DNA of 63,222 nucleotides, filler included, from Stramenopiles sp. TOSAG23-6 (lineage: Eukaryota): the NCBI GenBank assembly GCA_900128565.1. It is 2 parts of 2 records of this genome, joined end to end, with 100 filler letters (N's around TTAATTAATTAA, not from the genome) between each part and the next. Parts side by side here need not be neighbours in the genome. Positions count along the whole stretch, not along the records: positions 1 to 31,740 come from LT635960.1; positions 31,841 to 63,222 come from LT635961.1. One strand, given 5' to 3'. The translations under genes were made by a program, and so were the position numbers. Below, piece by piece: positions 1 to 63,222 of the stretch (positions within the stretch are counted from its first letter, which is position 1; the number at the start of each line of letters is the position of its first letter). The notes beneath the pieces are model-generated. The model was not told the DNA's origin, did not search any database, and was given only the letters and a program-made list of their open reading frames with translations.

Positions 1-880
1 TAAACCAATGCAAGGTTATTATCTTGATTCTAATGAACCAAAAGCATGTACTGCTCGAACTAAGGCACAATGTGTAGCGGCGAGTAAAGATAAACCGAAC
101 CCTATTGCTTTAAACACTGTTTGTTCTAACAAGAATACTTTGACTGCCCAGGTTACTGATGCTAATGGATGTGAAGCTTGTGCGGCTGGTTCTTTTGGAA
201 AAAGAAATTCTGGTGAATGTGGTAATTGTACCCCAATTGCTGGCCATGCAACCAATTCAGTAACTACATGCGCCACAGATGCGGATAAAGACACCGCACT
301 TGCATCATCATATGATATCACGGCTGCAACAGATGGCGCACACAAGGGACTTAAATGTGAACCAGGAAAGTTTTATGAGAAAGGGACTAGTGCGGCGGCA
401 ACGTGCTCAGATTGCGGAGATGGCAAGACGAAGTGCTATGAATGCAGCGCAAAGACTGGTACAAAAACATGTAGTAAACCAATGCAAGGTTATTATCTTG
501 ATTCTAATGAACCAAAAGCATGTACTGCTCGAACTAAGGCACAATGTGTAGCGGCGAGTAAAGATAAACCGAACCCTATTGCTTTAAACACTGTTTGTTC
601 TAACAAGAATACTTTGACTGCCCAGGTTACTGATGCTAATGGATGTGAAGCTTGTGCGGCTGGTTCTTTTGGAAAAAGAAATTCTGGTGAATGTGGTAAT
701 TGTACCCCAATTGCTGGCCATGCAACCAATTCAGTAACTACATGCGCCACAGATGCGGATAAAGACACCGCACTTGCATCATCATATGATATCACGGCTG
801 CAACATCTGGCGCACACAAGGGGCTTAAATGCAAACCAGGATACTTTTATGCAAAAACGACTGGTGCGGCGGCAACGTGC
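1..880 (+). repeat. 474-bp (158-aa) intragenic tandem repeat
   Basis: taaaccaatgcaagg occurs at 1 and 475; the first ~330 nt of the two units look identical, and they diverge after that. Confidence 0.95.
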
Positions 881-1240
881 ACGGAGTGTGCTGATACCGC
901 TGCGAAATGTTATACATGTAGTAGTACAGCTGCAGCTTCGTGTACTGCACCTCAAGCAGGATATGCTGTTGTCGCTGGAGTTGCAACAGCCTGCACAACA
1001 ACACCTGAAACTGTATGTACAAAAGAAGCAACAAATAAATTGGTAGCTGCCTCAAATGATATGTGTCCAGTATTGAACACCTGTACTGCTGTCAACTCTC
1101 AAACAGCTGCTGCTGGAACTGTGTCCGTGTGTCCAGTTCCAGCACCAGCCCCAACGCCAGGCTCCGGAGGTTCCAACGGTGCAAGTTCTGTCGCTGTAAG
1201 TGTTTTATCTGTAATGGCTTTTGGTGTGTTTTTGCTTTAA
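1..1240 (+). CDS. Cys-rich repeat cell-surface protein (CxxC/furin- or VSP-like repeats) with a C-terminal GPI-type/hydrophobic tail; 5' truncated
   Basis: ORF is open from the window start. It has CxxC-rich repeats, a Pro-rich stalk (PVPAPAPTP), then GSGGSNGASS and a hydrophobic C-terminus (VAVSVLSVMAFGVFLL). Confidence 0.8.
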   Translation, partial: KPMQGYYLDSNEPKACTARTKAQCVAASKDKPNPIALNTVCSNKNTLTAQVTDANGCEACAAGSFGKRNSGECGNCTPIAGHATNSVTTCATDADKDTALASSYDITAATDGAHKGLKCEPGKFYEKGTSAAATCSDCGDGKTKCYECSAKTGTKTCSKPMQGYYLDSNEPKACTARTKAQCVAASKDKPNPIALNTVCSNKNTLTAQVTDANGCEACAAGSFGKRNSGECGNCTPIAGHATNSVTTCATDADKDTALASSYDITAATSGAHKGLKCKPGYFYAKTTGAAATCTECADTAAKCYTCSSTAAASCTAPQAGYAVVAGVATACTTTPETVCTKEATNKLVAASNDMCPVLNTCTAVNSQTAAAGTVSVCPVPAPAPTPGSGGSNGASSVAVSVLSVMAFGVFLL

Positions 1241-1925
1241 GGTTAATTGACCTTTTTGGTATTACTCTCACTTGTTTGAGTGTAGCTGTCGGTATTTAAC
1301 GTTAACTGTTTGTTAAATAAAATTTGATGGCTAAAAATTATCAACAATAAATATCTAGTTTCAGCTTTTTTAGTAAATTGTAGATTCTGTTGTTATGAAT
1401 CTATACGTCTCTGATGTAGGACAACAAATGTCAATTCAACGCATAAATAAAATAACACGGTAATTCTTGTTTACTTTCGAACATAATTCTTATTTTCCTT
1501 CTTCTATAATAGTGTTTTTCCTCAATTTGATTACTTGAGGGCGTATATGAGAGAGCTAAGTGTAAAATATACCCACTGAAATCAACATGAATTTCAGTAG
1601 AGAGTTTTATCGTTATACGGAATATTAGATTCCTGCTAGTTTTTCATTCGTAATATTTTATTTGGAAGATAATAGTGAACTCTAATATTGCATGTCATTG
1701 GCATTTTTCCATAAAATGTATAAAAAATCTCTTCAGATTTTGTTTTTCCCTTCATAAAAGAGTAATTTTCATAAGAATGTCATGATGTAGAATTACGTGC
1801 AGTACATTGAATATGTGATCGTCTAGAGCTACTTTTAGTTTGAAGTTCACACAAACCTGCCTGAAGGAATCGCACGCTGGGCCTGAGGCCTCGCGTAGTA
1901 ATCTAAAGTCGTGTTTACAATTCCT

Positions 1926-2380
1926 GTCGAATCCTATACCGGCCACCTTTTTTTGGTACGAAATTTTGTACCTAATACGCTGATCTGCAGAATATCGACC
2001 AAAAAAAAAAGTTCTTTATATTTTGTGCAATTTCTGACAATATTTCTAGCATTTGTCATTTAAAATATTCAGTCAACAGGAGTCATTATCATGCTAAACA
2101 ATATAAAATGAAATGCAAAAGTGCCTTTAAAGACATTCTATTCCAATTGGTCATGTGCGCTAGTATCACATATCCCAATGAGTAATATCATGTAGTTTCA
2201 CAAAGTTGAATACACTATTTTATATGAAATAAAAGATATAGAGACATCCTTTCTTTTTTATCTATCAAATCTTAAAGCAAGTGAAAATTAAATTTCAATA
2301 AAGGAAACGAGATTTTTTGTAAATTTTTGCTTAGGTACGGATTTTCGTACAAAACCAAAAGTGGCCGTATATGGATGGAC
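1926..2380. mobile_element. Putative MITE-like element bounded by ~50-bp imperfect inverted repeats containing the introner core motif
   Basis: 1926-1975 reads GTCGAATCCTATACCGGCCACCTTTTTTTGGTACGAAATTTTGTACCTAA. The reverse complement of 2331-2380 reads GTCCATCCATATACGGCCACTTTTGGTTTTGTACGAAAATCCGTACCTAA. The interior is AT-rich and non-coding. Confidence 0.5.
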
Positions 2381-2472
2381 GTTCTACCTAATCCACCGCT
2401 CCTCCAAAAATTTCTTCTCGTAAAGATTGAAATTTCTGGCATGACTTTTTGTATGATCATCTTATTCTAACA

Positions 2473-3904
2473 ATGCAAAGAAGCAATAGTGATCCTACAT
2501 CATTCATTGATGATAAAAGTTCTTTCTGGGTAGAGTATACAAAGCGTAGAGTATCGTTGAATAAAGCGGATAAAGTTTCAAAAAAGAAAAGACAGACACG
2601 TGATGAAAAGCTTGCGTTACAAGTACGAGATATGCGCCGATGGCGTTATAAGACAACACACCAAGATACAAAGCTTGTAGATATACATGATGAATCAATG
2701 CAACCTACAGCAGATGAAAAATTAGTATGGACCTCAATTGAAACAATAAATGATCCAAGAGGATCTTCTATTCCAGAAGTAGAGATGTATCTTGAAAGAC
2801 AAAATCGTCGCTGTACAGATATCGCCTTGTGTTTAAAGTGTCTTCGTGATAAGTTGCTAGTTGCACAGTATGGATCAGTTGGTTCACAGAAATTTCCTAG
2901 CAGTATAAGAGTTCTAAATATATATGGTTCCCAGACCTGTGAATATGACTGGTCTGATCCATGTAATCCTGATGAAAAACCAAAAAGAGAATTAACAGAA
3001 ATTCGTTGGTGTTCCATGTGGATGCCAAATTGCCTCAATAGATTAAGAAATCTTCATATGATTAGCATAAAAAACACTACATTAAATACAATTCCTTCTT
3101 CTTGGATTGCTCTATCGCATGTTCTTGAAAGTCTTTGCTTGTGTAATAATAATATTTCCTATATTTCAACTGCTTTATCACAATGTACAAGACTCACTAC
3201 TTTATTATTAAATGGAAACAAAATTGAAAAATTGCCGCCTCTAAATAAATTACAGACGCTTCAAAAATTATGTTTAGGTCAAAATAAGCTTCGTCGGTTC
3301 CCAAGTGGTGTGAGTTCCCTTTTATATCTACATCAATTGATACTTACCAGTAATAGGATTGGTGGTATACCAAGTTCTATAAGTAATTTACAACAATTAC
3401 GAACTTTAGCAATTGGTGATAATTTATTAGAAACCTTACCAGATGCCATAGGGCAGCTTAAACATTTGACACATCTCAGTATCGATAGAAACAAGATACA
3501 AATATTACCCGAGTCAATGGGGAAACTTATTCATTTACGTTTGTTGGATGCTTCCTTTAATCAATTGAGTAATATTCATACATCTATTGATAAAAATACA
3601 GCACTATATGACATGTATGTTTTATTTTTTTTTCAATTTTTAATTTATGTTTTTCGTACGAAATTTTGTACCTAACGAATTAAAAAAATATATTTTTTCA
3701 CAATACATCAACTTGGCCATGAATTTTCTCATGGAACTGCCACGTGTAGTTTTACAAATGACACAATTAACAAAACTTAGTTTAGAAGGAAATCCTTTGA
3801 TGGAGCCAGGAGAGGGAAATGATTGGTTGATACCGCATAATACGCATTATTCAAAAAGTATAATGGCAGCTATAAAAATATCAAGAGATATTATGTTTAC
3901 TTAA
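2473..3904 (+). CDS. Leucine-rich repeat protein (typical 23-aa LRRs); exons 2473-3614 and 3709-3904
   Basis: LxxLxLxxNxLxxLP repeats. Joining ORF 2449..3675 to ORF 3647..3904 gives an intact repeat NTALYDINLAMNFLMELPRVVLQ. Confidence 0.85.
3615..3708 (+). mobile_element. Introner-family intron, GT-AT (94 nt), AT direct repeat
   Basis: GAC AT|GTATGTTTT...GTACGAAATTTTGTACCTAAC...TTTTCACAATACAT|C AAC. No AG occurs inside; removal restores the LRR register. Confidence 0.85.
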
Positions 3905-4099
3905 TTTATAAAATATCAAGATATATTATGTTTACATCAAACAGTTAAATATTTGTACCAAGTATACTTACACTATTAATGATAATACAAAGATGTAGTC
4001 TAGCAATTATAATGTCTATTTAAAAAACAAAATCCAAGATGTACTACACATTACACTATTAAGATATATAAACGTTTCCATAAATGAATAAAATGTAAG

Positions 4100-4207
4100 G
4101 AAAATGTTATATTTACTGAAAATGTTGTATTTAATTTTAATGTTATATTTACTGAAAATGTTGTATTTAATTTTAATATTGTATTTACTGAAAATGTTAT
4201 ATTTAAT
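4100..4207. repeat. AT-rich 36-bp minisatellite (~3 units), intergenic
   Basis: Repeated aatgttatatttactgaaaatgttgtatttaatttt. Confidence 0.8.
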
Positions 4208-4419
4208 TTCAAATTTGTATTTATTTTTAATGTCCAAGTAGATTGTCACACTTTAAAATAAATATAAACTTGTCTCGTATTGTTGCAAAACTATAACATC
4301 AGTAATACATGTTATTATCATTGAAAAATACAGTTCGAGTTGTATAATTTTTTATTATTTTGAAAAATACACTTACTTCAACTCAAACTCAAACCTACAG
4401 TATAACAATCATGGTTTCT

Positions 4420-6384
4420 CTACAAGTATGTATCATGTCTCGCATACATGGCAGATAAAGCAATTCCAAAACCTTGTAACACAGAAAGTGGATGTATTGT
4501 AAAAAAATATTAAAAAAAAAAAATTGTTAGGTGAAAAATTGTAGCACAAAAAGTGAATGTATTGTACAAAAATATTTTTTTAAAAAGTGTTAGGTACAAA
4601 ATTGTATACAAAAAAAATAATTCATGATGAAAACGTACATATGTAACATCACATGAGAAAACATTTTCTTGTAATTTCCCTGATAACAACCATTCCTTCT
4701 TTTCACCATCTTTAGAATCATACAGAATGAAATTTTTGACACTGCTCAATTTTGCTCTTCCTTTAAAATCCAAAGTATGACATTGACGTCGATTATCCCA
4801 TTCTGGTTCTTTATTAGGTAGAGATACTACTCTATTTTGTGAAAAAATATGTTTTTGTAGTAAAAAAAATGTTAGGTACAAAAATTTTAGAATTTGTACA
4901 AACAAAAAAAATAAATTCAAAATTGAAATTTTTAAATTTGAATGAAAACAAACCTGTTTTTTACCATTGAACGTCCACGACTTTCTTTCTCAAAAGTCTT
5001 TTGTAAACCTTCATCACTATTTGAAGGTCGAAATACAACAGGTTGTCCACCAGTATTAACCATGTATTGTTAAACAATATTTTTTTTCAATAAAAAATGA
5101 ATTTTCAACAAGAAAAAAAAAATTTTGAAATGAAATTGAAATAAATGATGAAAACATATAAATACTAAAAAAAAAAAAAAATGATAAATAAATGATAAAA
5201 ACGTACGTTGGTACTAAAGTATCCATAATTCGTGGATGTTTACTAGACACCGTATATTTTATAGATGCTAGTTCTTTTCGAGATTCCATTCGGCCTCGTG
5301 CTTTGCGAGGGGCGAGACCATTATCATATAATAAAAATTCAGTTTTTGTTAAATTGCCACGAACTTTACCAATAAATGACGGATCTTCACGTCCACCCTG
5401 AGGAGTCATTGAAATCATAACATTAACACCTTTTGAAAGAAATTTACTTCGATCTTTTGCAAACATGACAAACTTATTGCCTTTTTTTCGGTCGAGATAT
5501 AATGCATAAATATACTTATTATTGTCATCTAAACCACGTTTCAAAATGCACTTGACTGTCCCGAGTTCTCGTGGTACCGGATTTGTTAAAAAATTACGTA
5601 ATTGATGAGCTGTATCATAATTATATTTAGGCATGCGAGTTGCGAATGATTTGATGGTACGTATACCTGTTGGTTTTGGAGCAATTTCAACAAAACTTTT
5701 GGCTGTTTTCAAATTAGCAGAGTCATCGGAAGTAGCGTCAGAATCGCTAGTAGATGTGTCACTGCTGTCACTGCTTTCAGAGTCTGAAGAAGAACTAGAT
5801 ACATAGTTTCCAATCCCTTGCATGTCAACATTATTGTCTTGAGCTTCATTGAGTTTCTTTCGACGAAAAGATCGAGCGCAAGCATTTGCTACAGCTGTAG
5901 ATTGCTTTCTTTTCGTTGGAGTCACGCCTGAAGACTTTTCATTAAATAACCAATCTAAATCGTCACCAGTGAGATTATCCGGATTCGCAGCATTTACTTC
6001 AACGGCTGGAGGTACTGAAGCAAATGCATTATCAAACATATCATTGACTTCATTTGAATAATTTATAGATTTTGGCTGGTTAGCGGATACGTATCCTGGA
6101 CGGTTTCCAGAATAATTTTGACCCATTTGTGAGTGTCCATTCACTCCATATCCATTATTGTGGTATGGAGAGTGTTTTCCATCTGTATGAGGAGGAAGTT
6201 TTTGACCAGGCATGTAACGTTGTGGTTGTGCCTGTTGAAAATTACGGTTCTGGCGTAATCCAAAATTATTTTGAGAGGGAGGTGCAGAGGGACCCCCCAA
6301 CACATTACCAAAGGGGCTATTATCCTCATTTTGACCTTCCCAAGATAAATTGTCCCAAAAGGGATCATTTTGAAAATCTCCCAT
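4420..6384 (-). CDS. Tubby-like protein; exons 6384-5207, 5061-4954, 4831-4639, 4491-4420
   Basis: Tubby motifs after splicing: FIGKVRGNLTKTEFLLYDNG, RKELASIKY, NKEPEWDNRRQCHTLDFKGRAKLSSVKNF, FSCDVTYPLSVLQGFGIALS. Confidence 0.88.
4492..4638 (-). mobile_element. Introner-family intron, GT-AT (147 nt), with an internally duplicated 3' end
   Basis: TAT|GTACGTTTTCATC...TTTTGTACCTAAC...ACAATACAT|CCA restores the Tubby YPLS motif. The first downstream AG is out of frame. Confidence 0.85.
4832..4953 (-). mobile_element. Introner-family intron, GT-AG (122 nt), AG direct repeat
   Basis: AAC AG|GTTTGTTTTCATT...TTTTGTACCTAAC...TTTTCACAAAATAG|A GTA, giving NRVVSLPNKEP. Confidence 0.88.
5062..5206 (-). 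mobile_element. Introner-family intron, GT-AT (145 nt), divergent; flanks AC/AT
   Basis: CCA AC|GTACGTTTTTATC...TTTAACAATACAT|G GTT. The internal AG leads to a stop codon; there is no clear GTACCTAAC. Confidence 0.75.
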
Positions 6385-6772
6385 TCTATTAAAAACAGAG
6401 AAGTTTGTTCAGTGTATATTCGCTACAGATATAACACACTTTTTATTCAATGCAAAGATTATTTTGATGTCGAAAGAGCAAGGAGAAAAGTTGGAATTCA
6501 AGTGAACATTGAAGATGAAGAAGATCGATCAAATCAATGAAGAATATCTTTTTGGAAAAGTTTTTGATTTTTTGGTTACCCGGTAATGGTCGAGTTCATA
6601 AAATTTTTTATTTTTTACTGCTTTTTTACTCGTGCTTTTCCGTGCTTTTCTCTCTTATCTTTACTATTACTGCTCCAGGGCTCAAGTCAACTGCTGTTTT
6701 TTCCAAACCTTGAGAAAAACTTTATTCACTATTTTTGTATTTCACCGTAAGACATTCTCTTCATATTCAAAT

Positions 6773-7039
6773 ATGGTGAAAATTGTAATTCAATATTGTG
6801 GTGGGTGAGGATATGGTGGTCGTGCTCGGCAATGTCAGGAGTTCCTTGAACAGTCGTTGGGTAAGGGAGGTCAATTTCAAGTGGATCTTTTACGAGACCC
6901 TGGAAAAACTGGAAACTTCGAAGTAACAGTGGATGGAACTTTGGTACATAGTAAAAATAGTAATAACGATGGCTTTGTCGACAGTCAAGAAAAGTTGGAC
7001 AAAATTATCGCCTGGGCTAAAAATAAAAGCTGTGGGTAA
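6773..7039 (+). CDS. SELENOW: Selenoprotein W (Rdx family), UGA-Sec at 6806-6808
   Basis: MVKIVIQYCGGUGYGGRA...TGNFEVTVDGTLVHSKNSNNDGFVD has a CxxU motif and Rdx signature, in frame with ORF 6857..7039, with a SECIS downstream. Confidence 0.92.
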
Positions 7040-7082
7040 CTTGAAATAACTAGTTTTGAGATATTTTATTTGAATACAACGG

Positions 7083-7135
7083 TTGATACTGTTGGTCTGA
7101 AAGCGGATTTTATTATCTGTAGACAACAGTTGACG
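7083..7135 (+). promoter_or_regulatory. SECIS element (type II) in the SelW 3' UTR
   Basis: UGAU core, then a stem ACUGUUGGUCU/AGACAACAGU, unpaired AAA, a mini-stem GCGGAU/AUCUGU, and UGAC. Confidence 0.85.
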
Positions 7136-7691
7136 TAATAATATGTAATAGTATATAGTATATAAACTCAAATATTTATCTTGTACAAAAGCTTTCAACT
7201 TTCACAAATAATTTTGTCTTTTTGGTACGATTTTTGTAATTTTTAATTTTCGTAGTAAAAATTTGGTCAACGCATTCAATCAATTATTGTTACAAGATAG
7301 AGTATTTCTTTTCAATGGATAATATAAATACTTAACTAATTGTGTACAGTCAAAAGTATTTCTTTTGTTGTAATAAATTCCCATTTTCAAAAAATATATT
7401 CTATTATATACCGATGGGTAGTATGAAAATGAAAGCAATTTGACAAATTCGCACAGACCTGCTAAATTGTGAAGCAAGCCAAGCCAGTAAAATTGATCCT
7501 TGATTAAATGAACTGACTTTACAAGTTGACAAGTAGTTTGACGCGCTTGCTNTGTGTGTGTGTGTGTGATAACTCATTTATACCAAATTTACGATTTACA
7601 TAAATTTGTATTCATCTCTGAACTCCCCCAAACAAGCAGCATTGCGGGTGTAGATTTTCCCGTCGAAGGCGACGTGGCCTCTTTGAACCAA

Positions 7692-10600
7692 ATGGCATTG
7701 AATCAGGCTAGTCTAAACGAAGCAGATCTGAATGCCCTACCTGAACAAGAACGCCGTCAAAAGCTTGGAGATGCACTCTACCCACGTGTTTTGTCACTTG
7801 TGAAACCTGGAGAAGTTGGATTTATTGTAGGTATGATTCTCGAAGCAAAACATTTAAGTGTGAGTGATGTCCTTGATTTACTTGTAAATGATAAAGTTCT
7901 CAAATCTACAGTTGAAAACGCAGTCGCCACGCGGCAAAATGGAAATGTTACTACAATGAACGGAAACAGCCAACCAAACAGATCTAATATTCGTAAACTT
8001 TCTCAATCTGATAAAGAGGCCGAAATATCATATCAAAACAGAATCGAGCGATTCCAACGCGATGCTCCAAAAACTCCTAATCGTAATACGAGAGTAGCTT
8101 GGGCTGGTGGAAAGATTACATCAAATAAAGAAGAAGCTACACAGAAGTTCCTGAAACGAGCACAAGCGTCTGGTGTTCCATTAACTCCACATCAAAAGAT
8201 GGCCTTGGAAAAAGTAAATGCAACTGTCACGAAATCTAATACTACAGGTGCTGTAAAAAGTGATGCTTCTGGAGGCACTAAAAAGTTGAAGACGTCGACA
8301 TTAAAAGCAGGTTCAACAAAATTTACTCCTGGAAAAAAAAAGTTAAGCAGTTCTGCGACATCTTGGACACCAAAAACAAAAGGTACCACAGCTCCAACAC
8401 CTGCTAAAGGACATCTTGCGTACCAGAAAGTTGCTCATAAACAATTACAGCAATCGCAAAAATTAACGCCTGTGATTTTGAGTGAAGCAAAACGTTTAGA
8501 TAGTCTCGAACCTGCTGAAAGACGTCAGCAACTGGGTAATATGTTGTATGCGTATGTAAATAATATTGTTGGTGCTGCTAATGCAGGTCGTGTTACGGGA
8601 ATGTTACTGGAAGCTCAGCATTTAAATACTAGTGCATTACTTCTTTTGTGTCAAGATCCAAATATGTTACTTTTTCAAGTAAAGCAAGCTCAAAGTGTCC
8701 TTGGACAAGTTCACTGGGATACTTCTATGCAACAGCAACAACATCATCACCAAATGCAACACTTAAATACACAAATGTCAAATATGAATATGTCACAAAT
8801 GCATCAATATCCGAATCAACATCAACAAAATATGCATATGCGTCACTATAAGAATTCTCAAGGATTGCATAATATCCATGGACAACAACTTCATCATTTT
8901 CCTGTACCATTAAATGTTCAAACACTTCTTAGTTTACCACAAAACGTTCGCGCGCAGAAGATTGGTGATCGTTTATTTCCTCTTGTTACCCGTCTTTCAT
9001 CTCAAGCAGAAGCTGCTGGCATTGTTGCATCACTTTTGAGTGCTAATCATTTAGATACTGCAAAATTAGTTGCACTTACCACTCCCATTGGAAATGAGCA
9101 ACTTGTGCAACAAGTTGCAAAGATTCGTAATTACAAAGCTCAAGTTGCAGAGACGAAACGCAAGGCAGAACAAGACGCATTCCTCAAGGCAGCAAAAGCT
9201 GATGCATTAGCTAAAGAGGAAGCTGCAGCAAAAGCCGAAGCATTATTGGCAGAAGCAGCAGCAAAGGCGGAAGAAGCAGCAAANGCAAAGGCAGCAGCAC
9301 AAGCAGAAGTTTCACGTAAAATGGAAGAAGCAAAACAAGCAGAATTAATGGCAATAAAAGCTCAAAAACAGGCGGATTCTACTGCAAAGCCTGTTGCCAA
9401 GTCTTCACAGTCACAAGTGTCTGCAATTGCAGCAGCAAAAGCTAAATTTTATGCAGATTGTGAACAAATTGTTACGGAATATTATATGAAACATAATAAG
9501 AATAAAGCATCCCACGCTAAAGATGTTATTAAAAGATATGTAGGACGAATGCATGAATTATATGACCAGCTTACAAACAAATATGGTGATAGTAAAATGC
9601 TTGCGTTATTAAACTCACATCGCCCAGCTGGTGCGCGGGAATTAAGAACTCCTGCTAAATCTAATCAATCAAGATCTGATAAATCTAGAAGACCTTCTTA
9701 TTCTAAAGAACAAATCATGGAAATGCGCGAAAAAGAAAAAACAGATAACAAGAACAAATTAGAAGCGGCTCTTGCTGCTGCTCGTGGAGGTGATAGCATT
9801 CGTAAAAACGAGAGATCGGACAGATCTGTTCCAGTACCATTGCGAATGAGTTCTGGAGGTGCTCGTGGTGGTTGGGAAAAAGCAGGTCAGTCTCGTCGAG
9901 AATCTTCACGTGGAGGTGGTCGTGATCGTGATCGTGATCGTAATGTAAGAGGAGGTGATAATGGAAGACGTGGTGGTGATCGTGCTGGTCGAGGGAATGA
10001 TCGTGGTAGTAATAATGGTCCTGGTTCAAATGAATGGGCTGTTGGTGAAGATGTATATAAAATTATTGAAAAAGGTGATGATTTACATATGCTTAAAAGT
10101 GTCATTAAAAAGAAGTGTGGTTCCGAAATACCATCCGATAAACTTGCAAAAGTAGCAGTGATTAACGCTGCACGTCGTGGGCGAACGAAATGTTGTATTT
10201 GGCTTATTGATGTAGGAAAGGCTAGAGTGAATGAAACAACTAAAAAGGGTCAATCACTCTTACATTATGCTGCTTTTGGAGGTTATGAAGAACTTTGTAA
10301 AGCTTTCTTAGCTCGTGGTGCGATGAAACATTTGAAAAATAAAGAATTTAATGAAACTCCAGAAGAGACTGCCTATGCTGCTGGTCATATTTTATGTGCA
10401 AAAATGATTAAACAAGCTGTTGTGCCTACCTCTGATCCAACTGCTGCTGCTGCTGCTGCTCGAGATGCGCGTAGAGCTAATAGACGTGGTAATAAAGGTA
10501 GAAATGGTCGAGGACGTCGAAATCCAAATGAACGTATTCCTGATCACTTGTTAAAAGAAAAAGCCAACACTGGAATTGTGTTTAAAGCGACTGGAAAGAA

Positions 10601-12464
10601 GGCTGTTGTAAAGAAAGAAGCAAACACAGCTGAAGATGTCATGGAATTGGAGATGCGAAAATTACTTAATAAGATTGCGGCAGCTAATTTTGATAAGATA
10701 TTTAACAAAATGCTTCTTATTCCTGTCAAAGGAATTGATTGCTTCCTTACGCTTATTGATACTGTATTTCATTTTGCTATAATGCAACCAAACTTTGCAA
10801 TACTATTATCGAGACTTGCTCGCAGTTTTAGTGATCATTTTGAAAAAATTCAAAAAGATATAAATATTGTCACAAAGAATGATTCTGGTGAATGGGAATG
10901 TTCAGTATTTGGTGAGAAGTTAGAAGGCTCCTTTAGAAGTGAAAAAGCAGCACGCGATGCAGGTTCAAAAGAGTCTAATTTTAAAGCTATGCTTCTAGAG
11001 AAATGTCAGGATGAATTCACAGCAGAGACAGATTTAGAACGCTTTCATCGTGAGGTTGATTGGGAAGCAATTAAAAAACTTGAAAAACCTGTTGATTTTG
11101 ATGGAACACGAGAACGATATTGTGAATTACAAAAGAAAAGTATGGAGAAAGAAGTATTTATCAAGGAAACAAAAGCAAAGAATATGATCCGAGCAAATGT
11201 GAAGTTTATTGGTTTTCTATATATTCAAAAAATGATGCCAACTTGGTCGCTTCATGGTTGTATTACTCATCTCCTTGGACAGGAAGAAAATGCGAAAAAT
11301 ATCAAGGTTGGTGATGAAAAGGCAGCCAAAGAAGAGCAAGAGAAGCGTTTGACTTTATTGAAAGAACTTTTTGATACCGTTGGACCAACTCTTGATTGTG
11401 GTGCAGAAGCTGCTCGTGTAACTAAACATTTCGAAGCTATTACACGAATTTTGAAAGAGTCAAAGACAATTGCTTCTCGCGTTCGTTTTGGTTTAGAAGA
11501 TTTGATTGAAAAACGTCGAAATAATTGGAACAAACGTCAATCTAATATTATTGCAACACAAGCCAGAGATAAAGGAGATCGTTCTTCCCGTGGAGGTCAT
11601 CGTGGTGGTCATGATAGCTCATGGGGTCCAGGTGGTGGTGGTAATGGACGTCTTTCTCAGGGTAATGGTGATATTCGAAACCGTGGACGTGATGATAGAC
11701 GTGGTGGTGGACGTGATGACAGACGTCGTGGTGGGCGTGATGACAGACGTGGTGGTGGACGTGATGACAGACGTGGTGGTGGACGTGATGACAGACGCGG
11801 TGGTGGACGTGATGACAGACGTGACAATCGTTTTGGTCATGATAGCAGAGGAAACCGTGATTTTAGGAGAGATGACCGAGGTGGTTATAATATGCGTCGT
11901 GGCAGTGGCGATATTCGTAGTAGTATGCCTCGTGGCCATCGTCAAGAAAGGACACCAATACAAATTCTTACTAAAAAAAATGCACCACAGTCAACAGCAC
12001 CACAAACATCCAACAAAAACACAGAAACTTCTAAATCTAAAGAGAGTACCACTTCCAATGGTGTACAAGCCCAAGGTGGAGACACCTTTTCAGACTTGAC
12101 TGAAAAGCAAAAGAGAAGTATCAATGGTACCGTAAATGAATTTTTCAATTTGAAAGATTTTAAGGAAGCAACCTTATGCGTGAAGGAAATGGATTTATCA
12201 AGTCGGGGTTGTTGGATAGAACGTTTTGCATTAATTGCTATTGAAACATCACCTAAAGAAATCGAGAAACGTAAATTACTTGGAGATTTGGTCGTTCATC
12301 TCAAAACTGTCGATGGTGTAGTAAATGATACGGATATTCAGAAAGGTTTGGCAAATGTAGAAGAGTTGGTATCTGATATTGCTATTGATGTACCTTTGGC
12401 ACCAAAATATTTTGCTGAGTTTAAACTTGCATGTACAAAAATGAAAACAGTACATGATGAATGA
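7692..12464 (+). CDS. eIF4G-like translation factor: 3 MLLE/PABC domains, PAM2-like motifs, 4E-binding-like motif, ankyrin repeats, MIF4G, RGG repeats, MA3
   Basis: MIF4G: KLLNKIAAANFDKI, ANVKFIGFLY, SRVRFGLEDLIEKRRNNW. MA3: INGTVNEFFNLKDFKEATLCVKEM, SDIAIDVPLAPKY. MLLE: RQQLGNMLY...GRVTGMLLE. Confidence 0.85.
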   Translation: MALNQASLNEADLNALPEQERRQKLGDALYPRVLSLVKPGEVGFIVGMILEAKHLSVSDVLDLLVNDKVLKSTVENAVATRQNGNVTTMNGNSQPNRSNIRKLSQSDKEAEISYQNRIERFQRDAPKTPNRNTRVAWAGGKITSNKEEATQKFLKRAQASGVPLTPHQKMALEKVNATVTKSNTTGAVKSDASGGTKKLKTSTLKAGSTKFTPGKKKLSSSATSWTPKTKGTTAPTPAKGHLAYQKVAHKQLQQSQKLTPVILSEAKRLDSLEPAERRQQLGNMLYAYVNNIVGAANAGRVTGMLLEAQHLNTSALLLLCQDPNMLLFQVKQAQSVLGQVHWDTSMQQQQHHHQMQHLNTQMSNMNMSQMHQYPNQHQQNMHMRHYKNSQGLHNIHGQQLHHFPVPLNVQTLLSLPQNVRAQKIGDRLFPLVTRLSSQAEAAGIVASLLSANHLDTAKLVALTTPIGNEQLVQQVAKIRNYKAQVAETKRKAEQDAFLKAAKADALAKEEAAAKAEALLAEAAAKAEEAAXAKAAAQAEVSRKMEEAKQAELMAIKAQKQADSTAKPVAKSSQSQVSAIAAAKAKFYADCEQIVTEYYMKHNKNKASHAKDVIKRYVGRMHELYDQLTNKYGDSKMLALLNSHRPAGARELRTPAKSNQSRSDKSRRPSYSKEQIMEMREKEKTDNKNKLEAALAAARGGDSIRKNERSDRSVPVPLRMSSGGARGGWEKAGQSRRESSRGGGRDRDRDRNVRGGDNGRRGGDRAGRGNDRGSNNGPGSNEWAVGEDVYKIIEKGDDLHMLKSVIKKKCGSEIPSDKLAKVAVINAARRGRTKCCIWLIDVGKARVNETTKKGQSLLHYAAFGGYEELCKAFLARGAMKHLKNKEFNETPEETAYAAGHILCAKMIKQAVVPTSDPTAAAAAARDARRANRRGNKGRNGRGRRNPNERIPDHLLKEKANTGIVFKATGKKAVVKKEANTAEDVMELEMRKLLNKIAAANFDKIFNKMLLIPVKGIDCFLTLIDTVFHFAIMQPNFAILLSRLARSFSDHFEKIQKDINIVTKNDSGEWECSVFGEKLEGSFRSEKAARDAGSKESNFKAMLLEKCQDEFTAETDLERFHREVDWEAIKKLEKPVDFDGTRERYCELQKKSMEKEVFIKETKAKNMIRANVKFIGFLYIQKMMPTWSLHGCITHLLGQEENAKNIKVGDEKAAKEEQEKRLTLLKELFDTVGPTLDCGAEAARVTKHFEAITRILKESKTIASRVRFGLEDLIEKRRNNWNKRQSNIIATQARDKGDRSSRGGHRGGHDSSWGPGGGGNGRLSQGNGDIRNRGRDDRRGGGRDDRRRGGRDDRRGGGRDDRRGGGRDDRRGGGRDDRRDNRFGHDSRGNRDFRRDDRGGYNMRRGSGDIRSSMPRGHRQERTPIQILTKKNAPQSTAPQTSNKNTETSKSKESTTSNGVQAQGGDTFSDLTEKQKRSINGTVNEFFNLKDFKEATLCVKEMDLSSRGCWIERFALIAIETSPKEIEKRKLLGDLVVHLKTVDGVVNDTDIQKGLANVEELVSDIAIDVPLAPKYFAEFKLACTKMKTVHDE
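11686..11828 (+). repeat. 21-bp coding repeat (GGRDDRR/RGG-type)
   Basis: Tandem ggtggtggacgtgatgacagacgt-like units. Confidence 0.9.
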
Positions 12465-12634
12465 TTGGTTTACTCTTGTTCATTCAAAAGTGATATACAA
12501 GAATAAATGGAATTTTAATTTAAAATGTTTGTTTACTTTGTCATTTATTTTTTAGCATGAGGTTTTTACATAAAACCTTTACACAAACTGTCCGGATAGT
12601 AAACTCTAGTTTAATATCAAGTATTAGGTTAGGG

Positions 12635-13999
12635 TTATACGCAAACTGTCCGTATAGCAAACTCTGGTTTAATATCAAGTATAACTCGAGAACCATAGGG
12701 AAGCTCTGTGGTAACACTACTAATTGCGTCACATGAGACAATGGTGTCCCATCCTAAAGAGCGTAATTCAATTTTTTGTGCAAAACCTCGTCGACCATTA
12801 ACAACACTATCACTGAAACTCATATCACCAGCAGGGTTAACAACTGGTTCTCGAACGAAGTATTCCATATATTGACTACATGGATCAAATTTTGGTGCTT
12901 CATTTACACGTTTAGTTAGCTGAGTTAGTTTATCTCCTTTTTGTGGCACACCAGCTAGTTCAAGGATTCTATTTACGTCATCTTGGTGAATTGCTGTTGC
13001 ATTAGTCATCCAAGCAGATGATCCAGATCCAGTGCATACAATAACACCAGATGATCGACAAGTAATTGGTTCACCATTATCAATTTGGATCTCATGAGAT
13101 GCTGGTCGAGAAGCATCTCTTTCTGCAAAAAATATTTCATTCAATGCAAAATGTTCTGTACATTTCTCTTTCACTTCATTTTCATTTTCACCGTCTTTAG
13201 TACTATCATACGCGTGAAACACGCGTACACGAAGACGGTTTCTCAGCAACCATTGGAAATTTCCCGTCTCAAGTCGACGAAGAAGTTCTGAAAAAGTTCC
13301 ACAAGGTTGAGGTAAATAACTCCGCATGCGAATGGCACACAAAGCTCCCGTGCTACGATCTGGATCAGTATTGACACCAATTATGGGTATAGAAGGTGAT
13401 GCTATCATTTGTGCGAGAGCAAGAACCGTTCCATCACCTCCAGCTGCAAAAACTACGTCCACATTATCTAAGTGTTCCTTTTTTAGATCACTTGACTTGA
13501 TCACGACACAACTAATGCCAGCCTTTTCTAAATCCGACTTCATGACGTTGACAGATCTCTTATGGGCTTCATAACTTTCGTGAAGCATATTAAAACGCAA
13601 TCCTCTTCTATTTAACTCTTCTTTTAGGTATTTTGTATATTCTAATGAGTTTTCGTCACTATCAGAAAAATCTGATACTTCATATACTTCATTCAAGTTA
13701 TGTTTGTTGAGCTTATTTTGTCTTTCTAAATGTTTTAAGAACTCGTATTCATAGCGAGCAGTTTTGCAAACTATTATAGTATTTCGAATGTCGATAGCTT
13801 TTTCGTATTGTTGTATATTTGTAGTTTCATTTCTTGGTTTTACCATAAGCGAACGTTTCTGGCAAATACTGCCTTGACTCTTTTGGTGTCGTTCAAGCAC
13901 TACATCTAGCATGCGGGAAGACGCGATCAACCTTTTTTGCAAAGGAAATATCATCTTTGGAATTTGTTTACACTTATTCAATAGCATCATATACACCAT
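12635..13999 (-). CDS. NAD kinase (NADK2-like, probably organellar)
   Basis: AAGGDGTVL, IIGVNTDPDRSTGALC, ALNEIF, SSGVIVCTGSGSSAW. The start codon is uncertain. Confidence 0.88.
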   Translation of the reverse strand: MVYMMLLNKCKQIPKMIFPLQKRLIASSRMLDVVLERHQKSQGSICQKRSLMVKPRNETTNIQQYEKAIDIRNTIIVCKTARYEYEFLKHLERQNKLNKHNLNEVYEVSDFSDSDENSLEYTKYLKEELNRRGLRFNMLHESYEAHKRSVNVMKSDLEKAGISCVVIKSSDLKKEHLDNVDVVFAAGGDGTVLALAQMIASPSIPIIGVNTDPDRSTGALCAIRMRSYLPQPCGTFSELLRRLETGNFQWLLRNRLRVRVFHAYDSTKDGENENEVKEKCTEHFALNEIFFAERDASRPASHEIQIDNGEPITCRSSGVIVCTGSGSSAWMTNATAIHQDDVNRILELAGVPQKGDKLTQLTKRVNEAPKFDPCSQYMEYFVREPVVNPAGDMSFSDSVVNGRRGFAQKIELRSLGWDTIVSCDAISSVTTELPYGSRVILDIKPEFAIRTVCV

Positions 14000-14334
14000 T
14001 TGAAGTAACTGAGAAACTCTCCCACAGATTTAAATTAGAAGATCCATTTGATGAAACTTGATAAAACTTGATCTTTTCCAGTTTCTGTTGCTTTTTTTCG
14101 CTTAGTTTTTTCACGGCGTAGATTCGATTTTTTTTTGAGACGAATTGAATTGAATATTAATGTACAGTAAACCCCTAACCCTAGCTTATAATATAGTCGA
14201 TTTTTTTGACTACTCAAATTTAATGGAATGAATGATGTTGTCTACGTGTGTAAATTGTGTAAATTGTAATGCTTTCAGGAATACAGTAGTCTACTAGTAC
14301 CTACTAACAATATTCGTATCATTCGTTCACCATA

Positions 14335-15773
14335 ATGCTTAGTGCGTTCTTTGATTTACCAGTTGGAGAATTTCCCTTACTTCATGAAACGGTATTTGAG
14401 CCATATCTACTTTCAGCTTTGAGTATCGTTTTATTATTCGGCTGGATTGTTGCAAAACTCCTTGGTTGGAGTGCAATCACGATCAACTCTCATTTTGAGC
14501 AAACTTTAAAGTCGTATAAATATATATCACCCACTTCAAGTATATTGGAGGATTTATTTCTGAATGCATTTTGGGATAGATGTGCTCTATGTGTTCCTCG
14601 TTGGGTGGCACCTAATCTTATCACTTTTAGGTAAGTAAGACTTTATTTAAAAATTAACTGTGTTGTATTTTTTGAAAACGCTAATTATATTTTTCCTGTT
14701 TGTATTTATTTCAAACGAATCATGTTATCCTTTAAAATTTTTACTTTTCAAATTGTAAAGATTAGCTCAAAACTCATTTCACTTATTTTTCATGTATTAT
14801 TTCGTACTTTAGTGGTGCTGTTTTTATATGCTTTGCATGCATTCTTCATTACTTATTCTCACCTCTGTTGGATCACTCAGCGCCTTGGTGGGTGTACACT
14901 CTCTTTGTTATCTGTATATTTCTATATAATACATTTGATGGTATGGATGGAAAGGTTGCAAGAAATACTAAATCAGGATCTGCTTTAGGTGAGCTCTTTG
15001 ATCATGGTGTTGATGCTTTAGTTACAACTCCTCTTACAGCGTTTGGACTAGATGTCTTGCGTTTAGGTTGTTCAAATCCCTTGCTTAGATTTGCACTTGT
15101 AGGAGCTCAAATGAATTTTGCTTTAAGTAATTTTTCATTACTTCATTGTGGTAGACAAAATTTTATTAAAATTGACTGCCAAGAGGCTCAGTATTTTGTA
15201 ATGCTGTGTATTTTTGTTCTTAATTTATTTCCAAATCTTGCTGAAACTGAATTGATACAAGGTTACACACTTTCAATGTCTGTTATATTGTACGTAGATA
15301 TTAGTATGATTTTTAATGCGGTGCGAAATATTACTGTAATTGCATTATTTTACCTAAGAGGAGAAAAATGTTTGTATCAAAATAGTAGTCGACAAACATT
15401 CACAACGTTTTTACATCAAACAATTTGTGTTTTACTTTTTGCTGTTTTGTCTTTTATATCATCTGTAAAACTTTCGTACTGGACGTGGGTGATTATTTCA
15501 TCATTTCTATCTGCTCGAATGACTAATCAACTTCTTGTAGCACGAATGACTGGGATACAATTCCCAATGATTCCTACATCTATTTTGGTTTGTAGTTTTA
15601 CAGCAGCATATGCATGGAATACATCAAGTGTGAAGAATTATATTTTAGAATGGCATATTGCTCTTTTTTCTGTTTTGACTTGGGCAACTTATTCTGTTCC
15701 AATGTTATTACGATTTGCAAAGTGTTTGAATGTTTCTATATTTCGAATGTCTAATTTATCTAAAAAGGAGTAA
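14335..15773 (+). CDS. Choline/ethanolamine phosphotransferase (CDP-alcohol phosphatidyltransferase); exons 14335-14630 and 14813-15773
   Basis: PRWVAPNLITFSG after splicing; signature DGMDGKVARNTKSGSALGELFDHGVD; multiple TM segments. Confidence 0.9.
14631..14812 (+). other. Canonical GT-AG spliceosomal intron (182 nt), not of the introner family
   Basis: AG|GTAAGT...TACTTTAG|T GGT joins ORFs 14335 and 14868 in frame. Confidence 0.88.
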
Positions 15774-16017
15774 TCTCAATTTGATTTTTATAATTAAAAA
15801 TGAGTTTTCAATTGTGTAAAATCTTTTATTTCAATGTTTTAGAACATAGCAAAAAAATACAAATGAAAAACTATATGTCCTTCTTTTCTGACCAATACAC
15901 AATCTCAATCATAATGTATAATATAATATATAGTATATTTAATTTCTGAATATATCAGTAGATACTGGAAGATGATACTTATTTTTTCTTCTGATAAAAA
16001 GTCTACATTGCTAAGAT

Positions 16018-19000
16018 CTATAGTGGCAACTCTACTTTCGGTAAACAAAGTTTGGGTTTTTGCAAATCTTCAAAATGCTTACGAAAACATCGAATTGCTA
16101 ATTCGGCTGGAATGTTCAATTGTGATGCCAAACCTTTTATAATTTCATTTGAAGGCATCGTGGACGCCAAATTTGTCTTACTAACAATGAATTCAGGGCT
16201 TAGGTTTCGTGCACGCCGACGATGATATTTTGACTCTTTATAATATTTAGAAATATTTTCAGATTTGTTTTTTGATGTAAAACTTTTTCCATCAAGAGAA
16301 GAGTGAGTGCTGCGCGAAGGAGCTGACTTTATTCTTGTATTTCTTTTTAGCATTCGATGACTATGTGATGCAACTTTCTTTGCAATTTTTTCTAAATCTC
16401 TTGTGGATTTTTCTTGAAGAGAAATTGTTTGTGGCAATTTTCTATTTGGAACATCTAGTGTTGCTTCAGTCAAAAAAGGGTGTGATAAAAGTTCCTCTGC
16501 AGAAGGTCTCTCTTTCGGGTTTTTCTTTAAACATTTTGCACAAAAATCAACTAATTCAGGAGAGTATTTTTCGCTATCTAATTGTGGAACTTTTTTCTCC
16601 TTTATGATACTAGCAAGCTCCCAAAATCCACCTGATGCTGCTTCCAGAGGAAACTTCGCCTGCGCAAGAGTAAACACAGTTAACCCTAGAGACCAAATGT
16701 CAGCATCATAAGAATACGGTTTTCCTGCAAGTCGTTCGGGTGACATATATATTAATGTCCCCGTAAAAGTTACAGCATTTGAAAAATTCGTTTCATCAAA
16801 TTCTCTGGATATACCAAAATCTGCAATCTTAACTGCGCCTTTACTATTAATCAAAAGATTTGCTGGTTTTATATCCCGATGAATCTGACGAAGAGAATGA
16901 ATAAACTGAAGACCTTTGATTACACGTAAAGTGACGTTTGCTAATATTGGTTCGGAACAAGGTTTACCGGCACTTACAAAATCTTGGAGTGTTCCAGCAT
17001 CCATGTATTCCAAGACGATGGACATCGATTGGTTCTCAGCACTTGTAAAAGCACCATGAAATGTTACAATTTGTGGACATGGTGGTAAAGATGACCAGTC
17101 ACCTAAATCTATACTGTTTGCAAATAGAGAGCCTAGTTCACGTAATATTTGTTTCTTCTTTTCATAAGAGCTCATTCTTACTTTCTTAATAGCTACAATA
17201 TGCAGAGTAGGAACATGAACAGCCTTATAAACAACTCCACCAGCTCCACGACCTAACTCTTTGAGAACAATAAATTCAGCACGCATGCTTCTTTCATCTT
17301 TGCTATACTTGGAGTTTCTTTCATCTTGACTATATTTTTGACGTAGTAATGTTTTATCTCTTTGCTGAAAGTGGTTGAATTTTTGCTTCATTGTAACTTC
17401 ATTTTGATCTGTTTTCATTAGTTGGTCATGTTGAGACATTTGAGTATATTTTTTATTTTTCTGGTATTCTTCATTTTTCTTTACTGTTGAATTAGGGTTA
17501 TTTGTAATAGATATTCCTTGTTGGGTATCGTTTCTTTTCATTGAAGTGTTCATCAATAAATCATTATTTAATTCATTTTTTATACAAGTATTTAAACCAT
17601 TTTCATTATTTTTATGATTTTGTGAATTCAAGTAAATTTCATCATGTATAGAATTTGAAATATCTGGACAATACGGTCGACTTTTAGAATGAAAAAATGC
17701 CTCAGATGATGTCCAAACGTCATCTTCATGTATTGTATTAGAATCTATATTGGAATTTTGTTTACTATTGCTTATTAAATTCTTATATGATTTTTTTGGA
17801 TTTGGTCTCAGTGCTGTCGCTGCAACAGCAGCAACAGCAGCCGATGCGCTTTGAGAAGATTCATTTTTTTGATGTTCTAAATACTTGACAAAATCTGTTT
17901 CTAGATTACTATGAGATTTTTGTGTCTTTTCTTCAGACTCATACATTTTATGTATACTTGAGTTATTATCATACATGTCACCTATATTATTAATCTCTTC
18001 AGTACATTTACCAACTGTAGTTGTACATGCTCTATTTAACTTTGAATACCTAATATCACACTTGTTTAGTTTTTGATTGGATTTCTCATGAGAATTATGA
18101 GAAGTGTTAATCCCAATGGAGAAGTCTTCTGAACTATCAACATGTAAATTAGTATTTTGTTGTACACCATTCTTAGAAATACCATCAGATGTTTTTACAT
18201 TGGTAATATTTTTGTTTTGAGTGGAATTTATAAAATCGTTTTTTATAATGTTTTCTGAGAGTTTGACAAGTTGTTGAGGATTAGAAGTTAGACTGGTGCC
18301 ATGTAACACATTTGATTCAGAAATTGAATCCGTACTACATTTCGTACCAGAAGTCATACGAGATTTACACATTCTATTATTGGTGCCTGGTGTTCTAGCT
18401 ATACCAGATGGATTGATTTTCCATCCTTTCGCTAAAAATGTTCCACTTTCTGATAAATCTATTGATTTTCGATTACCCGCTCGTAGATTAACCCTAGCTA
18501 CGTCTTCATTAATTTTTGCAATATCAAGAGCAAAATTTCGTATTGGAAGTTTTGGTTTTTTTCCTACAGTGTGAAATTGTTTTCTTCGTATATTTTGATT
18601 CATTTTTGATTTTGTCGCATTTTCAACGCTATTCATAAGAGTATGCGAAGAAGAATGACAAGTAAATTCATCAATATCATTTGGTATGAAATTCGCTACT
18701 TTATCATTTTTGATATCAGAATGTCTCATCTCTTCATTTTTTTCTTTATTTACATTATTTTGGATTTCATTACTTTTTCTTAAAGGTGAAATTCCTGCGT
18801 CTATATTTTTTTCTTGATCACTTTGGAGTGACACAAATTCATTATAGTTAAGGTTCATGTCAATATTTTTTGAACCTTTTATATCTTTTTTATATAAGGT
18901 GCTATTTATATTTGTACTACTTTCAGTATTTAAAAATTGATATTTTGATTTCGATGATCTCTTTCCAGAACTAAGACTTGGTGAGGTTGAACGTGTAGGT

Positions 19001-20288
19001 GTCATTGTCAAAATATTTGCGTCTCTGGGCAGTGGGGTAGTATTTGGCAAATGCGACTTGGAAAATTCCGTACCTAACGAATTTCGTATTTGCTGAGTGT
19101 TGCTCCTCTTACTTTTCATCACTTTACAGTCTTTTCGGTTATCTGCAGTAGAGTTGACATTATTTTGTTGAATATCTTCAATTACATTAGTTGAAATATC
19201 ACATGGCTTATTTTCTTTCCTTCTTGGAGTTTGTGTATTAATTGTTAATGTATTGTGAAAAAATATTTTTTTAGTAAAAATATTCGTTAGCTACAGAATT
19301 TACTACAAAAAAAAATTGAAAATCATTATGAAAACGTACATGAAGTATGCTGACTCCTTCTCTGTGCTAGCGACATCTTCCCCTTGGAAGCTTGTGAAGT
19401 GGATGTCATAGCATATCTAGCTGCTGCAGCTACACGAGATCTTTTATTATAATTCTGTGAAAGTGTTGATGAAGAATTTGTAGATTGAGACTGTGGTAAC
19501 CCTAACCCTAATTGTTTCACTTGGCTCTTTTGGCTCTGACCTCTATCATCAATACTTTCTTTATCAACTTTATTACTACTGTTCTCCAAAAGCTTATTTT
19601 GATGCCTATTATTTTCTGAATTACTTGATGTTACATGAATAATTGCATCAGCAACAGTAGTTGCTGTCAAGTTAATTCCTACAGATGAAGAGTTACCACT
19701 CAATTTGATACCTGCTTCATCTTTCTCACTTTGAAGAATTCGTAGACGTACAACTTCACGTAATAATTTCCGCCGATGTAGACGAACATCGATTTCAAGT
19801 AAGCTGAGGTCGTCATCACTATTCATGAGTAATAACGCATTGCCATTAATTTGAAGTTGTCTAAATTTTTCTGAATAACGAGATAAATCTATCGAATGGA
19901 GCCACTGTATCACATCTTCGACACTCCACTGTTGAATATTTGGACCTTGTACATTTCCCTTATATTCCACAGATAAAGATACAGGTTGTTCTTCAACAGC
20001 TAGTGGTGAAATATCATATTTCTCGTTTGTTTGGAAATAGCCATCAACTGTGGAAGCTTGTGTACCTAGCGTAGCTTGGAGAGACATATCTAAAGACTCA
20101 ACTAAATCACTTTTATCCTTTTTCAGACCTCTGGCAGCTAAGAGTAACCGCAATTCTTTGATTTCATCAGGAGTAAGTGAAGCCAACTGCAGCTCACGCA
20201 TCAATTCTGTTTTCTCATTTTCCGAGGTTCCACTATCAGTATCAACCTCAAAACCCAAAGTATCTGAAGAATCCAACAAAGGATTCAT
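16018..20288 (-). CDS. SAM-domain + MAP2K (STE7-like) protein kinase; exons 20288-19340 and 19247-16018
   Basis: SAM: WSVEDVIQWLHSIDLSRYSEKFRQLQINGNALL. Kinase: LGRGAGGVVYK, HRDIKPANLL, DFG, TFTGTLIYMSPERL. The two parts join in frame through the family intron. Confidence 0.8.
19248..19339 (-). mobile_element. Introner-family intron, GT-AT (92 nt), AT direct repeat
   Basis: TCA T|GTACGTTTTCAT...TTCTGTAGCTAAC...TTTTCACAATACAT|TA ACA. The internal AGs give stop codons. Confidence 0.8.
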
Positions 20289-20695
20289 TTTTTAAAAAGC
20301 TATTTTTGGTGTTTGTTACTGCTGCAATCTAACATTCAAATCGTATCTTCAACACACGTACCCAGCTACTTTGCAGTAGGATGAAATTACTCGTTTAGAA
20401 TATGGAATCCCCTTCTCTTCACTTCTAAACAGTTCTGATTTGAAAAATATTTCAAATATTTGAATGAATAAAAATCGAGCTAGAGTTTCGAATCGAAAGA
20501 CATGATGACGACGACGATTTCCTTTTTTTTTCATTTTGAATTTTCGTGAAGAACCGAACCCTAACCCTAACAAAAGATCTTGAATTTGTAACGGTAATTA
20601 ATTAGTAGCAAAAAATTAGCTAATGACCTTGATAAGTTTCAAAGAAGCTTGTGTAAGATTTTAGGAAAAGTATAATTGCCACATTCGCTTTCAGA

Positions 20696-21517
20696 ATGTC
20701 AGATTCAGATTTAAGTGATTCAGATGACTCACCAGTAGCAGGAAGAAAAAAATGGTCATTAAAAGAAGTTGCAGGAGGTATTATTGGCTTGCTTGCAGCT
20801 GCACATCCATCCCCAGTTCCTATCCCTACTGTTGATGCTGATATTTGGAGAATATGTGCGCTTGGTAGTGATGTCAAGCTACAGCAATTACTCAATGCTG
20901 TAAAGGATCGACCTAGTATGGCTATTGATTTAGATGCTTTGGATGTAAACAAATCAACTGCATTATTCTGGGCTTGTAGGAATGGTAATGAAGCTTGTGT
21001 GAAAACTCTCTTAGATCATGGTGCGAATATCGATGTAACTGGTTATGGAGGCTTAAGTCCACTGCATCAGTGCGCCAATTTTATTCGAGAGGACTTATTA
21101 GTTCTTCTTCTAGAAAAAGGCGCTAATGTTAATTCAACCGATAATTGTGGAAATTCAACTCTACACTGGGCTTGTCGTCGACCTTCATTAGCGATAGTTA
21201 AAATTCTTTTGAAAAATGGTGCTGATGTAAATTTAGCGAATATAGAGGGAACAACACCATTACATGCAGCTGCAGTTAATGGTTGGTTATCATATCTAAA
21301 ACTATTAGTTGACAATGGAAGCAATGTTAATGCTCAAGACTCGATGGGTCAAACTGCACTTCACCATGCAACTAGTGTTGGTTTTGTTGATATTTGTAAT
21401 GAATTGATTTCCGTTCATGGTGCTGATAAAAGTATAAAAGACAAAACGGGTAAAACGGCGAAGGAAATTGCAAGAATCAAAGAAATGGTTGATTTTTGGG
21501 GAAATATTGAAAAGTAA
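20696..21517 (+). CDS. Ankyrin repeat protein
   Basis: Repeats TALFWAC, SPLHQCA, STLHWAC, TPLHAAA, TALHHA followed by LLxxGADVN-like motifs. Confidence 0.9.
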   Translation: MSDSDLSDSDDSPVAGRKKWSLKEVAGGIIGLLAAAHPSPVPIPTVDADIWRICALGSDVKLQQLLNAVKDRPSMAIDLDALDVNKSTALFWACRNGNEACVKTLLDHGANIDVTGYGGLSPLHQCANFIREDLLVLLLEKGANVNSTDNCGNSTLHWACRRPSLAIVKILLKNGADVNLANIEGTTPLHAAAVNGWLSYLKLLVDNGSNVNAQDSMGQTALHHATSVGFVDICNELISVHGADKSIKDKTGKTAKEIARIKEMVDFWGNIEK

Positions 21518-21786
21518 TTTTTTGTTCAATAAATATTGTAAAAAATACAATTTTTTTTAGTTTTACAACATGCTCTTCGTTTTTGTGAGTTATATACAGA
21601 GTTACAGATTATGTTAGGGTTAGGGTTTGCTTTTTTCAAGATGACTCTAGCGCTAGTCAGAATAATGTTCTTTTTCACAATATAAATTGGAGATTCTTCA
21701 CTTCACTTCCTTGAACTTGAATAAATAAACCTGTTGTATAAAGTTGATACAAAGAGAGGACGCGGTCTTTGATATTACAGTAATCA

Positions 21787-23161
21787 ATGGTGTATCCTTT
21801 ATATGGGCGTGAACTTTCATCCGTTGTAATTGAACTCGGAAGTGCGTATCTAAAATGTGGTTTCTCTGGAGATTCTGCTCCAAGTCATATAATTCCATGT
21901 CCGGAAATGCACCAACTATTATTGCAGTGGCCTCCACCTTCACCCAGTGAATGGCAAACATATATCAGTGATTTATTATCAAATGTATTTTTTACCAAGT
22001 TACTAGCTAAACCGACAAAAAGAAGCGTTATAATTTGTGAAACATATTTTACCCCAACAATTGTACAAAAAGCTGTTGCTTTTGCGTTATTTGATCATCT
22101 CCGGGTACCAAAAGTTCGATTTATAAAGACAAGTTTGGCTGCACTCTACACGACTGGTAATTTGACTGGAATTGTAATAGACTGTGGTTATTCTGAAAGT
22201 CGCATTGTTGCAGTTTATTCAGGTAAGTTAATACCCGGTGCTCAACGTGTTGTAAAGACTGGTACTTTGGCCGTTCATGAGAAACTAAAAACTGCTTTAT
22301 TTCCAAATGATTCCATTGAATTAGCATCTACTGAGTGTATTTCTCACTCAACTACTAATATGTCATTTTCTGGGATATTGGAAGATATAGCACCCCGATG
22401 TTGTTATGTATCACCCGAAGAAGACAAAAATCAAAATGAAGATTCTGAAGATGGGCCTGATATAAAATACAGTTTACCTATGAATTTTTCTACTTTAGTC
22501 AAAAATGATATTAAAAGTGAAAATAATAGAATTAATATTGAAACAAATAATGCCACTTGTGATAATAGTTGTAGTATTCATATTCCGTATAAAGTGTATA
22601 CAAAAGTCACTGATACATTATTTTATAGTAATGAAAACAACGAATACTCTTTCGCTGAAACATTTTTAGATATTTTGTACGTTTTTATCATTAATTTCAA
22701 TTTTGTTTCATACGAAATTTTGTACCTAACGAAATTTTTTTTCAAAAAAAAAAAAATATTTTTCACAATACTTACGTGCCTGTCCAAACGACCTCCGAAG
22801 AGTTATTGTACAAAATGTTGTAGTTATTGGTGGGACTGCATCATATGATGGTTTTAATGAGAGATTAAAGAATTCAATATTAAACTATGCAAAAAAGTTG
22901 GAAGATTTAGGAGAAAAAACATATAAAAATAGTTTTTATTTTTCATCTTTGAAAGTTATGAAAAATTACCTTAAAATAACACCTCAGATATTTTCACCTA
23001 ATATTACAGCATGGGTTGGTTGTTCATTAATGGGAATTAATGTATCAGTACCAGAATCAAAAATTGATGTATATGATGAATTTTGTGATGATGAATCAAA
23101 TTTTATGACAATTTCAGACTTTTATTCACAAGGAATTCAAGATGAATTTCAAATTGAGTAG
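21787..23161 (+). CDS. ACTR10: Actin-related protein (Arp10/Arp11 dynactin-like); exons 21787-22676 and 22774-23161
   Basis: VVIELGSAYLKCGFSGDSAP, GIVIDCGYSESR; after splicing, FLDILRACPNDLRRVIVQNVVVIGGTAS and AWVGCSL. Confidence 0.8.
22677..22773 (+). mobile_element. Introner-family intron, GT-TT (97 nt), TT direct repeat
   Basis: ATT TT|GTACGTTTTTATC...TTTTGTACCTAAC...TTTTCACAATACTT|A CGT GCC TGT CCA. No AG occurs inside. Confidence 0.82.
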
Positions 23162-23337
23162 TAGAATTTTAGTTATTTTTTATATTTTATCATATAAAAA
23201 AAGAAGTAGAAATATCCAATCGAAATTCATATGAAAATTTTAATCCCTCTACATTTAATGATTTAAACCTAAATATAACCATATAACCCTAATCTACTAT
23301 TCTATCTGAAAAAATATAAACTCCATACTACTTTGCT

Positions 23338-24480
23338 CTAACTAGCCTTTTTTAAATTTTTATTATATTTTCTTTTAGGTTGTACTTTTTGTGCTTCTTT
23401 TGCTTCATGTTTTGTAAAAACTTTTCCAATTGCCTTTACAAAACTAGCATAAACATACTGAGCATTAAACTGCATATCATGCCAATAATTTACAGCAATT
23501 GTTGCTTCATTTTTAGACTGTGCAACACGGTGATACCACATTGCAGGTAAATATAAAATTTCTCCAGCCATTAATCGACATTCTAGAGCCATAACTGATC
23601 CTTGACTTGACATGGGAAATTTCTTTTCTTGTGCAGCATGACATTGTTTTTTTGGACGATTTGGATAATGTAAGTAATCAGGGTGAGGATCAACTGAACA
23701 CCATGGTACTTTTTCACCATTCTCTAAAACTATTTTCCAACATAACTCTGATTTGTCATAGTGATACCTAGCAGGTGAATATTTCTTTTCATATAAAAAT
23801 GGTGCAGCAGCAGGTGGTAATAATATAAAATCCTTATATCCTTTAATTACACAATATAAATTTTCATAATGATCTGCATGTACTGAAGTTGTAGCACGAC
23901 AATCTCCTACCCAAAGATTTACTGCATCAGGTGGTGTACCAAATGCTTTTGTTGCCCAAGATATATTATCAGGAACATCGCTAGATATTTCAGGAAATTC
24001 AGTGCGCAGAGAGTCATTTTGATATGATAAATATGGTATATTTGAGCAATTTTGTTTAGACTCTAGTAAATTTGCAAAATCTGTAAAATTCATTTCTCTT
24101 TCTTCTGGTTTTATAAATACGTATTCGTTCTCAACATTTGTTTCTATATTATGATTCAAAGAGCTACTATCAGATTCACTTTCAACGGCATATTTAGAAG
24201 TGGGAACATGGAGAACTGCATCACCAAGACCATTGGGTGTGACATTTACATTCACGTTTCTATTGCCAGTACTTGTTTTTAAATATTCCAACGACCACCG
24301 ATTGTATGCGTCCCAACCTGACACAACTCCTTGAATAATGACTGGAGTACTGGTTGCAACAAATCTCATAAATTCTAAAGCAGTTGGTTCGCGAATTCTC
24401 TGGATTTGACGAGGAGTCCAGAGAGCTCCGGTTTCAGAAGCAAGCTCACACAGTGCATGTCGTATATCTTCATTAAGCAT
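23338..24480 (-). CDS. JMJD7: JmjC-domain hydroxylase, JMJD7-like
   Basis: VNVTPNGLGDAV, PDAVNLWVGD, TSVHADHYENLYCV, LYLPAMWYHRV, IAVNYWHDM. Confidence 0.88.
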   Translation of the reverse strand: MLNEDIRHALCELASETGALWTPRQIQRIREPTALEFMRFVATSTPVIIQGVVSGWDAYNRWSLEYLKTSTGNRNVNVNVTPNGLGDAVLHVPTSKYAVESESDSSSLNHNIETNVENEYVFIKPEEREMNFTDFANLLESKQNCSNIPYLSYQNDSLRTEFPEISSDVPDNISWATKAFGTPPDAVNLWVGDCRATTSVHADHYENLYCVIKGYKDFILLPPAAAPFLYEKKYSPARYHYDKSELCWKIVLENGEKVPWCSVDPHPDYLHYPNRPKKQCHAAQEKKFPMSSQGSVMALECRLMAGEILYLPAMWYHRVAQSKNEATIAVNYWHDMQFNAQYVYASFVKAIGKVFTKHEAKEAQKVQPKRKYNKNLKKAS

Positions 24481-24851
24481 TTCAGTGTGAACGATATACT
24501 AGTATACAAAGATGAAGCTACCGTAGTCTTTTTGTGTTGTTTGGTAGTAATGGTCAAAATTGATTGACAAAAAACAAAAAAAAGAGTCAGCAATGATTTT
24601 GATTCAATAAGGCGATTAAGATCCTGAGGTACCTGTAGTCAATTCAACCTTGATTCGAATTATCTATTTTAATTCAATTGTGTGAATAACTGAAACAAAA
24701 CTATCGAAACAGAGTATATACTATATAGCTGTATAAGCAAGATAGAAAATATTCAGTGTCTTTCTACCATTTACGAAGCTTCTTTGACTTATTTTCAGAC
24801 CCAACACTTTGGCGTGTTTCAACTAATCTTATTTCTTTCAAATTGTACAAA

Positions 24852-26681
24852 ATGCTGAGTCGTTTTGCTTCATCAGTTTGGATTGAAAAATGTTTTCACC
24901 GTATTAAAGCACGTCAACTTTCTATTTCTAGTGCTCAAGTAACATTTGGAAAATTATTGAAAGGCAAGGGCTCTTCGTTTTCACCATTTACAGCAAGACT
25001 TAAGAAATTGAAAATTCAAGAACCATCTGAAATACAAAAACTTGCAATACCTCAAATACTCCGCGGTCCAGGTCACGATTTTGCTTTACAGGCACCTACT
25101 GGTACTGGGAAAACATTGACATATTTGTTGCCAGTACTTGCAAAAATTGATCCAACTAAAAGACACATTCAAGCTATTATTATTGCTCCTACAAGAGAAC
25201 TTGTTATACAAATTCATCGTGTTGCAAAAACTGTGGGTGTATATCGTAATAAAAAAGGAAACGGTATAAAAGTAGAGAAATTTACAGGACAAACGTCAAA
25301 AGCACAGTTGCATATAAAACATCACAAACTTGATCAAACACCTCCGCATATTCTAATATGTACACCTCAAGTTCTTCATAAACTTTTACAATATGGACCT
25401 ACCAAGAAATCTTTAGGTTTGCCACGTGTTAATAATATAATTTTTGATGAAATTGAAGCTTTGTTACAACCCACCACACGCCAAATTCTTTTTGATATTG
25501 TTCATTCAGGCCCAAAAAATCCTTTGGACCAACAACGTATTTATGTTTCTGCTACGATGCCATCAGAAGTGCTTACTGGTGTAGCACCTTGTATACGAAA
25601 AGATCAAATACTAAAAGAAAAAATTGCACCCACTCTACTTTCAGTGGATACAAGTAAAGGACAGTTACCACGTGGCACTTCACACCGTATATTACTTTGT
25701 AGTGGGAAACCTAGTTTTAAAAGTCGTTCGGCTGCTTTACAAAGATGGCTTAAAGACGATAGAAATAAAAGAAGGAAATTTTTTGAAAGAAAACGAGAAG
25801 CAAGTCGACAATTCAAAAGTGCAAAAGTTTCTCGGAAACATGCCGAAAATGCTTCAAAACAACAAAATGTAGATATAAGAGTCATTTGTAATACTTTTCC
25901 TATTGATTATGATAATACTAAAGTGATTACAACAAATGATGAATTCATTCTAGCACATCATAGAATTATTACAGCTGAGAAAGCTAAATTAGAAACTCAA
26001 ATTTCAAACTCAAATTCTGGCAATGATCATTTTATCAACAAAGACATTTGGGAAAAGCGAAGAGGTACACTTATATTTGCAAACAGTGGAAAAGAAGTAC
26101 GTAATATTCAGAATATACTTTATAAGGGTGGTGAAAAAAAACCACTTGCTATTGATGGCTTGAAAGGCAATTCTGGTATTGTACCAAATTTATTACCTGA
26201 ACAATTACAAACATCTTGTGTAGGACACAGTAGAGATGTTTCTGAAAAATGGAATAAGATAGCAACAGAGGATGTAGAGAATAATACAAACAAAACATTC
26301 TTGAAAACCAAATCATTAAGAGCAAATGCATTAGCTTCTTTAGGTAGTAAAGCAACTACGGTAGTTATAGCTTCAGATGGTTTATCTAGGGGTATCGATA
26401 TTGAAGGGTTAACACATGTTGTGAACTTTGGTTTGCCATGGGATGGTGCTAATGGCTATATCCATCGCTCTGGTCGTGTTGGTCGAAACCCTGTTATAAA
26501 GACTACAGATTTCAATCTAGAGAAGAGTTCATCTAGTGGTAGTGAAGAAGATACTAATCATTCGGCAGTTGTTATTTCAGTCTTGACAAAAAAAGAAGCA
26601 GAAACATTAAAAAAATGGTCTATAAATGAAGGATGGAATATTGATTTTAATGTACAATTGACAAGTGAAAAAAAACTGTAA
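24852..26681 (+). CDS. DEAD-box-like RNA helicase (motif II DEIE), probably organellar
   Basis: Q motif (PSEIQ), APTGTGKT, APTREL, DEIE, SAT, SRGID, YIHRSGRVGR. Confidence 0.85.
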   Translation: MLSRFASSVWIEKCFHRIKARQLSISSAQVTFGKLLKGKGSSFSPFTARLKKLKIQEPSEIQKLAIPQILRGPGHDFALQAPTGTGKTLTYLLPVLAKIDPTKRHIQAIIIAPTRELVIQIHRVAKTVGVYRNKKGNGIKVEKFTGQTSKAQLHIKHHKLDQTPPHILICTPQVLHKLLQYGPTKKSLGLPRVNNIIFDEIEALLQPTTRQILFDIVHSGPKNPLDQQRIYVSATMPSEVLTGVAPCIRKDQILKEKIAPTLLSVDTSKGQLPRGTSHRILLCSGKPSFKSRSAALQRWLKDDRNKRRKFFERKREASRQFKSAKVSRKHAENASKQQNVDIRVICNTFPIDYDNTKVITTNDEFILAHHRIITAEKAKLETQISNSNSGNDHFINKDIWEKRRGTLIFANSGKEVRNIQNILYKGGEKKPLAIDGLKGNSGIVPNLLPEQLQTSCVGHSRDVSEKWNKIATEDVENNTNKTFLKTKSLRANALASLGSKATTVVIASDGLSRGIDIEGLTHVVNFGLPWDGANGYIHRSGRVGRNPVIKTTDFNLEKSSSSGSEEDTNHSAVVISVLTKKEAETLKKWSINEGWNIDFNVQLTSEKKL

Positions 26682-26843
26682 AAAATAAAGAAAGTTATCT
26701 CATTATGTTTCCAATATTACCACTTTTTACAATATAATAATATTACAATAAATACTTTGTGAAATCGATTATCATCAGGACAAAACATTATCAAGTTATG
26801 CCAGAAATTAATTGAAATCTATAATGAATATATATAGTATATA

Positions 26844-29800
26844 TTAAATATATTCGAAATATGCAGTTGGTATAACACCGATTTCATCAGTTCCATCAGT
26901 CGTCATTACCTGACTCCAACCATCTTCAAATTCTTCCAAAACTTTAATCATAGAATTTTGTTTCACATGTAATTGTTCATCATCATCATCCTCCTCTTGA
27001 GGTTCAAAATCAAATGACATTTTAGCATCCCTTGCAGTTTTAATTAATTCATCTAAATCAGTTTCTGAAGTAATATCAGGATTGACTGATTCATTTGAAG
27101 TAGAATTACCGACAGACTCACTTATTGAAGGTCTTTGGTTGGAAACTTCCATAGATGTCTTTTCTATATCAACGACTTTTGTAGTGCTATCTACAGTTTT
27201 GTTATTGGTATCGGATGAAACAGCTACAGCAGCAGCTTCAGCAGCAGCCTGGATCAAAGCACGCTCATACAAAATTTCAGCATCTTCGTCGGAATCTTGA
27301 TTGACAGTATCATTTTTAGAAAGATTTTGTTTTACATCTTCGTCGGAATCTTCATTGTCAGTATCATTTTTAGAAAGATCTTGTTTTACATCTTCGTTGT
27401 CAACATTGGATACTTCTTCCTTCACATCTGGTATAATCTTTTTTTCAATAGCTTTACTTTCTGGTACCTCGATTACATCAGCATTCGCTAAAGAATTTGC
27501 TGTATACAATCCACAACCATATAATGATGCAGTTATTTTAGGTTTGACTAGTTTTGCTGTTGGTGTTTTTTCAGTATCTTTAATCTTAGAATCATGTATA
27601 GGTGTCTTATCATTCGTATCTGGAGATGTACGCAAGATTGGAGCAGTAGTGAGAGAAGGTGGTCTTTTATTAGGACTAAGCCCTAACCCTCCAACACGAG
27701 ATTTTACTCTTGGAGCATCAATAGAACCTCGTCTTTTCTGTACACGTAAACGAACAGCAACAGGAGCAGAGTTATCTTCTTTAGCTTCGTCTTTTTCTGC
27801 CACTACTGGAAGACTCATTGTATCACATACTGTTTCATTTGCTTGATATGACATATTTTGAGATTTTTTACGAAATTGTTCAATTCTTCTTGTTCTTGAT
27901 GCAATCTTTTCTTTAGCTTCATGAAGATTGTCTGGATCAATTAACTTCAAAGCCTCTGCAACAATTGCAACAGGAATTGAAATTGACGCATTCGAATCTC
28001 TTGCAAGTCGTTTTCGATCAGTATCACGTGAACCTGCTTCAATGTATGCCCATGTTCCATGTATTTTGTAGAAATATTTCAAAAAAAAAACCTAAAATTT
28101 GTTAGGTACAAAATGTTTTGAAAAAAATAAATTCGAAATTGAAAAAAAGAATGAAAACATACATCTACACGAGATGTTTCTTCAAATCGAGCAGCTTCAA
28201 CGGCAGCATTAACACTTGCGGCAGGTTTCATTATAGCATCAATATCACCTGCACCAGCTGAAACACGCACACGAGTACATTCAGATAATAGTGCTGCTGC
28301 TGCTTGTTGAGCCTTTTCTGACGATTGACATGACTTATCAAACAACAAACCACCTGCAGTTCGGAGTAAAGGTTCAAAATATTGACTCCATGTTTCTTCT
28401 TCTTCAACATCTTCATCATTCGAAATTTGAGATNTTTTATTTTCATATGAATTCCTGGCCATCGACAATAAAGCAGATATAATTGTAAAACCACTTGAAG
28501 CATATGTTTCATTACTGATTGTTTCAAGTAATACCATTGCACACATTTTTGCAAGAATAGGAGTTTTTGTGAAATATTCTTGACATACTACATATGCGAT
28601 ACGTTCTAGAAATAATTGAGATGACTTTGTAGAATACTCGGAAACAGCCTCAATTAAATCGGGATGAGCATTTACACGTTTCAATGCATCTAAAAGATGT
28701 TTAATAACTTCAGTAACTTCTCTAGAATCTCTCACAACGAGTGATGTATCTTTCTGATATCGCGAACACACTTGAGAAATCATTGCAGCATCAGCTTCTG
28801 CCTTTACCTTTTGCATATATAACCAAGGTAATAGTAGTAAAAGTGGTCTAAGAACGCGTTCTCCACCAGATGAGTCGAAAAAATCAACAACAACGCCTCC
28901 CCCAGTAAGACGGATAACAACAGATCTTGCAATTGCTGCAAGTTTTGCATCTTTATGGTGTACAACATGTGTTAATAATGTCAATAATCCAGTAAATGGA
29001 GGATCCCAAGCTAAAACACCTGGTGGTGGTGAAAGATTTGAGTCAACTTTTGATAACACAGAAGCAATTGGTGACATTTCTGATGTAACAGTATTCACAA
29101 TACGAAGTCCAGAATATAATAATTCAGGAAGATTTGATTTTAGCATTGCCAAGCCAGTCCACATTAATTGAAAACAAGTTTCAGATGTTGCTGTACATTT
29201 AGGAGAAATTGATGCCTTGGAAGTACTAGAAATAAACTTCACAAGTTCTTCAGATAATACAGCTAAAGTTTCAGCCATTTCAGCAGTTTGTGCAATCAAC
29301 TCGGCCGTTTTCGGTGATGTTGCTTTAACAGATGCACTTGATGAAAGACTCAACATTCGATCTGCTAAATGTCTACATAATGTCAATGCATCATTATGAT
29401 TCATTGTTAATCCTTTTCCTAATTTCTGCAATTGATCACAATGAAGTAAAGTTCGATAAATCCAATGCGCACGTGTAGATAAATTAGAATCCCTACAAGC
29501 AAGAGCATATTCTAGAGTTTCTTTTGTAAGTGATGCAATTAAATCATGACCCTTACCTGTCGCAAAATCAACACTTGTAATAAAAGCTAAAATGAAATTA
29601 CCTAACGAATTCGTGCATTTTGATTCGTACTCCCAATTAATTGTAAATGGTCGACCAGATAAGGATAAAGACAACATTGCAACGAGAGGATTCACTTGTC
29701 CCACTAAAGCATTGTATAATTCTTCAGAATTTTCAGATGTATTTTTTGCAAAACTTGGCAATGATAATAAAACATTACGTAAAAGACTCGGAATATGAGA

Positions 29801-31685
29801 TACACCTAACGCAATCATGACATCATCAGATTGTCGTGGAGTCAATGAAACTCGTTCAGGGCTATTTGTTGCAGGCATTAGTAGCATAGAATGCAATAAA
29901 AGCAAAGGTAATACAGAACACATTGGCTCAAGTAATGTAGTACTTAATTGATGGCATAACATTACTGCGGCAGTAGAGAGGCGTTTATCATGAATTGATT
30001 TTCCATGCATCTTAATTTTATAGACTAATACATCGAGAACATTTTTGGGATCTGACAGATACACAGATCTAGATATTTCTTCTAAATGTGTACCTCCTAA
30101 AACAGAATATAAATTTACTGTTCCAGGACAATGACTTGAAGTAACAGCATTTTTTGCACGCATTGCCACTTCGGTTGTAGCTACAAGAAAATCAACAATA
30201 ATACGAGTATTTCCAGGCACAGTCGTTAAAGCTTGCCACATATTCAATGCAGCACTTAAATTATGTGTTGGCAAATTTCTTGTAATTTTGAATAATTCAA
30301 CTAAAGTTCGTTCAGCGTGAATGAAATCATATTTTGGATGTTCTGTACTAGACGAGGAAGACGTTTTTGGCAATAAGCTAATGTAATTACAAAATGGTAC
30401 GGCAATCGATGCTGTCCAAAGTAAACCACCACCCCATTCTTCTCTTTCTGCACGACATTTTCTACCATTTCGTATTACTCGACATGTGGACGATTCCAAG
30501 AGACATGTCATAAACTCACTTGTAAAACCTGCACTTTGTAAAGTATTTGCTAATTTAGATGTTATTTGATCAGCATATACTTTCAATGTCGCACTCGTTT
30601 CTTTTTCTAATTCAACCTCAATATCATCACACCATTCCAAAAAATCAATTAGAAGTTGTTTATTTCTCTTTGTAGCAGCACCGTATGATATATTATTATC
30701 TGTTGGTATTGATTGAGATAAAGATTGTTTGCCTTTAGGATCAAGACCATAACGTAAAAGACCATCAGCTACTGCAGCACCATCTTCCGCTGTACCTACT
30801 AACGACGCCATTTGTAAATCAACAATCCATTCATTACGGATTTGACTTGTTTCAGCTTTAAATATGTATTCTTTCTTTGTTTCTTTTAAACCCATTAGAG
30901 TAAAACTTGTACCACTTGCACCGTCATCCGGTCGAACATGACAACCACGAAGTAGCAATGTACCTTGAGGTGCTACATTTGTCTTATTTTTATAATACAA
31001 CAAAGTATCTCCACGTAGGACTACCCACCGTGTCTGCCAACGACGACCTCCTATACCTCCCATTTTTTTCAAGATTCCAGTACGTGAACTATGATCCACA
31101 GATTTTCTTCTTTCTGTGCGTACACTCATTCGATGATTCATTACACTAGATTGTTTAGTATCTTTGTTATTCACTGTAGTAGGATGAACAACAGATACAC
31201 GAGGTGATGTCATTGATTGACAAGGTATCAAAGCTTCTACTAAACTCATCCGTATAGCAGAAAAAGCACGACGCCGAATTGATCGATTTGGGTCTCGTAC
31301 TGCACGAATACTCAATAGAAGCATAGACATACAATCTCCTGGATTTGGAAATGGTGAAGCAGGAAGTAATTTACGTTCAATAAATTGAGATACATTATTT
31401 CTTGCAGCTCTTGCAACATCACAGTTGCGAGACCAGGTAGCTAACCTACGAAGAAATGCTTCATTTTCACGAGATATTCCTGACATTGGCACATCTTCCA
31501 AAGGCTCGGAAGCATCGGGTGGTAATAATTGATCAAATAAAGCATGCATAAAATACATTGCACCTTTTCTCGGTTGACACATCACTTCTGTATGCGCAAT
31601 GGAATAAAACTCCTCAGGATGATATGCAATAAGTGAACGTAAACAACGATGACCCCATTTTTCACCTTCAGTAAACCAACCAAGA
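26844..31685 (-). CDS. Furry/MOR2-PAG1-like protein with an inserted PH domain and a C-terminal SH3; 5' truncated; intron at ~28059-28162
   Basis: Furry-like motifs ALACRDSNLSTRAHWIYRTL and FQLMWTGLAMLKS; PH domain GILKKMGG..RRWQTRWVVL..EWIVDL; SH3 FDFEPQ..QLHVKQ..DGWSQV..GVIPTAYF. The frame is open up to the chimera. Confidence 0.75.
28059..28162 (-). mobile_element. Introner-family intron (104 nt, GT-AT; an in-frame AG alternative ends at 28092)
   Basis: GAT|GTATGTTTTCATT...TTTTGTACCTAAC...TACAAAATACAT|GGA. Confidence 0.75.
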
Positions 31686-31740
31686 GCTGAAATTTTGTAT
31701 GAGCGTGCTTTGATCCAGGCTGCTGCTGAAGCTGCTGCTG
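31686..31740 (+). other. Inverted chimeric copy of 27227-27281 at the contig end (likely amplification/assembly artefact)
   Basis: 55-nt exact reverse complement of 27227-27281. Confidence 0.85.
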
Positions 31741-31840
31741 NNNNNNNNNNNNNNNNNNNNNNNNNNNNNNNNNNNNNNNNNNNNTTAATTAATTAANNNN
31801 NNNNNNNNNNNNNNNNNNNNNNNNNNNNNNNNNNNNNNNN
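31741..31840. other. Artificial contig linker (Ns with TTAATTAATTAA)
   Basis: N-run with a central stop-in-all-frames spacer at 31785-31796. Confidence 0.95.
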
Positions 31841-31907
31841 TTTCGTACGAAATTTTGTACCTAACAAATTTTAGTTTTTTTTTTTGAAATATTTTTTCAT
31901 AATCTAT
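31841..31907 (+). mobile_element. 3' half of another introner-family intron, followed by a probable terminal exon (ISAFEEKGFVYN*, to 31947)
   Basis: TTTCGTACGAAATTTTGTACCTAAC...ATATTTTTTCATAATCTAT. The 5' part is lost in the gap, so the exact acceptor is uncertain. Confidence 0.6.
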
Positions 31908-32019
31908 GATTTCCGCTTTTGAAGAGAAAGGATTTGTTTACAACTGATATATTTATTACAAATTTTTTAATGTATTTAATAAAAATATGTACAATCTTTC
32001 CCCCAATGAAATATTTCTA

Positions 32020-33207
32020 TTACTTTTTTGGCAAACACAATCCTCCAATTGCCATGACAGTCAATATAATTGATGTTGTTACAAAGGTGTAATGAGAATT
32101 ACGCGGAAAAGATTGAGTTCCTGATGAAATATCAGAATTTTCTTTGGACTTTATTTTATCCAAAGATTTAGCTTCAGGGAGGCTCCAATTATCTTTTACT
32201 AATATTTCATCACATGATAAACCAAACCATGAATCCATTTGTGCAACTGCCATGGCATGCATTCCGGTAAAATTTTTCATATACATATCGCATAAACCAA
32301 TAATTAGACGTCTACTGAAAAATTCATATCCATAGTCAAATTTAATTGTGACCATTTTATAAGCACAACAAACTGGACCAGAGTACTCAGCATTTGGTGT
32401 AGTAGATTGTTTACACCAAGTGCCACCTTTTTTGAACGGACCTCTGCCGGTAATGGTACTTGGATGCATTAAAACTGGATCAATGTCAGGAGAGTAAAAG
32501 TGTTTTTTATTCAGAGAACAAATATCAACTGGGACAATTCTACGCTGTTTTAGAATATGCTCTGGTACATTCAGTGCGTTTGATGAGACTCCAACATCAT
32601 CAACAAATGTAGTCTGTACAACTATCTTGAATCTCTTATTTGAGAGATATTTGGATGTTACTACAGATATTAGGTGTGGATAGGAATTCCAAGATTCCTC
32701 TTGAATTATTAAAGCGTCTTTCGGTAATATCTGTTTTAACCAGAAAGGAATTCGACTCTCGATATGAAATTCTTTGACTGAATGGACGCCTTTATTTTGG
32801 GGTACTAGAATATCAGAAATTGTGGATACTAAAGGCTTTGTTTCACTGGAATTTGTGTTGTCATATGGGCAAGGTTTGCCACCTTTGGAAAAAGAAACTG
32901 CTGCTTGATTAGGATCCTCCTCTTCCATATCTGAGTTTACTTTTCGTTCATAATTTCGAGCCATCCAATATTGACCAGGCTCAAAACTTGATACATCAAA
33001 CGGTAATGGTACTCTATATTCAGTATATGATGACGCACTACCAACAGGTACATATCGGTAAGAACTCTTTAAAGTAGAAGCCGGAACCTGCTCGATTGTG
33101 AAAATACTATTCTGCTTTCTATCACTGCTTGAAAAATACAAACCAACAATAGCGATGCAACCCGCTCCCCCTGCACATGTTGCAAGTTGAAAAGCTTTGG
33201 CAACCAT
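32020..33207 (-). CDS. Phosphatidylinositol transfer protein (PITP family) with hydrophobic N- and C-termini
   Basis: TEYRVPLP, FHIESRIPFWLKQILPKDALIIQEESWNSYPH, TGRGP, VCCAYKMVTIKF, QMDSWFGLS. Confidence 0.85.
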   Translation of the reverse strand: MVAKAFQLATCAGGAGCIAIVGLYFSSSDRKQNSIFTIEQVPASTLKSSYRYVPVGSASSYTEYRVPLPFDVSSFEPGQYWMARNYERKVNSDMEEEDPNQAAVSFSKGGKPCPYDNTNSSETKPLVSTISDILVPQNKGVHSVKEFHIESRIPFWLKQILPKDALIIQEESWNSYPHLISVVTSKYLSNKRFKIVVQTTFVDDVGVSSNALNVPEHILKQRRIVPVDICSLNKKHFYSPDIDPVLMHPSTITGRGPFKKGGTWCKQSTTPNAEYSGPVCCAYKMVTIKFDYGYEFFSRRLIIGLCDMYMKNFTGMHAMAVAQMDSWFGLSCDEILVKDNWSLPEAKSLDKIKSKENSDISSGTQSFPRNSHYTFVTTSIILTVMAIGGLCLPKK

Positions 33208-33536
33208 TAGTTCTCTATTGATTCATGATAACATTAGATATTGTTTCGGGATTCATCATTTGAAGCTGCTTTGTACTAATCTAATTTGATTGAATTTTGT
33301 TCGATCTCGAAGTCAAGACAAGAGTCAGTTTGACGCAGTTTGACTCTTTGATGGTGTGAGTTTTGATATTTCGTGTTTCAAAAAAAATTGTTTCTATCCT
33401 GCGCATATCGATTGTCGGTTATTTTGTTTGTGTGTGGAGTGGTACGAGTAGAGCCAAGATACACTTTGGATACTTCGATTCTTTTCGCTTTTTCGAACAG
33501 CCTCTTATATCCTTTTACAATATCAGTCTGGAGCAC

Positions 33537-36500
33537 ATGGAGTGCTTGAAAAAATGTAGTACCTCTAAAAAAGGCACGCACAATGGAACTCAGAAAAACA
33601 CTAAACATTTCTTTGGTGAACCAGTGATAAATAAAAAATCTCCTGATAAAGCCGAACCTTCCACGAAAAAGTATTTAAATGAGCTCAGTGGCGAAGATAG
33701 CAGTGAAGATGAAGGTTGGCTCGGAAGTTCCATTATTGACGCACATCGTGATGCAGTAAAAAAGGCAGATGATAGATATAATGAAGCAATGAAAGATGAA
33801 AGAGAAAAATATAATAAATACTCTCTTATAGACTGCAACATAATCACATCTATGCTTATAATTACAGGAGGGAAAAAACCTGGGGATTTTAAAGCTGAAG
33901 AAAGAGAGAGTATTTGTGCTTGTTTGTTGTCGGATGCCGGGGCAGGACGGTCAATGCATAAAGTTGATCTGCGTAGCCTACGAATTTGGAAATTTCTACA
34001 TTCTAAAAATTGGAGAATTCTGATGTATGTAATTATTTTCTGTCAATTTTATTTGACGATTTTTGAACATCAGACATGGAAAGCAGATAATTTTGTCGAT
34101 GCTATAGCTGAACATAAAAGACAACCTTGGTGTGATGCTTCAAAAATCATAGCTGATAACTTTGTATTAGATACGAGATACTCGTTGAAACCTACGACGT
34201 CTTTGGCTATCGAGTTAACACTATTAATTCCACATGTGATTGATTGCTTTTGTTGGTTTAAAGTGTCACTGTCGCTGCATAGAGATATATGGGTGAAAAT
34301 GAAACTAATGATTACATTTGTAACATTATTCGACATTTTTTTGCATTTGGGGCTAGGTGTTTATTTTTCAACAGTCGAAGGATCAAATTTGGAAACTTCA
34401 ATATCTTCATATTTTCGTATTTCGCGTATATTTAGACCGTTTTTCTTAATATTTCAGATGAAGTCTCTGCGAAATTCGACACTTAAAATAATCGCATCTG
34501 TGAAGGGGATATTTTCTCTGATTGTAGTAGCAATGGTCCTCACTTCTTGTGTAGCTGCAGCTAGTATTGATATATGGCCACCGGCTGTGACAAGCACAGG
34601 TGAAATGTATTTTTCTTCTGTTTTTAAATCCATTGGTTCGTTGTCCGAACTTATGTTTGGTCCAAACGGTTATCCAGATATTGAACTGCCTTCATATACA
34701 AGTGATACCCGTGGAAGTCCAATATTCTTTGGAATCTTCCTCGTTGTCTGTAATATATTTGTGCTACAGCAAACACTAGCCATTGTTTTTTGTGCTTACA
34801 CAGAGTGCAATAAAGCTATTATTTTACATGACAAAGACCGAAAACGAACAGCTGTACTAATTGGGTTTATGATGCTAGATATGGACAACGATGGCAGGGT
34901 CTACAAAGATTCTTATTTAAGTGCTGTAAAAAAATCACGAGAACTTTTAAGGTTGGATAAACATTTAAGCCAAAGCATCGTAGACGAACAAATGATGGAA
35001 TTTTGGGAGACTACTATAGATGAAGAGAATAAGGGCTACATTTCCGATAAAAAATTTCTTTCTCATACAACTGCATTTGTAGGAAAACAATATATGAATC
35101 GAAGAGACAAGGCCTGGTTACTCGCAGGTGATGTTCCTGAGTTCAAAGCTGGTTGGTTGAATGGCGGAAAATTTCAAAAACAACTTCGACCAATACTTTT
35201 AAGTTCCTTATTTTGTTGGTTAATCGATATCATTGTTTTATACTCAATTATTCATGTATTTGTTGTTGCAGCTATGATCATAAATCCTAATAATGACGAC
35301 ATAAACGGGAATACTATGAATGAGCTTTGGATAGAAGCTGCTATGACTTTTTGTTTTACAACTGAAATGGTGGTGACTATTCTTGGTATAGGCATCCATG
35401 GTTATCTCAGAACTCCAGAGTTATTTATTCATTTTATACTTGCCGTGATTCAAATTGTCACATTTTGGTTTATTGCATATCTTGAAATGAACGAGGGTAT
35501 TCTCATAAATCATTTCAATCCAGTGGATATGACATTTAATCGAATGAACAGGTTTTCGCCTTACAGTAAATTGAATTCTGAAAATGGGGCATATTTTTCA
35601 CCGACTTCGATCGTTATGCTTTTAGAGGCTTTGCGGATTACAAGATGTGTACGACTCCTACGGATCACTCGTCATTACGCGGATAGCCATGGCAAATCAT
35701 CATTTATAAAACTTGTCATTAAGACAACTACGAATATCCTTCATAAACTAACTAACATTGCTCTTTATTTTTTCTGTGTTATGTTTATATTCGCTGTTAT
35801 TGGGACACAGTGTTTTGGCGGTAGATTTACAATATATAATTCTTTAGAACTCCAAGATACAGATTATTGGCAACAAGGTTACGACGTGTACGTTTGGGCA
35901 CAACCGAAACCTAAATTAGTTCATGGCGTTATTCAATATGAATGGCCAAAAACATCGACTGAAAGTATCAAATGGCCACATGATGAAAGAAGATGGATCA
36001 AAATTACTGAACCTCCGACAGGGACATTAAGTAGATTGGGAAAACCTTTTTCTGAATGCGATAGAGGGCAAGATTTGCACAGTGTTCAAAATGAAGTTAA
36101 TGACATGAAAATGGGAAATTGTTACATGCATGAGAGAGTATTGTCTTGGTTATACGGAATGAATTTCAATACTGTTCACAAAAGTGTGAAACTCTTGATT
36201 AAAATTATTCTAGTCAACGACTATACTTTTGTATATGATGCATTGATTGCTACTTCTCACGACAATTCTACGAAATGGATGATACTATTTTACATCCTTA
36301 CTGTTCAAGTAGTCTGCACACTTGTACTACTAAACATTTTAATATCAATTTTTTTGGACAACTACACTCAAAAACTTGATGAAGCTTCGAACAATTTTAG
36401 ACAGGACAAAGAACGACTAAAGAAATTGTATCATATGTCAAATTCCACGGATAAACGGAGAAAGTTTAATGAATTGAGCTTCAGGAATTTAATTACTGAT

Positions 36501-37655
36501 CCCTTCACAATGGTTGTTGAAGATCAGCACAAAGATGCAGTTTCTTTAAAGCGCCTTCAAAATAATATTCAGATTATAATGAAAAAGCGACAAGGTATAA
36601 TAATGGATGTAGAAAGGCCAGATGAAACACACAGAAATGATAATAATCAAGTTAAAAGAAAAGAATTCATTTCACCGGCCGCGGAAAAAATTCTAAAAGA
36701 GTTAACGTATTTAGATTTTGATAATTATTCTGATCAAGATGATAAACGTGCTTCAAAACAAAAAACACCCGGTCCTCTGCCAATGGCATCAAAATACATA
36801 TTGCGAGGCATATTTTTACAACATGGTCAAAACATTTCTGTCAGTAGAATTTCAAGTATCATTCGTATCTCAAATGTACATATGAAGAAAAATGGTTCAT
36901 TTTCTGTAAAAGAATTCATTGATGCAATTCCTGCGACACTTGAGAAAATTTCTACTCTACACCATCATGATATTAGAGAGATGCGGAAGATTGAGTCTGT
37001 AGAAGAACAATTTACCGACACTGATACATGGATCCATGGGAATAGATGTCGTCTTTGTAATGTTCCGACTTCTAATTCATACAAGCAGATACTTTTGTCA
37101 ATCCTACCTGTAAAATATCAAAACAAAAGATTTAAATATGTGTGTTACGCATGTCTAACTTCAGTTTGCGGTAGTTGTTCAGCCCGTCGCTATATCCCTA
37201 ATTTGTGTATTCCATGCATACATGGTAGAAAAGAGCATGAACACGTATATTGTGCATTCGAATCCCAAAGAATATGTTCATTGTGCTATAACTCGTACAA
37301 GAAAAATTTAGCAAACATCGCAAAAGATGAAATTGATTTTCAAAAAAAGAGAAAGAAATCCGCTATTAGAATCAATCCTGTAGGCCGCGATGATAGCGAG
37401 AATGAAAACTTGAAAGCAACTCCCATTGGTATTGCGTCAGCTAAAAATAATGAACTTAAACCCAGAATTAATACGACTAGTGAATCTAAAAATCTATTAA
37501 ATTTACATGAAGGAATTGCTCTGGATATTCCCGAAGAGAGTAATTGCGACGGAAACCAAAATTCCCGTTTAGAAGTAAATACTAAGGACGACGACTCACA
37601 AAACAAAGATCATCGAATGAATTATAAATTGGAGGCCAAATATGCCGATATATAA
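33537..37655 (+). CDS. Two-pore channel (TPC)-like cation channel with an EF-hand linker and a C-terminal FYVE-like zinc finger
   Basis: Two 6-TM blocks; S4 segments RISRIFRPFF and LRITRCVRLLR; pores YFSSVFKS..GYPDIELPSY and NFNTVHKS..LVND; EF-hand LDMDNDGRV. Confidence 0.82.
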   Translation: MECLKKCSTSKKGTHNGTQKNTKHFFGEPVINKKSPDKAEPSTKKYLNELSGEDSSEDEGWLGSSIIDAHRDAVKKADDRYNEAMKDEREKYNKYSLIDCNIITSMLIITGGKKPGDFKAEERESICACLLSDAGAGRSMHKVDLRSLRIWKFLHSKNWRILMYVIIFCQFYLTIFEHQTWKADNFVDAIAEHKRQPWCDASKIIADNFVLDTRYSLKPTTSLAIELTLLIPHVIDCFCWFKVSLSLHRDIWVKMKLMITFVTLFDIFLHLGLGVYFSTVEGSNLETSISSYFRISRIFRPFFLIFQMKSLRNSTLKIIASVKGIFSLIVVAMVLTSCVAAASIDIWPPAVTSTGEMYFSSVFKSIGSLSELMFGPNGYPDIELPSYTSDTRGSPIFFGIFLVVCNIFVLQQTLAIVFCAYTECNKAIILHDKDRKRTAVLIGFMMLDMDNDGRVYKDSYLSAVKKSRELLRLDKHLSQSIVDEQMMEFWETTIDEENKGYISDKKFLSHTTAFVGKQYMNRRDKAWLLAGDVPEFKAGWLNGGKFQKQLRPILLSSLFCWLIDIIVLYSIIHVFVVAAMIINPNNDDINGNTMNELWIEAAMTFCFTTEMVVTILGIGIHGYLRTPELFIHFILAVIQIVTFWFIAYLEMNEGILINHFNPVDMTFNRMNRFSPYSKLNSENGAYFSPTSIVMLLEALRITRCVRLLRITRHYADSHGKSSFIKLVIKTTTNILHKLTNIALYFFCVMFIFAVIGTQCFGGRFTIYNSLELQDTDYWQQGYDVYVWAQPKPKLVHGVIQYEWPKTSTESIKWPHDERRWIKITEPPTGTLSRLGKPFSECDRGQDLHSVQNEVNDMKMGNCYMHERVLSWLYGMNFNTVHKSVKLLIKIILVNDYTFVYDALIATSHDNSTKWMILFYILTVQVVCTLVLLNILISIFLDNYTQKLDEASNNFRQDKERLKKLYHMSNSTDKRRKFNELSFRNLITDPFTMVVEDQHKDAVSLKRLQNNIQIIMKKRQGIIMDVERPDETHRNDNNQVKRKEFISPAAEKILKELTYLDFDNYSDQDDKRASKQKTPGPLPMASKYILRGIFLQHGQNISVSRISSIIRISNVHMKKNGSFSVKEFIDAIPATLEKISTLHHHDIREMRKIESVEEQFTDTDTWIHGNRCRLCNVPTSNSYKQILLSILPVKYQNKRFKYVCYACLTSVCGSCSARRYIPNLCIPCIHGRKEHEHVYCAFESQRICSLCYNSYKKNLANIAKDEIDFQKKRKKSAIRINPVGRDDSENENLKATPIGIASAKNNELKPRINTTSESKNLLNLHEGIALDIPEESNCDGNQNSRLEVNTKDDDSQNKDHRMNYKLEAKYADI

Positions 37656-37699
37656 AATTGAAACATACTACATTTTATTTTCATAATTATGCAAGTTTC

Positions 37700-38122
37700 T
37701 TATATAAACATTGATACAAGCAAGTAACAAAAAATAACAGATGCTGTGTCGACGAAGTCACGAATACTTTTGTTACATGGTCTTATATTTAGTTGGTGGC
37801 GCATGCTGTATTTTTCACTTGACCATTCTTCCTCGTCATCTCTTTGAATATTATACATACTACGATTGTAACAGCGACAATCTTCTGTGTCATCCTCGAA
37901 TCTTAATCCTGTGTAATAGCAGTTATAAACGAACTGGGTGCCCGATGGAACGTTGGTTCTACAGTCAGCATTTACCTTGCATCGCTTCACCCCAGATTCT
38001 TCCAATAAAAGAGACCGATCATTGAAAATATTTGAAGCAGTGACATGAGGCATAGATTTAATTGCCAAACATGTGATAATAATAAGTAGTAACATGTGCC
38101 TTTGGTGTTTACTTAATGTCAT
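37700..38122 (-). CDS. Small secreted/membrane-anchored Cys-containing protein
   Basis: N-terminal signal-like segment, CKVNADC...CYY...CRC, hydrophobic C-terminus; no family recognised. Confidence 0.55.
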   Translation of the reverse strand: MTLSKHQRHMLLLIIITCLAIKSMPHVTASNIFNDRSLLLEESGVKRCKVNADCRTNVPSGTQFVYNCYYTGLRFEDDTEDCRCYNRSMYNIQRDDEEEWSSEKYSMRHQLNIRPCNKSIRDFVDTASVIFCYLLVSMFI

Positions 38123-38275
38123 TTATGTAGTATTACTGTGACAGGTGCAATTTAGTGTTACATGAATGCTGACGTAGTGCCTTCTCCTCAATACGGTTTC
38201 ATTTTTTCTTACGGAAAGTTCGTCCGTAGTACGTTCTCAAACTTGAACCCATATGTAGATATTAGGCAATAGTTG

Positions 38276-39553
38276 ATGTTTTTCTCACAGATTGGCGAAG
38301 ATGCAGACAAATTGCTGGAGTTATTTTATCCAACAACAAGCATTGGAGTTGCTTTGTACGATAGTACAGGACAATTTACAGTTACCGCTCAAAAGGCTTT
38401 ACAAAAAATTATTTTTCCTGAAAAATGGCGTGAACTCTCAGATGCCGATGGTAACAAATATTACGAAGATTGTGCAACAGGAATAACAACATGGACAAAG
38501 CCTTTATGTGATGAACATGACGAAAACATCTCCAACCCCGATACAATATGTCTTACATTCCAGCCTATAGACAGTTCTTTTGGTTTTTCTCTTTCAGGAG
38601 AATTTCCTACAAAACCTTTGAGTTTTTGTACTTGGGGAGAATATTGTGGTTTTCCTGGCACTTTTACGGGTAACCTTACATGGCAGCCAAAGAAAGCAAC
38701 TTGTCTGGAAATGTATTACGCTGGAATTCAAGTAGAAAGTCCTTTTGTAACATCTATTGTAGAAAGAATACAATATCTTGCGAATAAAGTAGCTGATAAT
38801 CAGTCTAGTCTTATGATATCTCCAGCCACAACACTTGTAGTAAATCAAAGAAATAATCCTTCCAATAATGTAGATATAAACATATGCCATGCATTAACTT
38901 TAACTATGTCTGATAATTGGATACGTGATGTTTCCTGTGGAGTATCCTTCAAAAACAAAGTGTATTTTTCTTCTATTGATGAGAATAGTTATGGTAGTAA
39001 TAGTGAGAATTTTTTTGTAACAAACTCGTCTTCCGAAATGAATCAATATCGACCATTCGCAGAGTGTTCCATGGGTACTCAACTAAGAACCAATTTAGAT
39101 ACAGTAGTTAGCATGAACGCAACATTAAATGTCAAGGATTCAGTAAATTCAAGTAATGATTTCGTAGTTGAGAAACTTAGTGTAAGAACTTCGGTATTCG
39201 CTTCACCTTGTAAGGGATTTGTCATAGCAGCTGCTTGGGATATTGATAAAAAATCATCTATAATAGCATCACTTCCTTTGTCAAATATTAGTATAGCTGC
39301 AAAATGTTCTATTGATGAAATTACTAATGCTTACTATAATAATGATGATAATACAAATAGTAGTAATAATACAAATAGTAGTGATAATACTTCGAACCCG
39401 GTTGTTTCACTTGTTGCAAATATCACAGGAGAAATTGGTATGCGCTTTTCTGGATCAATACCATCATTGCCTCTACATGCTGAAGTTGTTGTACGGTCGA
39501 ATATTTTACAATCTGGAAGTCCTAATTTCGGAGTGAGTCTCACGACTGGATGA
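38276..39553 (+). CDS. WW-domain protein, possibly a divergent VDAC/porin-like beta-barrel
   Basis: WW domain WRELSDADGNKYYEDCATGITTWTKP. The N-terminus FFSQIGEDADKLLELFYP and C-terminus NFGVSLTTG resemble VDAC ends. Confidence 0.6.
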   Translation: MFFSQIGEDADKLLELFYPTTSIGVALYDSTGQFTVTAQKALQKIIFPEKWRELSDADGNKYYEDCATGITTWTKPLCDEHDENISNPDTICLTFQPIDSSFGFSLSGEFPTKPLSFCTWGEYCGFPGTFTGNLTWQPKKATCLEMYYAGIQVESPFVTSIVERIQYLANKVADNQSSLMISPATTLVVNQRNNPSNNVDINICHALTLTMSDNWIRDVSCGVSFKNKVYFSSIDENSYGSNSENFFVTNSSSEMNQYRPFAECSMGTQLRTNLDTVVSMNATLNVKDSVNSSNDFVVEKLSVRTSVFASPCKGFVIAAAWDIDKKSSIIASLPLSNISIAAKCSIDEITNAYYNNDDNTNSSNNTNSSDNTSNPVVSLVANITGEIGMRFSGSIPSLPLHAEVVVRSNILQSGSPNFGVSLTTG

Positions 39554-39820
39554 ACTAAAATGAATATAGGACTAGTACCGGGTACTGTCGGCTGTGCTGT
39601 AAAATTCAATGTTTCAGATTTTCGAGATTTTCGAGATTATGACACGACACTGTGGCCAAACATTTGTGTCAAGAAAGACGCACTGATTATTGATTGATAA
39701 TTCAAAAGTTGTCACTCCATTGTGAAGAAAGCTAAATTACTCCCACTGCTTCAGAAAATATCCCTGCAAAGGAACTAGAGATTGTGAAAAAGGCCATCCC
39801 TTAACTCTCGATAATTGAAA

Positions 39821-41643
39821 ATGAGCATGTCTTCTCGCCAGCGCCACTCTAAGGTACGATATTGTTTTGCTGACACAAAGCATTCTGATGTGTATACTGG
39901 CCTTCCTGCAACTCGTGGGGTAGGTGATCATCAAATGATGAAAGCCAACTCTAAATTTTTTGCTTATGGATTTGATGCACCAGGTGGGCCCCTCCTGGTG
40001 TGGCCGCATGAAAAAAAAGGCAAATTTTCTCGTCAACAGATATTCCTTGGCCATGGTCATTCCGATTCAATTATGGATATCGACTTTTCTCCTTTCAATG
40101 ATAACTTATTGGCCACAGGTTCTAGAGATGGTACCATCAAACTCTGGCAACTTCCGGATAGTGGAACATCTGAAAAAAACATCAAACCCATAACTTCTCT
40201 TGATCAACATTCTAAACGTGTTTTATTTACTAAGTTTCACCCAACCGCCGAGAATGTTTTTGCAACAGCAGGTTCAACACCTTCAAATGAGTTGTTCATT
40301 TGGGACATTTCGCGTGGTGAGCCAACCCTAACATTTGACTTAGAGTTACACTCTTCACAAATAGAAGATTTGAAGTGGAACGAAAATGGGTCTTTACTTT
40401 GTACCTCTGATAAGTCTTGTATAGTACGCATGTTCGATCCCCGTGCCCTTGCTGTGGGTAGTGAACCAGTCGTTTCTTTCAAGCCACATCAAGGACATCG
40501 TCCTATCAAGGTCTCTTTCATTCCAAAATTTGATCGCTTCATAACTTGTGGGTTTACTAAGTCTAGTAAACGTGAGATGAAATTCTGGGATCCACGAAAT
40601 CTTGATAAACCTATTCAAAAAATTGCTATGGGACAGTCACCAGCTGTTTTGTATCCTTTCTTTGATCAAGGTACAAATATTCTGTACGTATGTGGTAAAG
40701 GTGAAAACGCCGTGCATCTCTATGAGGTAGTAAGTGGAACTGAAAATATTGTTCACTTGTCCAATGTGAATGGAATCGAATCATCGAAAGGATGGTGTAT
40801 ATATGTTTTCATCATGAATTTCAATTTTTGTTTTCGTACCAAATTTTGTACCTAACAAATTTCATTTTGTTTTTTTCACAATACATGATGCCGAAACGAT
40901 CTTGTGATGTCATGAAACATGAAGTAGCGAGATGTTTAAAACTAACACGTAATGGTGTTGAATCTATGCGCTTCAGAATTCCTCGTAAATCTCGTGATTT
41001 CCAGGAAGATCTCTTCCCTGATGCACCTTTCCCATTAAATCCTATGTCAGCTGATGATTATTTTTCTGGTAAAAATAAGGATCAAGAACTTAGTTCTTTA
41101 GATCCTAAACAGCGTACGGATGCATCAGGTGGATCAGTCTTTGTTGCAGCTAAAACATCTACAGAATTATCTGTCGAGTTGGCTGCTGCAAATGCAAAGA
41201 TAGTCAAATTGGAAAAAATGAAACTTGAACTTCTTGCTAAATTGAAAGCAAAAGGAATTACACCTTTAAAAATTACTCCTCCGCCAGCTCCTGTGATTAA
41301 AAAAACTGTTGTTGTTCCGCCAGCTCCTGTGTTTAAAAAAACTGTTGTTGAAAAAGTTGTCGCTCCAGTTGTTGTGAAGACAGCAGCAGCTACATCACCT
41401 CCAGTAGTTAAAAAGATTTCACCAGCAAAAGAAGTAAAACCTGTCAAAAAAATGCAGGTTGTCAAGAAGGCAGCATCGCCGAAGAAGGAAGTAAAACAAG
41501 AGAAAAAAATTAAAAAAAAGACTGTCATGAAAAAAGCAGACTATATGAAAGAAATATCGAATATGTGTAAAGATCTTGACCGAAGCGATGTTAAAAAAAT
41601 ACACGTCCTGGTGAAAGAGATCTGGGAAGCTGATGGTAACTAA
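39821..41643 (+). CDS. Coronin; exons 39821-40800 and 40887-41643
   Basis: SKVRYCF, GHSDSIMDIDFSPFNDNLLATGSRDG, LYPFFDQGTNILYVCGKGE; after splicing, KGWCMMPKR..HEVARCLKL..RIPRKSRDFQEDLFP; coiled-coil tail. Confidence 0.92.
40801..40886 (+). mobile_element. Introner-family intron, AT-AT (or AT-AC if shifted 2 nt), 86 nt
   Basis: TGT AT|ATATGTTTTCATC...TTTTGTACCTAAC...TTTTCACAATACAT|G ATG CCG AAA CGA. No AG occurs inside. Confidence 0.85.
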
Positions 41644-41776
41644 TTCCTCTTTGTGATCCAGTAATATGCTTTGTCTCTAATTTATGTAATGCTATTTAGT
41701 AGTACACGAAATATTCATAGCGACGTAACGGTATACATCTAAAAAACAGCTACAAAATAAAATCGTTTTTCTCAAT

Positions 41777-42418
41777 TTATTTAAGATCTGATACACTCAT
41801 ATGACTCGCTAGAATAATATCCATTCTCTCTGTGGCCACTTTGCTTATCATCGAGTTCAGAACAAGATTACTTTGTCGTAATTCAGTTTTGACTTTTTGA
41901 AGTTCCCTTAAATGCCTTGCTTCGATTTCTTCTAGTTTTTGAGTATATTTTCTTTTTTCGTCTACTCTCACTCTACTAATGTCATCTTTTAATTTTTTTA
42001 TGGTTGCATCTTTATCATCTATAATATCTCGCTTCAAAATAATGTCTGTTTTTGATTTGGAGTGAGATAATTCCGATTCATATATACGACACAACTCATC
42101 CAAATCAGACATTCTATTTGCCCGTGATTTTGCACTGGCTGCCTGTAATATACATAATTCTTTTTGTGCAACCTTTAACTGAGATTGCAACGAAAGCAAT
42201 TCTGTTTTCACTTTTTTTGTTTTAGTTGTGATTGTTGTACGATCGCTTACAAGAGTATCTATTTCATCCCGAGCAAATCTCTCCAAACACTCCGAACGTG
42301 AAAGTCTTTTATCTGAATTTAATTGACGTAAACTAGCCAGTCTAAGTTGTTCTTTTAGAATCTCAATCTGGATTTCGGGTGTAACCGCATCTGGGCATTC
42401 TTTGCATTCAGTCTGCAT
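41777..42418 (-). CDS. Coiled-coil protein of unknown function
   Basis: 213-aa ORF with heptad-like, E/K/L-rich sequence. Confidence 0.65.
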   Translation of the reverse strand: MQTECKECPDAVTPEIQIEILKEQLRLASLRQLNSDKRLSRSECLERFARDEIDTLVSDRTTITTKTKKVKTELLSLQSQLKVAQKELCILQAASAKSRANRMSDLDELCRIYESELSHSKSKTDIILKRDIIDDKDATIKKLKDDISRVRVDEKRKYTQKLEEIEARHLRELQKVKTELRQSNLVLNSMISKVATERMDIILASHMSVSDLK

Positions 42419-42672
42419 TATTAACTAACATGAAATTTCGAAAAATTCAGAGTTAGCATATATATTCTGCAAATAAAAATGGCTTTTATGGTCTTTCCCA
42501 CTTGTGCCAATAATGTATACGTTAAAAATTATGGATTAATTTTATTTCCTTCTTGCTTCGTTTCGGGGATCCATATCCCCGAAACGACCGTTATTAAAAA
42601 TTGTCGAGTCTTGAGTAGACGTAGTAGGTAGGACTGTCTTAAAATAATTAAACTTTAGATTACAATAGTAGT

Positions 42673-44721
42673 ATGCGTAAAATGACGAACCCCCCACCAA
42701 CACCACAGGTCACAATTGAAGATGTTGAATCTGAGGATGAACCTCCATTGATGCCGCACGAGTTAGTTCCAGCAAAAAAAGCGCACTCAAAAATTTTAGA
42801 AATCCGCCAAAAGTTTACAGCGTTAGATGCTGATAAATCTGGTTATCTTGATATTGATGCAGCTCGTCAACTCATGATTGCGTTGGAGATACCATCAACA
42901 TACGACGTCCAGAAAAGTTTTTCTGAGATTGATATAGGAGAGCAAGGCAAATTTTGTGTGGATGAATTTATTTACTGGTACCGACTAAGGTTTCCTATAG
43001 ACCCTGAAGATGTAATCAATAATCTACGATATATTTTTAATATGTTTGATGAAGACGGTAATAATGAGTTAAGCAAAAAAGAAGTTCGTAAAGTTTTAAA
43101 GAAAATGGGTGTACAAGTTTCTACAAGAGTTTTTCGACGTAAGGGAAAAAAAAGAATGAGAGATATATTCAAATTGATGGATATTGAACATAAAGGGACG
43201 GTATCATTTTCAAATTTTCTTCAGTGGCATAAACGAGAGTATCAGCAACTCCATGCGTGGGAAGTTGAAAATAATACTGAACACGTTCGTACTTTAGAAA
43301 CAGATGTCGTGATTCGTAATGAAAGTAAAGTAGATCCTTCGCTTGGAGAAACCACGGGAAAAAACGTGTTAAAAAATGAAAAAGATGAAGCAATAGAAAC
43401 GGCAAAACGACGGATACCACAAATCAAACAAATAATGGGAAACATCGAAAAAAAAATGACAGAAGAAAAAGGTGTACTCAACACAGAAAAAAAGATATCA
43501 GAAAATGAACCACCACCACCGCCACCACCGCCAATGGTACCCACAGAAAAAAATATGACAGAAGAAAAAAACAAAAAGAAAAAAGAACCAGTAGAGACGG
43601 CAATAAAAGAGATACCACAAGATGTATCACCACCACCACCACCACCACCACCGATGGTACCCACAGAAAAAAATATGAAAGAAGAAAAAAACAAAAATAA
43701 AAAAGAACCAATAGAGACGGCAATAAAAGAGATACCACAAGTTGTATCACCACCACCACCACCACCGATGGTGCCCACGAAAAACAATATGGCAGAAGAA
43801 AAAAACAAAAATAAAAATGAACCAATAGAGACGGCAATGAAAGAGACATCAGAAGCCATAGACAAAAATATGCCTGAAAGTGAAGCTGTTGTGTCTTTTG
43901 ATGTAGGCTCCAGCGAAGCAGGTGAATCTGTTATTTTGATGAAAAACAAGAAGAACATAGAGACGGAAGGTGAACCCGAAGAAAACAAATGTAATAATGA
44001 CGAAAATAGTACCAAACAAACGCAAGTATTTAATGACATACAAAAACGAAAATTGAATATAATTTCTAGAGATTCTGCTGTTAAACAATTTCAAAACATC
44101 ATTTTGCATCTACATGAATATGATTCTGACCATTGGTATGAGCCTCTCAAAAAAAGCTTAGAATGTTGCAAAGAAGTAGGTATGTCTGGTTATGAAGTTT
44201 TCAAACATTTAAAAACTTTGGATTTTAATAGTGAAAATCCAACTGAATATAACACCGAAATTAAAACTACTGAAAATTCATCACAATTACAGTCCCAGGA
44301 AAAAGATATAGTGGAAGAGAAACCCATTCATGAACTGGTTCGATGTATTTCGCCAAAGAATGAAGAGAAAATCATTATAAAGAATTTGGAAACTAGTGAA
44401 TCCATAAATCCTTTGTCTAAAGCCAAAGCGATGCGTGAGTTAATAAATTTACACATTGCATTAAAAGTGAATCTTAGATATCAAACTGTCGGAGAGATAG
44501 AAAGTTATATAATGGCAGATGTGAATACAAAGACTCGATATATAGAAAAAAATATTTTGCAGAAAAAAATCACAAAACTGGCACGTTTAACTTCTCATGA
44601 AAGTTTAACGCTTCACAAAGTTTTCAGTGTCGATGAAAATGGTATGACTTGTGTAGACGATTTTTTGGCGTTCATCAAACTTCCCAGCTCGCAATTAGTT
44701 TCTTCAAGTGAAATGTTATGA
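42673..44721 (+). CDS. EF-hand calcium-binding protein with Pro/Glu/Lys-rich repeats
   Basis: EF loops DADKSGYLD, DEDGNNELS, DIEHKGTVS; three poly-Pro repeats. Confidence 0.8.
   Translation: MRKMTNPPPTPQVTIEDVESEDEPPLMPHELVPAKKAHSKILEIRQKFTALDADKSGYLDIDAARQLMIALEIPSTYDVQKSFSEIDIGEQGKFCVDEFIYWYRLRFPIDPEDVINNLRYIFNMFDEDGNNELSKKEVRKVLKKMGVQVSTRVFRRKGKKRMRDIFKLMDIEHKGTVSFSNFLQWHKREYQQLHAWEVENNTEHVRTLETDVVIRNESKVDPSLGETTGKNVLKNEKDEAIETAKRRIPQIKQIMGNIEKKMTEEKGVLNTEKKISENEPPPPPPPPMVPTEKNMTEEKNKKKKEPVETAIKEIPQDVSPPPPPPPPMVPTEKNMKEEKNKNKKEPIETAIKEIPQVVSPPPPPPMVPTKNNMAEEKNKNKNEPIETAMKETSEAIDKNMPESEAVVSFDVGSSEAGESVILMKNKKNIETEGEPEENKCNNDENSTKQTQVFNDIQKRKLNIISRDSAVKQFQNIILHLHEYDSDHWYEPLKKSLECCKEVGMSGYEVFKHLKTLDFNSENPTEYNTEIKTTENSSQLQSQEKDIVEEKPIHELVRCISPKNEEKIIIKNLETSESINPLSKAKAMRELINLHIALKVNLRYQTVGEIESYIMADVNTKTRYIEKNILQKKITKLARLTSHESLTLHKVFSVDENGMTCVDDFLAFIKLPSSQLVSSSEML
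43508..43845 (+). repeat. ~120-bp coding tandem repeat, 3 units (PPPPPPMVPTEKNM..EPIETAIKE)
   Basis: Repeated units visible in both DNA and translation. Confidence 0.85.
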
Positions 44722-44830
44722 AATTGTTTCCACAAAGATAAGATTTTGTAATAAAATATAAGCCTAAAAATAAAGCCAATTTTTTTGGGCTCTCTGTGTA
44801 ACTTATAAAGGATTTATTTTTTATATTTTT

Positions 44831-47800
44831 TTAATCTTTTTCTTTCTCCCCGGCTTTGTCTATTGTCAATAAAATAGCTGTGCCATTATCTATCCATTTC
44901 GAATGTTTATCCATCGTGTTCATTGTTGCAATAAATTGGAATTCCGAGACTCTCTCATTCGATAAGTATACAGGACATTCAAAAATATCATCATTGTTCC
45001 GAAGATATCCAGCTTCGATTCTTTTCCACTTGGGATTAATACGAATTGGGCGTATAAGCATAATTGGTAATCTGAAAAACTTTGTGTTTGTAATTGAATC
45101 GTCCAAACATCCTCCATATTGAGAATTGCCTATACTTTCTATATCACTACTGGTTGGCTTCTCCCAGCTAGCGCCAATTAGATACATATCATGTGCATAA
45201 CTGCCTCCCATATCTGGATGTTCATTAATGTTTTCAGTGTTAGAATACACAGTAACTTTAGTTTCTAATGTAAATGCTTCAATAGGGTGATTTTGCTCTT
45301 TAGCGGCGGATTGTAATATTGCAGATAAATATTTTTTCGGTGCAAATAATCCACCGAGCCAAATAGAGACTGGGCGCTCCATTTCACTCACCCATACATT
45401 CAATTGATCAACTCTAGCAAGTACATTATCCCACCAGTCAGTTAGTGATTGCTTCCATTTCCATGATAATTGAATCCACTGGTATGGTACTTTTTTAGAA
45501 AATATAGTTTTTATAATTTCAACGAGTTCATCTGTCATATTAATCTTATTATCAAGCGCAAGAGCTATTTCATCCAACGATTTCTTGAGTTTTCCCAAGA
45601 AAATGTTCATCTGCAAGCACTCCTGAATGGCGAATCTCGCATAAGGTGCATTCACATCATCCATAAGAACTGGCTCAGCTGCAATGTTTACATCATTCAT
45701 GTTGAATTCTCGTGGCATCTTCGCAATTAGAACATCAATCTTCTCTTTGACATATTTCTCTCGATCCTTCAACAACTGAAGACTCTTTGATATTTTCTCT
45801 TCTACCGGTGGTTTACGTTTTGGTGCACCATCATTGTCGGCTACATTATTAGAATTGCCGTCACTGGTGGATGATAATGCTCCGGCTGTCTGGGCTTCAT
45901 TCTGATCAAACTGTAATTTTTCGATTAGCTTTGAATGGGGTTGCATTATAATTTCACTTCCAAAAATATGCATCCCGTTTTTACAAATATATCCAAGTTC
46001 ATCCACGAGAAGATTTCGCCCTGAATTTTCGTGAATGCCAAATGAACTAGAATTTGTGACTGAAGGTAAATTATCAGTAATGTGCTCTAAATAATCTTCA
46101 TATTCTGCGCTAGCGTTGTCTAATGATGGGAAGTCTGGTAAAATATCACATTGCTCAAATAGTTCAGCGACAAACATTTTATCTAAATAATTTCGTGTAA
46201 TACGGAGATCCCAAAAATTACTCATATGACCTCCATACACCAACTCAGCAAAAATGTATCTCAGTTCTTCCCATGGAATTGAAATCTGTTTATCGAGATA
46301 TCGTTCCATGATATTGATACATGTACCAAGGTCTCGTTTATTGAATCGATAATTGTTACTCCAGCCAACAGACCCATATCGCTTTCTACCAACCAAAATT
46401 GCATGAAGAGAACATAGCGCAAAACTCAGTGCTTTGAACTCGGTAGGCTTCTCAGCCTCAAGAATTCTTTCTGGTGGAATTACCGACCAAGCTGATCTCA
46501 TTATATGTGGTAACTCATTAGGTTCGTCATTGCAAACTTGTACACATTCTCTAAGTAAACTCTCAGGCAAAATTCGTCCAATTTCAATAACACTTGCTGG
46601 TGTTGTATTCGTATTAGACTCATTTGTTGATATAGAGAGCAAAACCCGGAAGTCTTCGTGGGCTTGACTTGTAACTGATTCTAATATCTCTTCGAGGCGG
46701 AGAAAAGTTTCCGGGACCAAATGTAAATTTTGTAGCAATATCCATCCACCCTCTTTGCCAAGCCTTCGAATCTCTGTTTCCATAAAATCTTGATTATTCC
46801 CGCCGAGAGCAATAACCACAAATTTTCCATTGGATGGTGTAAAATCAAGTTGTGATGACATTGCTTCCACCCATGCAGTGGGGTCTTGACCTGGTACTAA
46901 CACAAATAAAATTGGATTACACGATCTACTCTTTTCGTAAAGTTTCTTCATTGAAAATGAAGTATGTTTTACATATTCTGGGCCTAGATTAGATTCGATA
47001 CAAGCTAGTATCATGTGTTTTGCGCGATCAGGACGAAGTGTTTGGATAAGCAAAATACGATCGAAATAGTCCAAATTTTCATACGGCTCTCCACCGGGGA
47101 TCACTTCATTTTCTGGTTCGGCACTGAAATACCAATCAAACCATTCTTCACTGTCTGCTTGCATGTGTGATGATATGTACCTATACTCTGAGAACTCGTT
47201 TAATGCGCATACCTTGGCCCATGCTTCAGTTGATAACCAACCGCTAATTTGACCCATTTCACTTGGATTGGGATTAGATGGCGAATGAAGTAAATGCTCC
47301 AATTTCTTTGGGTGAATCTTTCTACTTATAGCCATAACTTTGCAGAAAAAGAGGAGTGCAAGTGTAGTATGGTCGTGATTATATATTGATCGTTTAACAT
47401 CATTAAAAACAAAACTCGTTACCTTGTCTTGCATAACTATATTCTGTTCTTCTATTTCATCATCATCAAGCATTCCAGGTGTCGCATTTGGCATAAATAC
47501 ATTTCGAACGTTCTGTGGTGTTGGCAAACGTGCGGCTCGTAATAAATCAACACCCCAAATATAGCGTAATGTTGACTCAAGTTCACTACCGGCTACACGT
47601 TTTTTCTTGTCGAGTGACCTCGAGCCTCCACTATTATTTCCACTGGAAGATTTATCTAATGCTCGTGCAAATGTAATTACAAAAGAGTTCAATGAAAACA
47701 CATAATTAGGATTTATCTTATGAAGATCGCTCAGTAGCATAAAGATATTAGCACCACGCTCGGCGACTGGTCGGTACTTCTCTATAATTTCTTCCAGTTG

Positions 47801-50800
47801 AGTGGCAGTTGATTCAACAATGGAAAGCTTTTGTTTTGCACTTTTTGCTGCAATTTTTGCACGTTCAAGAATATCAACAATTTCTTGGTCCTGGCAGACA
47901 TCAACCTCCGCGTCGGCTAGTTTCTGTAATATTAGTGATTGAAGTCCTGCTAGCTGAATCTTTGATGTTGAACGTTGAATTGTATTGTTGGCAAACCTCT
48001 CTGCAATATCTGGTCTTTGTTTCCGAATTACGACGGCTAATAATTGTTCTTCCAAACACTCTTGATTTACTGTAAAATCAACGAAAGTACAAGCTCCAAG
48101 TATACTATCAGAAAATTTAGGATTGCTTAAACGAGTTGCCATATATAGTCGAAATGATCCGTGCATCTCAAATTCCGATCCACCCAATACTACATAATTT
48201 GTATTGCCTCTCTCATGTATCCTTTGTTTAATCAAGTTCATCAAGATTGGTGGGAATTCTTCTTTCACGCCCTCCAAGAGAACAATTTGACCCTCCTCGA
48301 GGGCACCACTTAATATTTGCACGAATGCTTTCATCCCTATACGTAGATACAAGATATTACTCGATGGTTGTTCATCACCTGTACTTGCATTTGTGTTTTT
48401 CGTTGATTCGTACCGAGATTTAATCCAATGTACAGCTTGCAACTGAGGATCTAAAAGAAGTGGCCAGCGTTTGCTTTTTCTAGCGATAATTGCATTTTCA
48501 ATTGAGGATCGATCGTTCGACAATGTTTCAGAAATAAGTTTGTCTTCATATTCATCACTAAGTAAAGCATACGCAGGATTGACAACCGTGTTCAAAGATA
48601 TGTTAATCTGAGAGTTTCTCAAAAATGGCAGCCATGTTTGAGATAATAAAGTCCAGCGATGTTTAGTATCAAAAGGACCTACAAATGAAACAAAAGCAGA
48701 AGCTAAAGTGACATCACCAACCAAGTAATCACCATAGTTCTTAATCTCTTTTTGTTTTTGAAGCCATATGTCTTCTTCATCAAAAAGTGATCGGGCGAGT
48801 CTTCGAGCTAGCTTAAGTTTTGTCCGCCCAACAGTGAGCTTCATCACAGCGTCATCTTTTTCCTCTTCGGCAGACTCAAAATCTTTATTAAGTTGATTCA
48901 GAACTAATTGCATATCTTTAAGTTCTACTGTTCGATTATTAAGATTTTTATTTGCCTCCGCGAGATTTTCTGTTGCTTTTGCCAATGCTTCCCGCAATGG
49001 TGCCGTCGAAATGTAGACGTCATAATATGCTACAATGTTAATTACCCATGAAACTAATATCCCTGCAGCAATATTTCGCGACGAGATAAGATCAACATCA
49101 AAATACTCATTTTCGATATATTGCCGAACTTCTTTCATGTTAATGGCAGGGATTTTCATGTCATGTAAAAGTTCTTGATATCCCTTGAGTTTTTCTATAA
49201 ACACATTAATATTAGGCAACAAGGTTTTTATACACATTTTCCATGAACGATCGCGAATACGCCCACTTGAATCCACCCCATCAGTGATGTGAACTCCTGC
49301 AAAGAGCACCATAATCGCAGCAAAAACATCATCAACTCCCTTAGGAGGATCTTTTAATGTTTTACAAACACCCAGATCTCTCTTATCAATAGTTTCTGCA
49401 GCAATCTGAGAACGTACAAGTGCTGGCTCTCCTTTTTTAAGCTCTCCTTCGCACATTTCCCTCTTTGCGTGTGCGTCTTTTTGTACATTGGTACATATTT
49501 CTTGCTCCTGGCTGCATTTAAGACTTGCAAAGTCAACAAGAGACTTTTGTTCCGATACTTTAACTGCCAAATCTTCAGCTTCCTTTTTCTTTTCTTCGGC
49601 AGCTTCTTCCAAGAACTCCATATTATCTTCGATCTCGCCGACATCATTCTTTGTCCTTCGAAGTTTATCAATGCCAATTTTCAAACGCTCAGTATCCGTT
49701 TCTACAGCGGCTGACTTCGTTTTTAAACCATGACGTAAACGACGAAGCATATCAATATAATCTAGTGGTGCTATGTATACATGTCGTTGTGTATTCTCAA
49801 AATAAGTTTCCACCATTTCGGTGCTGCTACTATATACTAGTGGGATAAATTCTTCAACAACTTTAGCAGCTTTAACTTTATCCTCCCCAAATTCTGCAAT
49901 ATAGTTTGGCTCATCATCTTTTTTATCATCGCCCTCTTCACCACCTTCAACTTGATCGTCGATAGATTTTTCCTCCGTAGGTGCAGCCAGAAACATTTGA
50001 GATATTTCTTGTAAAGTTGATACAGGCCATGATCTAAACCAATCTATTGTTGGGCATAAAAGTAGGCTCGGAAATCGTTTTGCTCGGGGCGAGAAATCAG
50101 GTGTAGTCGGAGACATGCACAAGATAACTTTGACATTTTTCTTTACTTTACCGATGAACCAATCCCATGACATTTCGTTGTCTATTGTAAGAACACGAAG
50201 TTCTGTTTTAGCTTTTGCCATTACATCTGTAATTATTGCATCTTTTTCATCTTGGGGATATAAATCTTGTATTTCACAAGTGCTTATTAAATCAGATATA
50301 ATCAATAGGATATCATCATTTCGTAAATATTCCTCGGTCAATAAAAGTACTTGCTGTTTATCAGGGGCACCAGCAAGGACAAACATTTCTTTGAGGCGTT
50401 CCTTAAGCCCTGTTGCATTTTCAGAGTCTAATGCATGTATGGGCATATTATTCATATGACAAGCAATTCGAGCAAGGGATTGTTTTCCCGTACAACCATG
50501 ACCAATGAGACACACGTGACCTTGTCGCTGCAAAAGAATTCGTGTTATACGCGTGATATGTGACATGGCATCATTAAATAAAATCAAATCAATCTTTGGT
50601 TCATGTTTGTTGTGCTTTTCTACAGCTACAGATAGTTGCTCTCGAAGACTTTCCCAAGTAAGTACCGAATCATACACTTGTTCGTCAAGACTCTCCGCAT
50701 AATGAAAGTAGCACAATGGCTCTGTTTGTGCCTGATTAAAAAATGGCTCGAACGCCATCTGAGGAAAAGATTTCTTCGCAGTTTTGAGAACATAACTTTT

Positions 50801-53800
50801 GTATTGCCAGAAATCTCCAGAAGTTTGCATCATATCACCATACGCACGGTCACTCTCATGCAGCCATAATGCGATTAATTTTTCAAAATTTCCAAATTCT
50901 TTTTGATTTGACATTAGCATGCCCTTGAAAAGATGCGACATATTCCGAATAGACCAACCAAAATGACAATTGATAGGAGTTTTGCGGAAGTTTTGAACAA
51001 CTGCTTCGTGAACTTCTACAGCAGCTGTAACTATTGATTCGGATAAGGATTGGCATTCTGCATTAAAACGGCGAAGATGTGCATCTAAGAAAGTTTTAAA
51101 TAATATTGTTAATGATGTGCCTGATAAAATAGGAAGGGATAAAAGGGTAAAATGGCGTTGCATACGAACTCCCACTGATTTGGATCCCGCAAATGGATTT
51201 ACGGAACCAATATATACTACATTCTCGATGTGTTTTTTCTCTAATTTTGAAGTATCATACCAGTATCCGTACTCTATATGTTGCCTCAAAAGTTCGTGTA
51301 TAGATTGGGTACCGTATTGATCAGGCTGAGGCAAACTCAAATCATCTAAGAAATAAACACAATCATGACCACCCGGAGGGGCATATCTATTTTCCCCCCC
51401 TTTTACTAGAATATGTTCTAGAGGAGACTTCAGATTATCTGTGCTGCTATAATAATTGCAATTTAATCGTATGTGCATCGTTTCATTTTTGTCTTGTTTT
51501 TTGCACATATCTTCAAGAATTGCAGACTTCCCTGTTCCTGACGGACCGATTAATAAAAACCCTCGATTAGATGAAATCATCTTCTGTCCCCAGAAACTGA
51601 TTGGGCAGGTCTCAGGAACCGGTACCACAACTTCTGAAATATCTGTAGTAACAGAATCAAAAGGCACACTAAAAAATTGAGGTGACCTATTCCATAGTTC
51701 AAAAACATTACTACCAGGATTAAGCCAGTAGTCAAATACAGTTTCACGCGCCGGAAATTTTACACGATCAAAATCTGGATATTTCTTCCAGAATTCACTG
51801 AACTTTTTGTCCCAATTGTTACCTCTTTGGTATCCGGAATATCCACCAAATGACCAAACCATGCAATAAATAAATGTTTTTTCAACACTGTTTGTAACTG
51901 CTGAGACGTCGCCCACCAGCATATCAGGTTTTATCATACTCGAGAACATTGCCAGAAATGTGTTAGCCGAACCAACAGCAGAAAATGGTAATAATGTTTT
52001 AGAGCTCTCTAAATATTGTACTGTTGGTTCCACGTAAATGCTAACTAGATTTGCGAGTGCGTCTTTTGCTTCCTGTTCCACATTCTGATGTTGTACCCAT
52101 GAGGCGAATATACTTCTCCATTGAGCTCCTTCTTCAAGCGATATCCATATTATCGTCGATCTTCCTACTGTTGAAGGGGATGTATTTTCGAGACTATTGA
52201 CTTCAAATATCACTCTCATGTAAAACTTTAGATGTATTCTTTCATTGCTTTGAAGAATAAGTGTCTTGCTATTATCCATTAGAGCATTCAACGATTCAGC
52301 CCACCCTGCATCTATTTCACCATCTACAATTAACCATTTTGGTTCTTCGTCGCGAATACCTGCCAAATGCCTCAAAGCTTTTGGAAGCAGTCCTTCTCCC
52401 CACTCATGAGATTCATTATCTATAGAACCCAGTAATTCTGAAACAGTCACGGCCTTCGGGTTTATAACTTGTACATTAAGCTCCTTTAGCTTTCGAGCAC
52501 GTGCGAGAGATTTCCAACATTCTGTTTTACCACAACCGACACCACCCATCAGCAATACTGTATGCGAGGAATCAAGTGCGTCGCTCAAGTCAGAGCAACG
52601 CCCTAAAAGATATTCCTCGGGCCATAGATCACGTTCCATTGCAGCATTCGCTATGGCGTTTTCCAAATCAAGATCTTTTGATTCCTCGGGTTCTTCTCCT
52701 GGGAATATGTCTGAAAGAATTCTATCAAAAATGTCCAAGTCATGAGTTTTTAATGTTGGGATGCAAATACTTTTGATGGACTTCATAACTACAGAGTTTT
52801 CTGACATATTTTCATTGTTCCGTCGCACTGATGATGCAAGCATTAAAATATTTGATGCTACTCGAAGCCCCCAGGCATAATGTCTTTCCTGGGCCAATAA
52901 ATCCTTCATCATTTGCATGACAATATCAAGTTTTCCTGCTAAATCTTTTGCAGACTGAAACCCAGAAGACATCAATAAGTTCTCATAAATAATTTGACTA
53001 TCTGGCTTGTAAAGAGTTATAGGGCGTAATAATATACGGAGATTATCTGGTAATTCGACACGACCACGATAAGATGGATTCACATTTAAAAATATCGCAG
53101 ACGTTGACTGTAGTCGTATTTGACTCCCTTCTATATTAACAGTCTTTTGGTCGCCTCTCATAGCATTGAGTAATGCCTTATATTGCAACGAACACACAGA
53201 AAGTACATTTAAGGGTAATCGATCAAATTCGTCAAAGCAAGCCCAGGTTCCACTAGCTGCGACGCCTTTAAATATTTCAGTTAGACTGAGGTAATCAAAT
53301 TCAGGCGAAAAGTTAAAAATAAAGGAAGGCTTTGCCATCGCAACTGCGATATCACATGTAGTAGAAGTTTTCCCTGAACCGGAAGGACCAACTGACAAGC
53401 ATCCCATTTTTGAATGCATTGACTGTGTCATTGATAAATATACACGATTTGTCAAGTTGGTAACAACAAGGCGTGCCCCATTACCCACATATTCAAACCC
53501 ATAATTAAAACTAGCGTCTAAAATACTAACAACCGCACCACTCTCAGGCGAGTATTTGTATCTCAGCTGTTTACTCCATTGAAAACTTACTGGGGAAACA
53601 GTATTAGTCTGAACTAAATTGTGTGAAATATCTCGGTAGTGTGCCCCTTTCACTATCATCGCTTCAACTCTAAATCTATCGCAAATGCTTATCTTGTTTC
53701 GGACTATGAGAATCATATCTGATAACTGCTGGTGACATAGCCGCAATACACTATTTAGAGCATTCTTGTCACCACTAGACAGCCCTTTGAAAGCTTTTTC

Positions 53801-56800
53801 GACACTTGTTGTAAACATTAGCGCACTTACTAGTATTACTATTTGTGCGCTATCTTTGTTACGGGTAGATTTTTTCTGATGTCCCTTTTCTCCACTAACT
53901 TTCTTTTTATCCATAAGCCACTCTGTTCGTTTCTTTTTACCGAATCTTTTCAGAGATAGATTCAATGAGGTAGATAGTGTTGATCGAATTTTTAGCAATA
54001 TTTCGTTTAAGTATGCTTCTGGTTTACCGGTCATTTTCACTGTGGGGTCTAGGTCAAGCGTTTCTTCACCAACTAGTGAAGTGAACTGTATTACTCTGTA
54101 TTGTGGACCAACTTCATTTGAAGCCGATACACCTTCTTCTTCTTTTAGTACTAATGTTTGAAGCGTAGGAAATAATTTGGGTATGTGTGTCAATAGTTTT
54201 GGTGGTTGTCCACCATTGGCAAGGACGTGCATGAGGTCTAATTCTCCCATAAAATAAAAACGTGGAAATTGACCACGCTTACTTTCCATGAAACGACCAA
54301 GTGAGAGTTTACATTCCATTAAACTTTTTTCTATTTGTTCAAGTTTCTTCTGCACGGATTTTGAACAACAATACTGTTTGACGATCTTGGTCATATAAGC
54401 ACCCTTTAAAACTTGTTTCATATCAGCATCTAATTTATTGAACACTTCTGCATCCATAGGAAGCTCATTCTGTACTTCTTCCGAACCTTGAAACAAAGGC
54501 TCTAGAAACATCCAAAGTTTTGAGGTTTTACGAATAAGCTGTATAACGGTCACCATCATTTCCATTGATTTTTTCCATTGATCAAGTTTCTTTAGGAAGA
54601 ATGCAGCAAACTTTGATGCCAGAATACCTTGAATCGTCATTTGGTCACTCTCCAAAGCATAAAAATCTTCCTCAGATATTACACAAACTTTTAATTTGTG
54701 AGACTCAACATCAATATATTCTTTGAAACCAAATTCAAGATCGCCCCACACTTCATTCATTTTAACAAGTGCTTGTTCAATTTTCTCCTCTTTTCGGGCG
54801 CGATCTGTTACATCTTCTATCACACCAATATATCGATGTACACCAATGTTGATTATTTGGGAAACTGGACACATTTTATCTTTATACGGAGAAGTAAATG
54901 GTTTATCAACTTTTGCACTCAGGTTATCCCAGTGTCGAGGGCGCATAGCTGGATGCGTCAATTGTTTTATTAATGGACAAGCAACAGTAAATTCAACGAT
55001 TGTTTTCTCAAGAACTTCAAATGCATCACAAAACTTGATTTCATTGGGCAAAGATCGGATCTCTTTTAGCATACCCTCTGTAGAAGTTTGCATGCCTTGG
55101 CCATCAAGTTCAGTCCATAGAGCCATACCCATCAGACGAAGTCGAGTTTTCCAAGATTCTTCAAATTCCCAAAACTGAAGTTGCCATTTAAGCTCATTCT
55201 TTACAATGTTAAGCATCTCTTTGGAGTGATCCAATAGCTCTGGAAATTCAAACACTGTTGCAATACGAAGCTGTTTCTTAAATAGTTGTAATTGTTCTTT
55301 GTGTTCAGCTCTTGCATCTTCAATCAATCTTTGCGCTTTTTGAAATCCAGTTGTACTTTTCCAGTATTCGTGATGGCGATGATTGTCTAAGTATTCGGCA
55401 ACTGTTGCTTCATACTCTGCTAAGTCCACCTTTATTGTGAGCGAAGCATCTTTCACCAGTGGTGCAATCCTCACTGCTGTTTTTGTAGATTGTGTCTTTG
55501 CTTCTTTCCATAATTTTTGAACTTTGTCTAATCTTTCAACAATTTCTCTAAGCCATGGAAGTTCAAATTTTGATAAGAATGAAATCGTTGCTGCACATGT
55601 ATCAACACCAATCTGAAGTTCGCCTTGTTTCCCCGTAACATTCATTACATGTTCTTTGACATCTGTAAGAGCCGGAATATCTCCCCGTTGAACCTCGTAC
55701 TTAAGACCTTCAAGTGTTGATTGCGAGAATGTCAACAGTTTACTGATAGTTTTTTTTAAGTCGTCTGTAACGAGCTGGCCATCCATTCGATTTGTATCTG
55801 TATCATGTGTACGAATAAAGTCAACTACGAATGGACTTCCTCGAAGAGCACCTGCATTACCCCTGAATGTACCATCAAATTCAACCTCAATATTATACTT
55901 GCCAGCAACACCAGCTTGAAAGATGACTATGTAATCACCGTCGTCATTATCTCGAATATCGTAAGCCAGAGTTACTCCATGTGGATCTTCGATGACTATA
56001 TTAAAGATATCCCCTCCGCTACGTCGGTATTCGTTCTCTGTATCAACGGCTTGAATATGAAATATAGCCTGTGTCTCAGCAGCAGCACCATTAATTAATG
56101 CAGGACCAAATGCAACACAGTTGTCGCAATCCGTTACATTAAAGAAGGTAAACTTCCTGTAAGTAGTCGTAAAACTGTCTCCTCGTAGCGAAACCCGTAC
56201 CTGAACTTCTTGTGCACCTAGTGCTTCGAATGAGGGTGTGGTACACACCATTGTTTCTTCATCAATATACTCTCCCTCAGCATCACTAAAATGTTTCCTT
56301 GTGGCAAATCTGACTGTAACCGGGGGACGATTAGCGAAATCTACACCGATGATGGTCATTTTAATTCCTCCGGTGACCGGACCCATAGATGGTTCAATAT
56401 TAAGAACGGCATATGGCGGTCCAACAATTGATCCAACATCTAGTGTACATATATCTCCAAACCATTTATTTGCCCATCCTCCAAATATAATAAGACGACT
56501 ACCCTTTGTATCATATGCAACAGATGCATCTGATCGACCTTGTGGGGGCTCACCTGTTGTCGCAGGGTGAAACATATTGAAGTCACCAGTGTCCATCACT
56601 GAAGTATCACTAGCATACATTCCTTGAAGCAAATTTTCAGACTTTGTGAGGTCACCACAGCTTCCACCAAATATAAATATTTTCCAATTTGGAATAGCTT
56701 CTACGGCACACGCCGACATGTTCCAACGAGGAATTCCAATATTTGAATCTACTTCGGACCAAGTATTCGAGGTGCAATCGAGTATCCAAAGGTCATTAAA

Positions 56801-57520
56801 TTGTTCACCACAATTCCAACCCCCCATCACATATATCTTATGATTCTTTTCTTGTGTTGTTGGAGTAGCACAATGACCAGATCGTGATTTAGGCATCTTT
56901 CCTTTGCATAGTATCTTCTTCCAGTGCATTTTTTCTAGATTTCTAACATCGAGACAATACAGGTCACTGAGTTCTCGACGAGCAAAACCTGATCCACCAA
57001 ACCCACCAAAAAAGTATATGTACTCTTCCCCAACTGGCGTTGCTGTATGCCCACTTCGAGGGGTTGGTAAATCCTTTTGTGTGTGAAGATATTTAGGGCA
57101 ACTCCATAACTGAGTCACAGAGTCAAATATCCAGCAGTCGTTCAGTCGTTGTTCACCGGAAAGGTTTCCTCCAAAAAGGAAAATGCAGTTGTTACCAAAG
57201 AGAGTTGCAGAGTGTTTCCACCTAGGTTTTGGTTTTGGCATGGGAGGACTAAGCTCTGGATCATCATTACGAAGTTTTGGTATGCCCCATTCAAATGAAG
57301 TTTGGCCAATCTTTAACGTGTACATTTGATTCGTTGGGCCTTCGGAAGTGCAGCCACCAAACATAATGGCTTGATTCCCAAGGACAGTAATGGATGCCCC
57401 CGACCTGGCTTCAGGAAAGTCTCCAAAAACTGAAGGACGTTTCCACTTTAGCAAGGATTTGGGGTCTCCTGGGTTTACTGGTGCTGACATATAGTCCACA
57501 GCACTATTGCTGCTTTCCAT
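44831..57520 (-). CDS. Axonemal outer-arm dynein heavy chain with N-terminal kelch propeller and IPT/filamin domains (Chlamydomonas alpha-HC type)
   Basis: Kelch repeats (PRSGHTAT..YFFGG); P-loops GPSGSGKT, GGVGCGKT, GPSGTGKS, GHGCTGKQ; RGQFPRFYF; RWPLLLDPQLQA; GGWILLQNLHL. Intronless, 4229 aa. Confidence 0.93.
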   Translation of the reverse strand: MESSNSAVDYMSAPVNPGDPKSLLKWKRPSVFGDFPEARSGASITVLGNQAIMFGGCTSEGPTNQMYTLKIGQTSFEWGIPKLRNDDPELSPPMPKPKPRWKHSATLFGNNCIFLFGGNLSGEQRLNDCWIFDSVTQLWSCPKYLHTQKDLPTPRSGHTATPVGEEYIYFFGGFGGSGFARRELSDLYCLDVRNLEKMHWKKILCKGKMPKSRSGHCATPTTQEKNHKIYVMGGWNCGEQFNDLWILDCTSNTWSEVDSNIGIPRWNMSACAVEAIPNWKIFIFGGSCGDLTKSENLLQGMYASDTSVMDTGDFNMFHPATTGEPPQGRSDASVAYDTKGSRLIIFGGWANKWFGDICTLDVGSIVGPPYAVLNIEPSMGPVTGGIKMTIIGVDFANRPPVTVRFATRKHFSDAEGEYIDEETMVCTTPSFEALGAQEVQVRVSLRGDSFTTTYRKFTFFNVTDCDNCVAFGPALINGAAAETQAIFHIQAVDTENEYRRSGGDIFNIVIEDPHGVTLAYDIRDNDDGDYIVIFQAGVAGKYNIEVEFDGTFRGNAGALRGSPFVVDFIRTHDTDTNRMDGQLVTDDLKKTISKLLTFSQSTLEGLKYEVQRGDIPALTDVKEHVMNVTGKQGELQIGVDTCAATISFLSKFELPWLREIVERLDKVQKLWKEAKTQSTKTAVRIAPLVKDASLTIKVDLAEYEATVAEYLDNHRHHEYWKSTTGFQKAQRLIEDARAEHKEQLQLFKKQLRIATVFEFPELLDHSKEMLNIVKNELKWQLQFWEFEESWKTRLRLMGMALWTELDGQGMQTSTEGMLKEIRSLPNEIKFCDAFEVLEKTIVEFTVACPLIKQLTHPAMRPRHWDNLSAKVDKPFTSPYKDKMCPVSQIINIGVHRYIGVIEDVTDRARKEEKIEQALVKMNEVWGDLEFGFKEYIDVESHKLKVCVISEEDFYALESDQMTIQGILASKFAAFFLKKLDQWKKSMEMMVTVIQLIRKTSKLWMFLEPLFQGSEEVQNELPMDAEVFNKLDADMKQVLKGAYMTKIVKQYCCSKSVQKKLEQIEKSLMECKLSLGRFMESKRGQFPRFYFMGELDLMHVLANGGQPPKLLTHIPKLFPTLQTLVLKEEEGVSASNEVGPQYRVIQFTSLVGEETLDLDPTVKMTGKPEAYLNEILLKIRSTLSTSLNLSLKRFGKKKRTEWLMDKKKVSGEKGHQKKSTRNKDSAQIVILVSALMFTTSVEKAFKGLSSGDKNALNSVLRLCHQQLSDMILIVRNKISICDRFRVEAMIVKGAHYRDISHNLVQTNTVSPVSFQWSKQLRYKYSPESGAVVSILDASFNYGFEYVGNGARLVVTNLTNRVYLSMTQSMHSKMGCLSVGPSGSGKTSTTCDIAVAMAKPSFIFNFSPEFDYLSLTEIFKGVAASGTWACFDEFDRLPLNVLSVCSLQYKALLNAMRGDQKTVNIEGSQIRLQSTSAIFLNVNPSYRGRVELPDNLRILLRPITLYKPDSQIIYENLLMSSGFQSAKDLAGKLDIVMQMMKDLLAQERHYAWGLRVASNILMLASSVRRNNENMSENSVVMKSIKSICIPTLKTHDLDIFDRILSDIFPGEEPEESKDLDLENAIANAAMERDLWPEEYLLGRCSDLSDALDSSHTVLLMGGVGCGKTECWKSLARARKLKELNVQVINPKAVTVSELLGSIDNESHEWGEGLLPKALRHLAGIRDEEPKWLIVDGEIDAGWAESLNALMDNSKTLILQSNERIHLKFYMRVIFEVNSLENTSPSTVGRSTIIWISLEEGAQWRSIFASWVQHQNVEQEAKDALANLVSIYVEPTVQYLESSKTLLPFSAVGSANTFLAMFSSMIKPDMLVGDVSAVTNSVEKTFIYCMVWSFGGYSGYQRGNNWDKKFSEFWKKYPDFDRVKFPARETVFDYWLNPGSNVFELWNRSPQFFSVPFDSVTTDISEVVVPVPETCPISFWGQKMISSNRGFLLIGPSGTGKSAILEDMCKKQDKNETMHIRLNCNYYSSTDNLKSPLEHILVKGGENRYAPPGGHDCVYFLDDLSLPQPDQYGTQSIHELLRQHIEYGYWYDTSKLEKKHIENVVYIGSVNPFAGSKSVGVRMQRHFTLLSLPILSGTSLTILFKTFLDAHLRRFNAECQSLSESIVTAAVEVHEAVVQNFRKTPINCHFGWSIRNMSHLFKGMLMSNQKEFGNFEKLIALWLHESDRAYGDMMQTSGDFWQYKSYVLKTAKKSFPQMAFEPFFNQAQTEPLCYFHYAESLDEQVYDSVLTWESLREQLSVAVEKHNKHEPKIDLILFNDAMSHITRITRILLQRQGHVCLIGHGCTGKQSLARIACHMNNMPIHALDSENATGLKERLKEMFVLAGAPDKQQVLLLTEEYLRNDDILLIISDLISTCEIQDLYPQDEKDAIITDVMAKAKTELRVLTIDNEMSWDWFIGKVKKNVKVILCMSPTTPDFSPRAKRFPSLLLCPTIDWFRSWPVSTLQEISQMFLAAPTEEKSIDDQVEGGEEGDDKKDDEPNYIAEFGEDKVKAAKVVEEFIPLVYSSSTEMVETYFENTQRHVYIAPLDYIDMLRRLRHGLKTKSAAVETDTERLKIGIDKLRRTKNDVGEIEDNMEFLEEAAEEKKKEAEDLAVKVSEQKSLVDFASLKCSQEQEICTNVQKDAHAKREMCEGELKKGEPALVRSQIAAETIDKRDLGVCKTLKDPPKGVDDVFAAIMVLFAGVHITDGVDSSGRIRDRSWKMCIKTLLPNINVFIEKLKGYQELLHDMKIPAINMKEVRQYIENEYFDVDLISSRNIAAGILVSWVINIVAYYDVYISTAPLREALAKATENLAEANKNLNNRTVELKDMQLVLNQLNKDFESAEEEKDDAVMKLTVGRTKLKLARRLARSLFDEEDIWLQKQKEIKNYGDYLVGDVTLASAFVSFVGPFDTKHRWTLLSQTWLPFLRNSQINISLNTVVNPAYALLSDEYEDKLISETLSNDRSSIENAIIARKSKRWPLLLDPQLQAVHWIKSRYESTKNTNASTGDEQPSSNILYLRIGMKAFVQILSGALEEGQIVLLEGVKEEFPPILMNLIKQRIHERGNTNYVVLGGSEFEMHGSFRLYMATRLSNPKFSDSILGACTFVDFTVNQECLEEQLLAVVIRKQRPDIAERFANNTIQRSTSKIQLAGLQSLILQKLADAEVDVCQDQEIVDILERAKIAAKSAKQKLSIVESTATQLEEIIEKYRPVAERGANIFMLLSDLHKINPNYVFSLNSFVITFARALDKSSSGNNSGGSRSLDKKKRVAGSELESTLRYIWGVDLLRAARLPTPQNVRNVFMPNATPGMLDDDEIEEQNIVMQDKVTSFVFNDVKRSIYNHDHTTLALLFFCKVMAISRKIHPKKLEHLLHSPSNPNPSEMGQISGWLSTEAWAKVCALNEFSEYRYISSHMQADSEEWFDWYFSAEPENEVIPGGEPYENLDYFDRILLIQTLRPDRAKHMILACIESNLGPEYVKHTSFSMKKLYEKSRSCNPILFVLVPGQDPTAWVEAMSSQLDFTPSNGKFVVIALGGNNQDFMETEIRRLGKEGGWILLQNLHLVPETFLRLEEILESVTSQAHEDFRVLLSISTNESNTNTTPASVIEIGRILPESLLRECVQVCNDEPNELPHIMRSAWSVIPPERILEAEKPTEFKALSFALCSLHAILVGRKRYGSVGWSNNYRFNKRDLGTCINIMERYLDKQISIPWEELRYIFAELVYGGHMSNFWDLRITRNYLDKMFVAELFEQCDILPDFPSLDNASAEYEDYLEHITDNLPSVTNSSSFGIHENSGRNLLVDELGYICKNGMHIFGSEIIMQPHSKLIEKLQFDQNEAQTAGALSSTSDGNSNNVADNDGAPKRKPPVEEKISKSLQLLKDREKYVKEKIDVLIAKMPREFNMNDVNIAAEPVLMDDVNAPYARFAIQECLQMNIFLGKLKKSLDEIALALDNKINMTDELVEIIKTIFSKKVPYQWIQLSWKWKQSLTDWWDNVLARVDQLNVWVSEMERPVSIWLGGLFAPKKYLSAILQSAAKEQNHPIEAFTLETKVTVYSNTENINEHPDMGGSYAHDMYLIGASWEKPTSSDIESIGNSQYGGCLDDSITNTKFFRLPIMLIRPIRINPKWKRIEAGYLRNNDDIFECPVYLSNERVSEFQFIATMNTMDKHSKWIDNGTAILLTIDKAGEKEKD

Positions 57521-57711
57521 ATTGTTTTATGATGATGGCGAAATCTCCAAGGAATTAGATCTTAAAGGGATATATCATATATATAAAACTTCAACGGACG
57601 GAAGGTGTAACTGTAAAAGATGACACACTTCAAACTTTGGTCAAAAGCTACTAGCTACTATATATAAGATACTATAGGTATGCTTATGGAAGCAAAATTA
57701 TTGTGAAAACA

Positions 57712-60700
57712 ATGAAGTCATCTTTGGAATGTGATCAAATTTCTAAAGAATGTTCCCACTTTTTAGCGAGCATTCTGATACAAGAACAAATAGAAATTCC
57801 AGATAGCGACACAACATATAGTCCTCATCACACCACAGCATTTATCAGAAAGGAGGAATATCCTTGTTTCCAGTGCGAGCAGCCTATTTTAGGTATAGTA
57901 GTTCAGTGTAAAGGTATAAGATGCCCGGCGCATTATTGTAGCAATAAGTGTCTACGTTCACATTGGCCTTTTCATCGCAACAGTTGTGGGACAAATGATG
58001 TTCCCTTACCTACCCCAATAAAAAATATGGAGACTCCAGAAGATTCTTCCTCAGAGACGTTGAGCGAAGAAATAAAGAGGCATCTTCCTTTCGTCAGAAA
58101 AAGCGAAGAAATGATAAAAGAACCAAAAATGTTGGAAGTAGCATTAACAGCTAAATATATTACTCGTTTGAAATCGAAAGTATTGCTACGAATTCAAGAA
58201 ATAAGAAAGAAAAAATTAATGCTAGATAGTCCTTTACCCCCTGTTTTGCCCTTTGTGGATGAACCTATTTTTGGCAAAATACATAACTCTAGAACAGTAA
58301 TTGAGCACCTTAAAGCGGATGTTCCACCAATGCAAAGCGATACACCGGAAAGGACAAGAGCGGAAACTAACATTTTGTGGAAAGAAAAAGTAGCTGGGCC
58401 AAAGTCTGACTTTTATGCTCGTGCCAATCAAAACATAAAAGGTGGAAGAATAGTTACTTCGAACACTCCATTCCTAACACCACAAGGCGATCGTATTTTT
58501 CCCGGAGGTGACGGTCTTGGTATTGAAAAGCCGTGTAGATGGGGTAAAAAGAAAAGAAGGAAACGCACAGAACGAGGAATTGGTCGTGTTTCTCCACGTA
58601 AAAACAATAGTAAATTTGCGTCACTACTTAAAGGTAAAAAAAAAATGCAATTTAGGTCATTTGATAATTTGAATTCACCTCAAAGTTCATCATCATCTAC
58701 TTCTCTGTCAAATAGTCCAGATATAACCAGGTTACCGAAAGGGAGGAAACATGCTAAATTTAATTTTGCTACCATAACTGCAGCTACTATAGATAAAGAA
58801 GAAGCAGCAGCGACAGCAGCTATTCTTCGACCAATCACAGTGCGAACAGCGTATATAAAGAAATGTGAGGCATTGCAAGTATTGCCACAACCAGTCATGT
58901 TTGATCGTTCAAGTAGTAGTTTAGTATTAAAAAATTATGGACTTGGGGAACGGCATATAGCGGCAGTATCAAATTCGATAGCTTTATGTACATTAAAAAA
59001 CATAAATTTAGAAGGAAATAGAATTTCTGACAGCAGCGCCAAGCGATTATTTCAGCAGTTACATCTGGATACTTTAAGTTTAAATTTATCAAACAATATG
59101 CTTCAGTCACCAGTTGGGTTAGCCTCAATGTTGCGCATGTGTAAACATATTGTAACGCTTAATCTAAGTCGAAATAAATTGCACAAAGACACCATCGCAA
59201 AAATTTGTAAAAGTCTTTTCAATCATCCCTCAATCCGCGAGCTTGATCTTAGTTACAATACAGTTGGCGCTATCGGCGCTGAATATATAGGAACTCTTTT
59301 ACAACGTTCCAAGTCCTTACAGGAGCTAAACCTGAGATGGTGTGGTCTAGCGGGTCTAATTGATCAAGGTGTCGTATCCCTCTTTCATGCATTAGCGACG
59401 AATAAAACACTAACTTCACTTGACCTTTCATATAATACATTGGGCGCAGATCCAATGACTGCGGGTCTTTCACGTTGTGGGAATCAATTTTCTGTCGTTG
59501 GTGGCCCCCGTGCATGTATTGGACAATTAGCAACATCGTTGAAACGCAATACAACTCTCACTCATTTAGATATTTCGTTTAATATCTTAGACGAAGAAGA
59601 CTTAAAAAATATTTCTGACGCCATTCAAGGAAACAAAAAATTACTTGCGCTTCATATTGCAGGAAATCCAAAGATGGAACTTTCAAAAAATGGCATAGTC
59701 CTTAGCAGTAAATGTTTTGGCAAGAATAAAAAAAGGAAAAGACTATTTCCAAAACAGGGGGGATCCAAAAACGAGGGAACTTTTACTCGAATTAAAGGAT
59801 ATGAGCACTATAAGGGAACATACCACGAACAATGGCGAGCAGCACCACATGGCTGTTGCTGGATTTGTGATAAGTGGATTGAGCGGAAGTTTTCGTGGAC
59901 TCCAGGATATAGTGGACGAAGACAAGTAAAGAGTCGACAAATGGTAGCTCTAGAAACTGGAGATATATCAGATTTATCTTCGACTGTGTGTCCTTCATCA
60001 GCCTACAATAGTCCCATTGGTTCACGAAAGACTCCTAGATTAACAACGAGAAAAAAAGTTCGGGGACGATACGTATCACGCAAGGAACACGAGGAGAAGG
60101 AAAAAGAATTAAAAGCGAAAAATAAGGTGGATCGTGAAGCTTTTACTGAGCATGTGAGGATTCATTTAAGTTTCAATGCTACAAATGAAAATTGGGGCAA
60201 GGGAGAGAAACTTACCGAGGAAAACTCAGAAGAAAGTGAAGATGCAGACGATATGATGACACAAAACAAGTATGTAATTTACAGATTTTGTCCACCAGGC
60301 TTGATTGGCTATATTTTTACATTGGAAACTTTAAATATTACTGTTGCTGCTCGCGATCAGCCTCAAGCTACTTGGACTGAAAAGGAACATGCTCATTTGT
60401 CTAATGATTTTCTAGTGCCACCACATGTGCCAAATGGGTCTGTGAATATGATTCGTGTACCGCGTAGTAAAGTCCTTGTTCTTCCCGATGTAAAAGATAA
60501 GGTCAAATGGAGTATCCCTACATCTATTTTCGGTTCTTTCTTTTCTGGTTCCGCAAAGTTTACATCAGCAGCCCTCAACAAAGACATACAACAATCAAAG
60601 CTCAGTAATATCTTTCGAAGAAAACCAGATGAGTTTCAAAAAGTACAAAAAATTTTATTGGGGTGCCACAAAGATTTATCTGCCGCATTCAAGTATTACT

Positions 60701-61701
60701 GTGTAGAAAGCGATAACAGCATCAGCCCATTTCATATGAACTGGTTAGCATACACAGCGTTTGTACAGGATTTAACAATATTGGAACATGATTTGAGGCT
60801 CTCGGATATAGANACAATATTCATAGCAACAAATGTACATAAGCAAGTCGATAAAAAAACAGAAGATTTCACTGACTTATCATCATATTTGAAAAAGGAA
60901 AAAAACGTTTCACCCAGTGCATTAAAGAAACTTCAAAATCGTAACCCCGATAGAGCATTAACACGCTTTGAATTTATGGAAGCTATCGTGAGGCTTTCAT
61001 TGGCAAAGTATCGAAGTTTAGGGATTTCGGCGAGTGATGCACTTGAGCTTTTTATTCATGACCATTTCCTGACCCATGCAAAATTTCACAAAGGAAATTC
61101 TTGGAGAGCGGAAAGACTATTCAATTCCAGCTGTGACCACGAGTTTAGACGCGTCGAGTCTCAATTAAAAGATGTATTTTGTGCATGTGCATTCAAAGAT
61201 TCAAAAAGTCCGAAAGAAACCATAACAATGGAAACATTTAAATACATATTCGCAGAAAAAATGACCATTAGTATTTCTGATCAGAATTGTCGATTTGCGT
61301 ATATTTGGTCAATGCAGAGAGTAGAAGATGAAATGGTGACAGATAAACACCATTATATGACTTTTGTAGAGTTCATTCATAGTATTGGTTTGATTGCTGA
61401 GTTACGCCAAGAAAAAGAAGATATAATACATCGATATATGAATCCTCGCAGTGACGATTGGGCAGGAGTAGTCGACTCTAACTTCTTATCACCCCTTGCG
61501 CCTCTGTTGAGGCCAATACTGGACCAAATTATTGAAAGTACACTTGATATAGTTGAAGAATATCATGATGCTATGGCCGCTTTGGCTTTAGCAAAATCAA
61601 AGACTTCAGCTGCAAAGGGACTGAGTGCTAAGCGTAATTTCAGAAAAGTAAGAAAAGGTAGATATCCACCTCAAAAGGGCCCTCAACGGCGGCATCACTA
61701 A
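57712..61701 (+). CDS. MYND-like zinc finger + RNI-like LRR protein with C-terminal EF-hand-like region
   Basis: CFQC..QCKGIRCPAHYCSNKCLRSHWPFHRNSC; LRRs LTSLDLSYN and LTHLDISFN; RALTRFEFMEAIVRL. Confidence 0.78.
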   Translation: MKSSLECDQISKECSHFLASILIQEQIEIPDSDTTYSPHHTTAFIRKEEYPCFQCEQPILGIVVQCKGIRCPAHYCSNKCLRSHWPFHRNSCGTNDVPLPTPIKNMETPEDSSSETLSEEIKRHLPFVRKSEEMIKEPKMLEVALTAKYITRLKSKVLLRIQEIRKKKLMLDSPLPPVLPFVDEPIFGKIHNSRTVIEHLKADVPPMQSDTPERTRAETNILWKEKVAGPKSDFYARANQNIKGGRIVTSNTPFLTPQGDRIFPGGDGLGIEKPCRWGKKKRRKRTERGIGRVSPRKNNSKFASLLKGKKKMQFRSFDNLNSPQSSSSSTSLSNSPDITRLPKGRKHAKFNFATITAATIDKEEAAATAAILRPITVRTAYIKKCEALQVLPQPVMFDRSSSSLVLKNYGLGERHIAAVSNSIALCTLKNINLEGNRISDSSAKRLFQQLHLDTLSLNLSNNMLQSPVGLASMLRMCKHIVTLNLSRNKLHKDTIAKICKSLFNHPSIRELDLSYNTVGAIGAEYIGTLLQRSKSLQELNLRWCGLAGLIDQGVVSLFHALATNKTLTSLDLSYNTLGADPMTAGLSRCGNQFSVVGGPRACIGQLATSLKRNTTLTHLDISFNILDEEDLKNISDAIQGNKKLLALHIAGNPKMELSKNGIVLSSKCFGKNKKRKRLFPKQGGSKNEGTFTRIKGYEHYKGTYHEQWRAAPHGCCWICDKWIERKFSWTPGYSGRRQVKSRQMVALETGDISDLSSTVCPSSAYNSPIGSRKTPRLTTRKKVRGRYVSRKEHEEKEKELKAKNKVDREAFTEHVRIHLSFNATNENWGKGEKLTEENSEESEDADDMMTQNKYVIYRFCPPGLIGYIFTLETLNITVAARDQPQATWTEKEHAHLSNDFLVPPHVPNGSVNMIRVPRSKVLVLPDVKDKVKWSIPTSIFGSFFSGSAKFTSAALNKDIQQSKLSNIFRRKPDEFQKVQKILLGCHKDLSAAFKYYCVESDNSISPFHMNWLAYTAFVQDLTILEHDLRLSDIXTIFIATNVHKQVDKKTEDFTDLSSYLKKEKNVSPSALKKLQNRNPDRALTRFEFMEAIVRLSLAKYRSLGISASDALELFIHDHFLTHAKFHKGNSWRAERLFNSSCDHEFRRVESQLKDVFCACAFKDSKSPKETITMETFKYIFAEKMTISISDQNCRFAYIWSMQRVEDEMVTDKHHYMTFVEFIHSIGLIAELRQEKEDIIHRYMNPRSDDWAGVVDSNFLSPLAPLLRPILDQIIESTLDIVEEYHDAMAALALAKSKTSAAKGLSAKRNFRKVRKGRYPPQKGPQRRHH

Positions 61702-62128
61702 TATGAGGGCCAAACAAAATGAAAATAATATAGTATTGGAAGCTTACAGTATGGTACAGAATATCTATTTTTATAAATTAATATACCACAGTAGATATAT
61801 TTCGTGTTTGGTTTACATTTGCATAATACTACTACGGTTTTTTTATAGCGAGATAAATCCGTTAGTTTACGCGCGCCAAAATAGAGGAGCATGATGCATG
61901 TCAAAAGCGACATCAAAAATATTTGTATTTTTCTCATTCTCGTCTGTTCTTCGTTGTCCACTCCACTATTGCTCCTAGCTAGTGCTGGCACCAGCACCAC
62001 GTCAATTCAGTAGAAGTTGGATTTTGTATGGCTAGTGTTGGTCATATTTAATAGACATTAGTATAACCTTTTTGTGAATTGTGTGAGGCTTGAAATAATA
62101 GATAAAAAAATCTAGAAAATACTCGACC

Positions 62129-63222
62129 ATGTCGGGGCGTCTCCATGGTGCTTCCTTTATGGGACGTGACGAAGACGAAAAGAAGTTTGCTGACCAGCAG
62201 AGTCGTCAGCGTTGCCCTGTTTGTCGCGAAAAACCACCATCTATTGCTTTAGCCCCATTTTGCAGCACAGTATGCCAAAAATTTGGTCTCGCACTTAAAG
62301 CAAAGGGAATGTATAGAACTGCTGACGGGACTCTCGCTGAGCGACCTTTGCTTTCAGGAGATAAGGGTTCAAGTCTTCGAAAATTGCGTATAAGTACACA
62401 GCCAAGAATATCAAGTTGTATTAGTACTGTAATTCCATCACATGTTGGCCCAACAACCCTAGTCAAGGGTTCTTTATCTGCATCACAGCCTTTATCTTGC
62501 ATTTTTAGAGAAGACGCTACTTCNCCATTGTGTGGAAAAGTGATCCAAGATGGCATTGCTGCAAGACGTAAAAGTCAGTTATTGTTGATCGCTCATGAAG
62601 CTAGTATGACAGTAGCAAAGAAAGGAAACCTACGGGTATCTCCGAGCTCTATATTGAATAAATCCCCATCAATATCAGCAGTGAACTCTTCTCGGAGTTT
62701 TGGATTATCACCTTCGCCAAAGCAAGCAAATATTATTAATAGGCAAATTTCATTTATAGAAAGTGTCGACAAACTGTCAGATAAACAACTTGATCCTTTC
62801 GAATCACTCAAAGCAGTTGGACCTGGAAATACAACAATTATTGAGCGTACCAGAGCGTTAGCAAAGAATTGTGCATTAAATAAGCTAAATTATCGAACTA
62901 TTAAATCTATTCTACAGCATGAGTTTGGTGAATATAAGACGAAACGCCAGCAGACTCAAATTATGCAGATTGTAAATGACATTACAATGCATAGACAATC
63001 TTCTCAAATGGTTCAAGAAATGAGACTCTCCCTAATACAGCGTGATAAACAAGTCAGAGAATTGAGATCACAAGTTGATCAGCTTCAGCAAGCTTTAGAA
63101 AGAGGAGGCTATGCTGAAGATGTTTTGGTAAGTAATCTTACGTGTCGAGAGGAAGATAAAACACTTAAAGCTGCATCTCCCCCACTAAATACGCTGCCTA
63201 AATATGCAAAATTTGTAAAGAT
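62129..63222 (+). CDS. Unknown protein, 3' truncated (N-terminal CxxC..CxxxC, later coiled coil)
   Basis: The ATG at 62129 starts MSGRLHGASF..CPVCREKPPSIALAPFCSTVC; the frame appears open to the window end, so it is absent from the ORF track. Confidence 0.7.
   Translation, partial: MSGRLHGASFMGRDEDEKKFADQQSRQRCPVCREKPPSIALAPFCSTVCQKFGLALKAKGMYRTADGTLAERPLLSGDKGSSLRKLRISTQPRISSCISTVIPSHVGPTTLVKGSLSASQPLSCIFREDATXPLCGKVIQDGIAARRKSQLLLIAHEASMTVAKKGNLRVSPSSILNKSPSISAVNSSRSFGLSPSPKQANIINRQISFIESVDKLSDKQLDPFESLKAVGPGNTTIIERTRALAKNCALNKLNYRTIKSILQHEFGEYKTKRQQTQIMQIVNDITMHRQSSQMVQEMRLSLIQRDKQVRELRSQVDQLQQALERGGYAEDVLVSNLTCREEDKTLKAASPPLNTLPKYAKFVK

What the first reader, a model, noticed from the sequence alone, without database searches (positions are those of the whole stretch)
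3615..40886. Introner-like intron family with AG-independent acceptors that copy the upstream exon dinucleotide (GT-AT, GT-TT, AT-AT)
Seen in sequence: eight related 86-147 nt inserts in six unrelated genes (3615-3708+, 4492-4638-, 4832-4953-, 5062-5206-, 19248-19339-, 22677-22773+, 28059-28162-, 40801-40886+) plus a partial at 31841. All lie in the host gene's sense orientation. They share a 5' RTAYGTTTT, usually TTTTGTACCTAAC with its A 31-44 nt before the end, and a 3' (C)AATAC. Each is bracketed by a dinucleotide: AT/AT in five, TT/TT, AG/AG and AC/AT. The frame is restored by removing the element plus one dinucleotide, which also recovers conserved motifs (LRR register, Tubby YPLS, actin-fold CPxDLR, coronin MPKR). 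Established knowledge: GTAYGT and CTAAC resemble U2-type donor and branch signals, and introners are transposons that create introns using their ends and target-site duplications, normally still ending in AG. Inference: a transposon with short GTAY/ATAC inverted ends and a 2-bp duplication is spliced with the duplication as the acceptor, whatever its sequence. This would mean 3' site choice is set by CAATAC+2 nt or by end-pairing, not by AG.
Basis: partly seen in the sequence, partly recalled or inferred. Interest (0 to 1): 0.95.

Follow-up and report, generated by a model that had tools for sequence, protein, structure and literature searches.

The report
Repeat-family introns that lack AG ends
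Six genes of an uncultured marine protist are interrupted by copies of one short repeated element that look like introns with a normal start and branch site but mostly end in AT, not the near-universal AG; transposon-born odd introns of this kind are known from a few other plankton lineages.

Summary
Eight related AT-rich inserts of 86-147 nt, plus a partial copy at a contig start, sit in sense orientation in six unrelated genes. Removing each insert together with its last dinucleotide restores the reading frame in 8 of 8. Relatives' proteins align across four junctions, three in tubby and one in coronin. An Arp10-like motif supports a fifth.

Seven of eight inserts start with GTAYGT or ATATGT. 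Seven carry CTAAC 31-44 nt from the end. Seven end in AATAC plus two bases, AT in six and TT in one. One is a normal GT-AG intron. One (28059) has an in-frame AG alternative.

The dinucleotide match is 7 of 8, and 1 of 56 arrangements does as well, so a target-site duplication is likely but not shown. Stable pairing between the intron ends is not supported.

A dynein gene is 90% identical to a record whose name I read as a MAST-3 stramenopile assembly, so this is not a tunicate.

RNA could not be examined, so splicing is inferred. The kind is already known (Fritillaria 3'AT introns, Amoebophrya, introners that co-opt their 3' site). My searches found no report of it for MAST-3.

The parts
3615..3708 (+). 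Family member in the LRR gene. 94 nt, phase 2, AT before the 5' end and AT as the last two bases. No AG between the branch motif and the end.
   Evidence: The first exon AG is at +41, which would shift the frame. The LRR 23-residue register continues across the junction (read).
4492..4638 (-). Composite member in tubby (147 nt, phase 0, AT/AT). The 3' half (branch motif + AATAC + AT) is present twice. Only the distal end restores the frame.
   Evidence: TRF finds a 65-nt unit x2.2 over 4474-4616 that includes 18 nt of the last exon. The last exon is 21 of 23 identical to P0001.
4832..4953 (-). Divergent member in tubby with canonical borders: GT...AG, AG/AG flanks, 122 nt, phase 2.
   Evidence: Leave-one-out E 1.4e-3. 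The junction aligns to P0001 without a gap.
5062..5206 (-). Composite, divergent member in tubby (145 nt, phase 2). AC before the 5' end and AT at the 3' end. It has a second, internal 5'-end copy beginning ATATG at 5159 and no CTAAC.
   Evidence: The profile hit is not significant (E 1.5). The junction fits P0001 apart from a 1-residue gap three residues downstream.
19248..19339 (-). Family member in the SAM + protein kinase gene (92 nt, phase 1, AT/AT). The branch variant is GTAGCTAAC.
   Evidence: The junction lies in a low-complexity stretch, so the support is from the frame only.
22677..22773 (+). Family member in the Arp10/11-like gene (97 nt, phase 2, TT/TT).
   Evidence: The downstream exon starts with the CPxDxR...IGGT stretch that aligns to Arp10 chains. 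The only canonical alternative, an AG at +27, would delete that stretch.
28059..28162 (-). Weaker family member in the PH...SH3 gene (104 nt, phase 0, AT/AT). A canonical alternative, 28092-28162 (GT...AG, with the AG 10 nt after the branch A), is also in frame and would add 11 codons.
   Evidence: No homologue covers the junction.
40801..40886 (+). Family member in coronin (86 nt, phase 2). It begins ATATG and not GTAYG, with AT/AT flanks.
   Evidence: P0002 (72% identical) and 6 further coronins align across the junction without a gap.
31841..31907 (+). 3' two-thirds of a family member, cut by the start of a contig. It ends CTAT.
   Evidence: E 7e-8. The host gene lies off the contig.
31741..31840 (.). 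Contig joiner: two N runs around TTAATTAATTAA.
1949..1977 (+). Intergenic fragment resembling the element core (GTAC-N8-GTAC followed by CTAA).
   Evidence: E 2e-4 to 7e-5.
2323..2361 (-). Second core-like fragment in the same intergenic region, inverted relative to 1949-1977.
2476..3901 (+). Host gene 1: LRR protein.
   Evidence: Pfam LRR_8, E 2e-20.
4400..6381 (-). Host gene 2: tubby-domain protein, four exons.
   Evidence: Pfam Tub. P0001 alignment.
16021..20291 (-). Host gene 3: SAM domain + protein kinase.
21784..23158 (+). Host gene 4: actin-related protein 10/11-like (dynactin).
26847..31738 (-). Host gene 5: PH domain ... SH3 protein. Its 5' end runs off the contig.
39815..41643 (+). 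Host gene 6: coronin.

Best explanation
These are spliceosomal (U2-type) introns, all descended from one short, AT-rich, non-coding repeated element: an introner-like family. The host is a compact, intron-poor marine stramenopile of the MAST-3 group.

The element supplies a strong donor (GTAYGT), a branch site (CTAAC) and a U-rich tract followed by AATAC. The last two intron bases repeat the two exon bases in front of the donor. This repeat is most simply the second copy of a 2-bp target-site duplication.

The intron is cut at the GT and two bases after AATAC. In most copies the acceptor dinucleotide is therefore AT (once TT) and not AG.

Shown here: the family relationship, the orientation, the exact length that must be removed, and the lack of a usable AG in most copies.

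Inferred: that removal happens by splicing of RNA, the cut register (GT...AT rather than AT...AC), the branch point, and the transposon origin.
For: 1. One family. Conserved blocks run along the whole length. Pairwise identity is 0.69-0.87 among 3615, 4492, 19248, 22677, 40801 and the partial copy. Leave-one-out profile hits reach E <= 1e-9 for 4 of 6. Two copies outside the model score E 5e-9 and 7e-8. The pattern gives 5 hits against 0 in 100 shuffles.

2. Removal depends on RNA polarity. All 8 copies are in sense orientation (p 0.004). The donor consensus sits exactly at the 5' border in 7 of 8. CTAAC lies 31-44 nt from the 3' border in 7 of 8, followed by a T-rich tract.

3. Exact removal is required. 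Seven of 8 lengths are not multiples of 3, and the eighth (147 nt) has an in-frame stop (by eye). Removing the element with its last dinucleotide joins open frames in 8 of 8.

4. Homology across the junctions. The spliced tubby model aligns to P0001 over all three junctions, and the last exon is 21 of 23 identical. Coronin aligns to P0002 and 6 others without a gap. The Arp10 motif begins right after the 22677 junction.

5. AG is not used. Five copies have no AG between the branch motif and the end (5062 has no CTAAC at all). With the donor fixed, the first exon AG would shift the frame in 3615, 4492, 19248 and 40801. It would delete conserved residues in 5062 and 22677 (offsets).

6. Duplication. 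The upstream and terminal dinucleotides match in 7 of 8, and only 1 of 56 arrangements does as well. Upstream AT in 5 of 8 compares with a 0.097 background (p 4e-4).

7. Register. GTAYGT is an ideal U1/U6 site (established knowledge). 4832 is GT-AG in this register. At 5062 this register gives Thr where P0001 has Ala; the other register gives Met.
Against: - No RNA evidence. The one read-laying run returned an error.
- Only eight copies from 63 kb could be studied. No whole genome is held, and the family was not found in the public collections scanned.
- The register cannot be fixed from DNA. AT...AC fits 5 of 8, and 40801 lacks the G at +1 in the GT register.
- 28059 may be an ordinary GT-AG intron.
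- Inside 4492 a proximal AATAC+AT copy, 34 nt after the first branch motif, cannot be the productive site. The 3' choice is therefore not simply 'first AATAC + 2'.
- The duplication claim rests on two covarying cases plus an AT bias. Inverted ends are only 3-4 nt.
- 5062 is a weak family member.
Confidence: 0.7

Rival explanations
1. The introns are the same but the cut register lies 2 nt upstream. Each intron then runs from the duplicated dinucleotide to the C of AATAC. This gives AT-AC introns in five cases (plus TT-AC, AC-AC and AG-AT), spliced by the major spliceosome through the known compatibility of a first A with a last C.
For: The 2-nt repeat makes both registers give the same mRNA in 7 of 8. 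In this register the 3' end is the element's own invariant AC in 7 of 8. 40801, which lacks G at +1 in the GT register, becomes a regular AT-AC intron. That A...C termini are tolerated is established knowledge.
Against: The 5' sequence would then be AT followed by GTAYGT, which fits neither the U12-type nor the U2-type AT-AC donor consensus (recalled; no U12-like donor or near-terminal branch box in 0 of 8). 4832 would become AG-AT although it is a perfect GT-AG intron. At 5062 this register predicts Met where the relative has Ala.
Confidence: 0.2
2. The family spreads without a transposase-made duplication, by reverse splicing or local duplication into preferred ...AT sites. The terminal AT then belongs to the element, and the match with the exon is target preference, as with the AG|GT proto-splice site.
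For: Six of 8 ends are AT. No terminal inverted repeat of 6 nt or more and no transposase were seen. Two members grew by local tandem duplication. Introner families without TSD or TIR are described (Gozashti 2022, passages).
Against: The TT/TT and AG/AG cases covary (1 of 56). Core-like fragments lie in an intergenic region in both orientations, which suits DNA-level mobility.
Confidence: 0.3
3. Ordinary GT-AG splicing uses nearby AGs, and the apparent non-AG ends are a misreading.
For: 28059 has an in-frame AG 10 nt after the branch A. 22677 and 5062 have in-frame exon AGs at +27 and +45.
Against: The first AG shifts the frame in 4 of 7 non-AG copies. In 22677 and 5062 it would delete residues conserved in Arp10 and in P0001.
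Confidence: 0.05
4. The inserts are not removed from RNA. They are removed from DNA, like ciliate internal eliminated sequences, or they disrupt pseudogenes, or ribosomes bypass them.
For: Precise excision that leaves one copy of a flanking dinucleotide is also the hallmark of ciliate eliminated sequences (recalled; discussed in the Mesodinium preprint, passages).
Against: The 8 of 8 sense orientation and the donor and branch signals are not expected for DNA excision. The flanks are AT, not TA. The host is a stramenopile. Exons on both sides stay open and conserved.
Confidence: 0.03

Closest known systems
[quoted passage not shown] 2022, Fig. 2C type, Chrysochromulina; dinoflagellate classes in Roy et al. 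2020). Passages read.
   Same: A multi-copy short element in unrelated genes. The intron borders coincide with the element plus one copy of the duplication, so the mRNA length is unchanged. The element brings the donor (here also the branch site), and the far border falls in the duplicated bases.
   Different: Described families recruit an AG (or G-H/AG) from duplications of 3-9 bp. Here the repeat is 2 bp and is AT or TT in 7 of 8. Inverted ends are at most 3-4 nt. Those surveys start from annotated introns and list AG and AC as accepted 3' ends, so a family like this would probably be missed.
Non-canonical introns of the larvacean tunicates Fritillaria borealis and F. pellucida (Henriet 2019 is not held; read through the review, and Soo et al. 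2026: abstract, section 21 and passages).
   Same: The introns are transposon-like. 3'AT is the commonest terminus (34% and 44% of introns). A YAY triplet lies before the 5' site and forms the last three intron bases; here CAT is the last triplet in 6 of 8 and YAY precedes the donor in 4 of 8. The U-rich tract is kept.
   Different: There the main classes start with AG, not GT. The 5' site is the unusual one, and duplicated U2AF subunits recognise the odd 3' ends. Here the donor and branch site match the classical strong consensus. The host is a stramenopile, and no sequence relation is expected.
Introner elements of Amoebophrya (Farhat et al. 2021; abstract and passages).
   Same: Repeated non-canonical introns with direct repeats that overlap the exon/intron borders.
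   Different: Those have direct repeats of 3-5 nt and inverted repeats of 8-20 nt that form hairpins, no common terminal dinucleotides, and no detected U1. Here there is no hairpin between the ends and the donor is canonical.
AT-AC introns (U12-type and rare U2-type).
   Same: If the cuts lie 2 nt upstream, 5 of 8 are AT...AC.
   Different: There is no U12-like donor box and no branch box close to the 3' end (0 of 8; consensus recalled). The branch motif is U2-like and lies 31-44 nt upstream.
Non-conventional introns of euglenids and hemistasiid diplonemids (review passages; abstract).
   Same: Non-GT-AG borders, often with short repeats at the junctions.
   Different: Those depend on extended pairing that brings the ends together. 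Here the pairing is 4-6 bp at best and no better than in shuffles.

Membership tests
Introner (repeated, transposon-derived spliceosomal intron family) | Many sequence-similar copies at unrelated intron positions | tested here: met
   Eight copies plus one partial in six genes.. 5062 belongs only by its ends.
Introner (repeated, transposon-derived spliceosomal intron family) | Copies are removed from the transcript as introns | not testable with these tools
Removal is inferred from the frames (8 of 8) and from homologues.
Introner (repeated, transposon-derived spliceosomal intron family) | Target-site duplication that varies between insertion sites | tested here: inconclusive
   A 2-nt match in 7 of 8, with two informative covariations (TT, AG). 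1 of 56 arrangements does as well.
Introner (repeated, transposon-derived spliceosomal intron family) | Terminal inverted repeats (6 nt or more in Gozashti's criteria) | tested here: not met
   Only GTA(T)/(A)TAC, 3-4 nt. Many described families also lack TIRs.
Introner (repeated, transposon-derived spliceosomal intron family) | GY...AG borders | tested here: not met
   AG ends 1 of 8. One more has an in-frame AG alternative.
Introner (repeated, transposon-derived spliceosomal intron family) | Presence/absence differences between close relatives | not tested
   Only proteins of relatives were reachable (P0001, P0002). No genomic DNA of a relative was available.
Fritillaria-type non-canonical introns | YAY as the last three intron bases | tested here: met
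   CAT in 6 of 8; CTT and TAG in the others. Criterion.
Fritillaria-type non-canonical introns | YAY immediately upstream of the 5' site | tested here: inconclusive
   4 of 8 (CAT, TAT, CAT, TAT). The others are CAG, AAC, TTT and GAT.
Fritillaria-type non-canonical introns | Main classes begin with AG; tunicate host with duplicated U2AF | tested here: not met
   0 of 8 begin with AG in the GT register. The host is a stramenopile by its dynein. U2AF could not be examined.
U12-type / AT-AC introns | AT...AC termini | tested here: inconclusive
   5 of 8 in the register shifted by 2 nt. The register cannot be told from DNA.
U12-type / AT-AC introns | Extended U12 donor box, and a branch box about 10-15 nt from the 3' end (consensus recalled) | tested here: not met
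   0 of 8. The branch-like motif is CTAAC, 31-44 nt from the end.
Euglenid / diplonemid / Amoebophrya end-paired introns | Extended complementarity between the intron ends | tested here: not met
   The best duplex is -3.8 kcal/mol, and 38 of 500 shuffles do as well. No MFE structure pairs the two ends and there is no consensus structure.
Ciliate internal eliminated sequences | TA-flanked DNA excision that is independent of orientation | tested here: not met
   Flanks are AT, TT, AG and AC. All 8 are in sense orientation. The host is a stramenopile. DNA against RNA was not testable.

The most novel reading that the evidence does not exclude
In this MAST-3 lineage nearly all introns may be copies of this one element; all nine interruptions seen in 63 kb are. 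The spliceosome may have moved its 3' rule from YAG to a site anchored on AAUAC with a terminal U. The first and last intron bases would then pair as G-U, or as A-U in 40801, in place of the classical G-G. That would be a free-living protist with canonical donor and branch recognition but a rewritten second-step acceptor rule.
Probability: 0.25. Interest if true: 0.85.

Novelty: new member of a known kind. Interest (0 to 1): 0.6.

Why it matters
The terminal AG is among the most constant signals in eukaryotic genes. Cases where it is dispensable are few: Fritillaria, Amoebophrya, euglenozoans.

A stramenopile family that keeps a textbook donor and branch site, and departs only at the acceptor, would isolate the question of how the second splicing step chooses its site.

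It would also add an independent case to the link between introner invasions and relaxed splice-site rules.

There is a practical side. Standard gene finders and introner surveys assume AG (or AC) ends. They would break these genes into fragments or call them pseudogenes. That bears on the low gene counts and on the 'pseudogenised' genes reported for MAST-3 single-cell assemblies (Seeleuthner 2018, passages; the connection is my speculation).

Tried and rejected
- **RNA evidence.** The look-up of sequencing runs listed 14 runs, 11 on record as RNA, holding 0.05-0.28 of the words of 2500-12400. The single read-laying run returned an error and nothing was laid. These shares say nothing about splicing.
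- **Whole genome.** None is held, so no genome-wide tally was possible.
- **Further copies elsewhere.** The metagenome scan with the element pattern gave 3 loci. All begin ATAYG and share nothing else with the family, so I take them as chance matches. The viral-contig scan gave 0.
- **Rfam.** 0 matches in the window, so no snRNA is available to inspect.
- **Transcript-derived proteins of the same species.** The tubby search gave 1 protein at 47% identity. The coronin search gave at best 72%. Only candidates of 'near' length were searched, so shorter fragments were not looked for.
- **A homologue across the 28059 junction.** The representatives search gave 2 hits, both limited to the SH3 end.
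- **End pairing.** Not above shuffles. There is no consensus fold.
- **U12-type reading.** Rejected on the donor and branch boxes.
- **Tunicate origin.** I suspected this because of the likeness to Fritillaria. It is rejected by the dynein hit.
- **Translational bypass.** Rejected as far-fetched for 86-147 nt nuclear inserts that carry splice signals.
- **Literature.** Henriet 2019 is not held. Supplements are closed, so the family and species tables of Gozashti 2022 and 2025, which include Tara genomes, could not be checked for MAST entries.

Full report
**What is there**

The window is AT-rich, with GC of 0.29-0.41. It is gene-dense, with long uninterrupted frames under the standard code: 33 ORFs of at least 150 aa, one of 4231 aa.

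The eight inserts named in the finding are at the stated places and strands. They are 86-147 nt long with GC of 0.14-0.22. They share these blocks:
- a 5' RTAYGTTTT in 7 of 8 (4832 has GTTTG);
- a block after it that resembles CATCATGAATTTCAATTTT;
- a core with GTAC-N8-GTAC running into CTAAC. TTTTGTACCTAAC is exact in 6 of 8, 19248 has a variant and 5062 has none;
- a T-rich tract;
- AATAC followed by two bases, in 7 of 8.

A pattern made of three of these blocks hits 5 places, against none in 100 shuffles.

A profile built from six copies finds 4492 (E 5e-9) and the partial copy (E 7e-8), neither of which was in the model. With each copy left out in turn, 4 of 6 return at E <= 1e-9. 4832 and 28059 return only at 1e-3 to 1e-4. 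5062 is not significant over its length (E 1.5) and belongs by its ends only.

The 'partial at 31841' is cut by a contig start. The N runs at 31741-31840 surround a TTAATTAATTAA joiner.

**Host genes and exact excision**

The hosts are an LRR protein, a tubby-domain protein with three inserts, a SAM + kinase protein, an Arp10/11-like protein, a PH...SH3 protein and coronin.

All eight inserts lie in sense orientation (p 0.004). Removing each insert with its last dinucleotide joins two open frames in 8 of 8. Seven lengths are not multiples of three.

Homology pins the junctions:
- A tubby relative, P0001 (47% overall, far higher in the Tub domain), aligns to the in-silico spliced model over all three junctions. 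There is a single 1-residue gap three residues after the first junction, and the last exon is 21 of 23 identical.
- A coronin relative, P0002 (72%), and six more coronins align across the 40801 junction without a gap.
- The exon after 22677 begins with the CPxDxR...IGGT stretch of Arp10.
- The LRR repeat keeps its register across 3615 (read).
- The 19248 and 28059 junctions lie in unconserved stretches, so the frame is the only evidence there. A library-wide search found no homologue covering 28059.

**Is AG really not used?**

Five copies have no AG between the branch motif and their end. 5062 has no CTAAC, and its only internal AG lies near its 5' end.

With the donor held fixed, the offsets give these outcomes for the first AG in the downstream exon:
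- a frameshift in 3615, 4492, 19248 and 40801;
- an in-frame deletion of residues conserved in P0001 (5062) or in Arp10 (22677).

Two qualifications apply. 4832 is a plain GT...AG intron. 28059 has an AG 10 nt after its branch A that would also keep the frame and add 11 codons, so it may be canonical. The firm count of non-AG ends is therefore five by homology, six by frame and seven at most.

Two bases are repeated at the borders, so the same mRNA results whether the cuts fall at GT...NN or two bases upstream at NN...AC. In the upstream register five copies are AT...AC, a pair of termini that spliceosomes are known to tolerate. 40801, which starts ATATG, stops being an exception.

I still favour the GT register, for three reasons:
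- GTAYGT is an ideal donor;
- 4832 is GT-AG only in that register;
- at 5062, the one copy whose two dinucleotides differ (AC/AT), it gives Thr where the relative has Ala, while the other register gives Met.

This last point is weak evidence. The 5062 codon in cDNA would settle the question.

**Duplication, inverted ends and end pairing**

The upstream and terminal dinucleotides match in 7 of 8. Keeping the compositions, 1 of 56 arrangements does as well. AT precedes the donor in 5 of 8 against a background of 0.097 (p 4e-4). A 2-bp target-site duplication is thus the simplest reading. It rests, however, on two covarying cases (TT and AG) plus an AT bias that could equally be target or splicing preference.

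The inverted ends are 3-4 nt. Duplexes between the ends reach -3.8 kcal/mol at best, a value matched by 38 of 500 shuffles. Neither the single-sequence folds nor an alignment fold pair the ends. I therefore reject the end-pairing mechanism as unsupported.

A plain 'AATAC + 2' ruler also fails once. TRF shows that 4492 holds a 65-nt tandem duplication (x2.2, 78% matches, 4474-4616) that includes 18 nt of the last exon. This created a proximal branch motif and AATAC+AT that cannot be the productive site. Choice of branch site must matter. 5062 likewise carries a second, internal 5' end (ATATG) preceded by a stretch that resembles the exon end (by eye).

**Who the host is**

Residues 1700-2400 of the 4231-aa dynein-like protein are 90% identical to a EukProt record named GSMAST32. 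The next hits are stramenopiles at 35-39% (Chrysoparadoxa, Ectocarpus, Phytophthora).

I read that name as one of the MAST-3 single-cell assemblies of Seeleuthner et al. 2018 (passages); this is an inference from the name. A 2026 preprint places several MAST-3 clades among small genomes that are about 80% exonic (passages), which fits the window.

I had suspected a tunicate because of the likeness to Fritillaria. The dynein result excludes that.

**Comparison with what is known**

- *Introners.* Introners that carry the donor and take the acceptor from the duplication are described (Gozashti 2022, passages; Roy 2020, passages). Those recruit AG.
- *Fritillaria.* In F. borealis and F. pellucida, 3'AT is the commonest terminus. 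YAY triplets mark both borders, and divergent U2AF paralogues bind the odd 3' ends (Soo 2026: abstract, section 21 and passages; review passages). Here CAT ends 6 of 8 copies and YAY precedes 4 of 8 donors, so the 3' side looks alike. There the 5' site is the odd one and the host is an animal.
- *Amoebophrya.* Its elements have longer direct and inverted repeats and no common termini.
- *Euglenids and hemistasiid diplonemids.* Their introns rely on end pairing.

The window therefore holds a further, independent instance of a known kind. Its distinctive combination is a classical strong donor and branch site with a non-AG acceptor.

I found no report of this for MAST-3 or Nanomonadea. The MAST papers I opened mention introns only in their methods or not at all (passages). 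'MAST' and 'stramenopile' do not occur in the main text of the two introner surveys. Their supplementary tables, which cover Tara genomes, could not be read.

**Limits**

RNA was not seen. No genome is held. The family was not found in the metagenome or viral collections; the three pattern hits look like chance. Everything rests on nine copies in 63 kb.

I did not build full gene models. I saw no other interrupted frames among the ORFs, but short introns that leave the frame open could have escaped me.

**Verdict**

It is most likely an introner-like intron family with non-AG acceptors in a MAST-3 stramenopile (confidence 0.7). It is a new member of a known kind, with interest 0.6.

Noticed in passing
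window 1949-1977 (+) and 2323-2361 (-): Two fragments resembling the element core (GTAC-N8-GTAC followed by CTAA) lie as an inverted pair about 350 bp apart, in the intergenic region upstream of the LRR gene. No ORF of note lies between them. GTAC-N8-GTAC occurs 6 times in the window, against 0-3 for each other spacing from 4 to 13. They could be relics of the element, the ends of a longer element, or a regulatory motif that the element carries.
   Followed up: partly
window 19060-19087 (+): A 14-nt exact match to the element core (GTACCTAAC plus 5 nt) lies antisense inside the coding exon of the kinase gene, 160 nt from the 19248 intron. Unexplained.
   Followed up: no
window 4474-4616: A 65-nt tandem duplication (x2.2) spans the 3' half of the 4492 intron plus 18 nt of the tubby last exon. 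It leaves a decoy branch site and acceptor inside the intron.
   Followed up: yes
window 5159-5206 (-): The 5062 intron holds a second 5'-end copy that starts ATATG, the same variant as the only donor of the coronin intron 40801. It is preceded by a stretch that resembles the exon end. This looks like a local duplication of the exon-intron border (by eye).
   Followed up: partly
window 31741-31840: Two N runs around TTAATTAATTAA form a contig joiner with stops in all frames. The window is therefore two contigs, and the PH...SH3 gene is cut at its 5' end.
   Followed up: yes
window 44834-57526 (-): An intact 4231-aa dynein-heavy-chain-like ORF without any intron, 90% identical to a MAST-3 record. 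Its relatives carry Kelch, filamin and TIG domains besides the motor (precomputed Pfam). Seeleuthner 2018 reported pseudogenised dynein genes in MAST-3A (passages). Unrecognised non-AG introns might mimic pseudogenes there; this was not tested.
   Followed up: no
window 2-1240 (+): A Cys-rich, Ala/Thr/Ser-rich protein with an internal repeat of about 474 nt (two near-identical halves) and a hydrophobic C-terminus. It has no Pfam match and looks like a surface protein.
   Followed up: no
window 7554-12461 (+): One long ORF joins MLLE (PABC) domains, ankyrin repeats, MIF4G and MA3, with a 24-nt x5.9 repeat encoding Arg/Gly/Asp-rich units at 11683-11823. This is an unusual eIF4G/PAIP-like architecture.
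   Followed up: no
window 4100-4231: An 18/36-nt tandem array lies in the spacer between the convergent LRR and tubby genes.
   Followed up: no
window 43488-43846: A 120-nt x3.1 coding repeat, with proline-rich units, lies in the EF-hand protein gene.
   Followed up: no

Follow-up and report, generated by a model that had tools for sequence, protein, structure and literature searches.

How is an intron that ends in TT, rather than AG, removed from its transcript, and by which spliceosome? The question is raised by a gene at positions 21787-23161 (plus strand) of a 63,222-nt stretch of DNA from Stramenopiles sp. TOSAG23-6, the whole of which is referred to here as the window. The reading frame of this gene is interrupted by an AT-rich insert. 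Few signals in eukaryotic gene expression are as conserved as the 3′ AG, and it has long been asked how U2AF35, Prp8 and the two outermost bases of the intron enforce it. We conclude that the insert is probably a copy of a non-autonomous introner family, which would be spliced by a U2 spliceosome with a co-evolved U1 and would have a non-AG 3′ end.

The Arp10-like gene and its intron

Both exons of the gene are open and conserved, which argues against a disrupted gene that is left unspliced, and each matches Pfam Actin. The Arp10/Arp11 label is putative and follows an apparent resemblance; the assignment tested is that to Pfam Actin. The insert starts with GTACGTTTT, ends with ACAATACTT and has TT directly upstream, and an identical mRNA is obtained from a GT-TT intron (22677-22773) and from a TT-AC intron (22675-22771); the initial annotation gave both readings. 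Six joins were compared with homolog P0001, and only the 97-nt excision gave a gap-free alignment (raw score 649, versus 638 for an AT-AC intron at 22672-22771 and 603 for a join to the AG at 22800). A profile built from 94 of 150 homologs (330-520 aa long) placed 22677-22773 at the top of 245 in-frame join variants, with 323.3 bits. Splicing to the AG at 22799-22800, which had been said to delete RACPNDLRR, does remove these nine residues, and at 291.8 bits costs 31.5 bits; a C[PD]x[DE]xR motif is present in 34 of the 94 profile homologs. These comparisons establish an intron of 97 nt at this place in the gene. The profile settles its length but not its exact position, with other 97-nt joins lying within 1-2 bits; one of these, an AT-AC join of the same length (22670-22766) that the initial annotation overlooked, has 321.9 bits and so comes within 1.4 bits of GT-TT.

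Three marine metatranscriptome runs contain a small share (0.07-0.10) of the interval 21600-24600, which is not evidence on the junction. Pairing of the intron ends, as in euglenid introns, was considered and rejected, since the Arp10-like intron folds no better than shuffled sequences (z -0.84) and no covariation between intron ends was seen among the family copies. The bases that precede the branch box (e.g., 22706-22725) form an imperfect palindrome, GTACGAAATTTYGTAC, which could be a short hairpin or a protein-binding site of the element.

Table 1. Parts of the Arp10-like gene, and other copies of the intron family in the window.
Feature	Positions	Strand	Basis
Exon 1, actin-related (Arp10-like) gene	21787..22676	+	ORF; Pfam Actin; homologs
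TT closing exon 1, putative upstream copy of 2-base target-site duplication	22675..22676	+	Family statistics
97-nt family intron, GT...TT, phase 2	22677..22773	+	Homology across joins
Donor GTACGTTTT; positions +1 to +8 complement the variant U1 arm of this genome	22677..22685	+	
Conserved family core, with branch box GTACCTAAC at its end; predicted branch A 22729	22706..22730	+	
3′ terminal motif, conserved: a T run followed by CACAATAC, at a fixed 2 bases upstream of intron end	22755..22771	+	Position table
TT, putative 3′ splice dinucleotide and downstream duplication copy	22772..22773	+	
Exon 2, actin-related gene, with RACPNDLRR	22774..23161	+	Pfam Actin; homolog alignment
LRR gene copy, AT|GT...AT	3615..3708	+	
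Tubby intron 1, AC|GT...AT, flank and end unlike	5062..5206	-	
Tubby intron 2, AG|GT...AG (canonical)	4832..4953	-	
Tubby intron 3, AT|GT...AT, 3′ half duplicated; frame kept by distal end	4492..4638	-	
Copy AT|GT...AT linking ORF 19326-20291 with kinase ORF 16018-19290	19248..19339	-	
Copy AT|GT...AT	28059..28162	-	
3′ part of copy, end AT; 5′ part missing in N gap	31841..31907	+	
Coronin copy with A at +1, AT|AT...AT	40801..40886	+	Homolog alignment

Family copies in the window

The window contains eight more family copies besides the Arp10-like intron, one of them truncated by an N gap (Table 1). For the coronin gene, the listed intron is the only one of five joins tried that aligns gap-free with P0002 and P0004. 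The Tubby copy described earlier as AG/AG is intron 2, which does read AG|GT...AG and is in frame. In Tubby intron 3 the 3′ half is duplicated in tandem over 65 nt, so that branch box and AT end each occur twice; of the two ends, only that at 4492 is in frame. In Tubby intron 1 another donor-like block lies at 5159 and the branch box is unclear, and the frame is kept.

Several other features of the window are recorded here. A lone family core, with neither donor nor 3′ motif, lies between genes at 1950-1975 (plus strand). A 4,231-codon open frame at 44831-57526 (minus strand) is dynein heavy chain-like, with an N-terminal region that by eye is kelch-like; it has no family intron, while nearby short genes have up to three. 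Positions 31741-31840 are an N-flanked TTAATTAATTAA linker between two contigs, and contig C10 corresponds to 1-31740 only. Positions 27227-27281 and 31686-31740, the latter at the contig end, form a perfect inverted repeat of 55 nt, which is possibly an assembly artefact.

Size and composition of the family

The 16-nt core AAATTTTGTACCTAAC has 3,272 + 3,159 = 6,431 exact matches in the 21.1 Mb of genome searched, as against 0 + 1 for a reversed control. Half of the validated copies described below (100 of 200) have the exact core, so the family would be of the order of ten thousand members, an estimate that is inflated by duplicated contigs.

Introns were predicted in 964 kb of partly overlapping DNA by a caller that was trained on the donor, branch box and 3′ motif, and not on the two terminal bases. 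It returned 245 predictions (with one window copy excluded), of which 200 beat both frame-shifted controls and are considered validated, 41 favoured a shift and 4 were tied. The caller is restricted to this family; unrelated GT-AG introns were sought in 60 loci, with results too noisy for a count.

The median length of the family introns is 100 nt. Among the validated copies, the donors are GT (179), AT (12), GC (5), GA (3) and TT (1), and the terminal dinucleotides are AT (160), GT (12), TT (10), AG (9), AC (3), CT (2), GA (2), AA (1) and TG (1). Thus, U is found at -1 of the intron end in 184 of the 200, and a G follows the end directly in 103. The branch box GTACCTAAC is present in 161 copies, and the distance from the branch A to the intron end has a median of 40 nt (5-95% range 33-50 nt, and 44 nt in the Arp10-like copy). 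In the position table, AY is conserved just before the terminal two bases. Four of the 200 copies have AT upstream and an AG end (L086:8452, L099:6992, L115:8597 and similar), which may be a reversion to the canonical acceptor in older copies.

Terminal dinucleotides and insertion sites

The initial annotation proposed that the terminal dinucleotide tracks the insertion site, and this is borne out as a tendency rather than a rule. Flank and end are equal in 147 of the 200 copies, with AT/AT accounting for 122, and unequal in 53. Where the end is not AT, it equals the upstream exon dinucleotide in 25 of 40 copies, compared to a mean of 2.4 and a maximum of 10 in 10,000 permutations, and identity between flank and end is raised at -1 and -2 alone. 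The 17 copies with TT upstream end in TT (9), AT (6) or GT (2). Near-identical copies in unrelated genes (scores 0.91-0.92) have their own flank/end pairs, namely CT/CT, TT/TT and AT/AT, and similar copy pairs with different flanks score 0.86-0.94. Copies in which flank and end match resemble the family more closely than those in which they do not (0.69 versus 0.575; p=2e-7), although mis-calls could contribute to this difference, and one mismatched copy looks young (TC/AT, 0.94 to its neighbour). A locus-specific match, together with the divergence of mismatched copies, is what would be predicted for a 2-base target-site duplication that decays with age.

The family has two features of introners, in that many alike introns occur in unrelated genes and the duplication is locus-specific. 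Perfect terminal inverted repeats of 3-4 nt are found in 117 of the 200 copies and are never longer, so that repeats of at least 6 nt, which are optional for introners, are absent. The same match of flank and end could also arise if the 3′ end were picked by its likeness to the exon end, in which case it would be a splicing requirement and not an insertion footprint. Its confinement to precisely the two positions that flank the cuts would suit such a process, as would the lack of convincing inverted repeats or a transposase partner. We nevertheless consider templating by the exon very unlikely, because the 53 unmatched copies are in frame and are more diverged, as footprint decay predicts; in addition, we know of no mechanism for comparing a 3′ end with an exon end.

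snRNAs and spliceosomal proteins

The U1 candidate (G000:C1146:349-508) lies between U2 and U4, matches Rfam U1 over its full length (E 3e-13) and has an Sm-like site; its 54.1 bits are below the Rfam cut-off of 69.5. Its arm, AAACGUACAUG, differs from the Rfam consensus, AUACUUACCUG, by three changes, which make it an exact complement of cAT|GTACGTTT. The variant U1 forms a mean of 9.5 pairs (of 11) with the 200 donors, versus 7.1 for the consensus arm, with a sharp peak at the unshifted position; of the 4,455 triple variants that are possible, it is the best for donor pairing. A canonical U1 arm was not found in the genome search, and the variant is the sole U1 found. Relatives with the same arm were also sought, but the 14 metagenome matches gave 0 Rfam hits and none is a U1, and they were dismissed as chance matches.

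The motifs of the other major snRNAs are canonical (U2 GUAGUA, U5 loop 1, U6 ACAGAGA and the U4 motifs). The CTAAC core of the branch box is predicted to pair with U2 GUAGUA, with the bases upstream requiring a bulge or mismatch. U5, U2, U1 and U4 are clustered on contig C1146, with the same matches on C6122, and U6 is on C3740. The cluster is arranged head to tail on one strand (L051:9-645, from G000:C1146; U5 9-126, U2 129-325, U1 349-508, U4 514-645). Its spacers of 2, 23 and 5 nt leave no space for separate promoters, so it looks like a polycistronic snRNA unit; the literature search returned no paper matching this U5-U2-U1-U4 arrangement. U11, U12 and U6atac were not found in the incomplete assembly in which U1, U2, U4, U5 and U6 were.

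Prp8, Slu7 and a U2AF65-like protein were found, as was one zf-U1 match. Prp8 is identical to the human protein over about residues 1516-1600 (around the alpha-finger), and has 18 private substitutions in 892 residues relative to 42 non-redundant homologs, whose own range is 2-30. We see in its sequence no sign of special change, and hence no protein change that would explain AG independence. U2AF35 was not found in the incomplete assembly by two patterns or among 16 zf-CCCH matches; this is uninformative, because the Prp18, SF1 and U1-70K domains were likewise not found there. With respect to affiliation, Hondaea fermentalgiana (38%) is the only named organism among the coronin matches, the named Prp8 matches are a mixture of oomycetes, green algae, plants and animals (83-85%), and an 18S fragment is present in the genome.

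Splice register and the choice of 3′ end

If both cuts were made two bases earlier (TT-AC in the Arp10-like gene and NT...AY generally), the mRNA would be identical here and for each of the 147 matched copies, and the intron would close on the conserved AY. Among the 53 mismatched copies, however, this shifted reading encounters register-specific stops at three loci (L061, a MatE gene; L071, an amino-acid transporter; and L110), and for L061 and L071 the domains continue across the junction (in L071, from Aa_trans Pfam position 141 to 146). The GT register has one register-specific stop, apparently at a mis-called acceptor, and one further locus stops in all registers. Where position -2 has changed, it is more often a third codon position (11/20 versus 32/122, p=0.016), so the -2 bases would appear to be exonic. 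A shift would also turn the Tubby AG copy from GT-AG to AG-AT. Finally, if the canonical register holds, the G of GT is paired with C8 of U1 and the U at exon -1 with A9, one of the altered bases, which points to a cut at GT. We regard the shifted register as highly improbable and prefer the cut at GT.

With the cut at GT, it might still be supposed that ordinary GT-AG splicing to a nearby AG takes place, or that the gene is disrupted and unspliced. An AG is the called end in 9 of the 200 copies; of the 191 non-AG copies, 21 have an AG that keeps the frame no more than 9 nt to either side of the called end, and in a further 50 one lies at 12-30 nt, so single copies can be ambiguous. Against this, only 63 of the 191 would keep the frame by using the first AG past the branch, which is the chance level, and an earlier AG is skipped in 51. 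Homology is unbroken across the non-AG junctions in the Arp10-like, coronin, Rad4 (BHD_3 44|45) and transporter genes, and the conserved residues lost on joining to the AG of the Arp10-like gene have been described above. We find recourse to a nearby AG, or a disrupted gene, extremely unlikely.

The view that the intron obeys neither U2 nor U12 rules is correct for the acceptor, which breaks the U2 rule of a 3′ YAG; the donor (GT in 179 of 200, with U1 pairing) is of the U2 type, and the branch site appears to be so as well. The U12 donor consensus is RTATCCTT, and the U12 branch-to-acceptor distance is 10-20 nt. An AT-AC intron at 22670-22766, spliced by a minor-type or AT-AC-tolerant spliceosome, would make AT-AC introns of the AT/AT copies as well. 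It has the same length as the GT-TT intron at nearly the same score, 122 of the 200 copies slide to an AT...AY reading, and the family branch box resembles the U12 branch site. Its donor, ATATTTTG, however, is without the CC of the U12 donor, and in all 200 copies the best near-donor match to the consensus is 4-6 of 8. The distance from branch to end would be 37 nt, which like the family median is long for U12, and the cut would fall within the fixed 3′ motif of the family. The failure to find U11, U12 and U6atac in the incomplete assembly, and the pairing of U1 in the GT register, also argue against it. The earlier claim that the GT-TT copy speaks against a U12 intron therefore stands on the family and snRNA evidence, but not on this copy, where the AT-AC join of equal length fits. 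We attach very little probability to an AT-AC intron; most likely, it is the major spliceosome that acts here, with its first cut at GT and tolerance of a 3′ end other than AG. A fixed ruler from the branch was rejected as the means of choosing that end, since the distance spans 33-50 nt, and the 3′ motif is the better candidate.

Transposon source

An autonomous partner for the family was sought among five DDE_Tnp_4 matches, of which two distinct loci were read (C2432 and C4153); neither has the family's ends in the stretch examined, and both were set aside as transposase partners. The element on C2432 (L148, with the same coordinates on C2433, C2439 and C2440) is PIF/Harbinger-like and has two convergent ORFs, one of 508 aa (DDE_Tnp_4/Plant_tran) and one of 350 aa. 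The family core motif occurs in its inter-ORF spacer (about L148:1060-1100, minus strand), and its apparent left end is unlike the family ends. According to the accessible part of their description, ISL2EU elements (PHIS superfamily) have a 2-bp AT target-site duplication and insert at A|AT|T (PMC4482050). The 2-bp AT duplication and the DDE_Tnp_4 transposases of this genome resemble that system, but the A|AT|T context is found in 0 of the 122 AT/AT family copies.

Proposed mechanism and significance

In the mechanism that we propose, the introner family supplies thousands of introns in this protist. The element, GTAYG...ATAC, would bring its own donor, branch box and 3′ motif, and its insertion would double two target bases, which are mostly AT and are TT in the Arp10-like gene. 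U1 and U6 would take the GT donor and U2 the CTAAC box, and the U2 spliceosome would cut before GT and after the downstream duplicate, which would restore the original mRNA. U1 would have co-evolved with the family donor, including the U at exon -1. The terminal motif of the element, approximately 40 nt beyond the branch A, would set the 3′ end two bases past AY, with U preferred at -1 and AG not needed. As copies age, flank and end would diverge, the end mostly towards AT. The sequences show the place and length of the intron, its family, the locus-specific 2-base match and the complementarity of U1, and from these we infer splicing in vivo, the cut register, transposition and how the 3′ end is recognized.

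The first and last intron bases contact each other, and a loosening of this contact would be in keeping with the 12 of 200 copies that have A at +1. Counterpoints to the mechanism are that flank and end are unequal in 53 of 200 copies, including the young-looking one, and that 45 of 245 calls failed or tied in the frame test; the inverted repeats are also short and the intron ends do not covary, neither an autonomous partner nor an empty site was found, and the U1 candidate scores below the Rfam cut-off. We are evenly divided on a broader claim, which is that a transposon invasion rewrote the spliceosome code: one introner family with an AT-biased 2-base duplication grown dominant among the introns, a U1 matched to the element end and to the duplicated exon base, and AG dispensed with at the second step, leaving AT, GT, TT, CT and AG all usable as 3′ ends, with the Prp8 core unchanged and possibly without U2AF35.

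The TT, GT and AT ends, apparently working with canonical U2, U5 and U6 motifs and an unchanged Prp8 alpha-finger, amount to a natural experiment that tests which parts of splicing can be dispensed with. The sequences point to a spliceosome re-tuned by transposon invasion. Standard gene finders will mis-model the lineage of this protist. The U1 change is direct sequence evidence for co-evolution of spliceosome and introns, which the accessible text of the relevant study otherwise describes only for Entamoeba and Mastigamoeba (10.1101/2022.06.08.495308), and which here appears to be linked to a transposon footprint.

Comparison with known systems

Introners and non-AG introns as such are already known, and what is new is a U1 arm altered in three bases to match the donor of the family. 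The literature search (few subscription journals, and without introner supplement tables) returned no genome-wide GT-AT protist system and no such U1 arm. The comparisons that follow refer to the accessible parts of the papers cited. One source gives the expected 3′ sites as AG and AC only (PMC12130899), and the non-canonical introns of Fritillaria, Amoebophrya and euglenids have been reviewed together (PMC11282704).

In Fritillaria borealis and F. pellucida, most introns are without a 3′ AG and end in AT more often than in any other dinucleotide (34% and 44%, respectively); the 3′ triplet is repeated just upstream of the donor, the minor-spliceosome snRNAs have been lost and the U2 spliceosome is used (PMC13326754). 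The AT-dominated ends and the repetition of the end upstream of the donor are thus shared with the present family. However, the Fritillaria donors are mainly AG (AG/AC and AG/AT), versus GT in 179 of 200 here, and the U1 5′ end is kept and U2AF duplicated, whereas in this protist the U1 arm is changed and U2AF35 was not found in the incomplete assembly (PMC13326754). Fritillaria is also a tunicate, and the organism studied here is a protist with one dominant family of approximately 100 nt.

Introners with their own 5′ site co-opt a 3′ site from the target-site duplication, for example in family 5 of Chrysochromulina sp. (10.1101/2022.06.06.494994). That family resembles ours in its near-identical introns in unrelated genes, locus-specific duplication, lack of clear inverted repeats and restored mRNA. 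It differs in that the duplication is 4 bp and gives an apparently normal splice site, in place of 2 bp giving AT, TT, GT, CT or AG, and a U1 change is not reported in the accessible text (10.1101/2022.06.06.494994). Amoebophrya is likewise a marine protist in which the majority of introns are repeated and non-canonical, with duplications, but inverted repeats and variable borders are found in those introns, and U1 is apparently absent (PMC11282704), whereas the present family keeps strictly to its donor and branch box and the genome has an adapted U1.

With regard to U1, the accessible text of the comparative study gives a standard U1 for Micromonas pusilla and a co-evolved U1 for Entamoeba and Mastigamoeba, with co-evolution absent in 69 Saccharomycotina, five Mamiellales and Thecamonas (10.1101/2022.06.08.495308). 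As in Entamoeba and Mastigamoeba, the arm described here has changed so as to be fully complementary to an atypical donor, reaching to +7. The Entamoeba change lies opposite intron positions, whereas one of the three changes in this protist pairs with exon -1, the duplicated target base, and occurs alongside loss of the 3′ AG (10.1101/2022.06.08.495308).

Follow-up and report, generated by a model that had tools for sequence, protein, structure and literature searches.

A coronin gene is interrupted by an 86-nt element, at positions 40801-40886 (+) of the 63,222-nt stretch of DNA analysed here (the window), that behaves like a U2-type intron yet fails the GT-AG rule, and that has several features of introners. 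The best explanation, to which we give a probability of about two thirds, is that it is a GT-AT family intron removed by the major spliceosome, in which an 11-base match to U1 sets the donor and therefore relaxes position +1. On this explanation the major (U1/U2) spliceosome would excise 40801-40886, a copy in which the first G of a GT-AT family member had mutated to A. The donor would be recognised through the long U1 match and not through GU, with three changes in U1 complementing CAU/GUACGUUU; an unchanged U6 ACAGAGA box would read donor positions +4 to +6; and the 3' end would be set by the branch motif together with a conserved module ending in YAT.

The DNA around the locus is about 35% GC, gene-dense and eukaryotic over the whole window, and the sequencing runs that contain window DNA are marine. 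Exon 1 of the coronin gene (39821-40800, +), an open reading frame for the WD40 propeller, ends in TGT AT, and exon 2 (40887-41643, +) lies in an open reading frame running from 40744 to 41643 and is covered by RNA contigs. The exon 1 protein is 72% identical to P0001, the closest protein found, which reads KGWCCLPKRSCD; its best named match is a Hondaea coronin-like protein (38% identical), which points weakly to stramenopiles. P0001 lies on an intronless contig (L111), a single contig of 2058 nt that is possibly a transcript, and in JGI metagenomes coronin relatives were found at 1 locus out of 146 candidates. The element itself starts ATATGTTTT at 40801 and ends ATACAT, with CACAATACAT at 40886, in agreement with a preliminary description of this DNA that had reported neither GT nor AG at its ends; the range 40797-40886 given there is the union of alternative introns, the element proper being 40801-40886. 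No AG occurs inside it, the first AG after the branch motif being at 40923, and its excision gives a single open coronin frame through KGWCMMPKRSCD. The donor (-3 to +8, 40798-40808, +) would pair with the organism's own U1 at 10 of 11 positions, two of them as G-U, with +1 as the sole predicted mismatch. A competing GT stands 4 nt 5' of the favoured donor (40797-40798, +), and the exonic AT at 40799-40800 (+) is a direct repeat of the final AT of the intron, resembling a target duplication. Further downstream, a branch-like motif, TTTTGTACCTAAC (40844-40856, +), would place the branch A at 40855, 31 nt before the intron end. Its CCTAAC has one extra C relative to TACTAAC, the GUAGUA of U2 is unchanged, and the motif is presumably used as the branch site. 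The conserved 3' module, TTTTTTCACAATACAT (40871-40886, +), has a YAT end replacing YAG.

Assembled contigs from 4 of the 21 listed runs, X3 (DNA) and X6, X7 and X9 (RNA), were compared with positions 33000-45000. Removal of the element from mRNA, as expected for a substrate of the major spliceosome, is seen in one RNA contig of 336 nt (depth 3.18) from the polyA metatranscriptome run X9. This contig skips 86 nt, joining 40511-40798 to 40885-40932 with 0 differences, leaves the GT at 40797-40798 unused and reads WCMM. It had been proposed earlier that removing 86 nt restores the coronin frame with WCMM, and that cDNA would distinguish WCMM from WYMM; the one bridging contig and the open frame bear this out. 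No pieces bridging the joint were among those listed for X3, X6 and X7. Runs with a small share were given no weight. The joint slides over 2 places, such that 40799-40884 (AT-AC), 40800-40885 and 40801-40886 (AT-AT) all fit, and cDNA is unable to tell AT-AT from AT-AC because the flanking 2-nt repeat yields identical mRNA. In DNA, the X3 piece 40835-41981 carries the 3' 52 nt of the intron continuous with exon 2; the listed X3 pieces stop at 40471 and restart at 40835, with 40801 outside them. Two runs of the probable source sample contain 1.00 of the sampled words and represent one single sample. The X9 contig comes from another population, and its template allele may therefore have had G at +1 or have been intron-free.

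The spliceosomal RNAs suggest how such a donor could be defined. U5, U2, U1 and U4 lie head to tail on one strand within 640 bases (G000:C1146:9-645), separated by a few bases each, a cluster that is doubled on contig C6122, and U6 lies apart on C3740. The sole U1 detected in the genome (E 7.5e-12; 54 bits, below the 69.5 curated by Rfam) starts AAACGUACAUG against the standard AUACUUACCUG, its 5' end being AAACGUACAUGG and that of the Rfam consensus AUACUUACCUGG. Three U1 bases are changed, at positions 2, 5 and 9; opposite them lie donor positions +7, +4 and -1, which are the three departures of the family from AG/GUAAGUA, and the changed 5' end complements the family donor CAU/GUACGUUU exactly when G is taken as +1. 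This putative changed U1 is presumably expressed and would perform donor recognition. The branch-pairing GUAGUA of U2, the ACAGAGA of U6 and the U5 loop are standard in this genome. Across 155 G-start donors the mean pairing with the organism's own U1 was 9.6 of 11 at the G-first register and at most 5.8 in any shifted register. Mean duplex energies with this U1 were -9.9 kcal/mol for G-start (n=174) and -4.5 kcal/mol for A-start copies (n=62); with a standard U1 they were -1.8 and +0.4 kcal/mol. By these computed energies a donor with A at +1 would bind its own U1 better than a family donor would bind standard U1, which would leave +1 relaxed. At coronin itself the pairing score (of 11) is 9 from 40801, 7 from 40797 and 6.5 from 40799, and only 40801 offers TGT at +4 to +6, which fits the ACA of U6, 40799 giving TAT. 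Predicted pairing with both U1 and the U6 ACAGAGA box is what a major-spliceosome donor would have; the termini, AT...AT in the favoured register, are not the GT/GC-AG of that class.

A search of the incomplete assembly for a standard U1 found none: ACTTACCTGG matched 24 times and controls 21 times, and none of these matches was recognised by Rfam. The textbook donor AG/GTAAGT, a poor fit to the changed U1, persists in a non-family GT-AG intron of a CDP-alcohol phosphatidyltransferase-like gene at 14631-14812 (+), and for this reason a standard U1 may be absent merely from the incomplete assembly. Prp8 is present, and a stretch of 200 residues near the alpha-finger (human 1418-1617) is almost identical to the human protein. 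A changed Prp8 in that region was considered and set aside, as none was seen in the 200 residues, the difference being mainly one short surface segment. The search for U1-C (zf-U1) gave a single match, within a 509-aa frame.

The coronin element belongs to a family of numerous similar copies in unrelated genes. The 12-mer branch core matches the 21.1 Mb assembly exactly at 8139 places against 5 for the control, and donor plus branch motif together have 4439 matches, comprising 4234 G-start (control 0) and 205 A-start matches (control 1); these counts are inflated by doubled and inverted contigs. In the DNA fetched, 254 of 593 branch-motif candidates passed matrices that scored +3 to +11 and -16 to -3 and left the terminal pairs unscored. 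The 148 copies unselected for A start had the termini GT-AT in 107 cases, GT-TT in 8 and AT-AT in 7, with GA-AT (5), GT-GT (5) and GC-AT (3) rarer. Copies with GC, GA, GG and TT starts (L032, L056, L073 and L163) keep their frames, from which it follows that +2 is relaxed too. AG and AT ends are interchangeable within the family because some copies end in AG at the usual AT position, as at 4832-4953 (-; GT...AG) and L160:1039-1151. A target site duplication, as expected of an introner or MITE, is seen in copies without an AT end: the two bases upstream equalled the last two of the intron in 24 of 50, against a shuffled mean of 3.6 and maximum of 12. Inverted repeats at the ends come to only about 4 nt (GTAT...ATAC), overlap the splice signals and are broken at +1 in the coronin copy. 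The family is presumably of mobile origin. The exon base that follows a family intron is G in 80 of 148 copies and the base at -3 is often C, which suggests a CAT^G target or a splicing preference.

Within the window, further family copies are found in a leucine-rich-repeat gene (3615-3708, +; GT...AT), in an actin-related gene (22677-22773, +; GT...TT with TT upstream), at 28059-28162 (-; GT...AT) and, with a variant branch motif, at 19247-19339 (-; GT...AT). A tubby-like gene has a longer GT...AT copy (5062-5206, -) and one with a tandem-duplicated 3' module (4492-4638, -). In the latter the duplicate spans the branch-plus-acceptor module and the first exon bases, and the frame is kept only by the distal AT end, the proximal end (4557) meeting a stop. 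Words resembling the branch motif but with no matching donor occur in coding or intergenic DNA at 1950-1975, 19058-19091 and 29590-29615. The motif had 0 matches in viral contigs.

Copies that start with A are numerous enough to be studied as a class. DNA was fetched around 80 of the 100 listed A-start places, and 62 distinct AT-start copies, some from other loci, passed the filter. Among A-start copies removal restored the frame in 59 of 61, and among G-start copies in 162 of 174; when one or two further bases were removed as a control, 89 of 253 and 81 of 253 passed. A leave-one-out count was made on de-duplicated sites from 112 loci (725 kb, with overlaps): the base at +1 varied in 12 of 148 copies (11 of them to A), that at +2 in 7 of 143 and that at +5 in 16 of 152, while only 1, 2 and 1 copies varied at +6, +7 and +8. 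By the counts of 12/148 and 16/152, +1 is no more fixed than +5. Since +5 shows the same excess, the excess of A over C or T at +1 may be plain G-to-A mutation bias. We also considered whether the A-start copies form one subfamily. The nearest neighbour of an A-start copy was itself A-start in 21 of 62 cases against 16.0 when shuffled (p 0.14), and both subfamilies contain them; repeated G-to-A mutation after insertion is probably the simplest origin. Compensation for the A start by better pairing elsewhere was likewise rejected (8.39 in A-start copies against 8.60, p 0.23). An exonic AT is rarer before A-start copies (31/62 against 116/174, p 0.023).

The base at the other end of the intron is not independent of the first. 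Genome-wide, 11 of 44 family introns ending in AC are A-start against 4.6% overall (odds ratio 7.2, p 3e-6), or 10 of 40 after doubles are removed, and in the local set a C end is found in 8 of 62 A-start and 3 of 174 G-start copies. In yeast splicing the first and last intron bases are described, in the available text of the source, as forming a non-Watson-Crick pair, G-G or A-C (PMC11585973). The association of A(+1) with C(-1) fits this first/last-base rule and marks these two positions as termini. In the coronin copy itself the terminal pair would be A(+1) with U(-1). The coronin copy is one example of this class and not a special case. Its description as the best test of how the donor is defined was overstated, because the AT repeat hides its register and about 200 other A-start matches exist, many of them with unlike flanks, for which cDNA by itself would fix the register.

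Which base comes first was approached through other copies of the family. In A-start copies a 2-base left shift produced stops in 2 of 28 informative messages and the chosen register 0, one informative copy being that in L124 (AAA domain), through a stop. Over all copies, 83 mRNAs were changed by a shift of -2 and 7 stops appeared in them, against 1 in the chosen register, from a mis-called donor. A copy in a G-alpha gene ends in AG at the usual AT place, with AT upstream, and here the G-first register gives Trp, as in solved G-alpha chains, where left shifts give Gly. A codon-phase test gave no signal for register at any of six measures (p 0.2-1.0), and a Pfam scan of 76 exon pieces placed no A-start junction within a residue-level conserved motif. 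AT-AT at 40801-40886 is probably the true register at coronin, with 40801 as the likely first base.

These results bear on several other accounts of the coronin element. One is that the intron is 40799-40884, an AT-AC intron that is either a substrate of the minor spliceosome or of the U2 type. The mRNA is identical, as the preliminary description had said in offering this option, the alignment labels the joint AT..AC, and U2-type AT-AC introns exist according to the accessible parts of two papers (PMC1557818, PMC11585973). That register has, however, the lower U1 match (6.5 against 9), a poorer fit to U6 and A at +5, and the same 2-base shift introduces the stops noted above in other A-start copies; taken together these leave it distinctly unlikely. 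The U12-type AT-AC donor consensus is RTATCCTT. The U12-type donor ATATCCTT is absent here, 40799 reading ATATATGT and 40801 reading ATATGTTT, and judged by its donor the coronin intron is not U12-type. U6atac was not found in the incomplete assembly, where a control search was also silent. Another account is use of a normal GT donor, either in 40797-40882 (GT-AT, WYMM) or from 40797 to an AG at 40924 or 40927. The computed duplex with the organism's U1 is slightly better there (-4.9 kcal/mol at 40797 against -3.6 at 40801), and the GT-AG forms are in frame. Against it, the X9 contig matches the exon to 40798 and again from 40885 with 0 differences, which contradicts the GT-AT option put forward earlier; the GT-AG forms would remove the PKRSCD stretch shared with P0001, and P0001 has C following W. 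We consider a donor at 40797 very improbable, though it may serve a minor isoform.

It might also be argued that the A at 40801 arose privately in the source cell, by mutation or through faulty amplification, and that the population has G or an intron-less allele from which the RNA contig derives. No independent read covers the position among the compared runs, the assembly contains Ns as well as contigs that are inverted or doubled, and the 8 nearest relatives of the coronin copy among 236 copies are all G-start. An error would nevertheless not tie an A start to a C end, and A-start copies make up 4.6% of the family while +6 to +8 vary at about 1%; the X3 DNA, moreover, carries the 3' 52 nt of the intron joined to exon 2. 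This account is unlikely, and the A-start class stands even if the coronin A is an error. Much the same doubt that attaches to a donor at 40797 attaches to non-spliceosomal removal through paired inverted ends, as has been proposed for the non-conventional introns of euglenids. The family does end in short inverted repeats (GTAT...ATAC), and the two ends of the coronin intron are paired in its computed fold. Yet the fold z-score is -0.02, copies with A at +1 show no matching gain of T at -3, the partner of that base in the inverted repeat (12/62 against 28/174), the branch motif is on the sense strand, the five major snRNAs and Prp8 are present, and U1 matches the donor. The chance that this is how the intron leaves the message is very small.

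Comparison with known systems helps to place the favoured reading, that of a GT-AT family intron spliced from 40801 by the major spliceosome. In Entamoeba and Mastigamoeba the 5' ends of U1 have co-evolved with atypical donors, and the U1 found here has the same ACGUAC core as that of Mastigamoeba and, like that of Entamoeba, an extra A for +7 (10.1101/2022.06.08.495308). In the portion of that report available to us the donors of those organisms keep GU, and no change facing exon -1 is described (10.1101/2022.06.08.495308). Here, by contrast, C9 of U1 has also become A, opposite the exonic U; most acceptors are AT, and the introns are a repeated family of which about 5% are A-start. The family resembles the introns of Fritillaria borealis and F. 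pellucida, as far as the available text on these describes them, in use of the major spliceosome, in non-AG ends, of which 3' AT is the commonest there, and in having a YAY repeat that precedes the donor and recurs where the intron ends (PMC13326754); a transposon-linked origin would also be common to both (PMC11282704). The ends in Fritillaria are, however, diverse (AG-AC, AG-AT and others), whereas the signals of the present family are uniform, and the Fritillaria U1 copies have identical 5' ends and a divergent U1 is described as not its route (PMC13326754), while here U1 matches the donor. The same text points to duplicated U2AF and m6A (PMC13326754).

Introners of Micromonas and others, in the accessible account of them, also comprise thousands of similar introns with a short target duplication and short inverted ends, and like them the coronin copy is missing from the orthologue of a relative, here the L111 contig that is possibly a transcript (PMC11282704). 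Those introners supply or co-opt GT/GC and AG, where the present family mostly ends in AT (PMC11282704). AT-AT termini are on record, in the part of the source available, as 12 U12-type cases in human and mouse, and the accompaniment of A(+1) by C(-1) is shared with minor-spliceosome and U2-type AT-AC introns (PMC1557818). The recorded AT-AT introns are U12-type and rare (PMC1557818); the coronin intron has a major-type donor (ATGT at +3 to +6), and the class of which it is a member numbers about 200 matches. Among the literature matches listed, from which subscription journals are largely absent, there was no report of a GT-AT family or of a changed U1, and a word search of one 2026 preprint on protist single-cell genomes found neither.

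The interest of the system lies in the combination of the U1 match with a relaxed first base. The G at +1 is treated as all but fixed in introns of the major class, since it pairs first with U1 and later, during the second step, with the final G. In the coronin gene the +1 G and the last G would both be dispensable, in an organism whose Prp8 stretch is near-human and with the spliced message found in the sea. The change in U1 offers a concrete and testable reason for the relaxed donor, and would add a third lineage to the few in which U1 is known to have co-evolved; the A(+1)/C(-1) bias suggests that the first/last-base rule is still operating. A broader proposal is that this protist re-coded its only U1 to a mobile intron and its target duplication, including the exonic U at -1, such that donors are set by the 11-base match and not by GU, and that its major spliceosome excises, as a matter of routine and with accuracy, hundreds of introns that have neither GT nor AG. 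We advance this tentatively, rating its chances at somewhat below even. If true, a mobile element and a core splicing RNA would here have co-evolved in nature, and the terminal pairs that the family already contains (G-U, A-U, A-C and G-G) would form a ready-made series for testing the second step. A gene finder that insists on GT-AG will, in this protist, break genes in their thousands.

Some minor observations concern the assembly and the distribution of the family. The spacer of N at 31741-31840 of the window joins contigs C10 and C11, and C11 begins within a family intron; many contigs break at family copies, and there are several (C2, C4 and C13/C14) that are inverted or exactly duplicated. 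Family copies are absent from 44831-61701, where a frame of 1348 codons and a dynein-heavy-chain-like frame of 4231 codons, with Kelch repeats at its N-terminus, are found; some genes on C13 and C18 hold ten or more. At 1-774 of the window there is a 300-nt exact direct repeat, with a spacing of 474, in a cysteine-rich protein of surface type.
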